A DNA stretch of 64,000 nucleotides, from the IMG/VR virus record IMGVR_UViG_3300028833_000074, positions 1 through 64,000 of that record, one strand, 5' to 3'. The position numbers were made by a program, and so were the translations under genes. Every line of letters starts with the position of its first letter. Positions within the stretch are counted from its first letter, which is position 1. This DNA comes from a virus (Duplodnaviria; Caudoviricetes). The notes below the pieces were generated by a model that worked only from the letters and a program-made list of their open reading frames with translations, was not told where the DNA came from and searched no databases. Below, piece by piece: positions 1 through 64,000 of the stretch.

Positions 1-2
1 TT

Positions 3-1373
3 CATGCTGCAATAGAAGCCATCCATCGTGCATTATTCTTTAAATATCAAAAAGTGTTTGTATTATCACCAACCGATAATCAAGCAAAAGAACTTGCAGA
101 AACCATTTCCGGTATGATAGAACGTTCAGCACTTATCGAACAAGAAATCAAAGTCGATAACAGACTGGAAAAAAAATTCTACAATGGCTCTCGTATTGTA
201 ATTCGTACCGCTGGTGGACGTGGAAATGTATCATCCATTATCGGTTCCGGTACTCATTTACTAATTTTAGACGAAATTCAAGATATACCAGAAGAACTAA
301 TTTATAAAGTTATCCCAGTTATGCGTGGTCAAAAAGGATTCTCAAAAATGATAATGGCCGGCACCCCAAGGGATAGAAGTGGTTTCTTATATGAATCCCT
401 TGAAAATGCACCTTACATTTGGGATAATGGGGAAGAAAAATATTTAGAAGGTAAAACTGGTACTTTTCACGTATATCGTAAGCAAACAGCATATCTTGAT
501 GATGATGATAATATCATCAAATCTGGCACACCACGTATTACTATTGAGGAATTAAAAGAGGATATGGAGAATATGCCACTTGTACAATTTAAGCAAGAAT
601 ATTGTCTTGATTTTATGTCAAGTGTATCCGATGTATATTCTGAAGATTTAAGAGATGCAATTTTTTATCATCCAGAGCAAAATGTTGATTGGGGTACACG
701 TAAGCCAGTTGTTTATGGATTAGATATCGGTAAAATGAGAAATGAAACTGTCTTAACAATAGGCGAAGTCATACCAGCGCCTAAACCAGAAAATCGTTCC
801 TATAAAAAAATTGATGTAAAATGGTACAAGCAATGGCCTTTAGGAACCGAATACGAAGAAATTGAAGACTACGTTGCTTATGAATTGCCTACTTACTTTC
901 CTCATATCGTGCGTGGCGTCATAGATGCAACCGGCGTTGGAGAAGCAGTTTACGAAGCAATTGAACATCGTATACACAAAAGTGGCCATACATATCCTAC
1001 AGAGCCTTATAAATTTTCCAAAGAAAAAAAGAAGGATATTGTTGAAGGTGGTGTGGCGTCATTAGAAAGGGGTCAAGTAAAAATAGCATATAATAAACGT
1101 TTAGATGTAGAGATGGGCGGATATAAACGTGAAATCACCGACAACAATAATTTAGTATACAAGAAAACATCCGGTAGTGATGATTACGTAGACTCATTAA
1201 ATTTATTGCTTTATAATATCACACTTGGAATTCAAGTTTCACCCCCAGTTGCATTAACTGGAGTATCAAAAACTCTTTCACAAAAAATAGGAGAGAATCA
1301 ATCATGGCAAAAAACATCAAAGCCAAAACCAAAGAAAAAGAAAATAATCAACAGTATGAGAAGAAGACTTTAA
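3..1373 (+). CDS. terL: Terminase large subunit (5'-truncated by the window edge)
   Basis: The frame is open from position 3 (HAAIEAIHRALFFKYQKVFVLSPT...). It has a Walker B motif (LLILDE), a coupling motif (MAGTP) and RNase H-like nuclease motifs (YGLDIG, IDATGVG, DDYVDS), and lies directly upstream of the portal. Confidence 0.95.
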   Translation, partial: HAAIEAIHRALFFKYQKVFVLSPTDNQAKELAETISGMIERSALIEQEIKVDNRLEKKFYNGSRIVIRTAGGRGNVSSIIGSGTHLLILDEIQDIPEELIYKVIPVMRGQKGFSKMIMAGTPRDRSGFLYESLENAPYIWDNGEEKYLEGKTGTFHVYRKQTAYLDDDDNIIKSGTPRITIEELKEDMENMPLVQFKQEYCLDFMSSVSDVYSEDLRDAIFYHPEQNVDWGTRKPVVYGLDIGKMRNETVLTIGEVIPAPKPENRSYKKIDVKWYKQWPLGTEYEEIEDYVAYELPTYFPHIVRGVIDATGVGEAVYEAIEHRIHKSGHTYPTEPYKFSKEKKKDIVEGGVASLERGQVKIAYNKRLDVEMGGYKREITDNNNLVYKKTSGSDDYVDSLNLLLYNITLGIQVSPPVALTGVSKTLSQKIGENQSWQKTSKPKPKKKKIINSMRRRL

Positions 1374-2704
1374 CGTCCAAAGATATTACCAAACATCCAC
1401 AACCAGCATTAAACAAGGTATATCAATTTGCAGCAGATGTTAAAAAACATAAGGAAACACAATATACCCAAAACTTTTCTTCATATAATGATATTTATGG
1501 AGCAGAAGACCTTGATTATGATTTGATTGATGGATTATATCATTCCACTATTCTTAATCGTGTGATTAAAAAAATATCTTCAGACGCTGTACCAGAAATG
1601 TTTAAATTACAAGTTATTGATTTTGAAGGTAACCACGTTGAAGATATAGAAGAAGCATGTTTTGTTTACACAGCAAATTTAAAAAGAAAACATATCAAAG
1701 CATTCTTTAACAACACATTAAGATATGGAACCGGTTTTCTTTACATTGGTAATAAAGAGGAAGACCAATTAGTGAATATATTTTTATTGCATCCAAAAGA
1801 TTTAAAACCAGTTATGGATGAAAAAGCCGGTGAAATAAAAGAATGGACGTATACAACAACTGATGGTGAAATTACCATTCCAGATGAAGATTTAGTAAGA
1901 TTTGCATATGACTCTGATATCGGTGAAGTTTATGGAATGAGTTTTTGTGGAAAACTTGTACATACATTACATTTATTATTAAATACCGAATTGGATTTAG
2001 CCGAAATTGTTGATAAATTTGCCATCCCTATTTTACAATGGTTGATTGAAATCGGTGATGACGAAGAGTTACAAGAGGATGAGTTAGAAGGTATTGTAAA
2101 ATCCTTACAAACTCAATTAGAATATTCTAATGATGTTGTCACAACTGATAGAATCACAACCGATACTATAGGTTTTAATGAACATCAATATGATATGGTT
2201 ACTACGCTCCAAGCCCTTAAAGAATCTTTTGGTTTATTAACTTTCCCAATGAGTATTATCGGTGGTAAGGCTGATAATTTATCAGCAATTAAAGTGCAAG
2301 CAGCACAATATACAAACGATTTACAAGACTTGCAGATGGATTTATCTGACGAATTAGTAGAACAATTATATGAACCTTTCATTCAAAACGTGCTTGGTAA
2401 ACAACCCGGCATCGACTACGCAAACATATACCTTGTATTCCCAGTACTCACAACAGAATCCAACGCCGATACTGCTACTTGGTTGTTTCCTTCCTTGCGT
2501 ATGGGCTTAATTAATCGTGACGAAGCCAGAGCGCAACTCAAATTCAGAGGAAAAGCAATGAAACTTGAAGATATAGAATTCATCGACCCAACAGCAACAT
2601 ATCTCCAAGAAATGATAATCGAACAAGGCCAAAAAGCCGCAGAACCAACATCTACCGAACCACACGACAGAAGTGGAAGAGGAGACCCAGAAACGAAAAA
2701 ATAA
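1304..2704 (+). CDS. Portal protein
   Basis: 466 aa, follows terL. Portal-type motifs 'RYGTGFLY', 'LLHPKDL', 'YGMS', and C-terminal 'GLINRDEARAQL'. RBS GGAGA precedes the ATG. Confidence 0.85.
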   Translation: MAKNIKAKTKEKENNQQYEKKTLTSKDITKHPQPALNKVYQFAADVKKHKETQYTQNFSSYNDIYGAEDLDYDLIDGLYHSTILNRVIKKISSDAVPEMFKLQVIDFEGNHVEDIEEACFVYTANLKRKHIKAFFNNTLRYGTGFLYIGNKEEDQLVNIFLLHPKDLKPVMDEKAGEIKEWTYTTTDGEITIPDEDLVRFAYDSDIGEVYGMSFCGKLVHTLHLLLNTELDLAEIVDKFAIPILQWLIEIGDDEELQEDELEGIVKSLQTQLEYSNDVVTTDRITTDTIGFNEHQYDMVTTLQALKESFGLLTFPMSIIGGKADNLSAIKVQAAQYTNDLQDLQMDLSDELVEQLYEPFIQNVLGKQPGIDYANIYLVFPVLTTESNADTATWLFPSLRMGLINRDEARAQLKFRGKAMKLEDIEFIDPTATYLQEMIIEQGQKAAEPTSTEPHDRSGRGDPETKK

Positions 2705-2732
2705 TCCCATAAAAATATTTTTAGAGGATATA

Positions 2733-2969
2733 ATGAACAAACCGGGCATAATTAGTTACAAACAAGCATACAAAACATGCGAGCAAGGACTCAAGCAAAA
2801 AGGCGAAGCAACATCTGCACAATTGCTTTCTTGGTTAATTACCAACTACAACATACACTCCCTTAATATCACAACAAAAGGCATCACTTACCACTTGAAG
2901 AAAGAAGGCTACGAACGATACAGAAAATACGAGACAAAACCATACATCTTCATCTACAACAAAGAATAG
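2733..2969 (+). CDS. Small basic protein, possible winged-helix DNA-binding protein
   Basis: GAGGA RBS precedes ATG 2733. 78 aa, Lys/Tyr-rich, helix-helix-helix-hairpin-like pattern (ATSAQLLSWL...ITTKGITYHLKKEGYERYRKYETKPYIF). Confidence 0.5.
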   Translation: MNKPGIISYKQAYKTCEQGLKQKGEATSAQLLSWLITNYNIHSLNITTKGITYHLKKEGYERYRKYETKPYIFIYNKE

Positions 2970-2990
2970 TTTTAGAAAAAAAAATTTATC

Positions 2991-3005
2991 TTTAAATAGA
3001 TTAGA
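2991..3005 (+). promoter_or_regulatory. Archaeal-type late promoter, copy 1 (TTTAAATAGATTAGA)
   Basis: TATA box TTTAAATA followed by TTAGA. The same motif occurs at 11748, 28926 and 54089, each in an intergenic gap before an operon. Confidence 0.7.
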
Positions 3006-3062
3006 CATTATATTTCTTTACAACTCACGATTGTGAGCTAAATTTTGGAGAAAGTGATTTCA

Positions 3063-4142
3063 ATGAAGCAAACTTTTTCATTAAATTCAAACTTCTCTTT
3101 GAAACATAATGATGATGGAAGTACCCAATTAGAAGGGTTCGCAATTCATGGTGCTGATGATTTTATTGTAAATGGCTTCTACGAAGTGCCAGCATCAGAA
3201 ATGCAAAACTGCGCAAACTCATTAAAAGGCGCAAAGTTAATGAAAGACCATGATTGGAACCACGTCGACTCCATCATTGGAAGAGTCAATGATACCCAAG
3301 AATCTTTCGACGAAAAAGCACAAATGCAAGGTGTCAAATATGTGGCATCTTTAGTAGTTGACGATTCTAAATTAGGGGAAAAAATTGACAAAGGATTAAT
3401 CGATGCTACTTCTATAGGTTTTACATTTGAGCCAGAATGTAGTATTTGCCACAAACCATTTTTCAGCGAAGAATGTACACATCACCCACTTTTTGATGAT
3501 ATGCATTTTATTTGCAGAGATATGGAATGTAGAGAATTATCCTTGGTGACTTTTGGCGCAGACCCACATGCAAGTGTGAATGGTTCTTTTAGTGCCGAGA
3601 GTTTAGAAAAATTGAAAGAGAATTTTGCAAAACAGAAGGAAGAATTCATTATGACAAAGCAAGATACTATTGTTGAAGACCTCCAAACTGAAAATGCTGA
3701 ATTATCTCAAGAAATTAGAGATTTAGAAGCAAAATTAGAGCAAAAAGAAAAAGATTTCAAATCTGAAATTGAATCTTTAAAACTTGCTCATACTGAAGAG
3801 GTTTTAACTTTAAACAGAGAAAAAGACGCTCTTGATGAACAAATCGCTACTATGGGTGAAGAGTTATCCACTTATAGAGCAGAAGCAGAAGCAAGAGCAG
3901 AAAAAGAATTATCTGCTAAAAGAGAAAAATTAGTAGAATTAGCAACCGAATTAAAAACAGAAGTAGAAGGCATTGAAGAAATGTCCGAAGAATCTATTGA
4001 CGCTTGGATTGCAAGTTTTACTAAAATTATTGACAATACCCCAGTTGTACCTAAATTTACTGGTGCAGAACAACCACATGTTGTAGAAGATGAAAACAGA
4101 GAAGCATTTTCCGGTATTGGCAAATTCTTCGGCAGAGCATAA
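3063..4142 (+). CDS. Prohead (maturation) protease fused to a coiled-coil scaffold domain
   Basis: HK97-type protease motifs 'LMKDHD', 'IIGRV', 'ATSIGF', 'ELSLVTFGADPHA', with a CxxC...C-x-H insert. Acidic coiled-coil C-terminal half. Start moved to ATG 3063 after the GTGAT RBS. Confidence 0.88.
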   Translation: MKQTFSLNSNFSLKHNDDGSTQLEGFAIHGADDFIVNGFYEVPASEMQNCANSLKGAKLMKDHDWNHVDSIIGRVNDTQESFDEKAQMQGVKYVASLVVDDSKLGEKIDKGLIDATSIGFTFEPECSICHKPFFSEECTHHPLFDDMHFICRDMECRELSLVTFGADPHASVNGSFSAESLEKLKENFAKQKEEFIMTKQDTIVEDLQTENAELSQEIRDLEAKLEQKEKDFKSEIESLKLAHTEEVLTLNREKDALDEQIATMGEELSTYRAEAEARAEKELSAKREKLVELATELKTEVEGIEEMSEESIDAWIASFTKIIDNTPVVPKFTGAEQPHVVEDENREAFSGIGKFFGRA

Positions 4143-4156
4143 ATAGGTGATTTAAG

Positions 4157-4657
4157 ATGAGTGATATTACTGGTGACGCATTTACTATTCATGCAAAAGA
4201 AACCATCGTAAACGCTATTGAACACGTAGGTAAAACCAGTTCCCAAATGCAAGTAGGTAAGGCTATTGCATTAGATGGTGATGACGATGGAGCAAGATTG
4301 GCTATTGCAAGTGACGACCCATCCACTTTTATTGGAATCGTCAAAGCAGCATCCGGCGAATCCCAAGCAACATTTGCGGCTTCAAGAATGGTTAACGACG
4401 CAGTAACTGGTGCAAACCCAACTATGGCTCCTTACTATCAAGGTAATGTAACCATTCCAGAAGGTAAGGCTATGACTGTAGAAAGAAACTGTGTAACCTA
4501 TGTATTAATGAGCGAAGATGTTAAGGCTGGCGAACTTATCGCTTGTGACGCAGATGGTAAATTTAAACCAACATCTGACGCAAGCAAAGCAGTTGGTAGA
4601 GCATACTCTGCTAATGACGCTAACGATGTAGCAAGAGTCTACATCAGAGCAATATAA
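4157..4657 (+). CDS. Capsid decoration/cement protein (putative)
   Basis: 166 aa, Ala/Gly-rich beta protein between the scaffold and MCP. C-terminal 'VKAGELIACDADGKFKP...AVGRA' pattern resembles head decoration proteins. Confidence 0.65.
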   Translation: MSDITGDAFTIHAKETIVNAIEHVGKTSSQMQVGKAIALDGDDDGARLAIASDDPSTFIGIVKAASGESQATFAASRMVNDAVTGANPTMAPYYQGNVTIPEGKAMTVERNCVTYVLMSEDVKAGELIACDADGKFKPTSDASKAVGRAYSANDANDVARVYIRAI

Positions 4658-4670
4658 GGAGATAGATAAA

Positions 4671-5609
4671 ATGGCAAAGAGTTTAGCAAATTTCGCTGGT
4701 GGGGGCGCTGTTGTACACGATAACAGATTTGACCCAGAATTATCTGAAGACATTATCCAATACATCGAACAAGAATCCGACTTCAGACAATTTGTTGCAA
4801 AAGTTATTTCTACCGATACTTACGTAATTAATCTCCCAAGAAAATGGGCAGCCGGTATTGCAGTAGAAATCGTAGAAGGTTCCGAAATTCCTAAAGCAAG
4901 AGATGTATACGACGTCTTAACCATCAATTTAAGACAAATCGGTACTGGTATCAAAATGACCGATGAAGAACAAAAAATGATGGGCTTCGACAACAACTAC
5001 TTCTTAACTGAAGGAAGAAGAGCAACCGAAAGATTACTTAAAAAAGAAAACGACGACATTGCAGCAACTTTATTAACTGGTGCTGGATACAACATTATCA
5101 CTTCCACCAACACAACCTTAAAATTTGATGATATAGTAACTGCAAAAACTGAAATGCAAGAAAATCCATATGGAATTAACCCAGATGTTATTTTAATGTC
5201 TCCACGTTCTTACGCAGATTTATTAAGAGACCCAGACTTTAAAACTTATTCCAACTCCGGTATCGCTGGAGTAGTTACATCTGGAACTGTAGGAGAATAC
5301 GTTGATGGTATGAGAATTCTTATCATTCCAGAAGTTAAAGACGACATCTACTTAATTGATACATCTCAAGAACCACTTGTATTAATCCAAATGGATAGCG
5401 TACATACTGAATCTTACAGATTACATGAAACTCGTGAAGATGTATTAGACATTAATCTTTATGAAAAACCAGCAGTCTTAAGACCAGACGCAATTTGTAA
5501 AATAACCATTACAAGAAACGACACTCTCAAACAAAGAGAATTCCCAGAAGGCTGGGACCCATTCGATGGATATCCACAAAGGCCATCTCCCAGCGGGTCC
5601 GGAGGGTAA
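4671..5609 (+). CDS. Major capsid protein (HK97 fold)
   Basis: 312 aa in the expected position. E-loop 'EIVEGSEIP', backbone helix, 'PDVILMSPRSYADL', 'VDGMRILI', C-terminal 'VLRPDAICKI'. Confidence 0.88.
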   Translation: MAKSLANFAGGGAVVHDNRFDPELSEDIIQYIEQESDFRQFVAKVISTDTYVINLPRKWAAGIAVEIVEGSEIPKARDVYDVLTINLRQIGTGIKMTDEEQKMMGFDNNYFLTEGRRATERLLKKENDDIAATLLTGAGYNIITSTNTTLKFDDIVTAKTEMQENPYGINPDVILMSPRSYADLLRDPDFKTYSNSGIAGVVTSGTVGEYVDGMRILIIPEVKDDIYLIDTSQEPLVLIQMDSVHTESYRLHETREDVLDINLYEKPAVLRPDAICKITITRNDTLKQREFPEGWDPFDGYPQRPSPSGSGG

Positions 5610-5952
5610 CTCCGGTGGTCAACAAGGTCAAGGCGACCAACAAGGTCAAGGTGGCCAACAAGGTCAAAATGACCAACAAGCAACAACACATAATGTAACA
5701 TTTACTGTTACAAATGCTACTAACCAAAAATTATCTGGTGTAACTGTAACATTAACAGACATCAATGATAGTACCAATACTGCATCTGATATAACAGATA
5801 GCGATGGTAGTGTTAGTATCGCTGTTAAGGCCGGTACTTATTCTGTAACTGCAGAAAGAGATACATATACAGCCCCAGCAAGCATTGAAAATGTAACTGT
5901 AACTGATGCTGACGTTGATGTTGCTACTGCGATTGTAATGACAAAAGATTAA
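5605..5952 (+). CDS. Gly/Gln linker + Ig-like (carboxypeptidase-regulatory-like) domain; probable +1-recoded C-terminal extension of the MCP
   Basis: Lies in the +1 frame and overlaps the MCP stop (GGG TAA C -> GGT AAC). No convincing independent start. Ig-like pattern 'VTFTVTN...LSGVTVTL...TDSDGSVSIAVKAGTYSVTAERDTY'. Confidence 0.7.
   Translation, partial: GNSGGQQGQGDQQGQGGQQGQNDQQATTHNVTFTVTNATNQKLSGVTVTLTDINDSTNTASDITDSDGSVSIAVKAGTYSVTAERDTYTAPASIENVTVTDADVDVATAIVMTKD
5620..5679 (+). repeat. 18-bp tandem repeat (CAACAAGGTCAA core) encoding a QQGQG(D/G) linker
   Basis: Three units plus a partial fourth: caacaaggtcaaggcgac / caacaaggtcaaggtggc / caacaaggtcaaaatgac / caacaa. Confidence 0.85.
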
Positions 5953-5996
5953 TCAAATAATACTATATAAATAAAAAAAAAGCGAGGCAAGATAAA

Positions 5997-6368
5997 ATGG
6001 CAAAAAAACAACAAAAATTAATCCAAATCACTTATAATCCTCAATTTAGCGCAGCCGAATCAAAAACTGTATTATTAAGGGAACAACAACAAACTGTTGT
6101 CGGTAATGCTGTCAGAAGAGATTACGTTCCAGTAATTGAAGGCTTACCAACCGAATTCACCATTAAAAAAGGTGAAATAAAAGAAGTAACACTCGAACAA
6201 TTTAAAGCATTATATGAATTGGGGTTAATTGACACGCCAGAAGATATTGAGGAACGTCGTGCTGAAATCAACAAAGTTGAAAGTCAAGTCGGCGTTAACC
6301 CACGTGAATATAAAATGGCTGGACAATTAGCGCCATTATTTAATGAAAACTTTACATTGGTGGAATAA
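5997..6368 (+). CDS. Hypothetical virion/morphogenesis protein
   Basis: 123 aa with a GAGG RBS, between the capsid and adaptor genes. Confidence 0.6.
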   Translation: MAKKQQKLIQITYNPQFSAAESKTVLLREQQQTVVGNAVRRDYVPVIEGLPTEFTIKKGEIKEVTLEQFKALYELGLIDTPEDIEERRAEINKVESQVGVNPREYKMAGQLAPLFNENFTLVE

Positions 6369-6372
6369 ATAA

Positions 6373-7197
6373 ATGATAATTGATATCCCATACATAAAAC
6401 AAGCATTAGGCATAGAAATTGAAGACGAAAAAATTTCTTACCTCCTTGCTCACTTTTTTGATTACATATGTGAGCATATAAATATCGACACAACATTAGA
6501 ACAAGAAGAAATATCAATACAACCACTAAACACTCCGATATTAAATCCCACATTTCCAAACGATGACCTAACCTTGTTCCAAGAAACACTCATATTTGCA
6601 ATTGCTTGCAACCTATCTACCATGGGAATATCAATTAACAATATTTCACAAGAGATATACAACGAATACATTCCTTTTTTTGATACAAGCAAATTATCTT
6701 TAACAGAAGATAACACACAATATAAAATAACATATTGTGATATTTTTGATAACTGCCTACAAAGATTGACTGATTATTTAAGTACAAACTCCAATGTAGG
6801 ATATTTAAGAAGACTCTTGGATATCGACCCAGATGATGTTGGCGATAGCGAGATAGAATTTCTCATTGAACATTATACCAAATATCTTTCCGATGTTATT
6901 CCAAACGTAGATGTTAAATCACCGCTTTTTCAACAAGCAGTATTTTTATCAGTTGCATGTCACATATTCAAGGTAAACCCAACAGCCATCACTACACCTA
7001 TTATGTATTATGTAGATGAAGTGAGAGAAAGGTTTCAAATTGATTTTGACAAATTTGGTAATACATGGTGTGATTTAGCAGATGCAGCATTAAGTGATTT
7101 AAAAAAGAAAACATATGGATACTATGGTCTTCGTGCATACGATAGGCCGGGCGCCAGAACCAAATATGGAGTACATGGACCTTCAAGTAGGTTATAA
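6373..7197 (+). CDS. Head-tail adaptor-like protein with an internally duplicated domain
   Basis: Position after the MCP. Two similar helical halves (YIKQALGI..EDEKISYLLAHFFDYI / YLRRLLDI..GDSEIEFLIEHYTKYL; LFQETLIFAIACNL / LFQQAVFLSVACHI). Confidence 0.6.
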   Translation: MIIDIPYIKQALGIEIEDEKISYLLAHFFDYICEHINIDTTLEQEEISIQPLNTPILNPTFPNDDLTLFQETLIFAIACNLSTMGISINNISQEIYNEYIPFFDTSKLSLTEDNTQYKITYCDIFDNCLQRLTDYLSTNSNVGYLRRLLDIDPDDVGDSEIEFLIEHYTKYLSDVIPNVDVKSPLFQQAVFLSVACHIFKVNPTAITTPIMYYVDEVRERFQIDFDKFGNTWCDLADAALSDLKKKTYGYYGLRAYDRPGARTKYGVHGPSSRL

Positions 7198-7198
7198 A

Positions 7199-7639
7199 AT
7201 GAGTTTTAATAGAATTTGTCGGATTATCAAAAGACCAACAGAACATTATTACTTGCAAGAAAAAATTAAATATCAAAAACAAAAACCAGATATTTATAAA
7301 GACGAAGTGGGTAATATTATTCGTAAAGATGATGTTGGAAACATTTCTGAAACATGGCAAGACGTCATGGAGTTAGAAGGTGTTATACAACATAGACAAG
7401 GTCTTAAAGTTGATAATCAAGGTGAAGAATCTAAATTACGATACTATGGATACTTTAAACCAAATTTTAATCTTATCACAGATAAATTGACAAATTATCG
7501 AGTCAAATTTGTACGTGATTATGAAACTCTATATTTGAAAATTATCAAATATGACCCCAACAATTTTTTAAGACATAAACAACACCATATCGTGTTAATT
7601 ATGCAAGAAGATTTAAAATATGAAGGTAGACAAGAATGA
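7199..7639 (+). CDS. Head closure/stopper protein (putative)
   Basis: Synteny. 'DDVGNISETWQDVMELEGVIQ' resembles head-closure proteins. Start taken at ATG 7199, just after the upstream stop. Confidence 0.55.
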   Translation: MSFNRICRIIKRPTEHYYLQEKIKYQKQKPDIYKDEVGNIIRKDDVGNISETWQDVMELEGVIQHRQGLKVDNQGEESKLRYYGYFKPNFNLITDKLTNYRVKFVRDYETLYLKIIKYDPNNFLRHKQHHIVLIMQEDLKYEGRQE

Positions 7640-8184
7640 GCGTCATGTGTGATGTCATTATGGAAGGTGGCTCCATGCCACAAGACAGCATAAAAAAATT
7701 ATCACGTGCTGTCAACAGAGTGGCAAGTGGAAAAACACTCCAACAGCAACAACCAATCATATCAAGAAAATTCAAAAATATTATTGACAGAGAATCCAGT
7801 AAGGCTGGTATGGTAAATGATGTCAGTAAATATTTTTATGTCAATGTAAGAAATAATCAAGTGATTATCGGTAATACCGCCCCACTTTTGATTAATCGAT
7901 ATGAATATGGTTGGGAAGATGACATAAATCAAGAATACTATGAAAGTTGGGAAAATGATATAAGCGACGATGAATACTTGGCCGATTACCAGTCAATTAC
8001 GAGTCCACGTTATTATGTTCGTCCAGCAATTGAAGAAATTCATAAATTTTTAGTTACTCTCGTACGAGAACAAGTTTGGAGCGAATACGATAAAGAAGGT
8101 AGTTTGGTGCAACCATATTATGAATGGCATGCAGAATTATCAGAATATTCAAATTATTTAAATAAATATGATGGTGTATTATGA
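7636..8184 (+). CDS. Neck / tail-completion protein (putative)
   Basis: ATGA overlap with the upstream gene. 'RYEYG...PRYYVRPAIE' resembles HK97 gp10-type neck proteins. Confidence 0.55.
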   Translation: MSVMCDVIMEGGSMPQDSIKKLSRAVNRVASGKTLQQQQPIISRKFKNIIDRESSKAGMVNDVSKYFYVNVRNNQVIIGNTAPLLINRYEYGWEDDINQEYYESWENDISDDEYLADYQSITSPRYYVRPAIEEIHKFLVTLVREQVWSEYDKEGSLVQPYYEWHAELSEYSNYLNKYDGVL

Positions 8185-8972
8185 TTAAATCAAAAAATGA
8201 ATTAATTTATATTATACGTCAAGTAATTGGTGAAGAAGAATCTGATGGTTTTTACACGTCAATACATTATAATGGAGAAACCATAAAAGTGCCTAACTTC
8301 TTATTCAAAGATGCACCTTCACAATATCCAGAAATAAGAATATCACCTTTTTTAAAAGATGAACAAGTATCCAATTCTATACGCCTTCGTAGATATAATT
8401 ACGATAACAAACGTGAAGTTTATAATGCAAAATTTCAAGTTGATATATATGCAACCAATGTTGCACAAGTCAATCAAATTTATGATGCAGTAAAACGAAG
8501 AATTGATTTATTTTATGATATAGATACAGTTATCTATGGATATGATGGTAACTTTATCACAGTAAAACCAAATGTTTATCTTAACAAAAAAATTACATCT
8601 AAAAATTTTAAATTTAGTGATATTACAATTGGTTGTACAAGAATAAAACCAGTTCAAAATAAAGAAGATTTAAATAAAATAAATAATACTTATTTATTAA
8701 ATCATGAGGGTTTATATGTGCATACGCCATTATTGTTACGAGCAATAAGAATGCGTAGCATTATTAATGGATTATTATTGCCAGATGGTAACACGACTTA
8801 TTCACGTGGCGTTATTAAGATGCAAATCAATAAAAAACGTATGTTAAGTGAATTAGACGCAAACAATGTTGAAAGAATTTCTTTTGACTTGAATATTTTT
8901 TACAGCATGGATAATATAAGAAATGCTGGCCCAATCGCAACACATGTAGAAATAAGTGATTATTATGGCTAA
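8181..8972 (+). CDS. Tail terminator-like protein
   Basis: ATGA overlap. 'YPEIRI...FQVDIYATN...QIYDAVKRRI' is a tail-terminator pattern, and the gene precedes the sheath. Confidence 0.55.
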   Translation: MIKSKNELIYIIRQVIGEEESDGFYTSIHYNGETIKVPNFLFKDAPSQYPEIRISPFLKDEQVSNSIRLRRYNYDNKREVYNAKFQVDIYATNVAQVNQIYDAVKRRIDLFYDIDTVIYGYDGNFITVKPNVYLNKKITSKNFKFSDITIGCTRIKPVQNKEDLNKINNTYLLNHEGLYVHTPLLLRAIRMRSIINGLLLPDGNTTYSRGVIKMQINKKRMLSELDANNVERISFDLNIFYSMDNIRNAGPIATHVEISDYYG

Positions 8973-9189
8973 AGACAAAAAAGTAAACAAAATTAACAGC
9001 ATTAAAGCAAAAGCACCAACTGCTAAACCAGTTGAACAAAAGCTTTTCGCAAGAGATATTGCAGAAAATTTTGGTGTTTCAACTTTTGACTTTTTAATTA
9101 TTAAACGTCAAAATGACATTGATGATACAACTCCAATTTCTGCATCTGAATTTAAAAAAATGTATCAAAAAATGGTAGAAGGTAGATAG
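8965..9189 (+). CDS. Small hypothetical protein
   Basis: GTGAT RBS before ATG 8965. Fills the gap before the sheath gene. Confidence 0.6.
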   Translation: MAKDKKVNKINSIKAKAPTAKPVEQKLFARDIAENFGVSTFDFLIIKRQNDIDDTTPISASEFKKMYQKMVEGR

Positions 9190-9190
9190 A

Positions 9191-11026
9191 ATGGTTGAAT
9201 TAAAACCTTATGTTCATTGGAAGATAAACAATGATGTTGCCAATTATGATGATATAGATGCTAATTATTTATGGGCAACTATCGTAGAAACCAACAAAGG
9301 ACCAATTAACACTCCAGTTATTTGTGAATCCGCAGCACAAGTGTCAAGAATCTTCGGTGTTGATGTGAGAGCATATTTCGCACAAGGCGCTGATTATTTA
9401 GTTGTTGTAAGAGCAGCAGCAGAATCTCAAAATTCTAAATTTAGTTATTCTACTGTCAGTATTACAACCGCATCTGATTTTGTATACAAAAAAGTTATCC
9501 AACCACGTTACGTTAAAGAAGGCGCTGACAATGGACCTAAAAAGTATGCATTAGAAGGCACTACCAAAGTTCCAGTAAACAATATTGCTGGTTCATCTGT
9601 AAAATTCCAAGCATGTGATGCTACTACTGGTGTAATCCCAGAGCCAGAAGAAGACGCAACACCAAAAACATATGGATATAACGAAGTATATGACACTAAA
9701 GCAGAAGAACAAGTTACTATTCCGGCTGGAACTGCAGTAATTACAATTGATGCTAAATTCCCTGGTAATTATCCATTATCTCTTGTATTATATCAAAATT
9801 TAACCTCTAATGGATATAATATCACTTTAGAAGAAGAAAACAATGGATATGTATCTATTAACAATGCAACTGATTTAATTAACATTGTTAACAGAATTAA
9901 TGATGCAAACTTAAATGCATACGCATCTTTAACCGAAAAAGGTGCTGAAATTGCAGAGATTACACGTGCATCTCCAAAAATTGCTGATGCAGAATTTAAT
10001 AATGTCGCTATTGGTCAAATTTTAGCATTAAATGCAAATACCCCAAAATACGCAGTTGAACTTCAAGATGTTGAGGCTGGAGCATTCCAATTAGGTTCTA
10101 ATGGGGAATGGGATAATACAAACCAAAGAGTATCTGAAGATTATCGTGTAAAAGCACACAAAGAAGCACTTGAATCTTTAAGATTATTAAACATTGCTGG
10201 TATTGCTTGTTTATATGGTGAAGACACCATTCAAAGAGAATATCTCTTACATGGTAACGACCCATCCGACCCTTATGTTGGTATGAACAGTAATGTTGTA
10301 TGTAAATGGAGATATATCATTATCGGTGCTAACGATATTGATAGAGACTCTATTATTGCTTTAAAAGACAAAGCAGCATCTATTAACGACGAATATGTTT
10401 TATTCATGGGTCAAGGTTTAATTGATGGTAATACTGTTCTAAAACCATATGAATGTACTTTATATCTCGCTGGATTAAGAGCAAAATTACACTATGGAGA
10501 TTCCATTTTCGGTGGACAATCCAGAAAGGCTATCAAGCCAGTATCCACCAGATTAAGAATTGCACCTTTACTTGCTTATGAAGATGCTATCATATGGGAA
10601 CCTTTAACATACACCGAATTAAACGAAGCCGGTGTTTTAACCTTTACAACCGAATATGGACAATTAACCTTCACCGATGGTGTCACCACCAAACAAAGTG
10701 GTAGTGAAGAAGACGAAGAAGGTGTTGTAAACATTCTCAAATACATCCAACATGGTGTACAAAATATTTGTACCAGATACATTGGTAGAAATATTAACAG
10801 CGATTTACAAGCCGGATTAGAAATGAGTATTGCAACATTTTTAGAAGGCATGACTTCTGGCGACCAAACTTTAATTGCATTACCAGATGAAGGTATCCCA
10901 GCATATGAAGTTGAAGTGGTTATGAACCCAAGAAGCACTCAATTAGTAGGTAAAATTTACGTATATCTTAAAGTAACCCCAGTACATGCTTTAAGACAAG
11001 TCGAAGTCGAAATGACTGTACAATAA
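9191..11026 (+). CDS. Contractile tail sheath protein
   Basis: 611 aa. N-terminal 'KGPINTPVI...IFG...YFAQGADYLVVVRA', C-terminal 'ELNEAGV...DGVTT...YIGRNIN...VYLKVTPVHALRQVEVEMTV'. Confidence 0.92.
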   Translation: MVELKPYVHWKINNDVANYDDIDANYLWATIVETNKGPINTPVICESAAQVSRIFGVDVRAYFAQGADYLVVVRAAAESQNSKFSYSTVSITTASDFVYKKVIQPRYVKEGADNGPKKYALEGTTKVPVNNIAGSSVKFQACDATTGVIPEPEEDATPKTYGYNEVYDTKAEEQVTIPAGTAVITIDAKFPGNYPLSLVLYQNLTSNGYNITLEEENNGYVSINNATDLINIVNRINDANLNAYASLTEKGAEIAEITRASPKIADAEFNNVAIGQILALNANTPKYAVELQDVEAGAFQLGSNGEWDNTNQRVSEDYRVKAHKEALESLRLLNIAGIACLYGEDTIQREYLLHGNDPSDPYVGMNSNVVCKWRYIIIGANDIDRDSIIALKDKAASINDEYVLFMGQGLIDGNTVLKPYECTLYLAGLRAKLHYGDSIFGGQSRKAIKPVSTRLRIAPLLAYEDAIIWEPLTYTELNEAGVLTFTTEYGQLTFTDGVTTKQSGSEEDEEGVVNILKYIQHGVQNICTRYIGRNINSDLQAGLEMSIATFLEGMTSGDQTLIALPDEGIPAYEVEVVMNPRSTQLVGKIYVYLKVTPVHALRQVEVEMTVQ

Positions 11027-11042
11027 ATACAAGGTGATATGA

Positions 11043-11690
11043 ATGCCAAGCGCAGCAAATGGTGGACAAACAATCAATTTCTTTGAAACCGGTTATATTA
11101 TCATCGGTAACAAAAGATTTGATGTAGAAGAAATTTCTGTAAACGCTTCTCGTGATATGACCCCATACCACGTAGCAAGCCAACGTGACCCAATCGACCA
11201 AAGACCGGGCAAAAACAAAATTGAATTTTCCATGAAAAGAGCATTCTCCGATGCAATTTTAGGAAAAATGTATGATTCTTGTTGTGTATTTAGTTTATTA
11301 CTTATCAACAACGATAACCCACTCAAACCACAACAAATCATGTTATTAGAAGGATGCAGATTAACCCAAGATAACATCGGCCCAATTAATGGTTCCGATG
11401 TAGTATCTGAAGATTTATCTGGAGTAGCAAGACGTAGAGTTTGGAAAACTTGTTCTATTGCTAATGCATTAGACGAAACTTGTGACTTATCTTGTCCAGA
11501 TGACATTAAGACCGGCGCATTATATGCTGGTTCTTACGAAACCGAAGATTATGGAGCAGCATTTGCACCAAACACATTCGGACGTGACATACTCGAATCT
11601 GCAGACTCATATTCCAACACACCACGTGCAGATGCCGCAAGTGGTCCAAACCACAATTTAAGCCAAGGCACCGGTACAAGTGGACACTAA
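11043..11690 (+). CDS. Tail tube protein
   Basis: Immediately after the sheath. Beta-rich ~130-aa core ('RPGKNKIEFSMKR', 'LEGCRL', 'VVSEDLSG') plus a C-terminal extension. Confidence 0.75.
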   Translation: MPSAANGGQTINFFETGYIIIGNKRFDVEEISVNASRDMTPYHVASQRDPIDQRPGKNKIEFSMKRAFSDAILGKMYDSCCVFSLLLINNDNPLKPQQIMLLEGCRLTQDNIGPINGSDVVSEDLSGVARRRVWKTCSIANALDETCDLSCPDDIKTGALYAGSYETEDYGAAFAPNTFGRDILESADSYSNTPRADAASGPNHNLSQGTGTSGH

Positions 11691-11702
11691 ACACTAATTT
11701 AC

Positions 11703-11731
11703 AGCCCAACTTTTTGTTGGGCTTTTTTTTT
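11703..11731 (+). terminator. Hairpin + oligo-T terminator after the head/tail operon
   Basis: AGCCCAAC-TTTTT-GTTGGGCT followed by a T-tract. Confidence 0.85.
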
Positions 11732-11747
11732 CGTTCTTTTTTTATTA

Positions 11748-11762
11748 TTTATATGTTTTAGA
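11748..11762 (+). promoter_or_regulatory. Late promoter motif, copy 2 (TTTATATGTTTTAGA)
   Basis: Matches the shared 15-bp motif. Lies right after a terminator and ~40 nt before the GAGGT RBS/ATG of the TAC gene. Confidence 0.6.
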
Positions 11763-11802
11763 AATTACACTAATATTATAAAATATAATTGAGGTTTAAA
11801 TT

Positions 11803-12354
11803 ATGGCAAAAGAAAAAAAAATTTTTGGTGCTGACGTAGAAGAGGCAAAACCAAAACAAGACGAAAGCAACGTAGAAGGTATGCATGAAATCAATGCAAC
11901 CTCTGGAGAAGACCTTATCGCACAATTAACTGCAGAAGCAGCGCAAAAATCCAAAACACGTAAAAAGAAAAAAATAAGCGAATATAAAGCGGTAAGAGCA
12001 ACAAGAGAAGCACTTTTTAACAGATTAGGTAAAACCATTGACGTGCCAATTATCATGGATAATGAAGAAGTCATGGTATTTACTGTCAAAAGATTATCTG
12101 AAGCAGAAAATTCAGAAATTATTGACCGCCAATTAGCGATAAAAGACATCAGAGATATGACTGCTGATGAATTAGAAGAATCCAATAATTACAATTACAG
12201 ATTACTTGAAAAAGTAGTAGTCGAACCAAAATTAAGTCAACAAGAATGGAGGCTCAATGTGGATACCGCACTTGTCCAAAAAGTAGTGGAACAAGTGATG
12301 AAGGTACTTACCAACATTGATGATTCTGAAATATTTTCTGAATTTCAAAATTAG
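11803..12354 (+). CDS. Tail assembly chaperone (TAC, gpG-like)
   Basis: Between the tube and tape measure. 'FTVKRLSEAE...LLEKVVVEPKLS' is a chaperone pattern. Confidence 0.75.
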   Translation: MAKEKKIFGADVEEAKPKQDESNVEGMHEINATSGEDLIAQLTAEAAQKSKTRKKKKISEYKAVRATREALFNRLGKTIDVPIIMDNEEVMVFTVKRLSEAENSEIIDRQLAIKDIRDMTADELEESNNYNYRLLEKVVVEPKLSQQEWRLNVDTALVQKVVEQVMKVLTNIDDSEIFSEFQN

Positions 12355-12535
12355 TCTTGAAAAATCACCAGAGTTACAATTAGATTTCTTATTATGCGAA
12401 TTTTTACAGAAAACGCCCGGAGAAATCATGGAACTCGAAAAACAAGGGTTATTAACATTCGAGCAAAAATGCTTTTTACAAGCCGGCATTATTTGGAAAC
12501 TCGAAAATCACATAGGTGGTTGCCCATTATTTTAA
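12344..12535 (+). CDS. TAC extension (gpGT-like), probably produced by a +1 frameshift
   Basis: The +1 frame overlaps the TAC end. 'LCEFLQKTPGEIMEL..LTFEQKCFL' is a typical gpT-like helical segment. Confidence 0.65.
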   Translation, partial: FKISLEKSPELQLDFLLCEFLQKTPGEIMELEKQGLLTFEQKCFLQAGIIWKLENHIGGCPLF

Positions 12536-12553
12536 TAATCATTTCGCTACTTT

Positions 12554-12591
12554 AGGAGAGTAATTATTTATAGTTGCTCTCCTTTTTTTTT
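12554..12591 (+). terminator. Hairpin + oligo-T terminator/attenuator before the tape measure gene
   Basis: AGGAGAGTAATTA-TTTA-TAGTTGCTCTCCT (13 bp with two G-U pairs) followed by a T-run. Confidence 0.7.
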
Positions 12592-12627
12592 ATACATAAA
12601 CCCAATATAACACAGAAGGAAGTAATA

Positions 12628-15600
12628 ATGTCAAATTTTTCAACTATCACAACAGCAGATGACTACGTCAATTACGTATTTCAGATAAGTACAAGAGGTG
12701 TGTCTGAAGCAACATCAGAACTGGTTGGTGTTGGACATACCATTCAAAACGTATTAGGTAACTTGGCGTTTAAAACAGCAGAATACTTAACGCACACCGA
12801 AACATTAGCAATGAGTTTTGGATTAGCAGCAGCAGCATCCTTCACTCACGCAACAAAAAGCGCAATAGCATTTCAACAAGCAACAGCATCTGTAGAAGCA
12901 ATTAGTGGTCAACAATTAAGTGGTAGTTATATTGGGGAAAGAGCAATGGCCATGTCCAATCAATTCGGACTGGCTGTTAGCGACATGACACAAGGTTTAG
13001 AGGCTTTAGCGAGAGCCGGTATTACTGCAGAAAGTAGTTTAAATCAACTATTACAATCTGGAGTACAAATGTCTAAATTTGAAGGCAGAGACCTTGAAGA
13101 ATCAATCAATGATATATTATCTACAACCAACTTATTGAACCCAGATGTAGATATGAATAGTCCAGAATATGCACAAATTGTAGCAGACTTAAACCAACGT
13201 ATCATATCCACTTCCGAATCTGCACCAATCAATGCAAAAAACATTATGGATACAATTCAACACGTAGGTGGATACGCATCTGCGGCTAATTTAGACCAAG
13301 AAGACTTATTTGCAACTATTGCACAATTAGGGGCAAAAGGTACACGTGGTGAATTAGCCGGTACAGCATTAAGAGCATTCGTATCTGCTGGACAAAAAGA
13401 TACAGCACAAAGAGCATTAGCACGTATTGGATTAGATGTATCAGATTTATGGGATGAAAGTGGCGAAGCAATGCTACCTATTTCAGAAATGAAAAGGGTA
13501 TTAGATGATGCACTTACCGCTAATGGATATTCAGCACAACAAAGACTTGAATTTTATTCTGATTTTGTAGGGTATAAACAAGCAAACCAAATCATGAAGA
13601 TTGACCCATCTTCTATTGATACTTATAAAGATAAAATCGACCATGCAATGAGCGTGACCGATAAAATGAACATTATTTTAGGTACTGTACAAGGTACTTG
13701 GTCACAAATTTCTAATACTGTTTCTAATTTTATGACAAAAGTTGGTGGCGTATTATTACCAGTCATTCATGCATTATTAGTTCCAATTAAGTTTATAGTA
13801 CAAGCAATTGATGCTATTCCATTTGGACATGTGCCAGTTGCAGCCGGATTGCTATTAGTGTCCTTTAAAGGTATTGCTGTTGCGATAAATAATATTATTC
13901 CTACTATTGCGAGTTTTATGCTTAATATGGATAGAACACAAGAAAATGCAAAAGGAATAAGTGGTTTTGTTAAAGAGACTGTTAGAGACCTTAAGCAAGC
14001 AAAAGACATTCTTTTATCAGTTAGAAATCCAGAGGCTATGGCTCAACATGTTAGAGAAAGAACTATTAAAAGTACTAACAAAAGAATGCAAAAAGACCTT
14101 GAAAGTGCTGCAATTGAAGAAATTTTACGTCAACAAATGGGGGTTAAAGAAGACGAAAATGGTATGAAGGATTATGTATGGAATACGCTATCAGACCAAG
14201 AAAAAACATATTATATGGAGATAAAGCGCCCAGACCAATCTGCAATTGATGCCGAAGTTGAATCCATTATGAAATATTATAATCTTCGATATCGTGCATT
14301 TTTAGACGCTGTTCATAAACAAGACCCACAAGGATATGTTGGAGATGAAGAAGGTAATTTACAACCTATTCCAGCATGGGCGCCACCTATGAAGGGATGG
14401 ACCGGTATTGAAACAATTGGTATGGATTGGGCATGGCTGGAAAAAACATTAAATGATATTGCAGAATCTCTTCATAACCAAAACAATAATCATGACCCAT
14501 GGAGAGAGCCTTTTGGTGGTAATCGTCCACCAAGTGGTGGTACTGCGTCTGGTGGTAGTTCATCAACTTCTGGAGGTAGTTCTCGCAGAAGTTCATCAAG
14601 TGGTAGTAGTTCAACAAGCGGTGGCAGTTCATCAAGTGATAGTAGTTCATCACGTAGCAGTTCATCAAGTGGTAGTAGTTCATCAAGTAGTGGTGCGTCA
14701 AGTAGTAATAGGTCATCAAGTAGTAGTTCATCAAGTGGTGGCTCATCAAGTAGTGGTTCACCAAGTAGTAATAGGTCATCAAGCGGTGGCAGTACATCAA
14801 GCAGTAGTGGTTCATCAAGCCGACGTGAACATAGCGAAGAAATTGTTAATGTTTTAACAAGTACATTTAATTTGAATGCAAAGATTTATAATAAACTTGA
14901 TACTATTTTATCTACGCTTATTGAGTGTTGTGGTCGTAAGGCTGAAAAAGTGTCTCAAGCCTCTAATAATCCATCACAAATACCATCTAATACTCATACT
15001 GCTGAAAATACACGTAAATCTTCTGGCACTAAAAGTGGTAGTAAATCATCCGGCACTAAAGGTAGTAGTAAATCATCTGGTACTAAAAGTAGTAGAAAAT
15101 CATCCGGTACTAAAAGTAGTGGTAAATCATCCGGTGCTAAAGGTGGTAGAAAATCATCTGGTACTAAAAGTAGCAGCAAACCATCATCACCTAAAGCAGA
15201 ACAACCATCTTTTAGTCAAGGTACAACACCACCTAAACAAGATATACCAGATTTTAATAAACAAGCCCAAGAATTATTAGCAAGCGCTATTATGAATGCA
15301 CATACTGAAGGACTTGGACACATGTCTTCCAAGGACCTTAACAAAGCATTAACTCCGGATAAAATTCGTAATATTAGTCCAGAAAAAATTAATGAGGCTA
15401 TTGCTGGATATAATAAACCAGTTAAAGGTAAAGACCGCCCATATCCAATTAAATCTATTTCTAAAAATACTCCTATAGAAAAAATGGAGGAAAAGAAAAG
15501 TCAAGCTCTTAAAGAATTATATGACCGGGCCAAAGGAAAAGGTGGAGACCCATACTTTAAACAAGCCGGTCGACAAGCAAATCAAACATTCCAATTAGAA

Positions 15601-18600
15601 GACGAAAAAGGCAACCCTAAATATTATAAAGTTAAGCCTCGACTTGCCGGAACCGAAAAAGGTTCCGAACAATTAGCCGCTGATATACGTGAAAAATATA
15701 AAGGCGATGACGAAGATTTTTATAATATGATTAAACGTCAACCTTGGGCATCTGGTGCTGAAAATCAAAGTACAATGGGTGGAACTACACAGCCATCACA
15801 ATCTAATAATGCAAATATCAATGATAATATCCCAAGTATGACTGAAGATGAAGAAGTATATGTAGATACAGATGCCACACTTACAGTTGATGGGCAAAAT
15901 CAAGAAAAAAGACAAGAGACAAAAGCCATGGATGTTAATGTTAGTGGTGGCTCTGGTGCATCAGTAAATAATACATCTTCTTTCAATCCAAGCACAAATA
16001 TTGCCCCTAATACAAACACCAATATTAACGCCAATGCAAATGCAAATGCTGGTGCTAATACTCAACCATCTACATCTGCAGTACAAACAACATTTAATGT
16101 CAATACACAAAACAATATGCATGATGCAACTTCTTCAGAAAACTCACAAAAAATATTATCCGGTGCTTTAGGACAAGGTAGTCCTTTATCCAACACATCA
16201 CAAACAACATTAAGTGCATTTACAAATGGAGAAGAAGAAATAGAAGACAATATCAATGTTGACGCTACCACACATATTACAACACCTTCAGAATCAGAAA
16301 ATGAAAATACAAATAATGCAAATATGAATATCCATGTAAGTGGTAGTACTGGCGGTAAAGGTGGTAGTTCTGGTGGTAATAACTCATCAATGGTTATCAA
16401 CAATAATGTTTCTCCAAATATCACTACACAAATGCAAATGCAAAAGTTAGACGAAGGTACTGCATCATCACCAACTAATGATATTAATGTCAACATGAAT
16501 ATGCAAAATACTGCTAACAATTCTACATCTTTTAACAATTCACAATCATTAATGAATAATGTTGATAATCAATCTACATTAGATGATTTCCAATCTTCAA
16601 AACCTTTATTAGATTTAGGATTATCAGAAGGTGGCGAAGAAGAAATGGAAATTGATATGTCAGATGAAATTATCCTACCAAATTTAACTAACGAATCATC
16701 TGTTGACAGTAGTAGTGGTGGTAGTAGTTCTCTTACATTTGACATAGGCGGCGGCAATGCCGGTACAAATCACAATACAGTTGTAAATAATAATATTAAT
16801 GTATCTACTCCTTCATTAGACGCATCTACACCAACACTTGATAATTTTATGTCTAATGCACCAATGACACCAGCATTACAACAAGCAGTTAGACCACCAG
16901 CATCCATACCAACACCTACCAAACAAACAACATTAACTGGCGGTGCGAACACACCGGCTAACAATATGAATATTACAATGCAAGATAATATTGATAATGC
17001 ATCTGCAATGAGTGGCGTAGATGTAGGTGGTGGTGCTGCTGTTGCACCATCTGCTGGTAGTTCATTAAACCTTGGTGGCGGTATGGAATTGGATACCGGT
17101 GGCGAAGAAGATATATATTTAGATACATCAGCAGTAGTTGATTTAGACCCTTCATTTTTAAAAGGCACTACACAGCAAGGTGGAAGACCAAGAGGTAATT
17201 TTACACTCAACATGCAACCCGATAAAGGTAGTAGTCGCTCAAATTTAGCAAAAGTAGGTTCTCGTGGACGTAGAGGTGGATTTGTTCGACCTTCTGGTCG
17301 TTCATTACGTAGTTCTTCTCCATTACGTTCTCCATCAAGTCGTATGGCACGTACACCTAATATTAATACACCATCAGTTGGTAATTTTGCTGGTAATATA
17401 CCACAAATACCAAATACAAATACCACTTCTGGACCACAAGGAAGTGATGCAAATAACTCTGCTAAAATTAGCATCGATATGTCAAGTGGACAAGGAACAA
17501 CCAATAGTACCATGGAACATATTGTACGTGTTGCTGATAATAACGCTTCTGATAATAATCTTATTGGTACACAAAATGCTCAAAATGCTTTAAGTGGACA
17601 ACCGACAAAAAAACCCCTTGAAGTCATTAGTAGCACAACACAAGGTTTAGAAGACTCAAGTGAAACAACATCTGCTGAATCTGAAGAAGAAATTGAAGTT
17701 GAAGTTGAAGATACTGGTGATTTATTATTACAACCTAATTTTAATCTGGCTGTTGGTATTGATGGTGTGTCATCACCAGAATCAAAAAATACCAATAAAC
17801 GTTTGTCTTGCTGTGATTTAATTTTACGTGCATTAGATAAAATTATTAATTTATTATCATCAACACAAACAACATTAACGTCATCATTTGAAGAAATAAC
17901 AAAACCATTAACTACAATGGCTGAAGGTGTTAAAACACAACAAACTGTTTCAGAAAGCCAACATAAAGAAACTGATGAAGAGCGTCAAGCACGTTATGCG
18001 CAAGAAAATCAAAAAATTATGAGTGGTTTGCATGGTGCCGCTCAAGAAAATGTTGAAGAATGGGAAAAGAAACGTGCTGAACGAAAACGTCGTATTTTCA
18101 ATAGTATAGAAAACCAAGAAATCATGAGTGGCTTGCAATATTCTACACAATACGAAGCCGAGAAAGAGGCAGCGGCCCGAAAACAACGTATGATTGATGA
18201 TAATAAGACAATGTTTAAGGGTTTATGGAATGCAGCACAAGAAAACTATCAAACTACACCAGAATATATAAGAGAACAAGAAATACGTGAATCTTATGCT
18301 CGTGCTGGCGATGCATATCGTGGTAGTATATTTGGTAGAATTGGAAGTCGTATTTCTGATGCATTTACTCAAGATAACCTTAAAGATGCTAAAGGCAAAG
18401 TTAATTCCGGAAAAAAATCTTTAATAGATAAATTAGATGCAAAACTTGGACCAAAATTAAAAGATGGAGATAAAGAACTTGACATTCATCGTGAAATTTT
18501 CGGGGAAAAAGGTCGTGAAGCACAAGAGAAAATGAATGCCGCTTCTGGTATCGCTAAAGATTTAGGTTTAGATAGAACCGCAGAAGTAATTGATTTCGGT

Positions 18601-20730
18601 TCTAATCTTATCGGTGGCACTCAAGAAAGATTTGGTAAAATTATGAAATTATCTAAAGATGCACAAAATCTTGAGGGGCATTTTAAAGTGTTTAAAGGCA
18701 AAGATGGAAAACCAACAAAATATGGTAAAATGTTCCAAAAAGCCGGTGGTATGGTAGAAAAAACTTTAGGAAAAGTCGCTACGAAATTTGCTGATTTCTT
18801 GCCTACTTTAATAGAGTTTTTGCCGGTTATAGCCGGTGTTGCAGCAGTCGCATTCGTTGCAGTTAAAGCATTGGAATGGTCAGCAGCATCACACGACGCA
18901 TATGTCAAAAAACTTAAAGAAGAACAAAAAGAATACACAGCACGTTCACAAGCAGAACAAAAAACATACGAAGGCGCTAAATTACGTGCTGTAAGAGGCC
19001 AATTCCAAAACGAAAGTCAGCGCACAATAGCAAATCTTCAATATGAATTATCAACTGTCAGATTAGAAGCCGCTAATGCAAGAAGGCAAGCAACCAATAT
19101 CAAATTACAAACTCAAGAAGATGACGCACTATGGGGAGAATATGGTTTACGTGCAACCCTACAGCGTAATGGATTAGGTGACCTTGTAGGTGCTGGAGAG
19201 TTTGAATCACAAGCAGATAAACATCAAGGTACAAGTAAAAAAATCAGAGAAGTCAAAGAATATTCAATGTCATGGAACCCATTTGACAATGTTACCCAAG
19301 CAGAAAGAGAAGTGGCATCATTTTATGATGCACATACAATGGCTTTTGCAGAAATAGATAACTATAAACAAGAATTAGGTGAATTATATGACTTTGAAAC
19401 TAAAATGATGCGTGTAACTGGCTCACAAGAAGCCGCACGTAACTCTATGCAATTCCAATTAATGCTCGATAAACAAGCAGAAAAAATGGGAATGGTAGGA
19501 GAGGAAGATAAAGTATTACAATATCTTGATTGGATGCAAACAGAACAACAAGTCGATACAGCATCACAAGCCATGCAAGCACAAGCAGACACCATGGTAG
19601 GAAATGCCGAATTAAAGGCAATGGCAATTAGTCAAGGTGTAACACCAGAAGAATTGCAAGATATCAGCGACCCAGAAACACGTCAAAAGATTTTAGAAGC
19701 ACAAGCAGATATGATAAGACAACAAGCCGCAAGTCAATTATGGTGGCAAGGAGTATGGGCAGCGCTTTCATCATATATGTGGTATCTAATTACTCCATTC
19801 ATATTAGTGGTTGATGCTATAACAGCAATTTGGGATACAATGGCAAATATCGGTTTGATTATTAAGGAGGCAGTATGGGGTACAGACGGTTGGAAACAAG
19901 AAGATAAAGACGCTATCGAAGGATATCATAACAGAATGAAAGATAAAGCAGATTTTATCATCAATAACCCAATCGTTACCGAAGCACAAAAATCCAATGC
20001 TTATTTTGAAGCAAGTGACGAATTGCGTAATACCGATTTATCAGCAACCGGTGAAAGTGCAGTTAGCGAATGGGATAGAGGTGATTTTGGTAATGCACCA
20101 TCTGCTGGTTTTACTGGTGGCGTAAGTGGAACATACATGAACCAAGGTACTATGAATAAAACAACCGGCACTACATATCAATCTAAAACAACATCATCAT
20201 CATCTAATAATGCAAAACAAACATCAAATACATCATCTTCTAACAACGCACAGCATACCACTAATACTTCACATAATAGTCAAGTGACAACACATAATCA
20301 ACAAACCACCCAAGAAGATAATAAGCCAAAAACTTTAGAAGAAGCGGTTTTGTCAATTGAAGAAATGGTACGTGTTATTGCACAAGCAATGGCCCCAACT
20401 GCATTTTTAAATAATTGGGGTAGCAGTCTATTTGGTGATGAATCAAGTATACCAGATAATGCATTAGATAATGTCTTTAGTAAAGGTGGCAATAAGAATG
20501 TACAATATGGTAGTCAAGCACCAATTACCATTAATGAAGTTAATATTAATACAGAAGATGACCCAGAAAAAATTAAAACTGCTCTCATGAATTTAATAGT
20601 AGAGTTACAAGAACAAGTATCACCAAGAATCGTATCAAGAAGTATTGGTGGTCAAAGTGGTAATACAGATACAAGCGCAAAACCAGAAGACCAAAAAACG
20701 ACAGATAATAAAACAAGTCCAACAATATAA
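12628..20730 (+). CDS. Tail tape measure protein with a large low-complexity insertion
   Basis: N-terminal TP901-family TMP core ('GLEALARAG', 'AIAQLG/ELAGTALRAF', 'ALARIGL'), hydrophobic segments, and C-terminal 'ITINEVNINTEDDPEKI'. Start at ATG 12628 after AAGGAAG. Confidence 0.92.
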   Translation: MSNFSTITTADDYVNYVFQISTRGVSEATSELVGVGHTIQNVLGNLAFKTAEYLTHTETLAMSFGLAAAASFTHATKSAIAFQQATASVEAISGQQLSGSYIGERAMAMSNQFGLAVSDMTQGLEALARAGITAESSLNQLLQSGVQMSKFEGRDLEESINDILSTTNLLNPDVDMNSPEYAQIVADLNQRIISTSESAPINAKNIMDTIQHVGGYASAANLDQEDLFATIAQLGAKGTRGELAGTALRAFVSAGQKDTAQRALARIGLDVSDLWDESGEAMLPISEMKRVLDDALTANGYSAQQRLEFYSDFVGYKQANQIMKIDPSSIDTYKDKIDHAMSVTDKMNIILGTVQGTWSQISNTVSNFMTKVGGVLLPVIHALLVPIKFIVQAIDAIPFGHVPVAAGLLLVSFKGIAVAINNIIPTIASFMLNMDRTQENAKGISGFVKETVRDLKQAKDILLSVRNPEAMAQHVRERTIKSTNKRMQKDLESAAIEEILRQQMGVKEDENGMKDYVWNTLSDQEKTYYMEIKRPDQSAIDAEVESIMKYYNLRYRAFLDAVHKQDPQGYVGDEEGNLQPIPAWAPPMKGWTGIETIGMDWAWLEKTLNDIAESLHNQNNNHDPWREPFGGNRPPSGGTASGGSSSTSGGSSRRSSSSGSSSTSGGSSSSDSSSSRSSSSSGSSSSSSGASSSNRSSSSSSSSGGSSSSGSPSSNRSSSGGSTSSSSGSSSRREHSEEIVNVLTSTFNLNAKIYNKLDTILSTLIECCGRKAEKVSQASNNPSQIPSNTHTAENTRKSSGTKSGSKSSGTKGSSKSSGTKSSRKSSGTKSSGKSSGAKGGRKSSGTKSSSKPSSPKAEQPSFSQGTTPPKQDIPDFNKQAQELLASAIMNAHTEGLGHMSSKDLNKALTPDKIRNISPEKINEAIAGYNKPVKGKDRPYPIKSISKNTPIEKMEEKKSQALKELYDRAKGKGGDPYFKQAGRQANQTFQLEDEKGNPKYYKVKPRLAGTEKGSEQLAADIREKYKGDDEDFYNMIKRQPWASGAENQSTMGGTTQPSQSNNANINDNIPSMTEDEEVYVDTDATLTVDGQNQEKRQETKAMDVNVSGGSGASVNNTSSFNPSTNIAPNTNTNINANANANAGANTQPSTSAVQTTFNVNTQNNMHDATSSENSQKILSGALGQGSPLSNTSQTTLSAFTNGEEEIEDNINVDATTHITTPSESENENTNNANMNIHVSGSTGGKGGSSGGNNSSMVINNNVSPNITTQMQMQKLDEGTASSPTNDINVNMNMQNTANNSTSFNNSQSLMNNVDNQSTLDDFQSSKPLLDLGLSEGGEEEMEIDMSDEIILPNLTNESSVDSSSGGSSSLTFDIGGGNAGTNHNTVVNNNINVSTPSLDASTPTLDNFMSNAPMTPALQQAVRPPASIPTPTKQTTLTGGANTPANNMNITMQDNIDNASAMSGVDVGGGAAVAPSAGSSLNLGGGMELDTGGEEDIYLDTSAVVDLDPSFLKGTTQQGGRPRGNFTLNMQPDKGSSRSNLAKVGSRGRRGGFVRPSGRSLRSSSPLRSPSSRMARTPNINTPSVGNFAGNIPQIPNTNTTSGPQGSDANNSAKISIDMSSGQGTTNSTMEHIVRVADNNASDNNLIGTQNAQNALSGQPTKKPLEVISSTTQGLEDSSETTSAESEEEIEVEVEDTGDLLLQPNFNLAVGIDGVSSPESKNTNKRLSCCDLILRALDKIINLLSSTQTTLTSSFEEITKPLTTMAEGVKTQQTVSESQHKETDEERQARYAQENQKIMSGLHGAAQENVEEWEKKRAERKRRIFNSIENQEIMSGLQYSTQYEAEKEAAARKQRMIDDNKTMFKGLWNAAQENYQTTPEYIREQEIRESYARAGDAYRGSIFGRIGSRISDAFTQDNLKDAKGKVNSGKKSLIDKLDAKLGPKLKDGDKELDIHREIFGEKGREAQEKMNAASGIAKDLGLDRTAEVIDFGSNLIGGTQERFGKIMKLSKDAQNLEGHFKVFKGKDGKPTKYGKMFQKAGGMVEKTLGKVATKFADFLPTLIEFLPVIAGVAAVAFVAVKALEWSAASHDAYVKKLKEEQKEYTARSQAEQKTYEGAKLRAVRGQFQNESQRTIANLQYELSTVRLEAANARRQATNIKLQTQEDDALWGEYGLRATLQRNGLGDLVGAGEFESQADKHQGTSKKIREVKEYSMSWNPFDNVTQAEREVASFYDAHTMAFAEIDNYKQELGELYDFETKMMRVTGSQEAARNSMQFQLMLDKQAEKMGMVGEEDKVLQYLDWMQTEQQVDTASQAMQAQADTMVGNAELKAMAISQGVTPEELQDISDPETRQKILEAQADMIRQQAASQLWWQGVWAALSSYMWYLITPFILVVDAITAIWDTMANIGLIIKEAVWGTDGWKQEDKDAIEGYHNRMKDKADFIINNPIVTEAQKSNAYFEASDELRNTDLSATGESAVSEWDRGDFGNAPSAGFTGGVSGTYMNQGTMNKTTGTTYQSKTTSSSSNNAKQTSNTSSSNNAQHTTNTSHNSQVTTHNQQTTQEDNKPKTLEEAVLSIEEMVRVIAQAMAPTAFLNNWGSSLFGDESSIPDNALDNVFSKGGNKNVQYGSQAPITINEVNINTEDDPEKIKTALMNLIVELQEQVSPRIVSRSIGGQSGNTDTSAKPEDQKTTDNKTSPTI
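14533..14820 (+). repeat. Ser/Gly low-complexity repeat tract in the TMP
   Basis: Recurrent agttcatcaag(t/c)ggt units encoding SSSSGSSS. Confidence 0.85.
15016..15177 (+). repeat. Six 27-bp tandem repeats (KSSGTKxxx) in the TMP
   Basis: aaatc(a/t)tc(c/t)gg(c/t)(a/g)ctaaa(a/g)gt... repeats every 27 nt. Confidence 0.9.
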
Positions 20731-20740
20731 AGTGATATAA

Positions 20741-21724
20741 ATGGCACAACAAACTTCAGAAAATAATGAGCAAGGAAAAAGTATCGATTGGGCAGAACAA
20801 GGCGTAACAAATACCGGTTATTTTGAAGGATATGATATGTATGCAGTTTATGCTGATGACCGAGATTATGCTGGTCTTGCCCAACAAATGGAAGATGCAT
20901 ATGATAGTAGTGTACCAGCCGCTTATAAATCGCAATTTCGTAAATGGGCTAACCAACAAGGTGTTATGAAAATTGTACCACACCAACAAAAACAACGCTT
21001 TAGTTATTCTAACATTGCTTATATTGCTGAAGGATTAGACGCACCAGTACCACAAATTGTGCCTATTGCTAATGTATCATACGTACCCCATCAAATTTCT
21101 TTCAATTTCTTTGATTCATCAGAAGGGAAAATAGGTGTATCAAATCCAGTAGAAAAATGTGCATCATTAGAAATTGATATTTATGTAAGCGAGTTAGTTT
21201 ACTTTTGGTGGAATCATGGATATAAAAAAGATAAGGTACAAAAATACACACAAACCACACACGTTGATGGTCATGGAACCAAAGTTGATACCGGTGCAGA
21301 AATGATTGTTGGAGAAGAATTGCATTCTGACTGGAAAGGTTTAAAATATTTATCAAGTCGTGATGGGTTAATTAATTCATTAGGACATGATTGGGATGCT
21401 AAAGACCTTGACAAAATGAGTTTTGTAAATTTTGAAGATACAACAGATTTCATGGATTTTAGAAGCAGTTTCTTAACGCAATATAGCGGATGGGTATGTC
21501 GTTTTGTTAGTCATGCATTTCCAACTTTTTATGGCGTTATCACCGACATTAAATATGATATTTCTGAAGGTGAAACTTGGGCAAAATATCATGTTAAAAT
21601 TGAAGAAGCGGTATTTACTTTAGATTATAATGCTGCTGGTAAAACAACAGATACAAGTACGACAACAACATCCGGTGGTAGCACAACAAATTCTGGCGAC
21701 GCAACTAACGACCAAACACAATAA
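20741..21724 (+). CDS. Tail-tube initiator / distal tail-like protein (putative)
   Basis: Directly after the TMP, GTGAT RBS. 'FYGVITDIKYDISEGE..AKYHVKIEE' is a tube-fold pattern. Confidence 0.55.
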   Translation: MAQQTSENNEQGKSIDWAEQGVTNTGYFEGYDMYAVYADDRDYAGLAQQMEDAYDSSVPAAYKSQFRKWANQQGVMKIVPHQQKQRFSYSNIAYIAEGLDAPVPQIVPIANVSYVPHQISFNFFDSSEGKIGVSNPVEKCASLEIDIYVSELVYFWWNHGYKKDKVQKYTQTTHVDGHGTKVDTGAEMIVGEELHSDWKGLKYLSSRDGLINSLGHDWDAKDLDKMSFVNFEDTTDFMDFRSSFLTQYSGWVCRFVSHAFPTFYGVITDIKYDISEGETWAKYHVKIEEAVFTLDYNAAGKTTDTSTTTTSGGSTTNSGDATNDQTQ

Positions 21725-21752
21725 TTATATTAATTTTAATGAGGCTTAAATA

Positions 21753-23159
21753 ATGTCTAAACAAAATAAAGACACAAATACAACACCATCTATTCAATCA
21801 ATACAAAATTTAGGTAGCGCAGCAAAAACAACAGTACCCAGCAACGAGTTCGTTGTCATCACAAAAGCCGATAATTTAGCGCATAATTACTTTCATTATT
21901 GCGAAGTTTATTGGGATATTGGCGACTGCCTTTCACAAGCCATCATACGCTTTTCAAAATCAAACCACACAAACACAAACTACTGGTTAAAATACGAAGG
22001 CGACATATGGTTGTATACCGGTCATGATATCCATAAGGATTCAAAAAGCAATCAAGAATATTATGATTTGGATGTTGGGGAACCGCCCTTTTTTGTCGGC
22101 GAAGTATATGACGTGCAAGAATACGCATATGAATTTGAAGTAAAAATACGTAGCATAGGCTTTAGATTTAAACAAAGCATTCCAGATGAGTTTAGACAAG
22201 CATATATCAATGGACAAAATGTTCGTGACGCCTTCCAAGCCATATGTGAATTTTTAGGTGTCAAATATATTTGCCCACCACAAAATGTACAACTTAATGC
22301 TAATGCCAGTTTAGGTGGTACTGAAAAAGAATTAGAGCAAACGCAACAAAAAGAACAAGCATTAGCGACACAAATTGCACAAAAAGCCACTAAAGAATTA
22401 AATAAAACAGAAACTAATAATAAAAATCAAACTTCAGACAACGCAACAGAAAATCAAGATAACAATGCCGACACAGAAAGCGTGCAAGACACACCACAAC
22501 AAGGATATAACAATGTTAGTTTTGATGCAAATGGAGCCATTACATATAATGATACAGTTATTGAAATTTCACCAGACACTTCACAAACACTTATGTCAAT
22601 GACAGATGATGCATTTAGCGCATACGCCGAAGATGATACACATGTCATAGACGATATCAAAGATTTTTTAAACAATAAAGTTTTTGAAGAAATACATCCA
22701 TTCTATTTAGATTATGGCTCTGTAACAATCCCCCCAAGTAGCACAACATCAAGTGATATGTCATCTATGGGTGGTGGGGCTGCAAATGGAGGAAGTACAT
22801 CTCCAGCAGACCAAGAAGCGATTACATCATTATCAAGTTTAGTTCAAAAATATTACCCAGCGTCTAAAGATAAAAATAAATGGGTCAATAAATTAAAAGA
22901 ATGCGACAATAATTGGTCAGCAGTTGCAACTATTGTTAATCAAATGGGTGGAGATAAGGACAAACAAAATAACGTTATTAAAGAAGCATTAAAAATTAAA
23001 AAACAATATAATAAGAAGAAAAGCCAAGAAAAACAAAATAAAAAACCAACATACAAGGTTAGAGACACCATGAAGGCTGCCGGAATACCAACAAACCTCA
23101 ATGCATCAGATGAGGCGATTGGTAAAGCATTAAATAAAATGTTCCGAATTAATAAGTGA
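21753..23159 (+). CDS. Baseplate hub-like protein A (N-terminal hub half + low-complexity tail)
   Basis: 'FFVGEVYDVQEYAYEFEVKIRSIGFRFKQ...VRDAFQAICEFLGV' resembles XkdQ/gp27-type hub N-halves. Paralog of the ORF ending at 25822. Confidence 0.6.
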   Translation: MSKQNKDTNTTPSIQSIQNLGSAAKTTVPSNEFVVITKADNLAHNYFHYCEVYWDIGDCLSQAIIRFSKSNHTNTNYWLKYEGDIWLYTGHDIHKDSKSNQEYYDLDVGEPPFFVGEVYDVQEYAYEFEVKIRSIGFRFKQSIPDEFRQAYINGQNVRDAFQAICEFLGVKYICPPQNVQLNANASLGGTEKELEQTQQKEQALATQIAQKATKELNKTETNNKNQTSDNATENQDNNADTESVQDTPQQGYNNVSFDANGAITYNDTVIEISPDTSQTLMSMTDDAFSAYAEDDTHVIDDIKDFLNNKVFEEIHPFYLDYGSVTIPPSSTTSSDMSSMGGGAANGGSTSPADQEAITSLSSLVQKYYPASKDKNKWVNKLKECDNNWSAVATIVNQMGGDKDKQNNVIKEALKIKKQYNKKKSQEKQNKKPTYKVRDTMKAAGIPTNLNASDEAIGKALNKMFRINK

Positions 23160-23163
23160 TAAT

Positions 23164-24603
23164 ATGGCTGACGATAAAAACACAGAAAATACTCAAAATA
23201 ATGGGTCCGGAAACACTAATAATAATAGTGAAGCGCAAAATGCTGAAACCATCACTATTACTAACCCATATGGCTTATGCGGTACTTGTGGTTGGGAGCC
23301 AGATGGTGATAAATCTTATAAAAATTATTGCCCTATGTGCCATAAAACCGGTACACTTATTATACACCAAAGTTTTTCTAATAGCGGACAAGCAACCGAA
23401 CAAGAAGAAATTAGTTGTCGTGGCGATGGTGGTTGTGGCTCCGACTTTTGTGGTAAATGTGGAGATGAATTGGATGGTACACATCGTAGTAAATTGATAC
23501 CGGCTGATGGTGCTGTTAGTGATTCTTCATCAAGTAGTTCTGGAAGTGGTGCGCAAATTAAAGATAAAACATTTGAAGATTGCATTAGGCGTATATGTGC
23601 TGCAACAGATTCGATTTTTATTATAGAAAATAATGCTGCAGTATTATTTCCATATACTGATTGGTTAGCCTTTACATTATATAAAGAAACATCCACCATT
23701 AAAAGTGAAGATATTGACCCAGAAATATACGAAGCAGAATATAGTACTGATGGGGCATACAACAAGGTTACAGCAGTTTGGGGGGGCGCTGAATTGCCTA
23801 AAAAAGTTTTTAATGTTGCTGACACAATTAAACACATAGGCGATAAAACAACAACAACAGAAAAAAATAATGATGATGGTACAGTTTTGTTCTCTAAACA
23901 ATATGACGCTTTGGTAGACCAATTTGGTGAATTAGAAAAAAGAGTGCAACTACAAGTCAATGATAGGGGTACTGCTGAATATATCGTCAACGCATTACTT
24001 ATCCAATATGTACGTGAATTTAATAACAATTATAAAATCAGAACACTCAATAATCAAAAATACATTGGTGGCACTTTCTATACAGTACAAAATTTATATG
24101 GTCCTACAAGCACATTATACCTTAATGGATATACTATCAGAACACAAAAAGACGAACCATTATATGTAGACCTTGATTTTAGATATGGACCAGAAGGTGT
24201 TGAAGATATAGGTGATTATCAAAAATACACCGGTGGTGGCTCTGGTGGCGCAAGTAATGGTCAAGTTATTGGTAGCGACGCTATTGAAGTTGGAAACTCA
24301 TTAGCATCTATGTATACTTTTTGTGCTGGAAGTGGTGCAGAATCATACGAAGCCATGAAAACAAAAAAATGTGGCTCTTGTTGGGCATGGTCTGACGCAT
24401 TATATACAGAATTAACAAAAATTGGATATACATGTCGTATTGTTGAATACGCTACAAGTATGGCATCAAACCATAGAAGTGTACAATACAAAGATGAATC
24501 TGGACAATGGGTTGATTATCCATATCGTGATACTAATATTCCTAATTTGGCATATAATACATCCGGCTCATCAAATGGTAAAGTTATCGTTGGTGGTGAT
24601 TAA
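23164..24603 (+). CDS. Baseplate hub C-half with an N-terminal 8-Cys zinc finger and a C-terminal transglutaminase-like cysteine peptidase
   Basis: CxxC clusters. 'KTFEDCIRRICAATDSIFII', 'YNKVTAVW', 'LVDQFGELEK' hub segment. C-terminal 'GSCWAWSDALY...GYTCRIVEY...NHRSVQY...WVDYPY'. Confidence 0.7.
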   Translation: MADDKNTENTQNNGSGNTNNNSEAQNAETITITNPYGLCGTCGWEPDGDKSYKNYCPMCHKTGTLIIHQSFSNSGQATEQEEISCRGDGGCGSDFCGKCGDELDGTHRSKLIPADGAVSDSSSSSSGSGAQIKDKTFEDCIRRICAATDSIFIIENNAAVLFPYTDWLAFTLYKETSTIKSEDIDPEIYEAEYSTDGAYNKVTAVWGGAELPKKVFNVADTIKHIGDKTTTTEKNNDDGTVLFSKQYDALVDQFGELEKRVQLQVNDRGTAEYIVNALLIQYVREFNNNYKIRTLNNQKYIGGTFYTVQNLYGPTSTLYLNGYTIRTQKDEPLYVDLDFRYGPEGVEDIGDYQKYTGGGSGGASNGQVIGSDAIEVGNSLASMYTFCAGSGAESYEAMKTKKCGSCWAWSDALYTELTKIGYTCRIVEYATSMASNHRSVQYKDESGQWVDYPYRDTNIPNLAYNTSGSSNGKVIVGGD

Positions 24604-24640
24604 TATACAAGATACACTTCATACAGACTTCAATATTGAC

Positions 24641-25822
24641 ATGACAGTCGTTACTATGGCAGATGGATTAGAGCATAATTATTTTTCATATATCACATGG
24701 CTAAAAGACAATGCATCACCAGTTGGAACAGCAACTTTAGTGACTGCTTACATACCTCATATCTTGCGCTATTGGAATGCTTATGACAATGTTGTAATCT
24801 TATCCGCAAAATTAGAGAACAACCATAACAATACAAATACAGAAGAATATTATTCTACTGTAGTAAATGCTCATTATCAAGTGCAAGATGCAAAACATCG
24901 TATTAATGATGCAAAATACAAACGTCACCACACAAAAACACCTTTAGATATACCAAGACAAAGATTAATCAATACTGATTATAATTATTCATTCATAGGT
25001 AAAATTGATAAAGTTAAACAACGTGGTACTGAAATTCTCATTACATTAAAAGATATTGGCTGGAAATTTACACAGCATGTACCAAAAGATTTCAGAGATA
25101 ATTATATTGCAGACCAATATTTAGATGACGCTTTTCAATCAATGTGTGAATTTTTAGAAGTAGATTTTGCATATAGCATAGAAACATTACATGAATACAA
25201 GTTTGCGTCCGATGGATATTCAGTTACAAAAGATAATGAAACAATTGAAAATGTACCTAACACAATTCAAAACTTAACTGAATCAGATAGCATTAAGGCT
25301 ATATCAGATAGTCGTTATACAATGGAAAATGATGACTTAAATGAATATAATAAGAAAAAAGAACAAACGCAAACAAATACTCAAAATGCGACAAATGAAG
25401 CCACGTCTATAGCATCAAGTGTTGTTAATCAAGTGTCTGATAAAATTAGTACAAATCAAAATAATAATACAGAAGACACCGGCATTGATGAAAAGGTGCA
25501 ATTATATAAACAAGAATTTCACGAAAAAATTCGTGACTTATTTATTGGAAATAGTTATTACGATTCCAATTTAGTTAGCAATGTTATGAATTATGATGCC
25601 ATCACCAAAACCTCAACGAATAATACGAATGATTCACAAATAGAAAATATTGATGATAAAAAAGAAAACAAGAAAGACGATAAGCAAAATAAAACGCAAT
25701 CAAATCAATCTCATATAACAACTTATAAAGCCAAAAATATATCTCAAGTTATTGGGTTACATAGCATTAACGCTTCAGACCAAGATATCATTGCGGCCGG
25801 TAAAAAAATTTTTAATAAGTGA
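24641..25822 (+). CDS. Baseplate hub-like protein B (paralog of 21753..23159)
   Basis: Blocks shared with hub A (ADGLEHNYF / ADNLAHNYF; DFRDNYI..LDDAFQSMCEFL / EFRQAYI..VRDAFQAICEFL; INASDQDI / LNASDEAI). Start uncertain (ATG 24641, or non-canonical ATA 24605). Confidence 0.65.
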   Translation: MTVVTMADGLEHNYFSYITWLKDNASPVGTATLVTAYIPHILRYWNAYDNVVILSAKLENNHNNTNTEEYYSTVVNAHYQVQDAKHRINDAKYKRHHTKTPLDIPRQRLINTDYNYSFIGKIDKVKQRGTEILITLKDIGWKFTQHVPKDFRDNYIADQYLDDAFQSMCEFLEVDFAYSIETLHEYKFASDGYSVTKDNETIENVPNTIQNLTESDSIKAISDSRYTMENDDLNEYNKKKEQTQTNTQNATNEATSIASSVVNQVSDKISTNQNNNTEDTGIDEKVQLYKQEFHEKIRDLFIGNSYYDSNLVSNVMNYDAITKTSTNNTNDSQIENIDDKKENKKDDKQNKTQSNQSHITTYKAKNISQVIGLHSINASDQDIIAAGKKIFNK

Positions 25823-25827
25823 TAATA

Positions 25828-27234
25828 ATGAAAAAAAGTTTTAGACCAACACCACATCGCTTCCAAAAGTCTATGCAAACTATTACTGGTAATAAAAGTA
25901 ATGCATTAGTTCGAGATATAGAAGAAGCCGAAGGCGAATTAGAAGAAAAAACTGGTGTTGTTGTATCAATTGAAAAAAATAAAATCACCGGTAATGGTTG
26001 GGTAGTTAAAGACCAAGATGGAAAAATGTATCAATGCAATTGTGCATCAAATATGTATGAAATACCATCATCCAATGAAAGAGGTGGTATTTTATATCCA
26101 GAAGGCACAATTACATGTAAATTTACTATCAATCCAGTATTAAAAGTAAATACAATTACAGAAATCACCGGTCAAGACAATAACAAAATTGATATTAGTA
26201 AATGGACACACAAAGACCAAGACACAACTGTTATCGCAAAACCAAATGCAGCAGTTTCTGTTTCTAATGGTGGAATTTCATTCAATTATGATGAATATAG
26301 TAGAATAGATATTAATCATAAAGGTATTGATATTAAAACTGATAATATTACTATCAATGAACAAGACGTAAGTGATATTTTAAAAAATATTACAGCATTA
26401 CCACCTAATATTCCGGTGCCGGTTAAAACAGATACATATGATGGTATTCAAGCCACTACAAATGGAACCATGGTGCAAGCAACAATATACGATGGAGATA
26501 TAGATGTATATTCTTTTGAACGTGTAATAGCAAATATTTTAGACCAATCAGAAGCACCTATTGAAACACAAGTATTTCCATTATTAACTGACGATGGTAT
26601 TGATGAACTTAAAGTATATCCAAATGGTATTATCACTATCAAAGGCAAACAAGGAAAAAAAAATATACATTGTACACAAAATTGGCTTACATCACAAGTA
26701 AAAAACATTATCACAATAACTGTATCTTCATTTTGTGATTATTGCCCATATCATAATAAAAGTCAAGCGCAATACATTAATTATTGTCCAGTATGTCAAT
26801 CATGGCATAGTTTATATATTAACAAAAGCAACATACAATGTCAGACATGTGGTACAATTTTTTGTGGAGCATGTGGCCATAATTTATCAGATGAATATAA
26901 TACAAATGGCTTAAAAGAATATGACACAAATTATATTATTATTGATGGTGATAGTTGCAATTATTGTAACGATATTTTAATTAACGATACTTCCAAGGAA
27001 TTTGTCAATTATTGTCCATCATGTAAAAAATGGGGGCAATTGAGTGTCGATTCAGTTATATCTGATAATGGTTTTGATAACCAATTATATTGCGAAAGTT
27101 GTCATACATATTATTGTGGTGTATGTGGTACGCAACAAGCAAATTACCAACAAAAATCTTTTATAAATGATGTTATAAAATATGATGATTATATTAGAAA
27201 AATGAATAAGGTATTATATATTAAGGAGAGTTAA
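25828..27234 (+). CDS. Baseplate central spike-like protein with two C-terminal 8-Cys zinc-finger modules
   Basis: N-terminal 'KTGVVVSI' OB-fold-like start, then a beta-strand region (VSVSNGGISF, IDINHKGIDIKTDNITIN), then two NYCPxC/CGxCG repeats. Precedes baseplate J. Confidence 0.55.
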   Translation: MKKSFRPTPHRFQKSMQTITGNKSNALVRDIEEAEGELEEKTGVVVSIEKNKITGNGWVVKDQDGKMYQCNCASNMYEIPSSNERGGILYPEGTITCKFTINPVLKVNTITEITGQDNNKIDISKWTHKDQDTTVIAKPNAAVSVSNGGISFNYDEYSRIDINHKGIDIKTDNITINEQDVSDILKNITALPPNIPVPVKTDTYDGIQATTNGTMVQATIYDGDIDVYSFERVIANILDQSEAPIETQVFPLLTDDGIDELKVYPNGIITIKGKQGKKNIHCTQNWLTSQVKNIITITVSSFCDYCPYHNKSQAQYINYCPVCQSWHSLYINKSNIQCQTCGTIFCGACGHNLSDEYNTNGLKEYDTNYIIIDGDSCNYCNDILINDTSKEFVNYCPSCKKWGQLSVDSVISDNGFDNQLYCESCHTYYCGVCGTQQANYQQKSFINDVIKYDDYIRKMNKVLYIKES

Positions 27235-27236
27235 AG

Positions 27237-28361
27237 ATGGTTGATATACAAGTTAATGATGGTACTGAAATTTTATCACGTTTATGGAATAATTTGATTG
27301 CACGTGGGGTAACTAATCGTCGTGTAGATAGTACACGTATTGGTTTAATTTTTTCAGCAATTGCTACAGAACTTAATACAACAGTTAGTTTAATAGAATC
27401 TTATTTAGGGCAATTTACTCTTCAAACGTGTACTGATAGAGTATTAATTGAAAATATGGCAAGATTATTTGCTGTTCCAAGATTAGCCAGTAAATCAAAG
27501 GTTATTTTAACTTTTTATCGTATGGAAAATTTTAGCGATGCTGTAAAAATTCCAGCAAATTTTGCTGTTCAATGTGAAACCGATAGAAAAATTGTATTCA
27601 AAACTATACAAGATGTATATCTATATAAAGGTGTAGATTTTGTTAATGTTATGGCTGTGTCAGTTCAATCCGGTAGTGCATATAATGTAGAAGCAAACAC
27701 TCTAAATACTTTTCAAGCAAATGGTTATAATACATACATTGGTGTAACTAATGAAGAACCATCATATGGTGGATATGAAGATGAGACTGTTGAAGAATTA
27801 AGGGCAAGAGCAAGTGGCTTTAGATATGAACGTGATGGTACAATCGAAGATATTCAACGTAAATTAGTGAGAGAAGGATATTCACATGACAAATGGATAT
27901 TGTTTGAAGAAGAAAATGAACATGGTATGTATACAATATGCATAGATACAGATGCCGAGACAGAATTTGAAGATATCAAACGAGTATTAAGTTATCGTCG
28001 TACACCGGGCATTACACAAGTTTTCCAACGAGCAAATCGTATGTATGTCGATATGTATATAACTGTATATACAACTGGTGATACAGATTATACACCAGTT
28101 GAAAAGGATGAAATGTTTGCAACTATTAATGATACGATTCAAAGATTTTTCTTGGTATATTGCACATTAGGTTCTGATTTAAATATCAAAAATTTAACAG
28201 CAGAAATCAACAATGCATTGAATAAATATAAGATTACATCTGTTAATATTGACTTAAGTGATGGTATTACATTACAAGGTAATACATTACGTGCTGGTCG
28301 TACAACAAGATTATATCCAAATAAAATTTTAACATCATTAAAATATGAAGGTGCTATTTAA
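27237..28361 (+). CDS. Baseplate J/gp47-like wedge protein
   Basis: Hallmark motifs 'PRLASKSKVILTF', 'IPANFAV', 'GSAYNVEANTL', 'VTNEEPSYGGYEDETVEELRAR'. Confidence 0.9.
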   Translation: MVDIQVNDGTEILSRLWNNLIARGVTNRRVDSTRIGLIFSAIATELNTTVSLIESYLGQFTLQTCTDRVLIENMARLFAVPRLASKSKVILTFYRMENFSDAVKIPANFAVQCETDRKIVFKTIQDVYLYKGVDFVNVMAVSVQSGSAYNVEANTLNTFQANGYNTYIGVTNEEPSYGGYEDETVEELRARASGFRYERDGTIEDIQRKLVREGYSHDKWILFEEENEHGMYTICIDTDAETEFEDIKRVLSYRRTPGITQVFQRANRMYVDMYITVYTTGDTDYTPVEKDEMFATINDTIQRFFLVYCTLGSDLNIKNLTAEINNALNKYKITSVNIDLSDGITLQGNTLRAGRTTRLYPNKILTSLKYEGAI

Positions 28362-28918
28362 TGACAATTTGTAATCGTGAGATTGTTAAAACTATCGAAT
28401 CTACAATTGAAATTGACTCTGAATTACCAGAAGCACAAAGTAAATGTGAAAATAACTTAACCGATATGGATATTGTAGATTTTTTAACAAAAAAAGACCA
28501 ATTACATTTTTACGAAAGAACTAATTTTGACCCATGTAATGATTTATGGCTTATCAGCAATGAAGAATGTTTATGGCAAGCCATTGTTGGTGAGATTAAA
28601 ACACCTTATGGATTGTTAAGTAATTCTGTTGGACAAAACACTTATGGATGTCGTATTTGGGAATTAATTGGTGAAAATATTGACTCTTTAGTTGTTAAAG
28701 AATTTGAAGCCGATATTATTGAAACTTGCTTAAAATATCCAGAAGTAAATAACATTATAGATATAGATACAAAAGTAGGAGATAATGATGCATTTTTATG
28801 TACAATTACTATAGATAGTATCTATGGTGTTTTTGATGGTATTACTCATATTCCATTAGCACATCCATCAAATAAAGTCTGGAAGAGTTCCAAAAATATG
28901 TTTCAATCAAGTAGATAA
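28361..28918 (+). CDS. Baseplate wedge / sheath initiator (gp25/gp46-like)
   Basis: 'LWQAI..EIKTPYG...YGCRIWELIG...CLKYPEV..I...ITIDSIYG'. Confidence 0.75.
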   Translation: MTICNREIVKTIESTIEIDSELPEAQSKCENNLTDMDIVDFLTKKDQLHFYERTNFDPCNDLWLISNEECLWQAIVGEIKTPYGLLSNSVGQNTYGCRIWELIGENIDSLVVKEFEADIIETCLKYPEVNNIIDIDTKVGDNDAFLCTITIDSIYGVFDGITHIPLAHPSNKVWKSSKNMFQSSR

Positions 28919-28925
28919 CTTATTC

Positions 28926-28940
28926 TTTAAATATATTAGA
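28926..28940 (+). promoter_or_regulatory. Late promoter motif, copy 3 (TTTAAATATATTAGA)
   Basis: Matches the shared motif; ~40 nt upstream of the GAGGT RBS/ATG 28979. Confidence 0.7.
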
Positions 28941-28978
28941 AAATATATTCCTTATTAATTATTTTTTTGAGGTTTAAA

Positions 28979-31900
28979 ATGCAATATTCGGATATTAATT
29001 TTCATAATGACTTTAGAGGCAATTTACGTCAAACAGCATGGAGTTCTCTCTTTCCATATTGGTATACAGAAGATGATTTTCTCAAAACTATCGGTGATGA
29101 GATTGAACTCATAAAAGCACAAGGTGTTTTTAAATTATTAAATATAGGCGTGAAACCACCTATTATGATTTGGCAAACATCTTTAAATCACGAAGAATAC
29201 CATATTAATCAACATATTACCGAAGAAGAAAATATCATACAAATAACAGCCCCTTTATATAAAACATGGGGTATTATTGAAATTACCAGTAATAGTGAAT
29301 TATCTAATTTACAAATCATGATAAATGATAATGATGGTATTGTTATTCCTATTGATATTCCAAAAAACGCACAAATTTATTTAGACCTTGAAAATCAACT
29401 TTTTTATTTAAATAACAAACAAATTAATGTCTTAACCTTTGGACAAGGTATGCCATATTTTATAACAAGTCGTCATAATAAAGTATATAATCATGACACA
29501 CCATTACATAATGAAGTTATTAATCTTACATTTTCTTCAAAAGACCCTATTGATTTAGATGTTGATGTTTTATTAAAAAATGTTGTTTTTGAGAATGAAC
29601 AAAACATTGAAGTAACATCTTTAGAATCATTACCTATTGAAAAAATTGTATTGTATGCTAAATATGATTTCCCTTACAACCCAGATGTTAATGGTTGGAA
29701 AAAGGTTTATGAAAAAAAATATCAATCTGATACTCATGTAGTATATGATATGATTACCACTCGTTTTTATACAAAAAAATTTTATGCAGAAGTATGGTTT
29801 AAGGGTATAGACTATCCATATACAGTTGGATTTCCAGCATATAAAGATGCAGATGCATCATCTATGTATCATGTTAATTCTGAATTAGATACATTAGGTG
29901 AATTATTATCTCTTCCACGAAGAATATACAAAACTGATATACCAGAAGAAGACTATCCTTTTACATTCCCAATTTTTTATCCTTTTGACATTGAACAAGA
30001 TTATTGGTATTACTCTCGATTGGTTAATGAATATTGCTATAATGACTTGGCTATTGATTCTGTAGATATTCTTGATACAGATAACACACCAGTTGTCAGA
30101 TTACATTCAATTAATCCTTTTGTAGAAGATTTCGTTGTTTATAGTCATTCTTCTTATCCAATTGATTATAAAAATATTAATTATCACGAATATATACCAT
30201 CTTTTGTGTCTGAAGTAAATGACAAACTTGGTCATACTTCTCATCATAATATTGAAAATTTATTAAAATATGATGATTATTACACATACAACAATTTATT
30301 AAGTAAATCTAATAATAATATTTCATATGAATCATATAAGTCTAAACCATTATTAATGTGGTTTAATACATCAGACTTACCGGAAGACGTCAATATTACT
30401 GGTTTTGAAATTATTTTAGACGCAGAATCTACTGACAATGCATTCACTAAATATAACGATGAAAGAACAAATTTATTTATTACACCAGATACATTATATG
30501 GTCAAATTCAATCATCCGGCCATTTTGAATTAACTCGTAAAAACATTGTTTATGGTGGTAAGAATGAACTTTTTGAATTAGAATATTTACCAGAAAATGA
30601 TTCACATATCATTCAAAAAATTATCATTAAACCTTTTTCTGGACACCCTAAACAATTAATGGAGATTCCTTTTGTATATTATGAAGATGATAAAATTATT
30701 GATAATATCAATGATGTTTTTGTAGTATTTTATGATGATAATAATGAATGTATCGAATCAAAACAAGGATATTATTATTCTGAATTACGCAATGATAAAA
30801 CATATCGTTATATTGAAGTAGAAGTACCAAATGCAGATAACATTAAAAATATCAGTATCTTGTCTACAACTAATCTATATCATCCTTTTAATGTTAATGT
30901 TGAAGTAGATATGGAAAATGATAGTTTTGAAGGCCCTATTGATGATGATGAAAATATTCATACAGAAACATTTGATAAAGAATGGGATACCGGCAATCTA
31001 CGTGACTTATTAAATGAGTATGGATTATACTTTAACTATGCTTTAACAAATGATAGTGAGAATAATACATCAACTGTATTATTACATAACGCAACCTTAC
31101 GTATTTATCATACACCAAAAACATCACATTTTAAATTAGATACAAATATTATTAATGCATCACGTTTAAATAACACAGCACAACTTGAAGTGCAAATCAC
31201 TAATAATGGAGAAAAAACACTTAATACACATATTGATATTATTAGCGCAAGTAATTTAAAATTATCCAACAATTATATTGAAGTTAATTTACAATCTGGT
31301 GATTCTATCGTTGAAGTTATCGATATAAAACCAGAGTACAATATTCAAGATGGAATTTATGATATTATAACAATATGCGAAGACCAATCTAAAACTAATT
31401 ATATGAAAATTACGTCTGGTGGATTGATTAGAACTAATGTTATATTAAAACCACATTTTACTAAAATTAATAAACAAGTTACTTTAACAGCGCAAGTACA
31501 AACTATTAATAAAGATACAATTAATGGCTCTCCAAATAAAATAGAATTTTATATTAATAATTTTTATGTAGGAGAATCTATTGTTAATCAAAATCAAGCA
31601 GAATACACAATCATACCAAGTGACTATTCATTTATTAACGCTGGTAATGCTAAATTAACTGCAAAATTTATTGATGGCAGTAAATATACAACATCATATG
31701 CGCACAATAATATTTTTATTGATAAAAATGATATTACTATTGATATAAATACTGAAGATACCATTATACAAGGTAAACCATATTACATTAGGGCTAATGT
31801 AACATATGTAGATGATAATGGCGTTCGTCATAATGTAGAAGAAGGCACTATCACAGCATTCATTAATGATGTTGAACTTTTTACAAAAGAATTAAATAAT

Positions 31901-34900
31901 GGTGTATTAGAAGCATATCCAATTATTGATGAAAATGCTGGTGACGCCATATTAACCATTAGATATAACAATACCGATAAATATCCACAAAGTGAAATTA
32001 GCAAAAATGTCGTTATTGTTGGTGGCACAACTCAAGTTACTGTTTTTGATGCCAGCGGTAAACCAAATGATAATGTTACCATAAAGGTGAAAGTAACTGA
32101 TACAAATAATGTTGCTGTGCCATCTGGATATTTAGATTATACTATTAGTGCGCCAGATATTGAAGATATTATTTTAACAGATAGAGAAATACATAATGGT
32201 ATTGATGAAATTAATATCACTATCCCATCTAATATTATTATTGAAGATGACGATGTACGCATTTTAGACGTAACTGTAAATTATCATAATTTACAATCTA
32301 ATAATATGACTGATGACACTTTATTTAATAATAGTCAAGGTGTTGGACATATTTATGTTAAAAAAGGTGACGTATTAATTCAAGATTCTATTTTATTTAA
32401 TGCATCTGCATATGAGCCATTAGGTTTTTATGTAAAAGTTATTGATGCAAATACTGGAGAGCCTATACCGGAAGGACAAGTAACCATTACTATTCCACGC
32501 CAAAATAATATTACTATAACAACTGACGTAGATGAAGATGGTGGAGCAAGATTATTATATAATCCTATTCAATTTACAGCCGATGAATGGAATAAATTAG
32601 AACGTACACGTTTTATTATTTGCGATTCAGACCCACAAGCACTTGACAATAATAGTGAACCATTGTATAACGAGAATCATCCATATGAAATATATTACTC
32701 ACAAGATAGTGACTTATATTATCTTTATGATTATACCGAAGATGAAGAACCTACTTGTGAACTTCTACAACGAATAGGTCGAGATAATTCTGTAAATTTA
32801 CTTGATTTTTATATTGTAGATGGAGTTTTATATTATCAAAGTAATTATGATGACGATATAGAACATATCTATATAGATGAAGATGGTTATTTATATGCAA
32901 GAGCAGCAAACGATTCATTAAGACAATATAATGAAGGAGTATTTGATATCATCATTGATTATAATGGAGGATATCAATACAAAAATCAATTTGCAGAAAG
33001 TAAAATAAAAATTTCTATACCACAAATTGATGTTGATATGCATTCATATAATATGAGTTATAATAATCCTATTAACGTCAAATCTTATATTACTGAATAC
33101 TCATGGGATATACATACGCCAACACAATGGATTCAAGAAGGTACTGTAAATTATTATATTGATGGTAAATTATTAGATTCTGCTAATGTTATTAATGGTT
33201 TGGCTATATTATCAACAAACAAGTTATTATCCATACCACATGGCAAACATTTATTAACTGCTGAATTTGTTGCAGACATGCCTACCTACACACATGTGCT
33301 ACTTAACATTGAACAAATTACGCCAATTATCGAACCACAATTTGATAGAATCTTCTCTAATAAAAAAAGTGAATTAGATGTTTACGTGAGAACACCAAAT
33401 AACTTTGAAGTTAGCGGTGATTTATCTGTTTATATTGATGATGTAGAAATAGGATATGTATTATTAACTGGCGAAGAGGATGGCCACGCACACTTTACCA
33501 TACAAATGCCAAATTTAGAGAATGAAGTACATATACTAAAGATTACATATAGCGGAAACGATTACATTCGTTCTCATGAGATAGAGCAAGTATTACGCCC
33601 AGAGCAACTTGAAGTAACTACAATATGTGAATCTCATATCATAACTACACCGGAAAATACTATACAAATACCAGTACAAATTACATCTCGTGATAACGAT
33701 AATATATCAGAAGGCTATGTTGCATTATTTAATATTGAAAATGACCAAGAAATTGCACGTACATTTATGACAAATAATCGTGGTATGCTTACATTAACTG
33801 CACCAAATGATTATGGCAATTATCAATATAGTGTGCAATATAAAAATGGCGTTAACTATAAAGATGATGAGTTTCACATTATTGATGTGCAAGTTATTGA
33901 AGGCCAAGAGATAGTATATGCTGATGGTAATACAGACCCAGAAAATACTGGACATTATATTGACCTTATAACTGCAATGCGTGCTGTAGTAAATAATGGA
34001 ACAGTATACTTAACTAATGAAGAAAAAAATACTGGTGTTATTAATAATGATTATTATTTCACCAAAGATGTCAATATTATTGGTACAAATGGGGCAAAAA
34101 TTACAAAAGATATGTCTGATTTAATCACTAATGAAGATGATATCAAGATGTATCATCAAGATGACTTTACAGATGAAGATTTTGCCCAAATGCATAAACT
34201 TGACTTTTTATCTAAAGCAAGTTTAAATACATCTGAATATCGTTTAATCAACAAGGATATATATTATATTAACAATAATGAACTTGTACCAGTTTATATT
34301 ATTGATGGTGATTTTTATTCAACTCTTAACATATCCAAAAAACATACAACAATCTATACCAATGGACATAATATCAATCTTCATAATATTATTTTTGAAA
34401 ACAATGACGTAGAAAATGACTTATTAATTTACAACAATGGCGTTCTTACAATTACATATTCAATTATCAATGACAATATTGCAATTGACAATTATGATAC
34501 ATTAACCATTAATCGAAGTTTAATGTATGGAAAATTAAGATTACCATCAAATAACGTTGATTTAAACAATAATTGGTGGGGGTCAAATGAAGCACCTTTC
34601 AATGTTGATAATCATATTATTTTATCAATATCTACATTAGAAACTCCACCAGTAATTAGTGAATCTATCAATGTTCAATTACAATTAATTGGCGCAAATG
34701 GTCGAGAATATTTATTACCAGCACCTTATTTCAAAATGTATGCAGATTCTGGTATTATTGCTCATGAATATGGTCAATTATCAAACTCTAAAATTATCAC
34801 ACAATATGATGATGCTGTTCAAGAAGGAAAAGTATATGGAGAAGTTGATAATCAAATTGTATCATTAGATGTATATGATTACGATAGAAAAACCGAAGTT

Positions 34901-37900
34901 ATATTAGAATCTATACATAAAGTGCCAACCAACCATCAAATTACCCTTAAGGCTATTGTGCAAAGTGTTGCCGATGTATTCTTCAAATTTGACGATAATA
35001 ATAATATTATCAAACAATCTAACTCTATCAATAATGGTTATGTAATTTTCTCATTAAACAACGAACGCATAGGCAAGGCATATGTCCAAGATGGCATTGC
35101 CGAATTGCCTACCTTCTTGTCTGCAAACGTATATTCATTAGGCGATGCTATCTTAAGCGCAAAATATATACCATCCGAATATTATTTTGCATCCGACAGC
35201 AACCAACATATCACCATTATTGATGATAATGAATACTGTTTTATGTCCACATTTGGTGACGACAACAACAATGGAACATTCAACGAACCCGTTCAAACGC
35301 TACAAAGAGCATGCGAATTAGACAAGAAAATTTTAATCAAAGATGGCATATACGAAGGCAATCACATTAGCATTGACAAGGAAACACACATTGAAGCATA
35401 TAATGATAATGTAACCTTTACAAACAATACTTTCATCAATAATGATGACTTATACATTACCGGCATTAATTTTAAAAATAACGATAATGTCATTTTTGAA
35501 AACCATGGCAGATTATATATCAATCAATGTATCTTCACAGACAATCAAGAGTATATTGTTGACAATAATGACGAAAGCATCACATCTATTGTTGATTCAG
35601 TTATCCTTGACAAAAATATAGTAACCGATTATAGCAAATTAAGCACAATGGAATATTGTTGGTTCGGAACAAACGAACCTAATGATAGCGAACAAGGTCC
35701 TATATTAGATGATTACACCATTAATAAGTATTATATTATGAGTGTAGAATCATCTAAAAACATTATTTATATAGGTTCTGTTGTGCGTTTGGTTGCAATG
35801 TTGCAAGATGTTTATGATAATGGCACGATATATCACAATAAAGAACGCCCATTGCCATTAAGAATTGCTTACTTTGAGACTGATGCCGGTTCACTTATGC
35901 CGCTTAAAGACTATACATATCACAAGCAAGCAACTACATTATTAAATACAAATGATAATCTTAACTCAAATAAAGTTATCTTAACAACACCAAAAAACAT
36001 CAACTATATCAATCAACCACTCAAATTGGAAATTTATGTCGATGAAGCAAATGGCTCACCAATACAAAATGGAACAATCACATTAAACATTAATGATGGC
36101 AACAAAACTATTGTACAACATCAAAAGGTCACCATTAATCATGGTATTGCTACATACATAAATGATTCAATTAACCTTACACAAGGTACATATAATTTAA
36201 CTTGTGTATATTATGACAATGCAACAACATATAAAGGTGCATATACTTTTGAAGTAAAGCGAGACGAAGTTCAATTTAATAATATTTACATAGATAATTA
36301 TGACCATATATATGAATTAACTTTTAACGCTGATGTAGTCACAAACTCTGGCAATATTGTCGAACAACAAGAAGTATATTGTTATATTGATGATGTCATG
36401 GCAACCAATACACTTACAAATCGTAATAAATTTATCATTAATAATGGCCAAGCATTATTTAACATGATATATAATGAGATACCAGCCGGTGTACATACCC
36501 TAACAATTACAAATGAAAATTGTTCATCCAGTTATGAAACCTTTAAATTTACAACTAAATTTACAGCATACGAAAAAGAAACAACAATACATTTTAATTA
36601 TAATGGCATTGAACAAAATGTACCAACTGATTTATTAATATCTGTTACCGATAACAATGCCAAAATTATTGATGGTGATATATCAATTTACATTAATGAT
36701 GAAATTGTTGAACAAGATAATCAAACTACATTTGCATTAAACAATGGCCAATATGTATTGCAAGATGTTCAATTAACACAAGGACAATATTCAATCGTAA
36801 TATATTATCATGGCGTAACAGATTATTATCAAGAATCTATTTTCGTTAAAAATGATTTTAACGTTGGTATACATGCTGTACACATTTCAAATGAAGGTCC
36901 AATAACAACATACATTGGTGACGAATATATTTTTGATTTTAACATACTTGATATTTACGATAATATTGTTGAAATCGGTATGGTAAATCTATATGTTAAT
37001 AATAACCTTATTAACGATACACCAATAAATATATCAGAAAATCATCATATCTCATATCCATTTGCAATATCATATTTATCTGCTGGCGTTCACAATTTAA
37101 CAGTTGAATATATTGATGATAGCAATGCATATTTGAATACCAATATATATTTAGATATGATTGTAAATAAAATCGATACTATCATTAGCATAGAACCGAT
37201 TGATAGTTATCCAAATGCTAATGTTAATGTCAATTATGATATTCATACCAATAGCAATAATATGGTTAATAGTGGAATTTTAATTGCTAAATTAGAAGAT
37301 AAAATTATTGGACAAGCACAAGTATCTGATATTATCAATCGTTATATTACATTAAATATACCTTTTAAGCCATCCGGCAATTATGATATTATATTTGAAT
37401 ATTATGATGCAGATAATAAATACGCTAATAATAGTATTACTGTACCTTTAATTATTAAAAATGGTAGCATTAATATTACTACTTCTCATGACAGTTATTA
37501 TCCAAATCAAGAGTTTCCTTTGGAAATTCGCATTACCGATGATAATGATGATGCTGTTAATTATGGATTTGTATCATTATATATTGATAATGTGCGAGAA
37601 TCAGACCCACTTCCAGTTAAATATGGTGAAGTTAGATATCCTTTATTATTAAAACAAATTCGAGATTATCCGATTACAATTGTATATGAAGGAAATGAAT
37701 ATTATCAAGAAACAACATATACACAAAACATTGCTGTAAACAATATACAAATTAGAGACATTAATATTGTTGAAGAATTAAAATCATTACCGGATACAAA
37801 ACATGATTATCATTTAACATTTACAACAATGGATGATTATAATGTTTATGATGGTATTATTGATTTTATATTTGATAGTGATGTAATACATAGTTATTAT

Positions 37901-40165
37901 ATACAAGAAAGCAATAAGGAATTTAATATTGCAATTCCAAATACATACATTGGTAATCATACACTTGAATTATTTTATCATGATTCAGAAATTTTCAGTA
38001 ATTATCACAAAAAATTTGTTTTTGAAATATTACCAAAAACACTTGAATTACATATGGATGATATCGATGTTACGTTGGATAATGATATCGATATTACATT
38101 ACAATTAAATGATATAACAAATGGCTTTATTAAATTTTATATTGGTGATGTTTATACAAATGATAATAACGAATACGAGTTAATTGATAATAACTTAAAA
38201 TTTATTGGCATTGAACAAATTACTGATACAATCATTACTTATTCATATCAATTACCATCAACATTATATTATAATAAATATTATATTAAAGCAGTTTTTG
38301 AAGGCAATAATCAATATGGCGCTTCTGAAACAACATGCTTATTAAATATTATACCACAAGAAACTGTTTTATCTATCCAATCTGATACATATACTGATGA
38401 TGAGTTCCAACGTCCTATTATTGAAGCGACATACCAAGAAACTATTGATATTATAGTTACGAGTAATATTGTAAGCCAAGAGCCTATTTATTTGTATATT
38501 AATAATAAATATATCGGTGAATTATTATTAAATAATTATGAAGGTTTATATCATCTCCCATTGCCAAAAGAATATGTCGAAGGCGAATATGAAATTAAAG
38601 CGGAATATTTAGGTAGTGCAGTTATAAAACCTCAAACAACTTATGCAACATTAAAAATTAATAAATTTACTCCAATCATTCAAACATTAGAATATAATGC
38701 ATATATTGGTGGAGAATTAACGTTAGATAATATTTTATTAGATAATAATAACATACCAATTTATCAAGGTTCTTTAGCATGCACATTAAATAATAATGAT
38801 ATTACAGTATATCCAAGCGTTAGCAAAACTATTACATTGGATAATAATTGCATTCATGATAGTGTGATTACATTAAAGTATGAACCATCAGAAAGTGATG
38901 TTAATAAATTTAACGCATTTGAACAAGATATCTCACTTATTATGAATAAAAATGATTTAAAAATTAATATGCATACTATTCCAGAAGTATATCGTGGTGA
39001 TATTTTTGATGTGCGTTTTGAAGTTACAAGTGAAACAACTACATTGCCAATTAATATTGATGGTTACATTAATGATGAAAACATCTCTATTATTGAAGGT
39101 ATATGCGAATCACAATTAAGTATTGATGTCGAAGAGACTTATAATCGTAGATATACTTTTACTATTAGCATCCCAGAAAATGATATTTTTAATACATTAG
39201 AATCATATCATTTTGATGTGATGTGTCGTAATTATCAAAAGGTTTATGTGGATTATGATACGACAAATAATCATAACATTAATAGTGGTCAAATGGCTCA
39301 TACCATTGAAAAAGGATTAGATTTAGTTGCAGATAATGGAACAATTTATCTATACTCTGATATTACCGATGAAAATATCATTATTGATAAGCGTGTACAT
39401 TTAACTACTGCAGATAATCAACCATGTGTTGAATTTAATCAAGTCCATATTAATAGTGATGCATCATTTAATTTATACAATGTTATTTGTAATAATACAA
39501 CCATACATACTACCAATGCTACATCAATTGATAATTGTAGTTTTATCAATAATGATGATACTGCTATATTAGTGGAGAATGGTGAGTTATATATCAATAA
39601 TACTTTATTCAATAATAACCATGCTACAAATGGTGCGTGTATTTATGTAAGCAATAAAAATAAAAATACAGAAATTACAAATTGTACTTTTACTAACAAT
39701 AGTGCAGATATTTATGGTGGTGCAATTTATTCTGATAAAGGTAATAATGTATTAATCAGTCATTGTATATTTAGACATAATAGCGCTACAAATGGTGCAT
39801 CTATCTATATTAATGGTAATGGTGTTATTTCTGAAAATAATTTTTATGAAAACAATGGTACATCTGAAATTATGATTATCGCTGGTATTATTGAAAGTAT
39901 GTTGAATTTATTCGATGGTAATATTTGCGCTTTTAAAAACAATGGATATATCACTTCTAATATGTGTTATTGGGGTACAAATGATATTATAGAGATTGAA
40001 GATGCATTGTACAATAATAATCTAAATAATAATCAAATCATCATTGACTCATGGTTAATTATGACAGATAACATTATTAATAAATATACCACAAAAGATG
40101 CTCCAGATATACAAACAACTATCAATACAATAAATTACATTGAGTTTGATGGGGGTTCTAAATAA
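28979..40165 (+). CDS. Giant baseplate-anchored adhesin-like protein (many Ig-like domains, three beta-helix modules)
   Basis: ~3,728 aa. N-terminal 'LDTLGELLSLPRR' is baseplate-wedge-like. Repeated Ig-like units (G.V.FYI......G.Y.I.A.Y.G...Y..S). Beta-helix modules end in NNWWGSN / YCWFGTN / MCYWGTN, with GGAIY/NGACIY repeats. Confidence 0.8.
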   Translation: MQYSDINFHNDFRGNLRQTAWSSLFPYWYTEDDFLKTIGDEIELIKAQGVFKLLNIGVKPPIMIWQTSLNHEEYHINQHITEEENIIQITAPLYKTWGIIEITSNSELSNLQIMINDNDGIVIPIDIPKNAQIYLDLENQLFYLNNKQINVLTFGQGMPYFITSRHNKVYNHDTPLHNEVINLTFSSKDPIDLDVDVLLKNVVFENEQNIEVTSLESLPIEKIVLYAKYDFPYNPDVNGWKKVYEKKYQSDTHVVYDMITTRFYTKKFYAEVWFKGIDYPYTVGFPAYKDADASSMYHVNSELDTLGELLSLPRRIYKTDIPEEDYPFTFPIFYPFDIEQDYWYYSRLVNEYCYNDLAIDSVDILDTDNTPVVRLHSINPFVEDFVVYSHSSYPIDYKNINYHEYIPSFVSEVNDKLGHTSHHNIENLLKYDDYYTYNNLLSKSNNNISYESYKSKPLLMWFNTSDLPEDVNITGFEIILDAESTDNAFTKYNDERTNLFITPDTLYGQIQSSGHFELTRKNIVYGGKNELFELEYLPENDSHIIQKIIIKPFSGHPKQLMEIPFVYYEDDKIIDNINDVFVVFYDDNNECIESKQGYYYSELRNDKTYRYIEVEVPNADNIKNISILSTTNLYHPFNVNVEVDMENDSFEGPIDDDENIHTETFDKEWDTGNLRDLLNEYGLYFNYALTNDSENNTSTVLLHNATLRIYHTPKTSHFKLDTNIINASRLNNTAQLEVQITNNGEKTLNTHIDIISASNLKLSNNYIEVNLQSGDSIVEVIDIKPEYNIQDGIYDIITICEDQSKTNYMKITSGGLIRTNVILKPHFTKINKQVTLTAQVQTINKDTINGSPNKIEFYINNFYVGESIVNQNQAEYTIIPSDYSFINAGNAKLTAKFIDGSKYTTSYAHNNIFIDKNDITIDINTEDTIIQGKPYYIRANVTYVDDNGVRHNVEEGTITAFINDVELFTKELNNGVLEAYPIIDENAGDAILTIRYNNTDKYPQSEISKNVVIVGGTTQVTVFDASGKPNDNVTIKVKVTDTNNVAVPSGYLDYTISAPDIEDIILTDREIHNGIDEINITIPSNIIIEDDDVRILDVTVNYHNLQSNNMTDDTLFNNSQGVGHIYVKKGDVLIQDSILFNASAYEPLGFYVKVIDANTGEPIPEGQVTITIPRQNNITITTDVDEDGGARLLYNPIQFTADEWNKLERTRFIICDSDPQALDNNSEPLYNENHPYEIYYSQDSDLYYLYDYTEDEEPTCELLQRIGRDNSVNLLDFYIVDGVLYYQSNYDDDIEHIYIDEDGYLYARAANDSLRQYNEGVFDIIIDYNGGYQYKNQFAESKIKISIPQIDVDMHSYNMSYNNPINVKSYITEYSWDIHTPTQWIQEGTVNYYIDGKLLDSANVINGLAILSTNKLLSIPHGKHLLTAEFVADMPTYTHVLLNIEQITPIIEPQFDRIFSNKKSELDVYVRTPNNFEVSGDLSVYIDDVEIGYVLLTGEEDGHAHFTIQMPNLENEVHILKITYSGNDYIRSHEIEQVLRPEQLEVTTICESHIITTPENTIQIPVQITSRDNDNISEGYVALFNIENDQEIARTFMTNNRGMLTLTAPNDYGNYQYSVQYKNGVNYKDDEFHIIDVQVIEGQEIVYADGNTDPENTGHYIDLITAMRAVVNNGTVYLTNEEKNTGVINNDYYFTKDVNIIGTNGAKITKDMSDLITNEDDIKMYHQDDFTDEDFAQMHKLDFLSKASLNTSEYRLINKDIYYINNNELVPVYIIDGDFYSTLNISKKHTTIYTNGHNINLHNIIFENNDVENDLLIYNNGVLTITYSIINDNIAIDNYDTLTINRSLMYGKLRLPSNNVDLNNNWWGSNEAPFNVDNHIILSISTLETPPVISESINVQLQLIGANGREYLLPAPYFKMYADSGIIAHEYGQLSNSKIITQYDDAVQEGKVYGEVDNQIVSLDVYDYDRKTEVILESIHKVPTNHQITLKAIVQSVADVFFKFDDNNNIIKQSNSINNGYVIFSLNNERIGKAYVQDGIAELPTFLSANVYSLGDAILSAKYIPSEYYFASDSNQHITIIDDNEYCFMSTFGDDNNNGTFNEPVQTLQRACELDKKILIKDGIYEGNHISIDKETHIEAYNDNVTFTNNTFINNDDLYITGINFKNNDNVIFENHGRLYINQCIFTDNQEYIVDNNDESITSIVDSVILDKNIVTDYSKLSTMEYCWFGTNEPNDSEQGPILDDYTINKYYIMSVESSKNIIYIGSVVRLVAMLQDVYDNGTIYHNKERPLPLRIAYFETDAGSLMPLKDYTYHKQATTLLNTNDNLNSNKVILTTPKNINYINQPLKLEIYVDEANGSPIQNGTITLNINDGNKTIVQHQKVTINHGIATYINDSINLTQGTYNLTCVYYDNATTYKGAYTFEVKRDEVQFNNIYIDNYDHIYELTFNADVVTNSGNIVEQQEVYCYIDDVMATNTLTNRNKFIINNGQALFNMIYNEIPAGVHTLTITNENCSSSYETFKFTTKFTAYEKETTIHFNYNGIEQNVPTDLLISVTDNNAKIIDGDISIYINDEIVEQDNQTTFALNNGQYVLQDVQLTQGQYSIVIYYHGVTDYYQESIFVKNDFNVGIHAVHISNEGPITTYIGDEYIFDFNILDIYDNIVEIGMVNLYVNNNLINDTPINISENHHISYPFAISYLSAGVHNLTVEYIDDSNAYLNTNIYLDMIVNKIDTIISIEPIDSYPNANVNVNYDIHTNSNNMVNSGILIAKLEDKIIGQAQVSDIINRYITLNIPFKPSGNYDIIFEYYDADNKYANNSITVPLIIKNGSINITTSHDSYYPNQEFPLEIRITDDNDDAVNYGFVSLYIDNVRESDPLPVKYGEVRYPLLLKQIRDYPITIVYEGNEYYQETTYTQNIAVNNIQIRDINIVEELKSLPDTKHDYHLTFTTMDDYNVYDGIIDFIFDSDVIHSYYIQESNKEFNIAIPNTYIGNHTLELFYHDSEIFSNYHKKFVFEILPKTLELHMDDIDVTLDNDIDITLQLNDITNGFIKFYIGDVYTNDNNEYELIDNNLKFIGIEQITDTIITYSYQLPSTLYYNKYYIKAVFEGNNQYGASETTCLLNIIPQETVLSIQSDTYTDDEFQRPIIEATYQETIDIIVTSNIVSQEPIYLYINNKYIGELLLNNYEGLYHLPLPKEYVEGEYEIKAEYLGSAVIKPQTTYATLKINKFTPIIQTLEYNAYIGGELTLDNILLDNNNIPIYQGSLACTLNNNDITVYPSVSKTITLDNNCIHDSVITLKYEPSESDVNKFNAFEQDISLIMNKNDLKINMHTIPEVYRGDIFDVRFEVTSETTTLPINIDGYINDENISIIEGICESQLSIDVEETYNRRYTFTISIPENDIFNTLESYHFDVMCRNYQKVYVDYDTTNNHNINSGQMAHTIEKGLDLVADNGTIYLYSDITDENIIIDKRVHLTTADNQPCVEFNQVHINSDASFNLYNVICNNTTIHTTNATSIDNCSFINNDDTAILVENGELYINNTLFNNNHATNGACIYVSNKNKNTEITNCTFTNNSADIYGGAIYSDKGNNVLISHCIFRHNSATNGASIYINGNGVISENNFYENNGTSEIMIIAGIIESMLNLFDGNICAFKNNGYITSNMCYWGTNDIIEIEDALYNNNLNNNQIIIDSWLIMTDNIINKYTTKDAPDIQTTINTINYIEFDGGSK

Positions 40166-41733
40166 TGACAACACATACAATTAAATTTACCGATACAGAT
40201 AATTATTTAAAAGCCACTATTGATAAACAAACACTTGATATTGATGTCAAAAAAATTATCAAATTACCTACATATATCAATGTATTAAACACATTAGATA
40301 CAGCACTAAATAATGATATACAAATAAAAGCATCATTATACGCAACAGACGATGAAGATACAATAAATATTATAAAAGGTAATGTATCTATTTCAATTTT
40401 AGACAAAAACATGTCACTATTATATCAACATATTGTCAGTTTTGATAAACAATATATTCTTGATAACATTGTTAATAATTTTGACTTTGGTGAATATTAT
40501 CTTAAAATTGAATACTTTGGCAATCAATACTATTTACCTTGTGAGTATTTAACATCTTTTACTATCAGTAAACGTTATATTAATTATAACATATTTGCGG
40601 ATAATGTTTATGGATATCCTAATGAAAATATAGATTTTACATTAAAATTATATGATTTTCAAACAAATCGACCGGTATCATGCGACATCAAATATACTAT
40701 TAATGGTCTTGAATATTTTACATCTACTGATGAATCCGGCATTGCAATATTACATGTTACAGTACCGGATATCAATCCAGATAAATGTCATCAATTTCTT
40801 AAACAAATACAAAATACACCACAAGAAATGACGACATATACCGAAGAAGAATATTATAATGATGAAGGCAACATTAGAATATTAAAGTCATTTAATGTTA
40901 TTTTTGATGATATGCAAATTGATGCTGACCATAAAGGATATATTTTTGATGATAATGAAGAAATATTGTGGTTTGACCAAGCATATTATAAAGATATGGA
41001 TGAAAATTATCTACCGGAATATGACCCAGATAACATTATTAATGATGAAATACCTACAAACAATAATCAATATCTTTATGGTTATCCAATAGAAATTGAG
41101 ATTATTGACGATATATACTATAGAGAAAACATTATACAATATATATATGCAAACAAAATTAATACGCAAATTGGTATTAGCATCATTAAAAATAATAATG
41201 GTATCACTACTATTGAAGGTAATATTATTGGCTCAAATAATACTGATGTTCAATATGGAATAATATCATTATCTATTAGAAATAATGATGTTGTATCAAG
41301 TATGGTTGATAAAAATGGGCATTTTATTTTAGAATGGGAAACTAATAATATTTTTGGAAACGAAAATAACAACATCGATAATTACACAGAATATAGTTAT
41401 GCCCTTAATAAACGCAATGTCAATCTAACAATAACGCAAGATAGCACCAATGAATATCAAGTTGGTCATACATTGCGATTTATAGCACAAGTAACCACAC
41501 AAGGTGATAACAAACCAATTGTTGATGGTATGGTATTTTTTACAATACATGATGTAAATAAAAATAATAATGAAATTTATCGCTTACCAACAGAACTAAA
41601 TAATAATGGGGAGGCTATGTTGCTATTTGATGTATCTACAGCCGGCAAATATTATGTGCAAGCACATTATTGTGGCATATTTGAATATCTTGATGCAGAT
41701 AGCGATACAATAAATTATACAATAACAAAATAG
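40165..41733 (+). CDS. Ig-like domain virion protein
   Basis: 'GEYYLKIEYFGNQYYLP' and 'AGKYYVQAHYCG' are Ig-like motifs. Translationally coupled to the upstream gene. Confidence 0.65.
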   Translation: MTTHTIKFTDTDNYLKATIDKQTLDIDVKKIIKLPTYINVLNTLDTALNNDIQIKASLYATDDEDTINIIKGNVSISILDKNMSLLYQHIVSFDKQYILDNIVNNFDFGEYYLKIEYFGNQYYLPCEYLTSFTISKRYINYNIFADNVYGYPNENIDFTLKLYDFQTNRPVSCDIKYTINGLEYFTSTDESGIAILHVTVPDINPDKCHQFLKQIQNTPQEMTTYTEEEYYNDEGNIRILKSFNVIFDDMQIDADHKGYIFDDNEEILWFDQAYYKDMDENYLPEYDPDNIINDEIPTNNNQYLYGYPIEIEIIDDIYYRENIIQYIYANKINTQIGISIIKNNNGITTIEGNIIGSNNTDVQYGIISLSIRNNDVVSSMVDKNGHFILEWETNNIFGNENNNIDNYTEYSYALNKRNVNLTITQDSTNEYQVGHTLRFIAQVTTQGDNKPIVDGMVFFTIHDVNKNNNEIYRLPTELNNNGEAMLLFDVSTAGKYYVQAHYCGIFEYLDADSDTINYTITK

Positions 41734-41740
41734 TGATACA

Positions 41741-42568
41741 ATGACATATCAAAAATCATTAGGAAGAGTAAAAGGAGACAGAGGTGCTATTTTAATTCCA
41801 ACAATAACCGATGAAGTAACACATTCTATCATTAGTTGGGAAGCAGATGACCATAAATACGATGGATTAGCGCCAGCACCAACCGAAATTAAACCATTAT
41901 ATTATATACCATATATGACAAATGATGGTATTTTATACTGGGGAACCAATAAAGATAAAGGTATTAATCAGACAACTGGTAGACCAATACCACCAGATAA
42001 TGTGACATTACCACCAGATACTAATTTAATAGGTCCAATGGGTCCTATTGGTAGTAGTAGCATAAGAATTGAAGTGGTTCATAATGAAAATCCTAACATT
42101 ACAGACCCTATACAAATTATCAAAGAAAATTGTAATGATATACAAGAAGGTAATATTTTTCTTGTTGGGGAGGAAGCATGGATATATGACGCACAATCTG
42201 ATACAAGTCATTTAAACGCCGAAAATAATGGACAACCAGTATATCATTATGATGACAATGCATTTTATCGCATTGAATCTCCAATAGATTTATCCAATTA
42301 TTATAATAAAACTGAAATGGATGAAAATTATTATAACAAAATGTGCATCAACAATAAATTAGGTGATATTGAAAATACACAACAAATTATTAAAAATGTT
42401 CTTAATAATATGGAAATAGATGCTGAAGACCCTAATGTATATGAATATGCAGACCTTAAACAACAAGTAACTGATATTTTGGATGAATTATTGGTGTTAA
42501 TGGATAGACTTAATGAAATACAAAACCAATTAGACAATATGCAAGGACAAGACTCAACAACACCATAG
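41741..42568 (+). CDS. Tail fibre-associated protein
   Basis: 'SLGRVKGDRG', short collagen-like 'GPMGPIG', 'DLSNYYNKTEMD', C-terminal coiled coil. Confidence 0.6.
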   Translation: MTYQKSLGRVKGDRGAILIPTITDEVTHSIISWEADDHKYDGLAPAPTEIKPLYYIPYMTNDGILYWGTNKDKGINQTTGRPIPPDNVTLPPDTNLIGPMGPIGSSSIRIEVVHNENPNITDPIQIIKENCNDIQEGNIFLVGEEAWIYDAQSDTSHLNAENNGQPVYHYDDNAFYRIESPIDLSNYYNKTEMDENYYNKMCINNKLGDIENTQQIIKNVLNNMEIDAEDPNVYEYADLKQQVTDILDELLVLMDRLNEIQNQLDNMQGQDSTTP

Positions 42569-42578
42569 GTGACAAAAA

Positions 42579-43973
42579 ATGCCGGATGACTGTAGTGCTT
42601 TTAATAATATTATAGAAAATTATAATCAAATTTCACATGAATTTTATAATTTAAAAATGCTCCTTGTATTTAAATTACAAAATCATGGAGTAAGAGATGC
42701 AAGCATGAGTTTGTCTTTTGAGCAATTAATTCATATGGTACATAATATTCCATCTGTGTTATGCGATGTTGATGGCAATATCAAACCTACAAATGATATT
42801 TACCAAGATATACATTTAGATGATATTTCCAGATATAATCTTGAATTATATCAAAGAATTTTACATTATATTAAATGGTTAAAATACTATTTATTGTTAA
42901 AAGGTGTGCCAATTGAAGATGTTACCAATGCTCAAACATTAAGAGATTATATTGTTCTTATTCCTAAAATACTACGTATTAAAAGTACTATTTTTAATGC
43001 ACAATATAATCAATTAGATGAAAATGATGCACCTACAAACAAAATTTATGTTGGTAAGGATAATCCAATTGATATAACACTTATGAGTGAAGATTTTGAA
43101 GATATTAATGATGGATATATTATTGTAGAAGAAGATGGCGAAATCATTCAACGTACACAACCATCAAACAATATTGACACAAATCAATTACAAATAATGC
43201 TTGTACCTAAACAATTAGGCGAACATACATATACATTCTATTATGAAGGTACAGAACAATATCTTGAAAGCCGACATGTTGATTTAATATTAGATGTACA
43301 AAAAGGTATTGTACAAATTCATGTATCTATGACAAATATTACAGAAGAAAGTAATTATTATGATAGCGCTGATGCTGGATATATTAATGATAATTGGGAT
43401 ATAAATGTTACAACAACTACAGAAAACGATACACCAATTCCTAATGTACCTCTAACAATGATAGTGCATGATGATGTTAATCGTACATGGTCTATAACAA
43501 CAGATGAAACTGGATATTGCAATGTTAATAATGACATTAATATTGAACACTTCACATTACATAAATATAATAGCGATAATGATAATCAACCTATATCCAT
43601 TGAATTCCAATCTAATTTAATGAATGATAGTATGTTTCTTGTTGGTTATGTTAATTATTTAATTAATGTTTATCATTATCCTTATACATTTGAACAAGAC
43701 AATGAATACGTCGGTGCTTCATCTTATACTTTTACATTAAATTTTGTTGATGAATTATCTGGTTCACCAGATTCACAATATAATGACAAATATATCAATG
43801 TATCACTTATGGATAACGAGCAACTTTTACAAGTACATGATAGCAAATGTCAATATGAATATCCGGCATCATTAAATATCGGAGAATATACTGTAATATG
43901 GGATTTTGTTGCTGAAGATGAAGAGGAAATCGATTGGGATGATATGACAAATGGGGATGAATCAAATGGTTAA
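42579..43973 (+). CDS. Tail fibre/adhesin protein with duplicated N-terminal anchor helices and Ig-like domains
   Basis: 'LQNHGV..SFEQLIHMVHNI' and 'LLKGV..TLRDYIVLIPKI'; Ig motif 'GEHTYTFYYEGTEQYLES'. Confidence 0.6.
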   Translation: MPDDCSAFNNIIENYNQISHEFYNLKMLLVFKLQNHGVRDASMSLSFEQLIHMVHNIPSVLCDVDGNIKPTNDIYQDIHLDDISRYNLELYQRILHYIKWLKYYLLLKGVPIEDVTNAQTLRDYIVLIPKILRIKSTIFNAQYNQLDENDAPTNKIYVGKDNPIDITLMSEDFEDINDGYIIVEEDGEIIQRTQPSNNIDTNQLQIMLVPKQLGEHTYTFYYEGTEQYLESRHVDLILDVQKGIVQIHVSMTNITEESNYYDSADAGYINDNWDINVTTTTENDTPIPNVPLTMIVHDDVNRTWSITTDETGYCNVNNDINIEHFTLHKYNSDNDNQPISIEFQSNLMNDSMFLVGYVNYLINVYHYPYTFEQDNEYVGASSYTFTLNFVDELSGSPDSQYNDKYINVSLMDNEQLLQVHDSKCQYEYPASLNIGEYTVIWDFVAEDEEEIDWDDMTNGDESNG

Positions 43974-45888
43974 CGAAAATACATTGACATTAATACAAAA
44001 TGCAATAATTAAATCTAATTTTAACATACCGGATACAGATACATTTTATCGTAATGATTATCCACAAATTCAATATTTACCTTTTGGTTCTGTTGATACA
44101 AACGATGCATTACGTTTATATGCAAAAAATATTGAATTTACTGATGATATAAATGACCCAACTTTTATAAAAACTTTAGCACGAGAAGGAACTACTGTAT
44201 ATACAAATCAAGATGGATATATAGAGTATCCAGAGTTTTTTCAATATATTACATCTGCGGAATTAACTATTCAATCACAATACGAAACTATTACTTATTC
44301 ATATACCATTTTAGTACCTTATAAAATTGTTGAATGGGGATATGATAGAAAAAGTCATATCACATATCGTATTACTGTACGTGATAAAGAACATTTTGAT
44401 TATAATAATATAGCACATTATTTTAATTTTAATCACGACGATACATTGCAATATACATACACTTCACCAATTGAATATGATGATAGTTATCAGTTTACAA
44501 TAACTGCTGACTTGCTTGATGAACCAAATTTTGAAGGAAGTAATACATTATATTGTAATATTAATAATTATACAACAGAATATCATTTTAATCTTTATAA
44601 TAGAATATTCAATATTAGTGCAACTCAATTACAATTAGGTGACAGTAACCTTATTGTCAAAACCAATGAGAATATGCATAATGTTACCATTGAGATACCA
44701 GAAACTGGCAATACATTTACCATCGATAATTTCGACTATAATACACCAAAAAATTTTGATATAGAAATACATAATGCCGGTTCATATCACATCAACTTCA
44801 ATGGTTATAGAGAAACAGAAGTAGAGGAATATATTGAAGAATCTTATATCATAAATGTACTTACTGAAGATTTACCTTTGGTTTTATGTGAATCATTAAT
44901 TGATGATATTCATATGGAGAATTATCAATATCAACAACCTATACTGCAGTTTACCGATAATATAACAGAGGATATGTGCCGTATGGTAGGTGGTAGTACT
45001 GGAACAATATCATACACATTAGAAAATGATACTTATACATGTACAACTCAAGGTTGGAGTGCAGTTGATAATATCGCTATTACGCATGCACAATTTATTG
45101 AAGATAATATATATATACCTTTTACTTTTAAAACAACCTTTATTTATCAAGGCGATGAGAATAGCGCTATTTATCTTAAAGATAATGAACATAATTTTAT
45201 TAAAATTACTATGTATCCAGAGGGTTGGGAAATAACAAAGTCATTTGAAAATTTTGGTTATAATGATGATGCACCAAGTGGTTTTAATGGAACATATGAA
45301 TGTAATGTACGTTGTTATGGGCGCAATATATCACATTCTACTTTAAGATTTTACCAAGAACCTTTTACAAATGCGCTACAACAAGGCGACCATGTCACAT
45401 TAAGTCTTGAATTAGAAGGACAAAATCTACAATGTTACTGTACTACACCAACAAAAGAATATTCCTATCAAATAAATATTGATTATATTGATGTATTTAG
45501 TGGGTTTGAGGCTGGTATAAATATTGGATATTTAGGTACCAAGGATAGACATGGTTATATTCATAAATTTTATGATGTTTTTTATACTAATCCACAAACT
45601 CTTAATCAAAATTACTATATTACGTTACAATCTTCTGAAAAAATAAAAATTACCAATAGAGTTCCAATAACATTATATATAGATAATCCACGAAATGTCT
45701 TTTATGAAGATGATTTTGTGCTTACACGTGGATTCTATTATTATTGTTTTATTAAAGAGATTAGTCAACTTACGCTATCATCTGGCTCGCACACAATTTA
45801 TGCATCTTTCGCCGGCGATGAACGTTTTAATCCTTTCTTGCTTTCAAAATCAATTACTATATATAATGATATTGAAGATGACACATAA
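43966..45888 (+). CDS. Virion adhesin-like protein (beta-rich, C-terminal Ig-like domain)
   Basis: Overlaps the upstream stop. C-terminal 'GSHTIYASFAGDERFNP'. Start approximate. Confidence 0.55.
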   Translation: MVNENTLTLIQNAIIKSNFNIPDTDTFYRNDYPQIQYLPFGSVDTNDALRLYAKNIEFTDDINDPTFIKTLAREGTTVYTNQDGYIEYPEFFQYITSAELTIQSQYETITYSYTILVPYKIVEWGYDRKSHITYRITVRDKEHFDYNNIAHYFNFNHDDTLQYTYTSPIEYDDSYQFTITADLLDEPNFEGSNTLYCNINNYTTEYHFNLYNRIFNISATQLQLGDSNLIVKTNENMHNVTIEIPETGNTFTIDNFDYNTPKNFDIEIHNAGSYHINFNGYRETEVEEYIEESYIINVLTEDLPLVLCESLIDDIHMENYQYQQPILQFTDNITEDMCRMVGGSTGTISYTLENDTYTCTTQGWSAVDNIAITHAQFIEDNIYIPFTFKTTFIYQGDENSAIYLKDNEHNFIKITMYPEGWEITKSFENFGYNDDAPSGFNGTYECNVRCYGRNISHSTLRFYQEPFTNALQQGDHVTLSLELEGQNLQCYCTTPTKEYSYQINIDYIDVFSGFEAGINIGYLGTKDRHGYIHKFYDVFYTNPQTLNQNYYITLQSSEKIKITNRVPITLYIDNPRNVFYEDDFVLTRGFYYYCFIKEISQLTLSSGSHTIYASFAGDERFNPFLLSKSITIYNDIEDDT

Positions 45889-45917
45889 CCTACACCAATA
45901 TCATAGGAGCGATAATA

Positions 45918-46778
45918 ATGACCGATGACAATATTCCTAAAGCAACCCCAACCCGAAAAATATTTACAAACTTTAGAACATATATGCATACATGGTTTCC
46001 TTTCAAGGAAGAAGTAGAAGAGACTATTTCAAACCTAACAGAATCCACAAGCAATACAATAACAAACTATGCGGAATCTATAGATGAAACATTATCAAAA
46101 AAAGCCAACAAGACAGAATTACCAACAGCATTAAGCCAATTAGAAAACGATAAATCTTTCATCACTAAAAATGATGTTCAAGATAATCTGAATTCTACCA
46201 ATACACAATTACCATTAAGCGCAAAACAAGGTAAAGTATTAAAGGCATATATTGATGACAAAATGAATAATTTACTTAATAAAACATATCCTATCGGTAG
46301 TATTTATATGTCAGTCAATAATACCAATCCTTCACAATTATTTGGTGGTAGTTGGGTACAATTACAAAATCGTTTTTTATTAGGCGCCGGTACAGAATAT
46401 AGCAATGGTACTTCCGGTGGAAGTAAAGACGCAGTTGTTGTATCACATACACATACGCAAAACCCACATACCCACACATCTGCATCACATAATCATGGTA
46501 CAATAAGTTCAGAACATAATAAATTTTTAACTTATAATGGTACTAATATTGTTGTTAATAGTACTACTAGAAAATGGCCAGCAGCGGATACCGATGCAAC
46601 TGTACATTATGTATATACACAAGATGAAAATACGAATATCACAGAACATCTTACAACTGGCTCTACTTCAATTACTATACAAAATAATACAGCAAGCAAT
46701 CAATATGCTGGTGAAGATGGTACCGGTAAAAATATGCCACCATATCTTGTTGTATATATGTGGAAACGAGTAGCATAA
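45918..46778 (+). CDS. Tail fibre protein with a baseplate gp10-like/collar C-terminal domain
   Basis: 'LSAKQGKVL' tail repeat; 'YPIGSIYMSVNNTNPSQLFGGSW...RFLLGAG...HTH...NMPPYLVVYMWKRVA'. Confidence 0.8.
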   Translation: MTDDNIPKATPTRKIFTNFRTYMHTWFPFKEEVEETISNLTESTSNTITNYAESIDETLSKKANKTELPTALSQLENDKSFITKNDVQDNLNSTNTQLPLSAKQGKVLKAYIDDKMNNLLNKTYPIGSIYMSVNNTNPSQLFGGSWVQLQNRFLLGAGTEYSNGTSGGSKDAVVVSHTHTQNPHTHTSASHNHGTISSEHNKFLTYNGTNIVVNSTTRKWPAADTDATVHYVYTQDENTNITEHLTTGSTSITIQNNTASNQYAGEDGTGKNMPPYLVVYMWKRVA

Positions 46779-46789
46779 GGTGATAACAA

Positions 46790-48388
46790 ATGGCAACAAT
46801 CAATGATGTATACACACACTTAAAAACCCTAACAAAAAAATGGTTTTATGAAAAAACCGAAGTTGATACAAAATTAAGCAACAAAGTCGATAAAGAAACT
46901 GGCAAAGGTTTATCAACTGAAGATTATACTTCAACTGAAAAAACTAAATTAACCAATATTGAAAATGAAGCGAATAAAACTACTGTTGATGCAGCATTAT
47001 CTGATTCTTCCAGTAATCCGGTAAGAAATTCTGCAGTAACGACAGCAATTAATGGTAAGGCACCAACATCCCATGCATCCTCATCAAATACTTATGGATT
47101 AGGTACAACAACTAATTATGGTCACGTTAAAACCATTAATGGATTGACACAAGATTCTCATACAAATGGTACAGCATTAAGTGCATATCAAGGTAAAGTA
47201 CTTAATGATGCCATCGGTGGTAAAGTTGATAAAGTTGTCGGAAAAGGTCTATCAACAAACGATTTTACTGACACATATAAAAATAAAATCGACCAATTGG
47301 GTGAAGATTTAGATAGTATTAATTTAGACTGGGATAGTATTACTCAAAAACCAAGCAGTTACCCACCTACCGCTCACCAACATAATGCTTCTGATGTGCT
47401 TGAGAGTGACAATACCGATTATCAATTTTTAACTGTATCCGCTGGCACCACACAGCATCATCTTAATTTGGATATTGATAACGCACTTGATACATTAGAC
47501 ACAAACATTAGTAATATTAGCACAGATTGGGATGATATAGGAAATAAGCCTACCAATTTTACACCAGCAAGTCATACACATGGAAATATTAGTAATGATG
47601 GGAAAATAAGTGAAGTAAACATAAGTATAAGTTCAAATGATTACCCGGTTATCTGCAAAAATGATACAGGAGCAATAATAAAGGGTAGTGCATTATTTTC
47701 TACTAAAATAGTAAATTCAGATGCATTATCAAATATTAATTTGCCGAATAAGTCTATACAATCAGATATTAATGCTGCAATTGACACCAGTATTGGTTAT
47801 ATCAACACTTCACTCAATGACAAAGCAGATTCTTTACATACACATCCTCAATATTTAGAACGCCAGCAAATAAAGACTATAAATAACAATTCGCTCATTG
47901 GAGCTGGAAATATTGATTTAAATATACCTACATCTACAAGTGAATTAACAAATGATGGAGATAGTCAAGGTAATATATATTTAACCACCAGTGATGTTAT
48001 AGATGATTTGACATCTAATACTTCTAATGCCCCTTTAAGTGCAAAACAAGGAAAAGTGTTAAAAAGTTCAGTTGATAGTAAAGCAAATCAATCAGACCTT
48101 ACCGCCTTAACTTCTCGTGTTTCCAGTTTAGAAACTTCTGAATTCCAAATTGTATTCAAATCATCCAAAAATGCATTGCCAGCAACTGGTAGGGCGAATA
48201 CACTTTATTATGTGTCAAATAGTGGCTCTGGAGAGAATACATATGATGAATACACTTGGGTAGCAGCAGATAGCAAATATGAGTTAGTAGGTTCCAAAGA
48301 AATTGATTTAAGTGGTTATGTGCAAAAAACAAATTTAATAACCGAAATAGACACAATCATACAATCCCTTAATGCAATACAAGAATAG
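46790..48388 (+). CDS. Tail fibre protein
   Basis: 'KVDKETGKGLSTEDY', 'KVDKVVGKGLSTNDFT', 'APTSHAS...YG.GTTTNYGHVK', HxH motifs, 'LSAKQGKVL', 'YDEYTW...YELVG..DLSGY'. Confidence 0.85.
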   Translation: MATINDVYTHLKTLTKKWFYEKTEVDTKLSNKVDKETGKGLSTEDYTSTEKTKLTNIENEANKTTVDAALSDSSSNPVRNSAVTTAINGKAPTSHASSSNTYGLGTTTNYGHVKTINGLTQDSHTNGTALSAYQGKVLNDAIGGKVDKVVGKGLSTNDFTDTYKNKIDQLGEDLDSINLDWDSITQKPSSYPPTAHQHNASDVLESDNTDYQFLTVSAGTTQHHLNLDIDNALDTLDTNISNISTDWDDIGNKPTNFTPASHTHGNISNDGKISEVNISISSNDYPVICKNDTGAIIKGSALFSTKIVNSDALSNINLPNKSIQSDINAAIDTSIGYINTSLNDKADSLHTHPQYLERQQIKTINNNSLIGAGNIDLNIPTSTSELTNDGDSQGNIYLTTSDVIDDLTSNTSNAPLSAKQGKVLKSSVDSKANQSDLTALTSRVSSLETSEFQIVFKSSKNALPATGRANTLYYVSNSGSGENTYDEYTWVAADSKYELVGSKEIDLSGYVQKTNLITEIDTIIQSLNAIQE

Positions 48389-48396
48389 GTGATACG

Positions 48397-49455
48397 ATGG
48401 CAAACATTCAAGATGTATATGGTCATCTGAAAACACTTACAAAAAAATGGTTTTATGACAAAACAGAAGTAGACAATAAATTAAACAATAAAGAAAGCAC
48501 TTCCAATAAAACAAGTTCTTGGAATTCAACCACAAACAATACAAGATATCCTACAGAAAAACTGGTGAAAGATAGTCTTGATGAAAAAGCAAACAGTACA
48601 CATACACATACAAAATCCCAAATCACAGATTTCCCAAATATTCCTAATGCTTCTTCTACCACTCCATCTGCCGACACAACATCTGGGTCTGTAGGAAATG
48701 GCACCACTTGGGCAAGGAGCAATCATACCCATCCAAAGAGTTTATTATATGCAGAAGCAGACCACACACACGATGATATTCAAAGTTTTGATGTTGTTTA
48801 TTTACCATTTTGTATAGAAGATGTGATAGCAAGTGGATATGCGACAAATTATGATGATGATGATATGGGGGGTGTATTACTCGATTATATACGTGGTGAG
48901 ATGAACATACTACCTACATTGAATAATCATACTATTTATTTAATTGTAAACAATTATAATCATATGGAAAATGGTTTTAGTAATATGAGTAAAAATGTTT
49001 TTAGAAAATTCATTTATATTGCAGAGAAATATGCATCAGATAACGCTAATATCACTTATGGTATGCAACAAACTGGAACAGAAGAGTATATGGAAGAAAT
49101 TAGTATCAGTTATGATGAAATCTCTGATATGTTAAGTAATAAGGCGGACAGTACACATACACATACAAAATCCCAAATCACAGATTTCCCAAATATTCCT
49201 AATGCTTCTTCTACCACTCCATCTGCCGACACAACATCTGGGTCTGTAGGAAATGGCACTACTTGGGCAAGGAGTAATCATACTCACCCAAAAAGTTCCT
49301 TGTATGCAGAGGCAAATCATACTCATAGTGAATATGTTAATCCTACAATCGTGGATAATTTAACTACAAATGATGCTACAAAAGTTTTATCTGCAAAACA
49401 AGGAAAAGTGTTAAATGGACTTATAGGTGATGCAATTGAGTATATTAACCAATAA
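48397..49455 (+). CDS. Tail fibre protein with an internal 59-aa duplication
   Basis: N-terminus nearly identical to that of 46790. 'HTHTKSQITDFP' occurs twice; 'LSAKQGKVL'. Confidence 0.85.
   Translation: MANIQDVYGHLKTLTKKWFYDKTEVDNKLNNKESTSNKTSSWNSTTNNTRYPTEKLVKDSLDEKANSTHTHTKSQITDFPNIPNASSTTPSADTTSGSVGNGTTWARSNHTHPKSLLYAEADHTHDDIQSFDVVYLPFCIEDVIASGYATNYDDDDMGGVLLDYIRGEMNILPTLNNHTIYLIVNNYNHMENGFSNMSKNVFRKFIYIAEKYASDNANITYGMQQTGTEEYMEEISISYDEISDMLSNKADSTHTHTKSQITDFPNIPNASSTTPSADTTSGSVGNGTTWARSNHTHPKSSLYAEANHTHSEYVNPTIVDNLTTNDATKVLSAKQGKVLNGLIGDAIEYINQ
48593..49325 (+). repeat. 178-bp direct repeat (48593-48770 and 49148-49325)
   Basis: The first 112 bp are identical; the remainder differs mostly at synonymous positions. 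Confidence 0.9.
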
Positions 49456-49473
49456 TAATAGGAGAACAATATA

Positions 49474-50505
49474 ATGCCATCTTATAATTATAATTGGGAA
49501 ACATCTGATTTTAGTATGGGATTAGGTGAAACTGTAACTATTACATTAAGTTATATCAATAAAGGACAAAGTATCCCTATTTTTGAAGATGGTGTTCAAA
49601 TAGGTACAACAACAACAAACACTTACAATTATACTCCAACAAGTAATGGAACACATACTCTGCATTACTTTGATACTATTTATTGTGAACCTTTGACTGT
49701 TATTGTAACTGGTAACGATACTACAACCCTTAATGGTGCTTTAACAGAACTTGGGGAAACTTTGGCAGATAATCTTGAGAGTATGGGAGTAACTGCAAGT
49801 GCAGATGATGGATTGACAACATTAGCAGTAAAAATACTTAAAATAGGTAAAAATACACCAACACCATCTACTGTCATCTATGAAGATGATTGTAGTGTAG
49901 ACAATACAAACGATTATGGTAGCAGTATACCTTTAAGGAATGGGTCATCAACTATTGCTTATAATAGTAATGGATACTACACCATTACTAATAATAGTTC
50001 TAATTCAGAGAGTTTTATCCCCATAACTGAATTAACTGGACTTACTACTGATTTTACACTTGAATATGACTCCTATGTTCAACAAATAGGTGGTTCAAGT
50101 GGATTAGTAATTTATAATTCATCTACTGCTTGGGTTAAATTGACTGATGATGCAAGTAGTGATAAGAGATTGTGGCATGGTTATAATGATGGTAGTTTTC
50201 ACGAAACTGGTTTCTCTGGTACTGAAACATCATATCAGAAATGGGTTCATTACAAATATACTGTTCAAGATGGTGTTTTTACTATGAAAGTAACTTATAA
50301 TGATAATCAAATTGCTTTTTATGTTACACAAATACATTTTACAATAAATAGTAGTACAAAAATCGGTTTGGATAGCGAATGGGCTTCAAATACTGTTACA
50401 AGATATAAGAACATTATTGTTAAGACATTAGGTAGTGGTGATTGCAGTCAGTACACTACACAAATCAACAATGCAATTGCTTACATAAATGGAGATGGTA
50501 ACTAA
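49474..50505 (+). CDS. Receptor-binding/fibre protein with a lectin-like (ConA/LamG-type) domain
   Basis: Anchor motif 'LADNLESMGV..DGLTTLAVKILKI'; beta-sandwich region 'DFTLEYD...KWVHYKYTVQDG'. Confidence 0.55.
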   Translation: MPSYNYNWETSDFSMGLGETVTITLSYINKGQSIPIFEDGVQIGTTTTNTYNYTPTSNGTHTLHYFDTIYCEPLTVIVTGNDTTTLNGALTELGETLADNLESMGVTASADDGLTTLAVKILKIGKNTPTPSTVIYEDDCSVDNTNDYGSSIPLRNGSSTIAYNSNGYYTITNNSSNSESFIPITELTGLTTDFTLEYDSYVQQIGGSSGLVIYNSSTAWVKLTDDASSDKRLWHGYNDGSFHETGFSGTETSYQKWVHYKYTVQDGVFTMKVTYNDNQIAFYVTQIHFTINSSTKIGLDSEWASNTVTRYKNIIVKTLGSGDCSQYTTQINNAIAYINGDGN

Positions 50506-51308
50506 TGACTAATGACACAACAACTCTTCAAGGTAGCCTTGATGAAATGAAAGACCAGTTAATCTACGAATTAGGTGAAAAGGGAGTTACTACAAGTTAT
50601 GATTCTACTACTGGTTTGTTAGGTTTGATTAATAAGATTAGTGAGATTCAACAAGGGGGTGGTGGTCAAGAGATTGTTTCTTTTGATAATATCACAACAG
50701 AATTTAATTATACACAAAAAAGAGGGAATTATGGATTTAGTGTTAGTATTCCAAGTGGTGTTACAAGTTTAGGAAAAAATTGCTTTAATGGTTGTAGTGG
50801 TTTGACTAATGTTACTATCCCAAGTAGTGTTACAAGTATAGGAGATAGTTGTTTCCAAGGTTGTAGTAGTTTAACCAGTATTACTATTCCAAGTAGTGTT
50901 ACAAGTATAGGAGGTTTTTGTTTCTATAGTTGTAGTGGTTTGAATAGTATTACTATCCCAAATAGTGTTACAAGTATAGGGAATAGTTGTTTCTATAGTT
51001 GTAATGGTTTGAATAGTATTACTATCCCAAGTAGTATTACAAGTATAGGGAATAGTTGTTTCTATAGTTGTAAGGGTTTGAATAGTATTACTATCCCAAG
51101 TAGTGTTACAAGTATAGGAAGTAATTGTTTCAGAAATTGCACTAAACTTGTGGATTATCAATTATACTGGGAAACACCACCAGTAACTTGGTCTTCCAAC
51201 TTAATGCCAAATAACACAAACACATACTTCACTATACCTCAAGGAACAACTGCTAATTATGTAGCGAAAAGTTTCCCAAGTGGTAAACTTGTTGAAAGAA
51301 GTGGATAA
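50505..51308 (+). CDS. BspA-type leucine-rich-repeat (LRR_5) receptor-binding protein
   Basis: Six 23-aa repeats 'IPSSVTSIGxxCFxxCxxLxSIT' after an N-terminal anchor helix. Confidence 0.9.
   Translation: MTNDTTTLQGSLDEMKDQLIYELGEKGVTTSYDSTTGLLGLINKISEIQQGGGGQEIVSFDNITTEFNYTQKRGNYGFSVSIPSGVTSLGKNCFNGCSGLTNVTIPSSVTSIGDSCFQGCSSLTSITIPSSVTSIGGFCFYSCSGLNSITIPNSVTSIGNSCFYSCNGLNSITIPSSITSIGNSCFYSCKGLNSITIPSSVTSIGSNCFRNCTKLVDYQLYWETPPVTWSSNLMPNNTNTYFTIPQGTTANYVAKSFPSGKLVERSG
50748..51152 (+). repeat. Six 69-bp tandem repeats (LRR coding)
   Basis: Units start at 50748, 50817, 50886, 50955, 51024 and 51093. Units 3-5 are nearly identical. Confidence 0.92.
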
Positions 51309-51355
51309 TCCAACAATGCTGAAAAAAAATAAAAAACATTAGGAGAAAATAAAAA

Positions 51356-51664
51356 ATGAAAAAAGAAACAATATATAGTGGATTTGACATCTACTACAAT
51401 GATGAAATTTGCATTGCAGAAGTGGACACAAGCATATTGAATTTGGGCATTCAGAAAAACATCTGGTGTCCGACCGATGCCACCGATACTACTGTGCCAA
51501 AAGCATTAAGACCGAAGGTGCCAGTTACAGTACGTAATAATGGAACTGGACAGATATGGCTTCAATTGAAACCAAATGGATTTTTAGAAGCGTACTCAAC
51601 AAGAGATTGGGATGCGAATAAAGATATAAAAATTAAAGCAACATTAGTATGGAGAAAACAATAA
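51356..51664 (+). CDS. Small beta-rich protein resembling a tail-fibre C-terminal domain
   Basis: AGGAG RBS; 'VPKALRPK...LQLKPNG..' pattern. Confidence 0.5.
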   Translation: MKKETIYSGFDIYYNDEICIAEVDTSILNLGIQKNIWCPTDATDTTVPKALRPKVPVTVRNNGTGQIWLQLKPNGFLEAYSTRDWDANKDIKIKATLVWRKQ

Positions 51665-51689
51665 AATATTTTATTTTTGGAGTTACAAT

Positions 51690-51890
51690 ATGATTAAAGA
51701 AGTATTATTGGGATTGGGAATAATTGGAATCATTGTTTTATTTTGTTTGATTACTTTAATTCCTCTTATTTGTACAATTATTTTAGGCACGTATTTTGCA
51801 ACCACAATTGGATTAGAAGGCATAACTTGGTGGGCTTTTGTAATTATTTTTTATTTAATTATAGCGGGAATTTTAGGAGCGTTGACATAA
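51690..51890 (+). CDS. Small membrane protein, putative holin
   Basis: 66 aa, almost entirely hydrophobic (2-3 transmembrane segments), GGAG RBS, upstream of the endolysin. Confidence 0.55.
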   Translation: MIKEVLLGLGIIGIIVLFCLITLIPLICTIILGTYFATTIGLEGITWWAFVIIFYLIIAGILGALT

Positions 51891-51891
51891 T

Positions 51892-52764
51892 ATGAAAATA
51901 AAATTAATGTTATTGTTATTTATTTTATTTATGTGCATTGGTAGTGCATATGGTGGAAATAACACTACAGACATACCGAATCCCCAAATGTTAGAAGATA
52001 TCGGATTAAACACTACCATAGCATTAGAAAGTGGTGATAGTAACATAACATTCAGTAATAATATGACTGGTTACTGTATAGAATATCGTGAACATAGTGC
52101 AAATGCCAATGATACATTCTATATAGCAAATACATCAAAAACAATAAACAAGAATGATGGGTCTGATGTTAGCAATTATCTGAAAACATTTTTCATAAAA
52201 TTCTACAATCACACACTTCAAAATAACTTGACACATCGTGGGGAGCCAGTAAGTCAATCAATTTTTAATCAGCATATCATATGGCATTTCACAAATAATT
52301 TCACTTCACCAGTTACAGTCAACAGTTCTTGGTTAATAGATGGAATAATTAAAGAGTCGTTGAGAGAGAAGTTGAATGATAATGGTTATTATGATTATGA
52401 TAATGATACAAGGGCTTATTATAGTTTTGCTACTTTATTGGCAAGTTATGAAGAATACCAAAACTTTTTCGCTTATAATATTTATTTCACCGGTATTCCT
52501 TGTGACCATAATAACAACACCACCGATAATATTAATGAAACCATCAATGAAACAAACACAACCAACAGCAACACTACAGATAATCAAACAAACATTAACA
52601 ATACTACAGCACTTAACTTGAATATGCAAGAAAACAACAACACGTATACACTCAACAATGATAAATATATAGACTTGGTAAAACATAAAACTGGAAACAA
52701 TATCATAATATTGATAATAATCATAATATGTATACTCTGTATAAGTGCATTAACGAGAAAATGA
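51892..52764 (+). CDS. Secreted, C-terminally anchored Cys-Gln thioester-domain (TED)-like surface protein
   Basis: Signal peptide; GYCIE (Cys62), NQHIIWHF (TQxAIW-like), YQNFF (Gln190); Asn/Thr stalk; 'KTGN' followed by a hydrophobic helix and RK tail. Confidence 0.7.
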   Translation: MKIKLMLLLFILFMCIGSAYGGNNTTDIPNPQMLEDIGLNTTIALESGDSNITFSNNMTGYCIEYREHSANANDTFYIANTSKTINKNDGSDVSNYLKTFFIKFYNHTLQNNLTHRGEPVSQSIFNQHIIWHFTNNFTSPVTVNSSWLIDGIIKESLREKLNDNGYYDYDNDTRAYYSFATLLASYEEYQNFFAYNIYFTGIPCDHNNNTTDNINETINETNTTNSNTTDNQTNINNTTALNLNMQENNNTYTLNNDKYIDLVKHKTGNNIIILIIIIICILCISALTRK

Positions 52765-52784
52765 TAGATAAATAAGTGGATACT

Positions 52785-53885
52785 ATGAAATCAACATTAA
52801 TTAAACAAGAAGCAAAAGAAATACAAGCATTCATTGAAAAAAACAAAGAATTGCCAAAAATCTGTACCATTAATGGTAATGAATACAGCATCTACAGCAC
52901 TTCTTACTTGATTGCAAAATTGCTTGACACCAAACAAAGTGACATCAAGCCGATAACTGTATCAGCACCATCAACAACAATCACGACAAAAATCAATGAA
53001 CAAGTCACATCCCCAGATTATAAGGATATGATTAAAAGATTTGTCCAATATGTTGAAGCCAACAAAAAGGTGCCGGCATACGTCACTACAGTCAAAAGCA
53101 AAACAAAAGTTGAATACAAATTATTTGTATATTGCATGTGTAAGATAATCAATTTTTACTATAAGAATTCTAATACCTTGCCATTGTATTGTGTATTTAA
53201 TGATGCGGATTTTAAAAAATCTGCAACCACTACAAAAACTACACAAAAAACAACAAAGACATCTACATCAGCAACAAAAAAAACAACAACAAAATCAAAA
53301 TGTAGCAACCCATACACATCATCACCACATTACACCTCAAATGGCTGTAATAAATTAGGACAATGCACCGGATGGTGGTGCGGTCCTCATTCCATTCACC
53401 AAGCAATACGCAAATTCGGTATCACAAAATATACCGAAAAACAAATTGCTGGATGGGCTGGTACCACAACTGCCGGAACTGGACATTCTGGCTTGAACAC
53501 AGCAATTGCAAAAATATCAAACATGAGCGGTAAAAAATTATCTGTACAATGGAAAAATTTCTCCGATATGGGTGCGAACAGCGCAGAACGTTTTGCTAAT
53601 ATCGCTAAATTAATTTGTAAAGACGATGTTGCAATTATCTGGCATATTGCATATATCAATGGGGGTAACAGTACAAGCGGCAAACACTTTGGACACTATG
53701 AATGCATTGACAAAATCAATACAGCAACCAAGTATGTAAGAGCGCTTAACTCATTAGGCGACAAAAAATCTGATGGCAGTTATGCTGGAAAACTACAAGA
53801 CAGACCATATGATGTTCAAGGATACTTTGCACGCAATACGCCAGGCGGACAGCCAGCATTATGTATCATTAAGGTGATAAAATGA
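52785..53885 (+). CDS. Endolysin: pseudomurein endoisopeptidase-like (pseudomurein-binding repeats + C39-type cysteine peptidase, PeiR-like architecture)
   Basis: PMB-like repeats (IQAFIEKNKELP; FVQYVEANKKVPAYV; IINFYYKNSNTLP), a Thr/Lys linker, and catalytic 'QCTGWWCGPHS...GTT..GT...GHYECI...LNSL'. Confidence 0.85.
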   Translation: MKSTLIKQEAKEIQAFIEKNKELPKICTINGNEYSIYSTSYLIAKLLDTKQSDIKPITVSAPSTTITTKINEQVTSPDYKDMIKRFVQYVEANKKVPAYVTTVKSKTKVEYKLFVYCMCKIINFYYKNSNTLPLYCVFNDADFKKSATTTKTTQKTTKTSTSATKKTTTKSKCSNPYTSSPHYTSNGCNKLGQCTGWWCGPHSIHQAIRKFGITKYTEKQIAGWAGTTTAGTGHSGLNTAIAKISNMSGKKLSVQWKNFSDMGANSAERFANIAKLICKDDVAIIWHIAYINGGNSTSGKHFGHYECIDKINTATKYVRALNSLGDKKSDGSYAGKLQDRPYDVQGYFARNTPGGQPALCIIKVIK

Positions 53886-54055
53886 ATTATTTAGATATTT
53901 TACAAAAGATTAACAATATTTTATATAACATTTTTGGAGACAAAAAATTTGTTATCAATTTTCAAGTTTATATCAATCAAAAAAGATTTAAATTAAATAA
54001 AACTGATGCAACAGAGATTATTATTGAAGATGATGATGGAAAATTTGTGCAATAA
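53882..54055 (+). CDS. 57-aa protein absent from the ORF track (MNYLDILQKINNILYNIFGDKKFVINFQVYINQKRFKLNKTDATEIIIEDDDGKFVQ)
   Basis: Strong AAGGTGAT RBS, ATGA overlap with the endolysin stop, ends at the terminator. Confidence 0.75.
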   Translation: MNYLDILQKINNILYNIFGDKKFVINFQVYINQKRFKLNKTDATEIIIEDDDGKFVQ

Positions 54056-54072
54056 TTTCCATCTTTTTTTTT
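54035..54072 (+). terminator. Hairpin + oligo-T terminator after the lysis cassette
   Basis: GATGGAAA...TTTCCATC followed by T9. Confidence 0.7.
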
Positions 54073-54088
54073 CGACCATTTTCAACAT

Positions 54089-54103
54089 TTTATATATATT
54101 AGA
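54089..54103 (+). promoter_or_regulatory. Late promoter motif, copy 4 (TTTATATATATTAGA)
   Basis: Matches the shared motif; upstream of the GAGGT RBS/ATG 54138. Confidence 0.7.
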
Positions 54104-54137
54104 ATATAAATAATTTATCAAAAAAAGAGGTTTAAGG

Positions 54138-54983
54138 ATGACAGTAACAAGCACATTGGCAAAATTAAAAAATTATTTTATAAGTTGGCATACAAATAAT
54201 TATGACATCCTACACGAAATGACTGACCAAGTCACAAACCAAGCCCCAAATGGCAATAAAGCAGTTACAAGTAGAGCGGTGTATGATTATGTACTAAACC
54301 CACTTAATAAAAAAATAGGTAATAGCAGCAATTTACCATATGAAAATATTAATGAAACGCAATATGATAAAAAAAATATTACCTATAATATTCAAGAATT
54401 AAATAAAAAAATTAATCTTCTTAATACAGATTTAACAACAGTTACAAGTAATTTTAATGCACATAAAAACAATAAAGATGCAAACCATAGACATATGACT
54501 GAATCAGAATACTGGCAAAGCAAAATAGCAACATTTAGTGATAGTCATGATAGTGCAAGCACAAATTCCGGAGGCAATTCATATTACAAATGGCGTCGAA
54601 AGGGTATGTGGGCGCTATTAAGAATTCATGGTGTTCCTATTAAAAGTAACCTAAATACAACACAAACATATACGTTAAGTGCTAACAAGACAAGGAATCA
54701 ATGGACACCAGCACTCGCTACATTAGGCGCTTTTAGTTATGATGAAGTAAAATGGCTAACAATTACAAATACTTCAACATATCCGGGCTGGGCAATTGAA
54801 TATAAACCCAAATCAACATCAGCCACATATTTATACGCCAGCATTGTATATTTATGCGCCGACGCATATGTAAAAATTAATGATACAGCATATAAAATAT
54901 CTTGGAGAGACGCAACCGCTGACCATGGCGCTGGATATTGGATTGATGGACTTGATGGTGGTAAATGGGCTTCAGACGTTTAA
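54138..54983 (+). CDS. Tail fibre-like protein
   Basis: 'KAVTSRAVYDY', coiled coil, 'FNAHKNNK..HRH', beta-rich C-terminus. Confidence 0.55.
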   Translation: MTVTSTLAKLKNYFISWHTNNYDILHEMTDQVTNQAPNGNKAVTSRAVYDYVLNPLNKKIGNSSNLPYENINETQYDKKNITYNIQELNKKINLLNTDLTTVTSNFNAHKNNKDANHRHMTESEYWQSKIATFSDSHDSASTNSGGNSYYKWRRKGMWALLRIHGVPIKSNLNTTQTYTLSANKTRNQWTPALATLGAFSYDEVKWLTITNTSTYPGWAIEYKPKSTSATYLYASIVYLCADAYVKINDTAYKISWRDATADHGAGYWIDGLDGGKWASDV

Positions 54984-54994
54984 TGGTGATAAAA

Positions 54995-56080
54995 ATGAGC
55001 AATCAAATAACAGAAAAAATCCTTAACCTTCGAGAAGAAATAGCAAAATATGTACCATTAATTGACCCCAAACCCCATACGCACAGCGTCAATGACCTTG
55101 ATGGTGTTGAAGGAGAATTAGTACCAACAAACCATGCATGGGATAAAGAAGAACACGAAAAATATGGTATTGCAAATCAAAATCATTATGGACACGTAGC
55201 CATCAGTAATGCTTTTACATCAGATGAAGATTATCAACAAAATACATCTACATATGAACGTAATAAAACAAATGCTGTTTCAGAAGAGGCAGTTAGAAAT
55301 TGGGTAATGCCATATATTGCAGAAAATTTTGGTATTTTTTGTTTAGATGAAGATGGCAATTTATATATTGAAACTATTGATATGGATATGAATTTAGAAC
55401 AACAAATAAGAGAAATAGTTTCTGATTATGATATCAATAGTAAATTAGAACAACATGTTATTACAAATCCTAAACCAACAAGTAATACTATCAATAATAT
55501 CACAGAAAATGGATATTATTTTTTAAATCCAAATGAAAATGAAGATTATTCTTTTACATGCAATAATGATGTCATTCATTACGAACGTGCTTTTATTATT
55601 GTTAAAAAACAATACACTCGCATTATACAATATGTATATGCCACTATGCCTAATAGTTTAAATAATTATCAACTAACTGGAGATATTTATGTCAGAATTG
55701 GTTCTGTGAATAATAATATTGTATCATGGAATAATAATTGGAAAATATTATATAAATCCTATGCTATACGCAGCAACGCCGGTGACCTTATCGATTCATT
55801 AGGGGATGGAGTAAGTGGTGTTGAATTATATGAGAATACTGCTGGCTACACATTCAAATGGAATCAAATAAAATATACACTTACTAAAGAAAATGGTATC
55901 TGGGCAACAGTATGTACCTTTAAAAACGCTTTGCCAATAGAAGATAATTTTATTTTTAGCAATATCATTAATAGCACAGATATTAAAATTTCATCTACCA
56001 AAGTAGAAATACGCTCTAAACAACGTCAAGGTACTGATATTAACGAAATTCATGAAACTCATTTTATACCAAGAAAATAG
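54995..56080 (+). CDS. Tail fibre-like protein
   Basis: GGTGAT RBS before ATG 54995. 'PHTHSVNDL', 'YGIANQNHYGHV' (shared with 46790), 'FCLDEDGNLY', 'INNITENGYY'. Confidence 0.6.
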   Translation: MSNQITEKILNLREEIAKYVPLIDPKPHTHSVNDLDGVEGELVPTNHAWDKEEHEKYGIANQNHYGHVAISNAFTSDEDYQQNTSTYERNKTNAVSEEAVRNWVMPYIAENFGIFCLDEDGNLYIETIDMDMNLEQQIREIVSDYDINSKLEQHVITNPKPTSNTINNITENGYYFLNPNENEDYSFTCNNDVIHYERAFIIVKKQYTRIIQYVYATMPNSLNNYQLTGDIYVRIGSVNNNIVSWNNNWKILYKSYAIRSNAGDLIDSLGDGVSGVELYENTAGYTFKWNQIKYTLTKENGIWATVCTFKNALPIEDNFIFSNIINSTDIKISSTKVEIRSKQRQGTDINEIHETHFIPRK

Positions 56081-56089
56081 AGGATAAAA

Positions 56090-58990
56090 ATGACAAATCC
56101 AACAATTGAGGCTACATTAAATTATCAAGAAAATTGTGATTATAAACAATCATCAACAACATGTGACATAACATTATCCAAACAAGATGTTATAATCACA
56201 GCAAATATTAGCGTAAGAGATTATAATCAACGTATTGTCAACACATCAACTGATGACTATTATTATAATGATGTATTACGTTTATTTATTACAATCACAG
56301 ACGCAAATAATAATGGCGTGCCTAATGGCTTTGTAAATGTATATTATGCAGAAAACGCCACAACAATATTAAATACAGAAAATTTAATTACTAAAACACC
56401 AATTCCAGTTGATGAACAAGGTAATGTAAGTGTATTATATCAACCACATCATAGTGGATATTTTATTGTGCAATACCATAACAGTCAAACATATAATGAT
56501 AAAACTGAATATTATCCGGTATTATTAAAAAAAATACCAACACTTTTAAATTTTTACGAAAATATACCACGCTTTGTACATTTAGAGGATACAGTATCAC
56601 TTAAAGTATCTGTACAAGATGTTTATGGTCAACCTTTAAACTATGGTATTGTTACATTTTTAAGTTATCAAATTGCTGACGCCACAGATGAAGATACAGA
56701 ACTATCATTAAGTGGTCAAGAAAAAGTTATTGGCAATCCAGTAATGGTTATCGATGGCGTCGCAGAAACAACATACTCACCAATACAATTATTGGAAGAA
56801 GATATATTACCAAAAGGTACAGAATTTATTAGGGCTGTTTTTAATTATGGTGAACGTAATGACAAATATGGTTCAGCCTATAAATATTATGCGCCAGATA
56901 GTTGTTGGACAAATATACCATTATTATATCCAAGTAATCTTACTATTGATGTTGTAACAATTAAAAACAATCAACTACAAAAAGTTACTATGTCAGATGG
57001 TGATATTATCATGAGTGATGGCTTTATCCATATTAAAAGCAATCAACATCTACATTTGCGCTTCGCTTTTACTAATAGTCGCAATGAACGTATTGCACTT
57101 GATAATAATTTAAAAGTATATTTTAATGTAAAAGGTACAGAAGATAAATTAATTATTGATAATATCACAGCAGATACTGAAACATATGTAAATCAATATC
57201 ATCAATATATTGATTATGACAAAGGATATGAAGCATCATATTATCCGGAAATTTATGGCGAAGAGAATATTTTTTTAAGTGATATTGGTAATATTCCAAC
57301 CGGTTATTATACTATTCAAGCATACATAAATAAAGGTGGACACACCATCTCTAAAGGACAATTAAAAGATATTGATGGACATGATGTTGATATAGAAGAT
57401 ATTTATTACTATGAGGCAGCCGAAAGTGAAAAATTATATCTTGCTGTTGATTTTGGCACACAAGATTATACAATTAATATTGACACAGAAACAATCAATG
57501 AAATTTATGGCATTAATACAATAGCAAAAGATATTCATAATCCAATTACTGCTACTATTGATATTGAAAAACAATATTACCCATACTTAAATAATCAACC
57601 ATGCGTATTTGTTATCCCAAAAATTAATAAAGAATATAAGGGTATTATCAAAATACAAAATAACCAATTAAAAGCAATATTGCAAGATACAATTATATTT
57701 ACATATGCTGATGATTATCCTATATATGTATATGTTAAAGGTAAAAGTTATACATATAATAATAATCAAATAACCTTTAGCGATGTATATAGTAATCCAA
57801 ATGATAATCATAATATGCCTATTTATATGTCTGCAAGATTTAATTTAGTACCACAAATTAATATTCGATATAATTCACAAATTTATAGTGGCGATGTCGA
57901 TATAGATATAAGTGTAGATAATATTTTTGATGAAAATTTAAATCTTGACACTATAATAGTATCAAAAAATAATTATACTTATACTGAATTAACTGATTCT
58001 TGTTCCTTAAACAAAAATCATCATACACACACAATACATATGTCAGATTTATCTGCTGGTGAATATCTTGTACAAACAAGAATCCAAAATCATAATTATA
58101 TATCAGAAACATTCACCATCTCAAAAGCCACATTAACAGCATATAACGATGTTCTTAATAATGTGCCAACTGGCAATATTCAAACAATAAAAATATATCT
58201 TAACACTAATAGCAATAAATTAACTGACTTAAATATAAATAAACTACATGTTGCGGTTAAATACGATAATATTGTCAATACATATAACATTGATAACAAC
58301 AATATAAGCATAAATAATACAAAAGATATAATAACATTTAATATGCCATTATATAATGAAGGTGAATATCAAATTAAGGTATTGTATGATGGTGATGAAA
58401 ATTTTGAAATATTAAATCCAACAACATATCCAATTGTTTTTAACACAAAAACAGTTTATGGCTCATTGCAAATTAATCGTTATGTTATTAAGCCATCACC
58501 TTCTGGTAATAATGAAGGCATAACCGATAATGATGAATTTGAAGATTATATTGATTTATTTATTAATTACAATGGTATTAACAATCAGTATATTATTGGT
58601 GAAATACAAGCAACAGATTATAGCAATAATAAATTATTTATCCCTTTTATATCAGATAAACAAGGTCATATACATCTATATAATCCAATTAATTCATATA
58701 CATGGCAATCATATAATAATTTTATTATCAACATTGACCCTACCAACACCTATATAATAAATGCTTTATTAAACTTTGATACCCCCCAAGAAGCAATTGA
58801 AAATTATTTTTATAATAATAATACAAAATATCGTTACAACAATACAAATATACCAATACAATTCGGTGCTGAAGACAATAATAATATATACTTTGCACAA
58901 ATTAAACAGCAATTAATCGCAAGTGGTAATAAAACATTATTTACAACTTATAAAAAACAAACACTAATGGAGACAAAAGATGAATCTTAA
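56090..58990 (+). CDS. Large Ig-like domain virion protein
   Basis: Ig motifs 'ITDANNNGVPNGFV', 'VQDVYGQPLNYGIVTF', 'EGEYQIKVLYDGDENF'. Confidence 0.65.
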   Translation: MTNPTIEATLNYQENCDYKQSSTTCDITLSKQDVIITANISVRDYNQRIVNTSTDDYYYNDVLRLFITITDANNNGVPNGFVNVYYAENATTILNTENLITKTPIPVDEQGNVSVLYQPHHSGYFIVQYHNSQTYNDKTEYYPVLLKKIPTLLNFYENIPRFVHLEDTVSLKVSVQDVYGQPLNYGIVTFLSYQIADATDEDTELSLSGQEKVIGNPVMVIDGVAETTYSPIQLLEEDILPKGTEFIRAVFNYGERNDKYGSAYKYYAPDSCWTNIPLLYPSNLTIDVVTIKNNQLQKVTMSDGDIIMSDGFIHIKSNQHLHLRFAFTNSRNERIALDNNLKVYFNVKGTEDKLIIDNITADTETYVNQYHQYIDYDKGYEASYYPEIYGEENIFLSDIGNIPTGYYTIQAYINKGGHTISKGQLKDIDGHDVDIEDIYYYEAAESEKLYLAVDFGTQDYTINIDTETINEIYGINTIAKDIHNPITATIDIEKQYYPYLNNQPCVFVIPKINKEYKGIIKIQNNQLKAILQDTIIFTYADDYPIYVYVKGKSYTYNNNQITFSDVYSNPNDNHNMPIYMSARFNLVPQINIRYNSQIYSGDVDIDISVDNIFDENLNLDTIIVSKNNYTYTELTDSCSLNKNHHTHTIHMSDLSAGEYLVQTRIQNHNYISETFTISKATLTAYNDVLNNVPTGNIQTIKIYLNTNSNKLTDLNINKLHVAVKYDNIVNTYNIDNNNISINNTKDIITFNMPLYNEGEYQIKVLYDGDENFEILNPTTYPIVFNTKTVYGSLQINRYVIKPSPSGNNEGITDNDEFEDYIDLFINYNGINNQYIIGEIQATDYSNNKLFIPFISDKQGHIHLYNPINSYTWQSYNNFIINIDPTNTYIINALLNFDTPQEAIENYFYNNNTKYRYNNTNIPIQFGAEDNNNIYFAQIKQQLIASGNKTLFTTYKKQTLMETKDES

Positions 58991-61901
58991 CGACATTAAA
59001 GAATATCCCCATAAAATAAAAAAAATTTTAATTACAAATCCAAATCTTTATTCCATTAATGATTATATTACTATTAAAATATCATTGGATGATGTCCAAG
59101 ATGATGAAGTAATACGTTTTAGTTTAAAAGAAAACGACGATTTTGTCCACCATCAATCTATTGATGATGATTATTTTATTAGAATACCTAATAATTTAAA
59201 TACAATTACCACATTATATGCTCATTATTTTATTTATGATTTATATCAATATGAGGAAATTGAAGAAGTTTATTCTATTTATCCATTTCAAGATTTATTT
59301 GAAAAAAATCCTATCAATAAACAAGGAATTCCATATAAAATTCAAATTGAATCAAAAGGATATGACATGCAATTAGGTTCAGATAATAAGCCTTATATTC
59401 GCTCTTTATTAAATAATAGTATTGATAAATATAAAAACCCTAATTATAAAAATTATTATAATACCAATATTGAAGATAAAAGAGATATGACTATACAAGG
59501 TATGTTTCCATTGTCAAGTCGATATAGACCACCATATCAATATATCAATGCCCCTAATTTAACGACCGAAGCATTATGGCAAGCAACCGAAAATGATATA
59601 AATTGTACAAATAGAAGACAAATAACACCATATTGGGAGGCAAAGATTCATAGAACTGGATTAAGCCCATTAATATCAGACCAAATTGATGGAGAATACG
59701 CACCTATAAATGTTTTCCTAAATTATAACTATTTACCTACAACAACCGAATATCATCAACATTATTTTGGATTTGAAGGCAAACATTACCAAGATAATAA
59801 TCCAAACAAACCACACTTGACATTAAATTCAGATTTAAATATTTTTGAAGGTACTAACGTTAATACCATTAATAATTTTGGTAATAACAATAATTATCGT
59901 ATTATTAATGTCGGTAATCCTTTTGATGATACGTACAGCATGTTTGTAGACCATGAACATATTATTCAATTAGACTTGAATAATGCCATTTATACAAATT
60001 GTCAATTGAAATATAATAAATGTGACAAATATTGGACATATACACCATTGGGTAAAGGTCAAGCATCCTTAAATATAAAATTAGATAAAGAACATTTATA
60101 CACTTTAAAATATTATATTTATATACCACAAGATACTGAATGCGAACCGGATAGTTGCTATATTACAGTTAATGATAATAAAATACATGATGATTTTATT
60201 AAACAAGATAAAATTTTACGCAACCAATGGATTTATCATGAAGTACCTTTTGTTAGTCAAGGCGAAGATATCATCAACATTATTGGACCACAACATAATG
60301 ATGATAGTCATCAAATACATTTTATTTATTTAACGATTGAGGAATTTCAAGAATATAGCCCAACAATTAAATATGCATCAAATGGCTTACATATATCTGA
60401 AAAAAATAAAACTATTATACGCTCTACAAAAGGTGATGATAATTGCGTCAGTACACCAACGCCTACACATCATTCAATAACTCCAAAAACATTACCTAAT
60501 CCAAATGGTAAAATTTTATTTTCATTAGATAATGATATAGATATTTATTACGATAGATTCACGTCAGATATGTATTATTATCATCCAAGTACATATACAA
60601 ATATCATCAAATTAGAAAATAATTTATTATCTTGGACTAATGATAACGACTTATCATTAACATATTCATACGAAGATACGCCATCTCTCAATAATGATGA
60701 CACAACATCTTTAACAGCAGAATATCAAAATAAAATAGTATTTATTCAAGGTGTTAATAATAATTTTATTTTATATGCTACTGACTCATATAATAATATT
60801 GTTTCTTCTGGCGATGTAGAGTGCGCTATCATTAAGGATAAAGAATCAACGCCAGAAGCAGAAGAAATTGTTAAAAATTTAGGTACACGAAAAATTACTC
60901 AAAATGGTACAGTTTTCTTTGATAAAATTGATTTGCGTAATATACCGGTAGATGGTGATTATAGCAAATATTATTTACGAATTAAATATATTAATCCTTG
61001 TGACCAAAAAGTTATTTATGATTATAAAGCATTTTACATCGAACCACAAAGAATTCATTTGACACCTTTTGTGAATAATTCATGTAAAAATCATCAAGGC
61101 AATTTTATTCTTCAAAGTAATGATGATGGATTTGAAAAATTTGGATATAGCACACCTAATGGTTTTGTGATACATTATCCAGAAGAGGAATTGCCACTTA
61201 AGGTTTCTGTTTTTGTGCAAAATCAAAATGGTTCATTATTATCCGATTGCACATTAGATAATGGTATCGTTAATATCGGCTACTGTGAATTATCTATTGA
61301 TGATGAATTGAAACAAGTAAGTATTGTAGATATTAATGGTGAATGTGATTTTTATCTTGATATGGAAGATTTAACAAAATTATCACAAGTTGTTAAGATT
61401 GAATACTATAATAGATATTATGAAGCGATTGATTATATTTATTTTGATATTGTTTTCGATGAGCAAACAAAGTTAAAGCCTATTATTCCAATTAAAATTT
61501 TATTGTTTGATGAGAATGGAATAAGTTATGTTCATGAAAATGATATATTGACAGTTGATAAGGATGAATGTGTATTGATGGATATTGATACAGATAAGCA
61601 TAAACGTTTTAGATTTGAAATCTATGAACATAATACCCCAGTATTTAACAAGCGAACAGCAGAACGAGTTTTTGCGCAAAATTTTGCACAAATTAATGAG
61701 CAAGAATTGTTTTATATTGTTGGCTTATTGAATGATGCAAATATTAATTCACCAAATGAAGTAATTCCAAAAGCAAATATGCAAGCGACAACAAAATATT
61801 ATACTTTTGTCACGACTAATATGATGACAGACGCTGGTATCGTGATTGATGATTTATGGCGAGAATATCATAGAACATTACAAATTAACTTTACAAAATA
61901 A
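58980..61901 (+). CDS. Large beta-rich virion protein (possible carbohydrate-binding and Ig-like domains)
   Basis: 973 aa, overlaps the upstream gene. 'YTLKYYIYIP...NQWIYHEVPF' is CBM-like. Confidence 0.5.
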   Translation: MNLNDIKEYPHKIKKILITNPNLYSINDYITIKISLDDVQDDEVIRFSLKENDDFVHHQSIDDDYFIRIPNNLNTITTLYAHYFIYDLYQYEEIEEVYSIYPFQDLFEKNPINKQGIPYKIQIESKGYDMQLGSDNKPYIRSLLNNSIDKYKNPNYKNYYNTNIEDKRDMTIQGMFPLSSRYRPPYQYINAPNLTTEALWQATENDINCTNRRQITPYWEAKIHRTGLSPLISDQIDGEYAPINVFLNYNYLPTTTEYHQHYFGFEGKHYQDNNPNKPHLTLNSDLNIFEGTNVNTINNFGNNNNYRIINVGNPFDDTYSMFVDHEHIIQLDLNNAIYTNCQLKYNKCDKYWTYTPLGKGQASLNIKLDKEHLYTLKYYIYIPQDTECEPDSCYITVNDNKIHDDFIKQDKILRNQWIYHEVPFVSQGEDIINIIGPQHNDDSHQIHFIYLTIEEFQEYSPTIKYASNGLHISEKNKTIIRSTKGDDNCVSTPTPTHHSITPKTLPNPNGKILFSLDNDIDIYYDRFTSDMYYYHPSTYTNIIKLENNLLSWTNDNDLSLTYSYEDTPSLNNDDTTSLTAEYQNKIVFIQGVNNNFILYATDSYNNIVSSGDVECAIIKDKESTPEAEEIVKNLGTRKITQNGTVFFDKIDLRNIPVDGDYSKYYLRIKYINPCDQKVIYDYKAFYIEPQRIHLTPFVNNSCKNHQGNFILQSNDDGFEKFGYSTPNGFVIHYPEEELPLKVSVFVQNQNGSLLSDCTLDNGIVNIGYCELSIDDELKQVSIVDINGECDFYLDMEDLTKLSQVVKIEYYNRYYEAIDYIYFDIVFDEQTKLKPIIPIKILLFDENGISYVHENDILTVDKDECVLMDIDTDKHKRFRFEIYEHNTPVFNKRTAERVFAQNFAQINEQELFYIVGLLNDANINSPNEVIPKANMQATTKYYTFVTTNMMTDAGIVIDDLWREYHRTLQINFTK

Positions 61902-61913
61902 AGAGGCACAACA

Positions 61914-64000
61914 ATGAATTATGTATATCCAACTAAAATTGAAGGTGTGGAAGGATGGTCCACAAAAACCAATACACAAAAAATGACTAATAAAAGTTAT
62001 TTATGTTCCAATAGTACAGCATTAGCCTATTGGGGAGTAAAAAATCCGACTTATAAAGGTCATCCATTACGTAATTGGCCAGATTCAGTCACAACCCCAT
62101 CTGGTTCATATTATAGACCAGAAGAAATTATTGCATCCGGTTTTGTTGTGCCAAATGCCCCAGATGAAGCATACGTTACCAGTATTGAATTAGAATATAA
62201 ATGGGAACAGATAGCATACTCATCATTAACTTCTTTTGGAAAATTTGATAATCCTATTATTACATTAAAGAAAAATGGTACAAAAATTGCAAACTTTACT
62301 GGTCACAAACCGGCTAATAATGGTAGATGCACCAATAATGGTAAAAATGTAGATAGTGCAAATTTAGCAACATTATATTCTCATAAAATTAATTTAGGTA
62401 ATCATAAAATTACCATTAAAGACCTTAAGAAAAATATCAAATTACATTTTCATCCTCAAAAAAACCAAGCAAGCAATCATTGTCGTATTGTGATGCAATT
62501 TTTAAGATTTAAAATTACTTATAAAGATATTGACCCAACTTTTAAAATAACGAATACATTATCTCATAAAGAACAAAAAGTAGATAAAACATATACTTAC
62601 AAAGTAACACTTAAAAGCACTAACAAAAGAGTGGCAAAAAATTTACCAGTTACTATTACTTTGCCGAAGAATACAACAGTTACAAAAGCATCAACAACAA
62701 CCGGTAGTGGCTCATACAAAGAAGGAACATGGACAATAAAAACCTTTAAAAAAGATACTGCTACATTAACACTCACTTGTAAAACGACAAAAGAAACATC
62801 AAAACAAACTTTTAAAGCAAGTTTTTCATTATATAATAAAGGTAATGCAAGCGCAAGTATGAAAATATCAAAAGAATCTGTGCCAGCACCATCACAACCA
62901 GATAAACCAGAACCAGAACCAGAACCAACTGTTATTAATTTTACTTTCACAACCAATGGTAAAAAACCATTAGTATATAAGGCTGTTGATAATAAACCAC
63001 TTACTATTAATGTCTCAATGATACGCAACAAAGTATCAGAAGAGAATGATGAAAAAATTATCATCAATACAGATGGATTAATCACCACTAATATCTGGCA
63101 AGGTATTAAAGATTTTAACATACAACAAGATAAAATAGACACAAGCAAATGGATTATTGATAATATTAAGACCAGTAATATTAATCTTTACGCTAATGTT
63201 GTTTTAGATACCCCAGATGAATATCACATGACAGCACTTCATACTGAAAGTAATCTTGATGATATAAAAAGAAATATTGATTTAACAGTCATGGAACAAG
63301 ATTTGCAAAAAGAATTTTTTAAATTACGTCTTGAAGATGGTTCAGATGTACGATATAATTCTTTAATTTTTACTGCTGGGGATGACTTAACAACACCAAT
63401 TACATATGATGTAGAAAATGTATCAAATCCTTTAATTGACAATATTACTATTATTGGTGAAACAAAACGCATTCCAACTCAACAAGCAAAATTTATTACT
63501 TTTGATATCAATATTGATATGCCAGAAGATAAAGTCTTTGAAAATGTTATTGCATACCTTGACGTTTATAATAATGAAGGTGAACAATGTGATGATATTA
63601 TTATTGGTGGCGATAAAAATATTACAGTTTATAATGGTTTAACAAATAAATATTGTATTATTAAAAAATTATATTCTAATCAAACTAATAAAATTAAATT
63701 GATTGTACAATCAGATATAGAACAAGAATGTATTTTAAAAATAAAACCTCTTAATTATGGTGACGAAAAATACACTAATGGTGAATGGCAAGCATCTCAT
63801 ATAATTTTTAAAGATATTCCAAATATTGAAATGAAAATAGAAGGTATTACTGAATTAACATATGTTGATGATAATGATGCCTATTTTTGTTTAAGATATA
63901 TTATTCAAAACAAATCTAATGTCGATGGTACTAATGTTAAATTCAAAATACAAGAACCACCAATCTTTAAACGAGATACATCACCACAAGGACATCGTTC
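61914..64000 (+). CDS. Large virion protein with DUF11-like Ig domains (3'-truncated; not in the ORF track)
   Basis: GAGG RBS, ATG 61914 (MNYVYPTKIEG...). DUF11-like 'YKVTLKSTN...VTITLPKN..VTKAS...GTWTI...ATLTLT' and a PEPEP linker. The frame was spot-checked open at the window end. Confidence 0.75.
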   Translation, partial: MNYVYPTKIEGVEGWSTKTNTQKMTNKSYLCSNSTALAYWGVKNPTYKGHPLRNWPDSVTTPSGSYYRPEEIIASGFVVPNAPDEAYVTSIELEYKWEQIAYSSLTSFGKFDNPIITLKKNGTKIANFTGHKPANNGRCTNNGKNVDSANLATLYSHKINLGNHKITIKDLKKNIKLHFHPQKNQASNHCRIVMQFLRFKITYKDIDPTFKITNTLSHKEQKVDKTYTYKVTLKSTNKRVAKNLPVTITLPKNTTVTKASTTTGSGSYKEGTWTIKTFKKDTATLTLTCKTTKETSKQTFKASFSLYNKGNASASMKISKESVPAPSQPDKPEPEPEPTVINFTFTTNGKKPLVYKAVDNKPLTINVSMIRNKVSEENDEKIIINTDGLITTNIWQGIKDFNIQQDKIDTSKWIIDNIKTSNINLYANVVLDTPDEYHMTALHTESNLDDIKRNIDLTVMEQDLQKEFFKLRLEDGSDVRYNSLIFTAGDDLTTPITYDVENVSNPLIDNITIIGETKRIPTQQAKFITFDINIDMPEDKVFENVIAYLDVYNNEGEQCDDIIIGGDKNITVYNGLTNKYCIIKKLYSNQTNKIKLIVQSDIEQECILKIKPLNYGDEKYTNGEWQASHIIFKDIPNIEMKIEGITELTYVDDNDAYFCLRYIIQNKSNVDGTNVKFKIQEPPIFKRDTSPQGHR

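What the first reader, a model, noticed from the sequence alone, without database searches (positions are those of the whole stretch)
2991..54103. Conserved 15-bp promoter motif TTTAWATRKWTTAGA before four structural operons
Seen: TTTAAATAGATTAGA (2991), TTTATATGTTTTAGA (11748), TTTAAATATATTAGA (28926) and TTTATATATATTAGA (54089). All are intergenic, 35-60 nt before a start codon. Three are followed by the same GAGGTTTAA RBS, and two directly follow a hairpin-T terminator. Established: TTTA(A/T)ATA is the archaeal TATA box. Inference: the invariant TTAGA downstream of the TATA box is a virus-specific late-promoter element, recognised by a viral activator or an alternative TFB/TBP encoded outside the window.
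Basis: partly seen in the sequence, partly recalled or inferred. Interest (0 to 1): 0.72.

Follow-up and report, generated by a model that had tools for sequence, protein, structure and literature searches.

The report
Late-gene promoter motif of methanogen virus
A large virus of gut or rumen methanogens (archaea) puts the same promoter in front of each of its four particle-building gene blocks: a normal archaeal TATA box followed two bases later by an invariant TTAGA that host promoters lack, which gives a testable handle on how an archaeal virus switches on its late genes.

Summary
All four 15-mers are present (0.05 expected by chance) and all lie between genes, 35-58 nt before a start codon.

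Across the whole 152-kb genome the relaxed motif occurs 11 times:
- Seven are intergenic, against 0.17 expected, and all seven point at the next gene.
- Coding sequence holds four, against 1.4 expected.

The host is an archaeon of the Methanobacteriales. The lysis gene has a pseudomurein-binding repeat, and the genome is syntenic with Methanobacterium virus PhiF1. So TTTAWATA is an archaeal TATA box.

Two leaderless genes start exactly 31 nt from the first TATA base, and a conserved leader hairpin starts at 30. This puts TTAGA at about -20 to -16, where TFB cyclin repeat I touches DNA.

At the head-operon promoter TTAGA is invariant in 13 diverged relatives, while the TATA box and flanks drift. 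The TATA-to-TTAGA spacing peak is absent from a 400-kb host sample, and PhiF1 has no copy.

The virus encodes no TFB, TBP or sigma factor. A viral activator remains possible; one conserved tandem-HTH protein is a candidate. "Late" timing is inferred from gene content only.

Verdict: a real, undescribed virus-specific promoter class. How it is read is unproven.

The parts
2991..3005 (+). Promoter 1: TATA box 2991-2998 (TTTAAATA), 2-nt spacer, TTAGA 3001-3005. Heads the head/neck/sheath operon (prohead protease-scaffold ATG 3063 through 11690).
   Evidence: TTAGA is invariant in 13 diverged orthologous promoters, while the TATA box, the spacer and the next 14 nt vary.
3020..3039 (+). Predicted transcript start (3020-3021, index 30-31 from the first TATA base) and a conserved 5' leader hairpin (stem 3024-3028 / 3033-3037).
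   Evidence: The hairpin begins at a fixed 14 nt after TTAGA in all relatives. One stem pair changes on both sides between clades (CTCAC/GTGAG versus CTTAC/GTAAG). No RNA data.
11703..11732 (+). Terminator-like hairpin (11703-11723) plus U9 that ends operon 1.
   Evidence: -13.8 kcal/mol, z -5.97.
11748..11762 (+). Promoter 2: TATA 11748-11755 (TTTATATG), TTAGA 11758-11762. Predicted start about 11777-11778; SD GAGGT 11791-11795; ATG 11803. Heads the tail operon (tape-measure protein and following tail genes, to 28918).
   Evidence: Orthologues read TTAGA (3 lineages), TCAGA (2), TTCGA and ATAGA; the final GA is invariant. The tape-measure domain is in the 2700-aa protein.
28926..28940 (+). 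Promoter 3: TATA 28926-28933 (TTTAAATA), TTAGA 28936-28940. Predicted start about 28955-28956; SD 28969-28973; ATG 28979. Heads the operon with the 3728-aa Ig-domain fibre/adhesin-like protein and the fibre and lysis genes (to about 54055).
   Evidence: The orthologue in G003 is identical. In G002 the TATA box has decayed (ATTAAGTG) but TTAGA is kept.
54035..54072 (+). Weak hairpin (54035-54063) plus U9 that ends operon 3.
   Evidence: -7.9 kcal/mol, z -1.0.
54089..54103 (+). Promoter 4: TATA 54089-54096 (TTTATATA), TTAGA 54099-54103. Predicted start about 54118-54119; SD 54127-54131; ATG 54138. Heads the last structural operon, which runs past the window end to about 75791 and includes a 2433-aa DUF11 protein.
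39187..39201 (+). Motif copy inside the giant gene (TTTTAATACATTAGA). Either an internal promoter or chance.
   Evidence: Four coding-sequence hits genome-wide against 1.4 expected, so not distinguishable from chance.
52776..53885 (+). Lysis protein with a pseudomurein-binding repeat. It identifies the host as a pseudomurein-walled methanogen and so fixes the promoter type as archaeal.
   Evidence: PF09373, E 1.6e-9. A 59%-identical homologue lies on a contig of an uncultured Methanobrevibacter genome.

Best explanation
These are archaeal promoters of a virus-specific class.

How it is built: the host's TBP binds the TATA octamer, centred near -26. Two bases further on, at about -20 to -16, sits an invariant TTAGA. 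The purine-rich BRE that normally lies upstream of the TATA box is missing. Transcription starts about 22-23 nt after the TATA box and gives a short leader with a strong Shine-Dalgarno site, or a leaderless mRNA.

What it does: this class heads every structural (presumably late) operon and a few small genes. A second viral class heads small non-structural genes on the other strand; it reads ACA-TTTATATA-kGATG and has a good BRE.

Most likely mechanism: TTAGA is the docking site of a class-specific factor that lets TBP/TFB/RNA polymerase assemble on promoters with a weak or absent BRE, and sometimes a weak TATA box. That factor is most likely a virus-encoded DNA-binding protein made earlier in infection. 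This would time the structural genes.

Shown here: the motif, its intergenic and strand-specific enrichment, the fixed spacing, its conservation in relatives, its absence from host promoters, the archaeal host, and the absence of a viral TFB or TBP.

Inferred: the start site, late timing, and the existence and nature of the factor.
For: Real and specific:
- 4 exact copies against 0.05 expected.
- 7 intergenic copies against 0.17 expected, all in sense orientation.
- The TATA-to-TTAGA spacing peaks at 3 nt: 11 copies against 0-3 at other spacings. The related genome G003 shows 4 against 0-2.

Functional constraint:
- At the head-operon promoter TTAGA is 13/13 invariant in relatives whose downstream protein is only 52-77% identical. 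The TATA box takes four forms, and the 3 nt before and 14 nt after TTAGA vary.
- In G002 site 3 keeps TTAGA beside a decayed TATA box.
- Site 2 tolerates only single changes and keeps GA.

Archaeal geometry:
- Two TTAGA promoters precede genes whose ATG lies exactly at index 31. Both are kept in relatives (149998- in G003; 90816+ in G002).
- The conserved leader hairpin of site 1 starts at index 30.

Archaeal host.

Position: in Pyrococcus furiosus complexes TFB1 cyclin repeat I cross-links at -20/-19 and -16/-17 (PMC13502027).

Not a host feature:
- 2 of 72 intergenic host TATA boxes carry TTAGA at that offset, and there is no spacing peak.
- Density is 0.83 per 100 kb in 16 genomes of the host genus (reversed-pattern control 0.53), against 5.9 in the virus.

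Class split: all four structural operons have TTAGA and none has the ACA-TATA class. All 9 ACATTTATATA copies are on the minus strand before non-structural genes.

Candidate factor: a tandem helix-turn-helix protein of about 124 aa (149323-149694, minus strand). It is transcribed from a TTAGA promoter, is present in all 7 TTAGA-bearing relatives that cover the region, and has no hit in PhiF1, which has no TTAGA promoter.
Against: - There are no RNA 5' ends, no time course and no binding data. The start site, 'late' timing and the factor are all inferred.
- The motif also precedes five non-structural or unknown small genes, so 'late' may be too narrow.
- The tandem-HTH link is weak: 179 of 204 proteins lack a PhiF1 hit. 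The protein also resembles small-terminase and invertase HTH domains, and its fold has no significant PDB match.
- -20 to -16 is where the host's own TFB touches DNA, so no extra factor may be needed.
- Factors that bind between the TATA box and the start site in archaea are usually repressors (general knowledge).
- G002 keeps TTAGA at only some sites. At site 2 it reads TTCGA.
Confidence: 0.55

Rival explanations
1. A basal-machinery element. TTAGA is an archaeal counterpart of the downstream TFIIB-recognition element. It is read directly by host TFB cyclin repeat I, possibly by one of two host TFB paralogues, and stands in for the missing upstream BRE. The virus supplies no factor. Timing, if any, comes from promoter strength or from which TFB paralogue is in use.
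For: TTAGA lies exactly where TFB1 cyclin repeat I cross-links (-20/-19 and -16/-17; PMC13502027). The virus has no TFB or TBP. Two genomes of the host genus each carry two full TFB genes. A few intergenic TATA+TTAGA modules exist in host genomes, some in tandem repeats.
Against: Host promoters show no preference for TTAGA at that offset (2 of 72) and no spacing peak. I found no sequence-specific downstream BRE described for archaea. A strictly invariant 5-mer is unusual for the minor-groove and backbone contacts of cyclin repeat I (general knowledge).
Confidence: 0.25
2. A repressor operator. TTAGA is bound by an early viral or host repressor that sits between the TATA box and the start site and blocks polymerase recruitment. 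The structural operons would stay silent until the repressor is titrated out or removed.
For: The position between the TATA box and the start site is the classic site of archaeal repressors (general knowledge). The motif is conserved and class-specific.
Against: These promoters lack a BRE, and in G002 some have poor TATA boxes yet keep TTAGA. That pattern fits an element that helps a weak core promoter, not one that shuts a strong one. A 5-bp asymmetric site without dyad symmetry is atypical for dimeric repressors.
Confidence: 0.12
3. Opposite or two-way orientation. Read on the other strand, the motif is TCTAA-NN-TATWTAAA, with AA at the positions where a BRE has its key adenines. On this reading the sites fire leftwards, as antisense or bidirectional promoters.
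For: The reverse reading puts A at -2/-3 from the TATA box, like the GAAA-NN of the canonical viral class. Archaeal TATA boxes are nearly symmetric (general knowledge).
Against: Every conserved downstream landmark lies in the forward direction at fixed spacing: leaderless ATGs at index 31, the leader hairpin at index 30, and the Shine-Dalgarno site and start codon. The sequence on the other side is not conserved among relatives, and no minus-strand genes lie there.
Confidence: 0.05
4. A bacterial phage late promoter, with TTTAWATA as a T4-like -10 element or TTAGA as an SPO1-like late -35 element, read by a phage sigma factor.
For: There is a surface resemblance to T4 TATAAATA and to the SPO1 late -35 element CGTTAGA (both recalled from memory). 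Strong GGAG ribosome sites and hairpin-U terminators look bacterial.
Against: The host is a pseudomurein-walled methanogen. No sigma-70 region 2 is found anywhere in the genome. There is no conserved -10 element 17 nt after TTAGA. Methanobacteriales also use Shine-Dalgarno sites and oligo-T termination (general knowledge).
Confidence: 0.02

Closest known systems
Canonical archaeal BRE/TATA core promoter (methanogen 'box A' TTTATATA)
   Same: A TATA octamer of the TTTAWATA type centred near -26. The start site is about 22-23 nt after the box. Host RNA polymerase is used. The same virus also has textbook examples (ACA-TTTATATA class).
   Different: No purine-rich BRE upstream; the upstream flank is pyrimidine-rich instead. 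An invariant 5-mer sits at -20 to -16 that host promoters lack.
Virus-specific consensus element in promoters of the Sulfolobus rudiviruses SIRV1/SIRV2 (stated in PMC1635249; from memory, a GTC just downstream of the TATA box, Kessler et al. 2004)
   Same: An archaeal virus adds its own short conserved element to an otherwise host-type TATA promoter, which suggests virus-specific control.
   Different: The host lineage differs (Crenarchaeota versus Methanobacteriales), as do the sequence and the virus type (rod-shaped versus tailed). In SIRV most promoters carry the element and temporal control is weak. Here only one class carries it, and that class includes all structural operons.
Consensus regulatory sequences around strong BRE/TATA cores of early anti-defence genes in crenarchaeal viruses (PMC11065993)
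   Same: Virus-specific conserved flanks around a TATA core mark one temporal class of genes.
   Different: Those mark early genes and have strong BREs. This motif marks structural operons and lacks a BRE. The ACA-TTTATATA-kGATG class of this virus is the closer analogue of those.
Eukaryotic downstream TFIIB-recognition element (BREd)
   Same: It lies immediately downstream of the TATA box, in the zone touched by the first cyclin repeat of TFIIB/TFB.
   Different: The sequence does not fit the BREd consensus RTDKKKK (recalled from memory). I found no archaeal counterpart described. Whether TFB reads TTAGA is untested.
Dedicated late-promoter systems of other viruses: T4 TATAAATA with gp55/gp33/gp45, and the beta/gamma-herpesvirus TATT box with a viral TBP-like protein (PMC7498053)
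   Same: It works like them in outline: a distinct promoter class placed before structural genes.
   Different: No viral sigma, TBP or TFB homologue is encoded here. The TATA box itself is normal, and the specificity lies in an adjacent element.

Membership tests
Archaeal core promoter | TATA box of the TTTAWATA type about 26 nt upstream of the start site, in a virus of an archaeal host | tested here: met
   TATA octamers at all sites. Archaeal host. Leaderless ATGs at index 31 and the leader hairpin at index 30 put the TATA centre near -26.
Archaeal core promoter | Purine-rich BRE immediately upstream of the TATA box | tested here: not met
   In 35 TTAGA-class promoters the positions -5 to -1 are mainly T or C and G is rare. 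The ACA-TTTATATA class of the same genome does have the BRE.
Archaeal core promoter | Mapped transcription start 22-27 nt downstream of the TATA box | not testable with these tools
   No RNA data. Only indirect spacing evidence.
Downstream TFIIB-recognition element (BREd) | Lies directly downstream of the TATA box in the TFB/TFIIB cyclin-repeat-I contact zone | tested here: met
   TTAGA is at about -20 to -16. TFB1 F192 cross-links at -20/-19 and -16/-17 (PMC13502027).
Downstream TFIIB-recognition element (BREd) | Consensus RTDKKKK, read by TFIIB/TFB | tested here: not met
   Index 9-15 reads GATTAGA, TTTTAGA or TATTAGA, which does not fit the consensus (recalled from memory). Binding by TFB was not tested.
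Viral late transcription through a virus-encoded general factor (viral TBP, TFB or sigma) | The virus encodes a TBP, TFB or sigma homologue | tested here: not met
   No PF00352, PF00382 or PF04542 match at E<=1 in the complete genome. PF08271 matches are all below cut-off and lie in unrelated proteins. Very divergent homologues could be missed.
Virus-specific promoter element of archaeal viruses (SIRV type) | A short conserved element next to the TATA box, enriched in viral but not host promoters | tested here: met
Late (structural) temporal class | Transcripts appear after early genes and depend on earlier viral functions | not testable with these tools
   Only gene content supports it. All four structural operons carry the motif.

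The most novel reading that the evidence does not exclude
TTAGA is the binding site of a previously unknown virus-encoded transcription activator. The tandem-HTH protein at 149323-149694, which sits behind its own TTAGA promoter, is one candidate. The activator would dock beside TBP at the place normally held by TFB cyclin repeat I and recruit the host machinery to BRE-less promoters. That would be an archaeal counterpart of phage late-gene activators, and the first defined early-to-late switch in a tailed virus of methanogens.
Probability: 0.3. Interest if true: 0.8.

Novelty: new variant of a known kind. Interest (0 to 1): 0.6.

Why it matters
Almost nothing is known about how tailed archaeal viruses time their genes, least of all viruses of the gut and rumen methanogens. 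The papers on Methanobrevibacter viruses that I checked do not mention promoters.

This motif gives three things:
- A clean cis-element with a precise predicted start site.
- A natural negative control: the same virus's BRE-type promoters, and PhiF1.
- A short list of candidate factors.

Late-gene control in this group can therefore be tested directly by in vitro transcription, DNA pull-down or metatranscriptome 5'-end mapping. A sequence-specific element in the TFB cyclin-I contact zone would also interest people who study archaeal and eukaryotic initiation. The motif also helps annotation, because it marks operon starts in related uncultured viruses.

Tried and rejected
- **Bacterial host and sigma-type promoter.** This was my first reading, at 60%. 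The TATAAT+GGAG units in the early region and a DnaE polymerase suggested it. I dropped it after the pseudomurein-binding repeat, the PhiF1 TerL hit and synteny, and the absence of sigma region 2.
- **An SPO1-like -35/-10 pair.** There is no conserved hexamer about 17 nt after TTAGA.
- **Nucleotide search of phage records.** No match.
- **Scans for relatives.**
  - A scan of viral contigs with the 183-aa protein downstream of site 2 found nothing, because the back-translated patterns were poor.
  - Viral-contig scans with two other proteins gave only three relatives.
  - The metagenome scan gave 16 loci.
- **k-mer enrichment in intergenic DNA.** It did not pick out TTAGA. The copies are too few, and the signal is swamped by TATA runs, Shine-Dalgarno sites and the AGATTCGCA repeat.
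- **Host genomes.** The motif is only 1.5 times its reversed control. The second host TFB gene has one TATA+TTAGA site about 1.2 kb upstream, which shows no meaningful link.
- **PhiF1.** No copy of the motif, so the one isolated relative cannot serve as a test bed for it.
- **Tandem-HTH protein.** Profile search and fold search against solved structures gave only generic HTH domains (LuxR/FixJ, Hin, Tc3, AraC, SIRV1 ORF55), and none was significant for the whole protein.
- **Two small zinc-ribbon ORFs next to the 107919 promoter.** They are not conserved in the relatives I hold, and their Pfam matches are below cut-off.
- **Literature.** I found no paper that describes this motif. The 'TTAGA' hits in the Sta1 paper are primer sequences.

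Full report
**1. The observation**

The pattern TTTAWATRKWTTAGA occurs four times in the window, at 2991, 11748, 28926 and 54089, all on the + strand. Shuffles expect 0.05 copies.

Each copy lies between genes. From the motif end to the start codon the distances are 58, 41, 39 and 35 nt. For site 1 the real start is ATG 3063, as the aligned orthologues show.

Sites 2-4 share GAGGTTTAA before the ATG. Sites 2 and 4 follow a hairpin plus U9; the hairpin is strong at 11703-11723 and weak at 54035-54063.

**2. The genome and its host**

The window is the first 64 kb of a 152,284-bp virus contig rated complete.

- Plus strand, 1-75.8 kb: terminase, portal, protease-scaffold, capsid, sheath, a 2700-aa tape-measure protein, and giant Ig-like/DUF11 fibre-like proteins.
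- Minus strand, 75.8-150 kb: small genes plus replication genes.

I first leaned towards a bacterial host. Three results overturned that:

- The lysis-region protein 52776-53885 has a pseudomurein-binding repeat. Its 59%-identical homologue lies in an uncultured Methanobrevibacter genome.
- The best isolate match of TerL is Methanobacterium virus PhiF1 (36% identity, 1e-57).
- PhiF1 has the same gene order and shares 25 proteins.

Earlier notes of this scan had also called the host a methanogen; I checked that independently as above. TTTAWATA is therefore to be read as an archaeal TATA box.

**3. Enrichment**

In the whole genome TTTWWATNNNTTAGA occurs 11 times.

- Seven copies fall in the 7.6% of the genome that is intergenic. 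A first-order Markov model of intergenic composition expects 0.17, and none of 300 simulations reached 7.
- All seven face the next gene.
- The four coding-sequence copies are near expectation (1.4).

The coupling also depends on spacing. With TTTWWAT-N(k)-TTAGA, k=3 gives 11 copies and every other k from 0 to 12 gives 0-3. The 50-kb relative G003 gives 4 against 0-2.

**4. Geometry**

Two further TTAGA promoters outside the window precede genes whose ATG lies exactly at index 31, counted from the first TATA base. Both spacings are kept in relatives:

- 149998(-), kept in G003.
- 90816(+), kept in G002, where the element reads TCAGA.

At site 1 a leader hairpin starts at index 30 in all relatives, always 14 nt after TTAGA. 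One stem pair changes on both sides between clades.

These landmarks place the start site at index 30-31, the TATA centre near -26 and TTAGA at -20 to -16. No RNA data are available, so this is an inference.

**5. Conservation**

I collected orthologous head-operon promoters from 13 distinct relatives. The downstream protein is 52-77% identical among them.

- TTAGA is invariant in all 13.
- The TATA box takes four forms.
- The 3 nt between TATA and TTAGA vary.
- The 14 nt after TTAGA are almost unconserved.

At site 2 the element reads TTAGA in three lineages, TCAGA in two, and TTCGA and ATAGA in one each. GA is invariant.

At site 3, G003 is identical. G002 has a decayed TATA box (ATTAAGTG) but keeps TTAGA.

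PhiF1, which is more distant, has no copy of the motif.

**6. Virus versus host**

- In 16 genomes of the host genus the motif is 1.5 times as frequent as its reversed control (263 against 170 in about 32 Mb; 0.83 per 100 kb). The virus has 5.9 per 100 kb.
- In a 400-kb sample of a complete genome of the host genus, 72 intergenic sense TATA boxes were found. Two carry TTAGA at the right offset. No base downstream of the TATA box is conserved, and there is no spacing peak.
- A few host intergenic regions hold TATA+TTAGA modules in short tandem repeats. I cannot explain these.

**7. Two promoter classes**

A second class reads (a/g)AAACA-TTTATATA-kGATG, followed about 15 nt later by cTATATGTG. 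It has a textbook BRE. It occurs only on the minus strand, before small non-structural genes.

The TTAGA class lacks a BRE; its upstream flank is pyrimidine-rich. It heads all four structural operons. The same class also precedes:

- a small plus-strand island at 90.8 kb;
- an Ig-domain gene (107919-);
- the operon at 149998(-);
- in weaker form, two promoters upstream of a histone-fold gene (77634-, 77085-).

**8. What reads TTAGA?**

The virus has no TFB cyclin domain, TBP or sigma-70 region 2. Its TFB-type zinc-ribbon matches are all below cut-off. It has no RNA-polymerase domain in the giant proteins.

In P. furiosus, TFB1 cyclin repeat I cross-links at -20/-19 and -16/-17 (PMC13502027), which is exactly where TTAGA lies. 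Two genomes of the host genus carry two TFB genes each.

Three readings remain:

- A class-specific factor, most likely viral, that helps weak BRE-less promoters.
- Direct reading by a host TFB.
- A repressor operator.

I favour the first, for three reasons. TTAGA is strictly invariant, host promoters lack it, and it persists beside decayed TATA boxes.

One candidate is a conserved tandem-HTH protein (149323-149694, minus strand). It is present in every TTAGA-bearing relative that covers the region, and it sits behind a TTAGA promoter. The link is weak.

**9. Comparison and novelty**

Virus-specific elements next to archaeal TATA boxes are known from the Sulfolobus rudiviruses (PMC1635249). 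Conserved flanks also mark early anti-defence genes of crenarchaeal viruses (PMC11065993).

I found nothing of the kind described for tailed viruses of methanogens, for structural operons, or for the position -20 to -16.

I could not see its sequence, and a sequence look-up found nothing.

I class the finding as a new variant of a known kind. It is real and conserved; the mechanism is unproven.

Noticed in passing
G000 minus strand, outside the window: 150054, 146426, 136494, 134935, 132455, 128852, 125920, 124288, 99372, 90807: A second conserved promoter class: (a/g)AAACA-TTTATATA-kGATG, then about 15 nt, then cTATATGTG. It has a good BRE and stands before small non-structural genes. It resembles the strong early promoters described for anti-defence genes of crenarchaeal viruses (PMC11065993).
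   Followed up: partly
window 3020-3039: A conserved 5' leader hairpin at the predicted start of the head-operon mRNA. One stem pair changes on both sides between clades. It may stabilise the mRNA or control translation.
   Followed up: partly
G000 75794-76033 (-) = L001:14797-15033: A 79-aa histone-fold protein (PF00808, E 1.9e-14) is the last gene of a small minus-strand operon that lies behind TTAGA-like promoters (77634-, 77085-). It may be a late, perhaps packaged, viral histone.
   Followed up: no
G000 149323-149694 (-) = L005:16323-16694: A tandem helix-turn-helix protein of about 124 aa, conserved in all relatives that cover the region. It sits in the divergent region next to the terminase block. 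It could be a regulator or a small terminase subunit.
   Followed up: partly
G000 about 149946-149953 and 150000-150007 (L005 16946-16953 and 17000-17007): An 8-bp inverted repeat, TGTCCTAC ... GTAGGACA, brackets the leaderless TTAGA promoter at 149998(-) and is kept in G003. Three more GTAGGACA copies lie in the 391-aa gene downstream. Possibly an operator or a packaging-related site.
   Followed up: partly
Genomes of the host genus: G017:C1:58612-58706 and G016:C47:38288-38329: Short intergenic tandem repeats (periods of about 40 and 27 nt) in which each unit holds a TATA-like box plus TTAGA. Unexplained.
   Followed up: no
G000 136-146 kb (-), e.g. 138743-139283, 140178-140302, 141347-141396: A repeated unit AGATTCGCA-N12-TATAAT(W)A-...GGAG...ATG follows the tRNA-like elements. 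The TATA-like box lies 24-30 nt before the ATG, close to the TATA-to-start spacing inferred here. These units might be internal promoters for leaderless mRNAs, in which case the array would not be promoter-less.
   Followed up: no
G000 107943-108128 (-) and 108334-108600 (-): Two small zinc-ribbon ORFs (61 and 88 aa) lie directly upstream of the TTAGA promoter at 107919(-). The 61-aa ORF was missed by my gene call. Neither is conserved in the relatives I hold.
   Followed up: partly
window 27-95 and G000 152178-152246: The sequence around position 39 recurs at 152190, so the contig ends overlap. The genome is probably circularly closed or permuted, and TerL spans the junction.
   Followed up: no
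L006 (JAGAIU010000011.1): A 147-kb relative of this archaeal virus is binned in a genome labelled 'Clostridia bacterium'. This is probably a binning error.
   Followed up: no
window 50505-51308: A BspA-type leucine-rich-repeat protein (PF13306, E 1e-55) sits in the fibre/lysis operon.
   Followed up: no

What the first reader, a model, noticed from the sequence alone, without database searches (positions are those of the whole stretch)
5580..5952. Candidate +1 'shifty-stop'/hop that adds a Gly-Gln linker and Ig domain to the major capsid protein; the stop codon sits in the loop of a GC-rich hairpin
Seen in the sequence: the MCP ends in an unusually GC-rich run, CCC AGC GGG TCC GGA GGG TAA C. 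Slipping +1 on GGG (GGG->GGT, still Gly) reads AAC TCC GGT GGT CAA..., giving a GQQGQG linker and a complete Ig-like domain that has no convincing start of its own. CCGGAG (5599-5604) and CTCCGG (5610-5615) form a perfect 6-bp stem with loop GGTAA, which contains the stop. TCCGG also recurs 13 nt downstream in the +1 frame, so a short hop is an alternative route. Established: frameshift-appended Ig domains on capsid/tail proteins occur in bacterial phages (e.g. +1 at CCC-UAA), and a stop inside a take-off hairpin features in T4 gene 60 bypassing. Inference: a minority of capsid subunits display an adhesive Ig domain through recoding on archaeal ribosomes, where such recoding is little documented.
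Basis: partly seen in the sequence, partly recalled or inferred. Interest (0 to 1): 0.85.

Follow-up and report, generated by a model that had tools for sequence, protein, structure and literature searches.

The report
Capsid +1 frameshift at rare CCC codon

Summary
The HK97-type capsid gene (4671-5609) ends in the window's most GC-rich patch. A beta-sandwich domain lies downstream in the +1 frame (to 5952). The stop TAA sits in the loop of a perfect 6-bp hairpin (5599-5615).

The proposed mechanism (slip on GGG-TAA, or a TCC-to-TCC hop) is not supported. In 24 distinct related junctions the codon before the stop varies (GAC, GGA, AAC, CCA, GGG). What never varies is a zero-frame CCC, the rarest Pro codon here (3.6%). 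It is followed by A-starting sense codons (AGC, AGT, AGG, ATC) or directly by TGA. In the window this is CCC 5589-5591 followed by AGC.

- The domain is always in the +1 frame.
- Four relatives have no start codon for it.
- Other relatives carry it fused in frame.
- One in-frame relative differs from a shifted one by a single C in the CCC run.

Best reading (about 0.8): a PSA/SPP1-type programmed +1 frameshift at CCC-A, giving a 426-aa capsid-linker-domain protein. The hairpin starts 10 nt after the first C of CCC and may act as a 3' stimulator, but this is unproven.

The host is a pseudomurein methanogen. The scan noted the same kind of site before on other methanogen-virus DNA. It is a new member of a known kind.

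The parts
4671..5609 (+). Major capsid protein gene, zero frame (312 aa, HK97 fold); short product ends ..RPSPSGSGG
   Evidence: Pfam PF05065 and PHROG major head protein families; 120+ homologues
5588..5593 (+). Proposed +1 shift site T-CCC-AG: P-site codon CCC 5589-5591, A-site codon AGC 5592-5594. tRNA-Pro re-pairs on CCA 5590-5592 and reading resumes at GCG 5593-5595
   Evidence: CCC is invariant in 24 distinct related junctions; -1 is T (22) or C (2); +3 is A (15) or T (9); +4 is G (23). CCC makes up 3.6% of Pro codons
5599..5615 (+). GC-rich hairpin CCGGAG/CTCCGG with loop GGTAA; starts 10 nt after the first C of CCC; candidate 3' stimulator
   Evidence: comparable hairpins in L059, L058, L022, L032, L025; family-wide covariation inconclusive
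5604..5610 (+).
   Evidence: present in the window but not conserved in relatives
5593..5679 (+). +1-frame Gly/Gln/Asn-rich flexible linker (AGPEGNSGGQQGQGDQQGQGGQQGQNDQQ)
   Evidence: pLDDT below 55 in both models; length varies among relatives
5680..5952 (+). +1-frame CarboxypepD_reg / CnaB-like beta-sandwich domain, with stop at 5950-5952
   Evidence: PF13620 E = 1e-9; AlphaFold pLDDT 96-98; Foldseek hits to CnaB2, SdrD, UafA and the CPD transthyretin-like domain
5566..5568 (+). ATG in the +1 frame, 8 codons upstream of the shift site; not a credible start
   Evidence: no SD-like sequence upstream; arises from the conserved D-G-Y codons; four relatives have no start at all

Best explanation
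This is a programmed +1 ribosomal frameshift of the Listeria phage PSA / Bacillus phage SPP1 type, carried out by the ribosomes of a pseudomurein-walled methanogen. Most ribosomes read the capsid gene to TAA at 5607 and make the 312-aa capsid protein. A fraction pause with peptidyl-tRNA-Pro on the rare codon CCC (5589-5591). The tRNA slips one base forward onto CCA, the commonest Pro codon, and decoding continues at GCG (5593). The result is a 426-aa protein: capsid residues 1-307, a roughly 30-residue disordered Gly/Gln linker, and a 90-residue CnaB/transthyretin-like beta-sandwich ending at 5952. Shown: the anatomy and its conservation. Inferred: (a) the slip itself; (b) that the GC-rich hairpin at 5599-5615, which sits at the mRNA entrance when CCC is in the P site, stimulates the slip in variants where CCC is followed by a sense codon, as the stop codon would in CCC-UGA variants; (c) that the domain decorates the capsid surface as an adhesin-like module.
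For: 1) Frame. In 24 distinct related junctions the domain is always in the +1 frame, never in -1.
2) Site. All 24 have a zero-frame CCC followed by AGC, AGT, AGG, ATC or TGA. All 14 relatives without a shifted domain have no CCC codon in the C-terminal part, only CCA or CCT. CCC accounts for 45 of 1244 Pro codons in this genome, and CCA for 66%.
3) No independent start. L021, L039, L041 and L042 have only 5 open +1 codons upstream of CCC, with no ATG, GTG or TTG there or in the next 24 codons.
4) In-frame fusions. L003, L027, P0043, P0044, P0072 and P0076 carry the domain fused in frame.
5) Junction pinned. L057 (ACT CCC AGG) and L027 (ACT CC- AGG) are near-identical and differ by one C in the CCC run. 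L027 reads ..GATP-GHEDN.., exactly the predicted trans-frame junction.
6) Persistence. On the capsid tree the CCC-stop, CCC-sense, in-frame and no-domain states interleave (11 changes over 37 rows), so the arrangement is old and maintained.
7) Stop-class bias. Stop-class sites are always TGA (9 distinct junction sequences, from 10 loci), although TGA ends only 30 of 135 ORFs in this genome.
8) Hairpin. Stems start at +9/+10 in WIN, L059, L058, L022, L032 and L025. They are more stable than at least 94% of synonymous recodings in 8 of 15 sense-class junctions; the window's own value is 0.064.
9) Precedent. PSA cps shifts at ACA_CCC_(UCC) with a 3' pseudoknot and tsh at CCC_UGA, in a host where CCC is 5% of Pro codons (PMC5009743). 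SPP1 gp17.1* shifts at CCCUAA (PMC6316719).
10) Host. A pseudomurein-binding repeat is found at 52776-53885, and the nearest isolate capsids are Methanobacterium virus PhiF1 and HGTV-1.
Against: There is no protein or RNA evidence, and shift efficiency is unknown. AGC and AGT are not rare codons here (AGT is the commonest Ser codon), so there is no obvious slow A-site codon in the sense class. The hairpin is not conserved family-wide. Three registers occur, many relatives have only 3-4 bp, the RNAalifold consensus energy is about 0, and paired cells are 67.6% against 66% in shuffles. The window's own hairpin is only marginally better than synonymous recodings (0.064). The sequences are phylogenetically related, so the counts are not independent. 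The host's tRNA-Pro set was not examined.
Confidence: 0.8

Rival explanations
1. One reading: a +1 slip of tRNA-Gly on GGG-TAA-C (5604-5610) at the slow stop codon, with the stop presented in the hairpin loop. The junction would be ..PSGSGG-NSGGQQ..
For: GGG to GGT re-pairing is possible in the window, and also in L016 and L026, which end GGG TAA T. The site lies in the same frame overlap, so the product would differ by only 5 residues.
Against: The last sense codon is GAC, GGA, AAC or CCA in most relatives, and none of these can re-pair at +1. Nine distinct junctions have CCC directly before the stop. The 5' arm of the hairpin is inside the ribosome when GGG is in the P site. This model does not explain the invariant rare CCC.
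Confidence: 0.07
2. Translational hop (bypass) from TCC 5598-5600 to TCC 5611-5613 over the stop, as in T4 gene 60. The junction would be ..PSGS-GGQQ..
For: TCCGG is repeated 13 nt apart, with a hairpin and the stop between the copies.
Against: Matched take-off and landing codons are absent in most relatives (for example L017, L001, L032) and impossible in the CCC-TGA class. No conserved nascent-peptide signal is evident, since the tails upstream are highly variable.
Confidence: 0.02
3. The domain ORF is a separate gene, translated from ATG 5566 (or by reinitiation), that makes a free 128-aa decoration protein.
For: An ATG exists at 5566, and gene callers annotate such ORFs separately in relatives.
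Against: There is no SD-like sequence before 5566, and the ATG is a by-product of the conserved D-G-Y codons. Four relatives have no start codon at all, and no start lies near any of the stops. In-frame fusions show that the domain is normally attached covalently.
Confidence: 0.06
4. The arrangement is a dead remnant or an assembly error: an in-frame fusion broken by a 1-nt insertion in the C run, with the domain no longer expressed.
For: L057 and L027 differ by one C, and L057 is a low-coverage contig. Read data could not be checked.
Against: At least 24 distinct sequences from independent assemblies keep the same +1 arrangement with an intact domain ORF (100-230 codons open) across deep branches of the tree. 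The domain models confidently (pLDDT 96-98) and is conserved. A 3-nt C run is not an error-prone homopolymer.
Confidence: 0.04

Closest known systems
Listeria phage PSA cps and tsh (also A118/A500 tsh): programmed +1 frameshifts at a CCC proline codon (Zimmer et al. 2003; reviewed in PMC5009743)
   Same: Low-GC host in which CCC is about 4-5% of Pro codons. The shift occurs on CCC either next to a stop (CCC_UGA, as in nine distinct related junctions here) or next to a sense codon with a 3' structure (cps ACA_CCC_UCC plus pseudoknot, compared with the window's TCT_CCC_AGC plus hairpin). The result is a C-terminally extended capsid or tail protein.
   Different: The host is archaeal. The 3' element here is a simple hairpin of variable strength, not a demonstrated pseudoknot. 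The fourth base in the sense class is A (re-pairing to CCA), not U. Nothing has been shown experimentally.
Bacillus phage SPP1 tail tube protein gp17.1/gp17.1* (+1 at CCCUAA; PMC6316719)
   Same: A rare CCC slips onto an overlapping frequent Pro codon. The shift adds a non-essential beta-sandwich (FN3) adhesion-type domain to a fraction (about 1 in 4) of a major structural protein.
   Different: That case is a tail tube protein, not a capsid protein. It uses a stop-codon context (UAA), whereas the window has a sense codon and its relatives use only UGA. The host is bacterial.
MSTV1-like 'Usuviridae' of Methanobrevibacter smithii: capsid Ig-like domain by predicted -1 frameshift at A AAG GAA (PMC11375127)
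   Same: Same host group and gut habitat, and the same outcome: a fraction of HK97 capsid proteins carry a C-terminal beta-sandwich. One relative there has a direct in-frame fusion, as found here.
   Different: A different virus family (about 37-kb temperate siphoviruses, against about 150-kb genomes here). The shift runs in the opposite direction with a different signal. The capsid proteins are not close homologues (no hit).
Ig-like domains added to phage structural proteins by frameshifting (Fraser et al. 2006; T3/T7 gene 10, Lactobacillus phage A2)
   Same: An accessory beta-sandwich at the C terminus of a capsid protein. It is interchangeably in frame, out of frame or absent among relatives.
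   Different: Those classical cases are mostly -1 shifts. The domain here is CarboxypepD_reg/CnaB-like rather than I-set, Big_2 or FN3.

Membership tests
PSA/SPP1-type programmed +1 frameshift at CCC | A rare zero-frame CCC proline codon at the frame junction | tested here: met
   CCC at 5589-5591. It makes up 3.6% of Pro codons, is invariant in 24 distinct junctions, and is absent from all 14 non-shifted relatives
PSA/SPP1-type programmed +1 frameshift at CCC | A fourth base that lets tRNA-Pro re-pair on a frequent Pro codon | tested here: met
   The fourth base is A in 15 junctions and T in 9, never C or G. CCA is 66% and CCT 23% of Pro codons
PSA/SPP1-type programmed +1 frameshift at CCC | A pause element: a stop codon in the A site, or a 3' RNA structure | tested here: inconclusive
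   The window has the sense codon AGC plus a 6-bp hairpin from +10. Nine distinct related junctions have CCC-TGA. The hairpin is lineage-specific, and covariation does not exceed the controls
PSA/SPP1-type programmed +1 frameshift at CCC | A downstream ORF in the +1 frame with no initiation signal of its own | tested here: met
PSA/SPP1-type programmed +1 frameshift at CCC | Two protein products sharing an N terminus, made in a fixed ratio | not testable with these tools
Frameshift-appended beta-sandwich decoration of HK97 capsid proteins | An HK97-fold major capsid protein with a C-terminal accessory beta-sandwich that is in frame, shifted or absent among relatives | tested here: met
Classical Ig-like families (I-set, Big_2, FN3) | A profile match to an Ig/FN3 family | tested here: not met
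   The best Pfam hits are PF13620 CarboxypepD_reg and PF17802 SpaA. The nearest folds are CnaB and transthyretin-like
   The last codon is GAC, GGA, AAC, CCA or GGG
T4 gene 60-type bypass | Matched take-off and landing codons flanking a stop-containing hairpin, conserved in relatives | tested here: not met
   The TCC/TCC pair is present in the window only. It is absent from most relatives and impossible in the CCC-TGA class

The most novel reading that the evidence does not exclude
This virus family may hold two interchangeable modes of +1 frameshifting on archaeal ribosomes: a stop-dependent mode (CCC-UGA) and a structure-dependent mode (CCC-A plus a hairpin at the mRNA entrance). Lineages have switched between these modes, in-frame fusion and loss of the domain several times. 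If so, the family would be a natural, comparative and experimentally tractable model for +1 recoding in Archaea, where only predicted +1 cases came up in the sources read here.
Probability: 0.4. Interest if true: 0.62.

Novelty: new member of a known kind. Interest (0 to 1): 0.5.

Why it matters
Programmed +1 frameshifting at rare CCC codons has been demonstrated in phages of Firmicutes. In Archaea, recoding rests on a handful of predictions. Here the same signal is conserved across a whole family of roughly 150-kb viruses of gut and rumen methanogens. The family also supplies natural controls: in-frame fusions, a single-C indel pair, and domain-less relatives. This fixes the junction to one codon and yields precise peptides and mutants to test. 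It also corrects how these capsid genes should be annotated, as one gene with two products rather than a capsid gene plus an orphan 'hypothetical' ORF. Finally, it suggests that methanogen viruses in animal guts tune how many adhesin-like domains their capsids display.

Tried and rejected
- The genome-contig scan gave only one relative, mislabelled as a Clostridia MAG.
- A family-wide conserved hairpin is not supported. The RNAalifold consensus is only 3 bp at about 0 kcal/mol. The window-register helix pairs 67.6% of cells against 66% in shuffles. I therefore treat the hairpin as lineage-specific and unproven.
- A mononucleotide shuffle of the 45 nt after CCC gave z = -0.13 for the window, because the composition itself is GC-rich.
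- The idea that the SD-like GGAGG downstream of CCC serves internal initiation was rejected, because no start codon follows it in the +1 frame.
- The 'hungry A-site codon' idea (as in Ty1/Ty3) is not supported by codon usage, since AGT is the commonest Ser codon.
- The second in-frame CCC-AGC, at 21837, closes after 13 codons in the +1 frame and is probably chance.
- The full-length model of the trans-frame protein has low confidence (mean pLDDT 60.7). It shows only a disordered linker.
- Medvedeva et al. 2023 (a compendium of methanogen viruses) is not held, so I cannot exclude that this family or its frameshift is mentioned there.

Full report
**Observation.** The window's ORF 4671-5609 encodes a 312-aa HK97-type major capsid protein (MCP). 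It matches PF05065 and several PHROG 'major head protein' families. The gene ends CCA TCT CCC AGC GGG TCC GGA GGG TAA. The +1 frame is open from about 5503 to 5952. Past the MCP stop it encodes a Gly/Gln-rich stretch and a domain that matches CarboxypepD_reg (PF13620, E = 1e-9) and SpaA/prealbumin-like folds.

The stem CCGGAG (5599-5604) / CTCCGG (5610-5615) with loop GGTAA is real and is recovered by RNAfold. The patch 5583-5620 is 68% GC in a 31% GC window, and only 0.006% of 38-nt windows are as GC-rich. The one correction is that 'Ig domain' should read CnaB/transthyretin-like beta-sandwich. An AlphaFold model built from 16 related domains has pLDDT 96-98 over residues 31-120, and the first 30 residues are disordered. 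The nearest solved folds are CnaB2, SdrD B-domains, UafA and the transthyretin-like domain of carboxypeptidase D.

**What the genome is.** The window is the first 64 kb of a single 152,284-bp virus record with 30.7% GC and two tRNA-Thr genes. Among 50,697 isolate phage records, the MCP's only matches are Methanobacterium virus PhiF1 (31.8% identity) and the haloarchaeal virus HGTV-1. A window protein (52776-53885) carries a pseudomurein-binding repeat. The host is therefore very probably a pseudomurein-walled methanogen (Methanobrevibacter-like). Relatives come from gut, rumen and fermenter metagenomes, often on contigs of 135-157 kb.

**Comparative evidence.** I collected 59 related loci. They fall into four states:
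- no domain (304-305 aa MCP ending ..ERP or ..ARPQ);
- domain fused in frame (L003, L027, P0043, P0044, P0072, P0076);
- domain in the +1 frame behind a zero-frame CCC that sits directly before TGA;
- domain in the +1 frame behind a zero-frame CCC followed by 2-5 sense codons and then a stop (the window's type).

The domain is never in the -1 frame. In 24 distinct junction sequences:
- CCC is invariant;
- the base before it is T (22) or C (2);
- the base after it is A (15) or T (9);
- the next base is G (23 of 24);
- the codons following CCC are AGC, AGT, AGG, ATC or TGA.

The codon before the zero-frame stop is GAC, GGA, AAC, CCA or GGG. CCC is the rarest Pro codon in this genome (45 of 1244, 3.6%), while CCA is 66%. 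All 14 relatives without a shifted domain use only CCA or CCT in the C-terminal part of the gene. Only one other in-frame CCC-AGY/AGG/TGA exists in the whole genome, at 21837, and its +1 frame closes after 13 codons.

**Excluding the alternatives.**
- *Independent initiation.* The window's ATG 5566 has no SD-like sequence and is produced by the conserved D-G-Y codons. Four distinct relatives (L021, L039, L041, L042) have only five open +1 codons before CCC, with no ATG, GTG or TTG there or for 24 codons afterwards.
- *Pseudogene or assembly error.* The arrangement recurs in at least 24 different sequences from independent assemblies, always with an intact and well-conserved domain.
- *Hop.* Matched TCC codons are peculiar to the window's lineage.

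The junction can be pinned directly. L057 (ACT CCC AGG CCA TGA, domain in +1) and L027 (ACT CC- AGG, a 445-aa in-frame fusion on a 145-kb contig) are otherwise near-identical and differ by exactly one C of the CCC run. L027 therefore encodes ..GATP-GHEDN.., the product predicted for a +1 slip on CCC in L057.

On an MCP tree of 37 rows the four states interleave, needing 11 changes. The CCC-stop and CCC-sense forms have interconverted, and the frameshifted arrangement has been kept on both deep branches.

**Mechanism.** The best-supported reading is a programmed +1 frameshift. Peptidyl-tRNA-Pro on the rare CCC (5589-5591) re-pairs with CCA (5590-5592), and GCG (5593-5595) is read next. Translating the window with CCCA read as one step gives a 426-aa product..RPSP-AGPEGNSGGQQGQG.., continuing into the beta-sandwich (P0123).

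This is the logic established for two bacterial phages. In Listeria phage PSA, cps shifts at ACA_CCC_(UCC_GAA) with a 3' pseudoknot and tsh at CCC_UGA, and CCC is 5% of Pro codons in Listeria (PMC5009743). In Bacillus phage SPP1, gp17.1* shifts at CCCUAA, from a rare CCC to a frequent CCU (PMC6316719).

The family seems to use both modes. With UGA in the A site the stop would supply the pause; the stop class is always TGA, in 9 distinct junction sequences, although TGA ends only 22% of ORFs. In the sense class there is no obviously slow A-site codon, because AGT is the commonest Ser codon, so a 3' element would be expected.

It starts 10 nt after the first C of CCC, which is at the mRNA entrance when CCC is in the P site. 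Hairpins of 5-7 bp begin at +9/+10 in WIN, L059, L058, L022, L032 and L025, with different stem sequences, for example CCGGAG/CUCCGG, GCGGGG/UCCCGC and UCAGGG/CCCUGG. In 8 of 15 sense-class junctions the native sequence folds better than at least 94% of synonymous recodings of the +1 frame (window 0.064; L025 0.000; L058 and L032 0.006).

However, other relatives have only 3-4 bp, three registers occur, and family-wide tests are not above the controls. The stimulator role therefore remains an inference, at roughly even odds. The hairpin cannot help a slip at GGG-TAA, because its 5' arm is already inside the ribosome at that point.

**Function of the extension (inferred).** The linker is disordered in both models and varies in length among relatives. 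The domain belongs to the CnaB/transthyretin-like class common in surface adhesins. Relatives tolerate 0% occupancy (no domain) and 100% occupancy (in-frame fusion). The domain is therefore an accessory surface decoration, and frameshifting would set an intermediate dose. This is the same idea proposed for frameshift-added Ig-like domains on phages and, through a predicted -1 shift at A AAG GAA, for the unrelated 37-kb MSTV1-like viruses of Methanobrevibacter smithii (PMC11375127).

**Novelty.** The kind is known, and in the library I could search only the MSTV1 paper links Methanobrevibacter viruses, Ig-like domains and frameshifting. It describes a different family and the opposite direction of shift. 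Medvedeva et al. 2023 could not be read. Notes from this scan already report the same type of CCC site on other methanogen-virus genomes (e1-5346191 CCC-UGA, e1-4195409 CCC-UAA, e1-5450436 CCC AGT GAC TGA). These agree with my reading but are not independent evidence.

I rate this a new member of a known kind. It is of moderate interest, because it corrects the site, shows family-wide conservation with natural in-frame controls, and offers a testable +1 recoding case in Archaea.

Noticed in passing
L002:3971-4666 (same in L006, L045): In domain-less relatives a 231-aa GIY-YIG-type ORF (GIYLIENKKTGQKYIGQS..) sits directly after the capsid gene, where the +1 domain lies in the window. It may be a homing endonuclease insertion. 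I identified it by eye from the motif only.
   Followed up: no
window 52776-53885: A 369-aa protein with a pseudomurein-binding repeat (PF09373, E = 1.6e-9), probably a lysis or cell-wall-binding protein. It is the best host marker in the window.
   Followed up: partly
window 46790-51308: Two proteins with phage tail-fibre repeats (PF22337) are followed by a BspA-type leucine-rich-repeat protein (PF13306, E = 1e-55). This is a likely receptor-binding or adhesion module.
   Followed up: no
L021, L039, L041, L042 (+1 ORF about 2384-2935); L025:1123-1854: Some relatives append larger extensions through the same CCC site. One clade adds two tandem beta-sandwich domains (about 178 aa) with no Gln/Asn linker. 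L025 adds 233 aa, including an extra C-terminal module of unknown type.
   Followed up: no
L053:2440-2460, L054:2440-2460: Two relatives keep a short acidic or Gly-rich tail (..GDGGP, ..GGNSP) ending CCA TAG, with no domain behind it. They look like descendants of frameshifting forms that lost the domain and changed CCC to CCA.
   Followed up: partly
L059:1125-1200 vs window 5613-5680: The Gly/Gln linker is a simple repeat (GGT CAA CAA GGY)n whose copy number differs between the window and its 91-94% identical relative. The tether length is therefore evolving fast.
   Followed up: no
L003 (JAGAIU010000011.1) and P0099: Contigs of this virus family are deposited as parts of 'Clostridia bacterium' and 'Bacilli bacterium' MAGs. 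These are probably binning errors for an archaeal virus of about 147 kb.
   Followed up: no
window 21837-21842: This is the only other in-frame CCC-AGC in the genome, at codon 29 of ORF 21753-23159. The +1 frame closes after 13 codons, so it is probably chance or a low-level abortive shift.
   Followed up: yes
junction alignment A3, positions +12 to +20 after CCC: A purine-rich, SD-like GGAGG/GAGGAG motif sits at a fixed distance from CCC (G at +13 in 24 of 24 junctions). It uses the rare codons GAG, CCG and ACG. It forms the 5' arm of the hairpins but might have another role.
   Followed up: partly

What the first reader, a model, noticed from the sequence alone, without database searches (positions are those of the whole stretch)
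51892..52764. Virus-encoded thioester-domain ('chemical harpoon') surface protein inside the lysis cassette
Seen: a signal peptide; the three TED signature elements in the right order (GYC at Cys62, codon 52075; NQHIIW, matching TQxxIW; YQN at Gln190, codon 52459); an Asn/Thr stalk; and a C-terminal KTGN-hydrophobic helix-RK anchor. It carries roughly twenty N-x-S/T sequons. It sits between the putative holin and the endoisopeptidase, 1 nt after the holin stop. Established: Cys-Gln TEDs are covalent adhesins of Gram-positive surface proteins, and archaea N-glycosylate exported proteins via AglB. Inference: this is a host-surface protein rather than a virion protein. It could covalently tether infected cells to neighbours or gut surfaces around lysis, block superinfection, or act as a lysis accessory. 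I do not know this arrangement as a described system.
Basis: partly seen in the sequence, partly recalled or inferred. Interest (0 to 1): 0.82.

Follow-up and report, generated by a model that had tools for sequence, protein, structure and literature searches.

The report
Thioester "harpoon" surface protein in methanogen virus
A 152-kb virus of gut methanogens (Methanobrevibacter) carries, as an optional gene cassette slotted exactly between its holin-like gene and its cell-wall lysin, an exported, sugar-coated surface protein with the Cys-Gln thioester fold that Gram-positive bacteria use to bond covalently to targets, a fold not reported before in archaea or their viruses.

Summary
ORF 51892-52764 encodes 290 aa: a signal peptide, a 165-aa domain, a disordered Asn/Thr stalk and a C-terminal xTG + hydrophobic helix + basic tail.

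**Fold.** Pfam does not recognise the protein on its own. An AlphaFold model built on 124 relatives is confident (pLDDT 95-99 over residues 40-205). It matches all 12 solved bacterial thioester-domain entries (Z 7.5-9.7); the next unrelated chain scores Z 2.2.

**Thioester residues.** Cys62 and Gln190 sit in the three canonical TED motifs. They are kept in 121 and 119 of 124 relatives. The three relatives that lack the Cys also lack the Gln.

**Export.** The 22 N-glycosylation sequons make this the strongest outlier of the virus (z 5.8).

**Anchor.** The tail grades into canonical LPxTG signals in bacterial-like relatives, and all five Methanobrevibacter genomes tested encode a sortase.

**Context.** A close relative of the virus has the holin-like gene abutting the lysin with no TED, so the gene is an exact 897-bp accessory cassette. 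The family is also chromosomal in Methanobrevibacter.

**Reading.** It is most likely a covalent adhesin displayed on the infected cell. Its target and biological role are inferred, not shown. I found no earlier description. Another first-stage note in this scan flagged the same stretch.

The parts
51690..51890 (+). 66-aa very hydrophobic small membrane protein (holin-like; not shown to be a holin)
   Evidence: ORF. Pfam holin match is only E 0.11 and there is no PHROG match. 63 homologues of 62-86 aa. It directly overlaps the Pei start in relative L042. It sits directly upstream of TED in three virus lineages. It lacks the charged C-terminal tail typical of holins.
51882..52778 (+). 897-bp cassette present in the window and absent in close relative L042; holds exactly the TED gene
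   Evidence: blastn: window 51353-51881 aligns to L042 2696-3192, and window 52779-53986 aligns to L042 3192-4404. The flanks abut in L042.
51892..52764 (+). TED surface-protein gene, 290 aa (P0001)
51892..51954 (+). Sec-type signal peptide, aa 1-21, predicted cleavage AYG|GNNTT
   Evidence: Read from the sequence. The junction is conserved across the family. The model has a helix at 2-15.
52009..52506 (+). Thioester domain, aa 40-205
   Evidence: pLDDT 95-99. VIA-align Z 7.5-9.7 to 12 TED entries over model residues 35-204. Foldseek's top ~28 rows are all TEDs. ESM Atlas neighbours are bacterial TED clusters.
52075..52077 (+). Cys62 codon, in GYCIE = [YFL]C-Phi-zeta motif; predicted thioester Cys
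   Evidence: Invariant in 34 of 34 sequences and kept in 121 of 124. Lies in strand 59-62. Motif definition from PMC4450167.
52267..52284 (+). NQHIIW (aa 126-131), the TQxx-Phi-W helix motif; relatives have TQHxIW
   Evidence: Q127, I130 and W131 are invariant in A1. Lies in helix 122-135. HMMER aligns it to the TQ motif of 5a0g, 5a0d and 4c0z.
52459..52461 (+). [quoted passage not shown]
   Evidence: Kept in 119 of 124 sequences. All 3 Cys-less relatives also lack it. It lies 8, 8 and 7 residues before the end of the structural alignment, the same offsets as Gln267 of 5a0g, Gln575 of 2xi9 and Gln261 of 5a0l.
52507..52677 (+). Asn/Thr-rich stalk, aa 206-262, 10 sequons, disordered
   Evidence: pLDDT <50 over 213-257. 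Sequon map. Length varies among homologues.
52678..52761 (+). C-terminal sorting signal: VKHK-TG-NN + hydrophobic helix + RK (T267 and G268 at 52690-52695)
   Evidence: G268 is nearly invariant although the stalk around it does not align. 119 of 165 family members have xTG + TM + basic tail; bacterial-like members have [VL]PxTGD. It is the only ORF of the virus with such a tail.
52776..53885 (+). Pei-type pseudomurein lysin (PMBR + Cys/His peptidase region)
   Evidence: Pfam PMBR E 1.6e-9. PHROG endolysin and pseudomurein endoisopeptidase matches. Orthologue annotated PMBR + Peptidase_C39_2.

Best explanation
The gene encodes a virus-borne member of the Gram-positive-type Cys-Gln thioester-domain (TED) adhesins, adapted to a pseudomurein-walled archaeon.

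Proposed course of events:
1. It is transcribed with the late tail-fibre and lysis genes. This is inferred from the shared strand, the gaps of 1-25 nt, and the absence of an integrase in the virus.
2. It is exported by Sec, and the signal peptide is cut after Gly21 (inferred).
3. It is heavily N-glycosylated by the host oligosaccharyltransferase on up to 22 sequons (inferred from the enrichment).
4. The TED folds, and Cys62 and Gln190 autocatalytically form an internal thioester (inferred from homology, conservation and co-loss).
5. The C-terminal L-x-K-[H/Y]-x-T-G-N + helix + basic tail holds the protein in the membrane. Most likely it is then processed by the single host sortase, which would link Thr267 to pseudomurein. 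This step is inferred, about even odds; otherwise the protein stays a type-I membrane protein.
6. The glycosylated stalk presents the TED outside the wall. An amine of a target attacks the thioester and forms a permanent isopeptide link (by analogy to SfbI and Cpa).

The gene is an accessory cassette, present or absent at the junction of the holin-like gene and Pei. It is related to chromosomal Methanobrevibacter surface proteins.

My committed reading of its role: it makes the infected cell, and the wall debris left after lysis, stick covalently to neighbouring cells or particles. The burst would then happen amid new hosts (about 40%). Covalent masking of the virus receptor, for superinfection exclusion or to protect progeny from debris, is the next option (about 20%).
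For: **Fold.** AF2 with 124 relatives gives pLDDT 95-99 over residues 40-205. All 12 PDB TED entries align at Z 7.5-9.7 over 137-146 residues, and the next chain scores Z 2.2. Foldseek's top ~28 rows are all TEDs. The ESM Atlas neighbours are six bacterial clusters with Pfam TED in 43-100% of members, five of them at 100%.

**Sequence.** 18 of 34 close relatives match Pfam TED at E<=1, and 42 of 124 wider relatives at E<=0.01; the best E-values are 1.3e-4 and 4.7e-5. All three motifs of PMC4450167 are present. Cys and Gln are kept in 121 and 119 of 124, and are lost together in 3 of the 3 Cys-less rows.

**Export.** Signal peptide; sequon enrichment z 5.8, top of 83 ORFs.

**Anchor.** TG is conserved inside a stalk that otherwise does not align. 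There is a graded series to [VL]PxTGD in bacterial-like relatives. Two relatives hit Pfam Gram_pos_anchor. A sortase above Pfam's cut-off, with His, TC and Arg motifs, is present in 5 of 5 Methanobrevibacter genomes. A sortase and LPxTG proteins are reported in Methanobrevibacter ruminantium and M. smithii (PMC2812497).

**Cassette.** Exact 897-bp indel against L042.

**Viral spread.** TED followed by a PMBR lysin occurs in four diverged viral lineages. All viral copies fall in one clade with 100% support.

**Late, lytic context.** No integrase found; tail-fibre genes lie on both sides.
Against: - Pfam does not call P0001 itself (no TED hit at E<=1), and no relative is shown to pass the gathering score.
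- Cys62-Gln190 contact could not be measured, because no coordinates are returned.
- No archaeal sortase substrate motif has been characterised, and the tail lacks the LP of LPxTG.
- A sortase-anchored adhesin made shortly before lysis has no obvious pay-off. In L025-L027 the same cassette sits next to a DNA methylase, far from any detectable lysin. This fits a host-benefit 'moron' better than a lysis-linked role.
Confidence: 0.72

Rival explanations
1. Receptor masking. The TED bonds covalently to the virus's own receptor, or to pseudomurein amines, on the producing cell. This blocks superinfection and stops progeny from being wasted on wall debris, as phage T5 Llp does for FhuA (from my own knowledge).
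For: The gene sits in a late, lysis-adjacent position in a virus with no integrase. It is an optional cassette, as exclusion genes often are. It is the only wall- or membrane-anchored protein of the virus.
Against: The chromosomal homologues at a conserved RadB-Sua5 locus suggest a general adhesin role. There is no evidence on the receptor. The long glycosylated stalk points the domain away from the cell's own wall.
Confidence: 0.2
2. Lysin partner. Pei cuts the epsilon-Ala-Lys cross-link of pseudomurein and frees Lys epsilon-amines. The TED thioester reacts with these. That would cap the cut stems so they cannot be re-linked, or fix the protein to the opened wall.
For: TED lies immediately upstream of a PMBR lysin in four diverged lineages (and the window). 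TED thioesters react with Lys amines in known cases (PMC4450167).
Against: A close relative lyses without it (L042). Other lineages carry TED without an adjacent or detectable Pei. Cellular homologues are not next to lysins.
Confidence: 0.1
3. Host-benefit cargo ('moron'). This is a captured host adhesin that improves the carrier cell's attachment to hydrogen-producing partners or gut surfaces, with no role in the virus cycle proper.
For: The family is chromosomal and syntenic in Methanobrevibacter. In L025-L027 the cassette lies beside a C5 methylase, away from structural genes. In L045 the same slot holds a Big_1 adhesin-like protein.
Against: No integrase was found in this 152-kb, CheckV-complete record, so long-term carriage is doubtful. 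The gene is embedded in the late operon.
Confidence: 0.2
4. Virion protein. The TED decorates the tail or fibres and harpoons the host wall for irreversible adsorption.
For: It is flanked by tail-fibre genes.
Against: The signal peptide, the C-terminal membrane and sorting signal, and the strongest sequon enrichment of the genome all point to export, whereas tailed virions assemble in the cytoplasm. The fibre docking motifs that another first-stage note reported in the neighbouring fibre genes were not looked for in this protein.
Confidence: 0.05
5. TED-shaped but chemically inert: a glycoprotein spacer or decoy with no thioester.
For: Thioester formation was not measured. The T of the TQ motif is N in this clade.
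Against: Cys and Gln are near-invariant and are lost together. The T, Q and W of the helix motif are not required for bond formation in Cpa (PMC4450167).
Confidence: 0.12

Closest known systems
Class I thioester domains of Gram-positive TIE proteins and pilus adhesins (CpTIE-TED 5a0g, Cpa 2xi9/4c0z, SfbI 5a0l; Pfam PF08341)
   Same: Same fold (Z 8.1-9.7). Same three motifs in the same order and the same secondary-structure context. Cys-Gln spacing of 128 residues, against 129 in CpTIE. Same N-terminal signal, TED, stalk and C-terminal sorting-signal layout.
   Different: 10-13% identity, and below Pfam's detection for this protein. The host is an archaeon with pseudomurein. The stalk is a disordered N-glycan-rich linker rather than isopeptide or ester Ig domains. 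The sorting motif is L-x-K-[H/Y]-x-TGN, not LPxTG. The gene is encoded by a virus.
Chromosomal Methanobrevibacter TED-like surface proteins (unnamed; for example L006, L009, L015 and L016 between RadB and Sua5)
   Same: Same architecture and sorting tail; 29-37% identity; same GNNTT mature N-terminus.
   Different: They lie at a housekeeping locus and fall in separate clades from the viral copies. No small membrane gene or lysin lies alongside.
TED adhesin of conjugative plasmid pLS20 of Bacillus subtilis (PMC8092201)
   Same: A mobile element that encodes its own thioester adhesin, displayed on the carrier cell to promote contact with the next host cell.
   Different: It is a class II TED on a plasmid in a bacterium, and its function in mating was shown experimentally.
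Phage-encoded surface adhesins of Gram-positives (SasX on a staphylococcal prophage; PblA/PblB of Streptococcus mitis phage SM1), cited from my own knowledge
   Same: Virus-borne proteins that end up on the host cell surface and change adhesion. PblA/B depend on the phage lysis genes.
   Different: No thioester chemistry. PblA/B are fibre proteins that re-bind after lysis.

Membership tests
Thioester domain (TED, Pfam PF08341; Walden et al. 2015) | TED fold: beta-barrel subdomain plus central helical subdomain | tested here: met
   Model pLDDT 95-99. 12 of 12 TED entries at Z 7.5-9.7, next chain Z 2.2. Foldseek and Atlas agree.
Thioester domain (TED, Pfam PF08341; Walden et al. 2015) | [YFL]C-Phi-zeta motif with the thioester Cys in a beta-strand | tested here: met
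   Y61-C62-I63-E64 in strand 59-62. Cys is kept in 121 of 124 relatives.
Thioester domain (TED, Pfam PF08341; Walden et al. 2015) | [quoted passage not shown] | tested here: met
   Y189-Q190-N191-F192-F193. Gln is kept in 119 of 124 and is lost together with the Cys.
Thioester domain (TED, Pfam PF08341; Walden et al. 2015) | [quoted passage not shown] | tested here: met
   N126-Q-H-I-I-W-H-F-T in helix 122-135. T at this position in 50 of 124 relatives. Aligned to the TQ motif of 5a0g and 4c0z.
Thioester domain (TED, Pfam PF08341; Walden et al. 2015) | Match to the Pfam model above its gathering score | tested here: not met
   P0001 has no TED hit at E<=1. 42 of 124 relatives hit at E<=0.01, best 4.7e-5. 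Membership therefore rests on fold and motifs, not on the curated model.
Thioester domain (TED, Pfam PF08341; Walden et al. 2015) | Cys and Gln side chains adjacent in the structure | tested here: inconclusive
   The tools return no coordinates. Indirect support only: Gln190 lies at the same offset from the end of the structural alignment as Gln267, Gln575 and Gln261 of 5a0g, 2xi9 and 5a0l.
Thioester domain (TED, Pfam PF08341; Walden et al. 2015) | Actual thioester bond (17-Da loss, methylamine reactivity) | not testable with these tools
   Needs protein chemistry.
Sortase-dependent cell-wall sorting signal (LPxTG type) | LPxTG pentapeptide | tested here: not met
   The window has V-K-H-K-T-G-N. 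Only TG is shared, with [H/Y] in place of Pro.
Sortase-dependent cell-wall sorting signal (LPxTG type) | Hydrophobic helix followed by a basic tail, directly after the motif | tested here: met
   NN + 17 hydrophobic residues + T-R-K. Helix 271-288 in the model.
Sortase-dependent cell-wall sorting signal (LPxTG type) | A sortase in the host | tested here: met
   One PF04203 match above the cut-off in 5 of 5 Methanobrevibacter genomes, with GHRT, TC and R motifs. None in the virus. See also PMC2812497.
Sortase-dependent cell-wall sorting signal (LPxTG type) | Cleavage at T|G and linkage to the wall | not testable with these tools
   Needs biochemistry. Homology of position to [VL]PxTGD in bacterial-like relatives is the only support.
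Phage holin (for the upstream 66-aa ORF) | Small membrane protein encoded next to the lysin, with a charged C-terminal tail | tested here: inconclusive
   Small and hydrophobic. It overlaps the Pei start in L042. It has no charged tail, Pfam holin E is 0.11, and there is no PHROG match. In other lineages it occurs with TED or other cargo and no Pei.
Pseudomurein endoisopeptidase (PeiW/PeiP type) for ORF 52776-53885 | Pseudomurein-binding repeats plus a Cys-His peptidase domain | tested here: met
   PMBR at E 1.6e-9, above the cut-off. phrog_37889 and endolysin PHROGs. The orthologue carries Peptidase_C39_2 (weak). Activity was not tested.

The most novel reading that the evidence does not exclude
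The virus supplies both halves of a covalent wall-chemistry pair. The host sortase fixes the TED to pseudomurein through a non-LPxTG signal (L-x-K-[H/Y]-x-TGN), which would be the first defined substrate class of an archaeal sortase. The thioester then reacts with Lys epsilon-amines that the neighbouring Pei lysin exposes in pseudomurein, on the same cell or on neighbouring cells. Lysis and covalent cell-to-cell or debris tethering would thus be coupled.
Probability: 0.12. Interest if true: 0.88.

Novelty: new variant of a known kind. Interest (0 to 1): 0.68.

Why it matters
**Reach of the chemistry.** Thioester 'harpoon' adhesins were described as exclusive to Gram-positive bacteria (PMC4450167). 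Here a whole family appears in Methanobrevibacter, the dominant gut and rumen methanogens, and in several lineages of their viruses. That extends covalent adhesion chemistry to archaea and to viruses.

**Archaeal sortases.** The family offers concrete candidate substrates and a candidate recognition motif for the conserved but uncharacterised archaeal sortase.

**Adhesion biology.** It names a testable mechanism for how methanogens, or infected methanogens, attach to partners.

**Practical use.** The proteins could serve as targets for anti-methanogen vaccines, or as new glycosylated self-ligating protein tags.

Tried and rejected
- Pfam, NCBIfam and PHROGs on the protein alone gave nothing relevant.
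- phmmer against PDB sequences gave only chance antibody hits.
- The single-sequence AF2 model was useless (pLDDT 36). The alignment-based job was needed.
- Foldseek against BFVD viral structures found no TED-like viral protein (best E 0.048).
- tblastn against 50,697 deposited phage genomes found no match.
- Full-text searches found no paper linking thioester domains with Methanobrevibacter, with archaeal adhesin-like proteins or with archaeal viruses. The archaeal 'TED' papers found concern the unrelated complement/alpha2-macroglobulin CxEQ domain.
- The virus has no sortase and no tyrosine integrase.
- I searched the three L025-L027 virus records for a Pei homologue or PMBR. Only one sub-threshold PMBR hit appeared, about 60 kb from the TED.
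- A lipoprotein reading was rejected: there is no conserved lipobox, and the Cys15 position varies.
- Archaeosortase-type signals (PGF-CTERM and the like) were considered but not tested. The motif here is TG and grades into LPxTG.
- No complex prediction was run, because I do not claim a specific protein partner.
Full report
**1. The observation.**
ORF 51892-52764 (+) is open and encodes 290 aa.
- a signal-peptide-like N-terminus;
- G-Y-C with Cys62 (codon 52075);
- NQHIIW at residues 126-131;
- Y-Q-N with Gln190 (codon 52459);
- an Asn/Thr-rich segment at 206-262;
- a C-terminal K-T-G-N followed by 17 hydrophobic residues and R-K.

The upstream 66-aa hydrophobic ORF ends 1 nt before the ATG. 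The downstream ORF 52776-53885 has a pseudomurein-binding repeat above Pfam's cut-off. It also matches endolysin and pseudomurein-endoisopeptidase PHROGs.

There are 22 N-x-S/T sequons, against 8.1 +/- 2.4 in shuffles of the same protein (0 of 5000 reached 22). Among the 83 non-overlapping ORFs of 150 aa or more in the whole virus, this protein is the clear outlier (z 5.8; next 3.1; median 0.03).

**2. What the window is.**
The window is the first 64 kb of a 152,284-bp IMG/VR virus record that CheckV rates complete. It has 30.7% G+C, and a search with the tyrosine-integrase family found nothing. Three things place the host in Methanobrevibacter:
- the PMBR lysin;
- the homologues of the TED gene in Methanobrevibacter MAGs;
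- the tail-fibre and baseplate genes shared with other such contigs.

**3. Is it a thioester domain?**
On its own the protein matches nothing relevant in Pfam, NCBIfam, PHROGs or PDB sequences. It does have many relatives. The word-indexed search found 33, all unnamed, and the exhaustive search of cluster representatives found 135.

*Conservation.* In the 34-sequence alignment, G60, Y61, C62, Q127, I130 and W131 are invariant, and Q190 and N191 nearly so, at 29-94% identity. The more distant members read TQHxIW.

*Pfam on relatives.* Scanned one by one, 18 of the 34 match Pfam TED at E<=1 (best E 1.3e-4). Of 124 wider relatives, 42 match at E<=0.01 (best E 4.7e-5). A few of the longer relatives also carry Cna_B domains and the Gram-positive anchor.

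*PDB sequences.* A profile of the family picks out TED chains 5a0d, 5a0g and 4c0z, aligned on the TQ helix. For 4c0z the alignment also covers the Q-N motif.

*Structure.* The single-sequence AF2 model failed. With the 124-row alignment the model has pLDDT 95-99 over residues 40-205. Foldseek's first ~28 PDB rows are all TEDs, with marginal E-values from 1.4e-3. VIA-align then gives Z 7.5-9.7 with 137-146 aligned residues for all twelve TED entries, and the next unrelated chain scores Z 2.2. In the ESM Atlas the nearest cluster is an unnamed Methanobacteriota family. Six bacterial clusters carrying Pfam TED follow, five of them in 100% of members, some annotated as Cys-Gln thioester bond-forming surface proteins.

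*Motifs.* The motifs fit the published definitions (PMC4450167):
- [YFL]C-Phi-zeta = YCIE, in a strand;
- TQxx-Phi-W = NQHIIW, on the central helix;
- Phi-Q-zeta-Phi-Phi = YQNFF, in the C-terminal sheet.

*Spacing.* The Cys-Gln spacing is 128 residues, against 129 in CpTIE-TED. Gln190 lies 8, 8 and 7 residues before the end of the structural alignment, the same offsets as Gln267 of 5a0g, Gln575 of 2xi9 and Gln261 of 5a0l.

*Co-loss.* Among 124 relatives, Cys is kept in 121 and Gln in 119. All three rows without the Cys also lack the Gln, whereas only two of the 121 with the Cys lack the Gln. This is the pattern expected of a functional pair, with the caveat that the three rows may share ancestry.

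*What is missing.* I could not measure the Cys-Gln distance, because no coordinates are returned, and the bond itself needs mass spectrometry. I put the TED fold at about 95% and a functional thioester at about 80%. The better scores to 5a0g and Cpa than to 6fwv and 6fwy, together with the clear Q motif, point to a class I-like domain.

**4. The ends of the protein.**
The A-x-[GA]|G-N-N-T-T junction after the hydrophobic N-terminus is conserved across viral and cellular members. That fits signal-peptidase cleavage and a conserved glycosylated mature N-terminus.

At the C-terminus, G268 is nearly invariant although the stalk around it cannot be aligned. Of the 165 family proteins retrieved, 119 end in [T/S/C]-G, a few polar residues, a hydrophobic helix and basic residues. 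Most of the rest are fragments.
- In the 61 Asn/Lys/Ile-rich (archaeal or viral) members the consensus is L(-5)-x-K-[Y/H]-K-T-G-N.
- In the 58 bacterial-like members it is [V/L]-P-x-T-G-D, the canonical sortase signal.

So the tail is a diverged LPxTG-type sorting signal by position and descent. It is the only such tail in the virus.

The virus has no sortase. All five Methanobrevibacter genomes tested have exactly one, above Pfam's cut-off, with the His, TC and Arg signature. A sortase and a few LPxTG proteins were reported in M. ruminantium and M. smithii (PMC2812497). A sortase E also belongs to a gene cluster conserved in pseudomurein-bearing archaea (PMC11915815). Covalent anchoring to pseudomurein is therefore plausible but unproven. 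I give it about even odds against plain membrane anchoring.

**5. Context and history.**

*Synteny.* TED directly upstream of a PMBR lysin recurs in diverged viral contigs:
- relatives at 75% identity (L028-L031, with ten more similar places not shown);
- at 51% identity (L032, L033);
- at 39% identity (L034).

In each case baseplate or fibre genes lie nearby.

*Cassette.* The gene is optional. In L042 the neighbours are clearly orthologous (upstream gene 67%, small membrane protein 71%, Pei 67%, downstream gene 55%), but the membrane-protein gene runs straight into Pei. At the DNA level, window 51353-51881 and 52779-53986 align to L042 2696-3192 and 3192-4404. The 897 bp in between (51882-52778) hold exactly the TED gene. 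Both forms are common in metagenomes: the L042-type membrane protein is indexed in 27 blocks of the collection, and the TED of L028 in 37.

*The small membrane protein.* This family has 63 homologues. It precedes the TED in three viral lineages. In L043 it is followed by a TED and then a fibre-like gene with no Pei. In L045 it is followed by a 521-aa Big_1 adhesin-like protein. In L025-L027 the pair sits next to a C5 DNA methylase. No Pei homologue was detectable in a 104.7-kb, CheckV-complete record; the only weak PMBR hit lay about 60 kb away. The slot after this small gene therefore behaves as a cargo site for surface proteins. The label 'holin' rests only on size, hydrophobicity and its position next to Pei in L042. 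The protein has no charged tail and no family match.

*Cellular homologues.* The TED family is also cellular. In four Methanobrevibacter MAGs it lies at one conserved locus between RadB and Sua5/YrdC, near ABCE1. No viral genes are nearby.

*Tree.* In a quick maximum-likelihood tree rooted on bacterial-like members, all seven viral copies fall in one clade with 100% SH-aLRT support, together with five short cellular copies. The RadB-Sua5 locus copies fall elsewhere. I left near-identical loci out of the tree (L027, L029-L031, L033). The direction of transfer was not tested.

**6. How it most likely works.**
Shown by computation:
- the TED fold;
- conservation and co-loss of the Cys and Gln;
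- sequon enrichment;
- a sorting-type tail;
- a sortase in the host;
- the cassette indel.

Inferred:
- Sec export;
- AglB-type N-glycosylation (the oligosaccharyltransferase is part of the M. ruminantium envelope model in PMC2812497);
- autocatalytic thioester formation;
- sortase transfer to pseudomurein;
- attack by a target amine to give an isopeptide link, as for SfbI and Cpa.

On the biological role, I commit to covalent tethering of the infected cell envelope to neighbouring cells or particles, about 40%. The grounds are that the cellular homologues look like ordinary adhesins, that the virus appears lytic, and that the gene sits in the late operon. The alternatives are:
- receptor masking or superinfection exclusion, about 20%;
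- host-benefit cargo, about 20%;
- reaction with Lys amines freed by Pei, about 10%;
- a virion-borne harpoon, about 5%.

**7. Comparison and novelty.**
The protein works like, and by fold and motifs belongs to, the class I TEDs of Gram-positive TIE proteins. It fails the curated Pfam threshold and differs in four ways: the stalk, the sorting motif, the host domain of life, and being virus-encoded.

The closest functional analogue on a mobile element is the TED adhesin of plasmid pLS20, which is needed for conjugation (PMC8092201).

I found no TED-like fold in BFVD and no homologue in deposited phage genomes. No paper in the library connects this domain with archaea or their viruses. The 2015 survey found TEDs exclusively in Gram-positive bacteria.

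I rate it a new variant of a known kind, with interest 0.68. Another first-stage note of this scan (e1-5751609) flagged the same stretch with the same reading.

Noticed in passing
L006 5986-6888, L009 5986-6939, L015 5842-6765 (plus a second copy at 4711-5733), L016 5791-6855: Methanobrevibacter chromosomes carry one or two TED-like surface-protein genes at a conserved locus between RadB (Rad51 family) and Sua5/YrdC, near ABCE1. This is an unannotated core adhesin family with the same xTG sorting tail.
   Followed up: partly
L045 3001-5001: In another virus, the slot downstream of the same small membrane-protein gene holds a 521-aa Big_1 (adhesin-like) protein instead of a TED. This suggests a cargo site for surface proteins at the end of the fibre module.
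   Followed up: no
P0110, P0114, P0162 (bacterial-like relatives): Three TED homologues have lost both the thioester Cys and the Gln while keeping the fold motifs and the LPxTG tail. They are possible non-covalent derivatives.
   Followed up: no
L011 (JAGAIU010000011.1, 146.8-kb contig binned as a Clostridia bacterium): This contig carries a TED, a Pei-like gene and a fibre gene similar to the window's. It is probably a Methanobrevibacter virus mis-binned into a bacterial MAG.
   Followed up: partly
window 50505-51308: A BspA-type leucine-rich-repeat protein (LRR_5, E 1.3e-55) sits in the tail-fibre cluster just upstream. It shares its N-terminal ~48 residues with the neighbouring fibre genes of relatives (87% identity in L028).
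   Followed up: no
L042 3198-4298: In one metagenome contig the Pei orthologue is split into 79-aa and 284-aa ORFs, while a sister contig has it intact at 366 aa. This is either a broken lysin or an assembly error.
   Followed up: no
L035-L039 (sortase loci of five Methanobrevibacter genomes): The single sortase lies in a conserved three-gene arrangement: an upstream ~390-aa membrane protein, and a 123-aa protein whose start overlaps the sortase stop. This matches the pseudomurein-associated 'cluster C' of PMC11915815.
   Followed up: no
window 28967-40165: An 11-kb ORF (about 3,700 aa) in the baseplate region shares 30% identity with the gene after Baseplate_J in L034.
   Followed up: no
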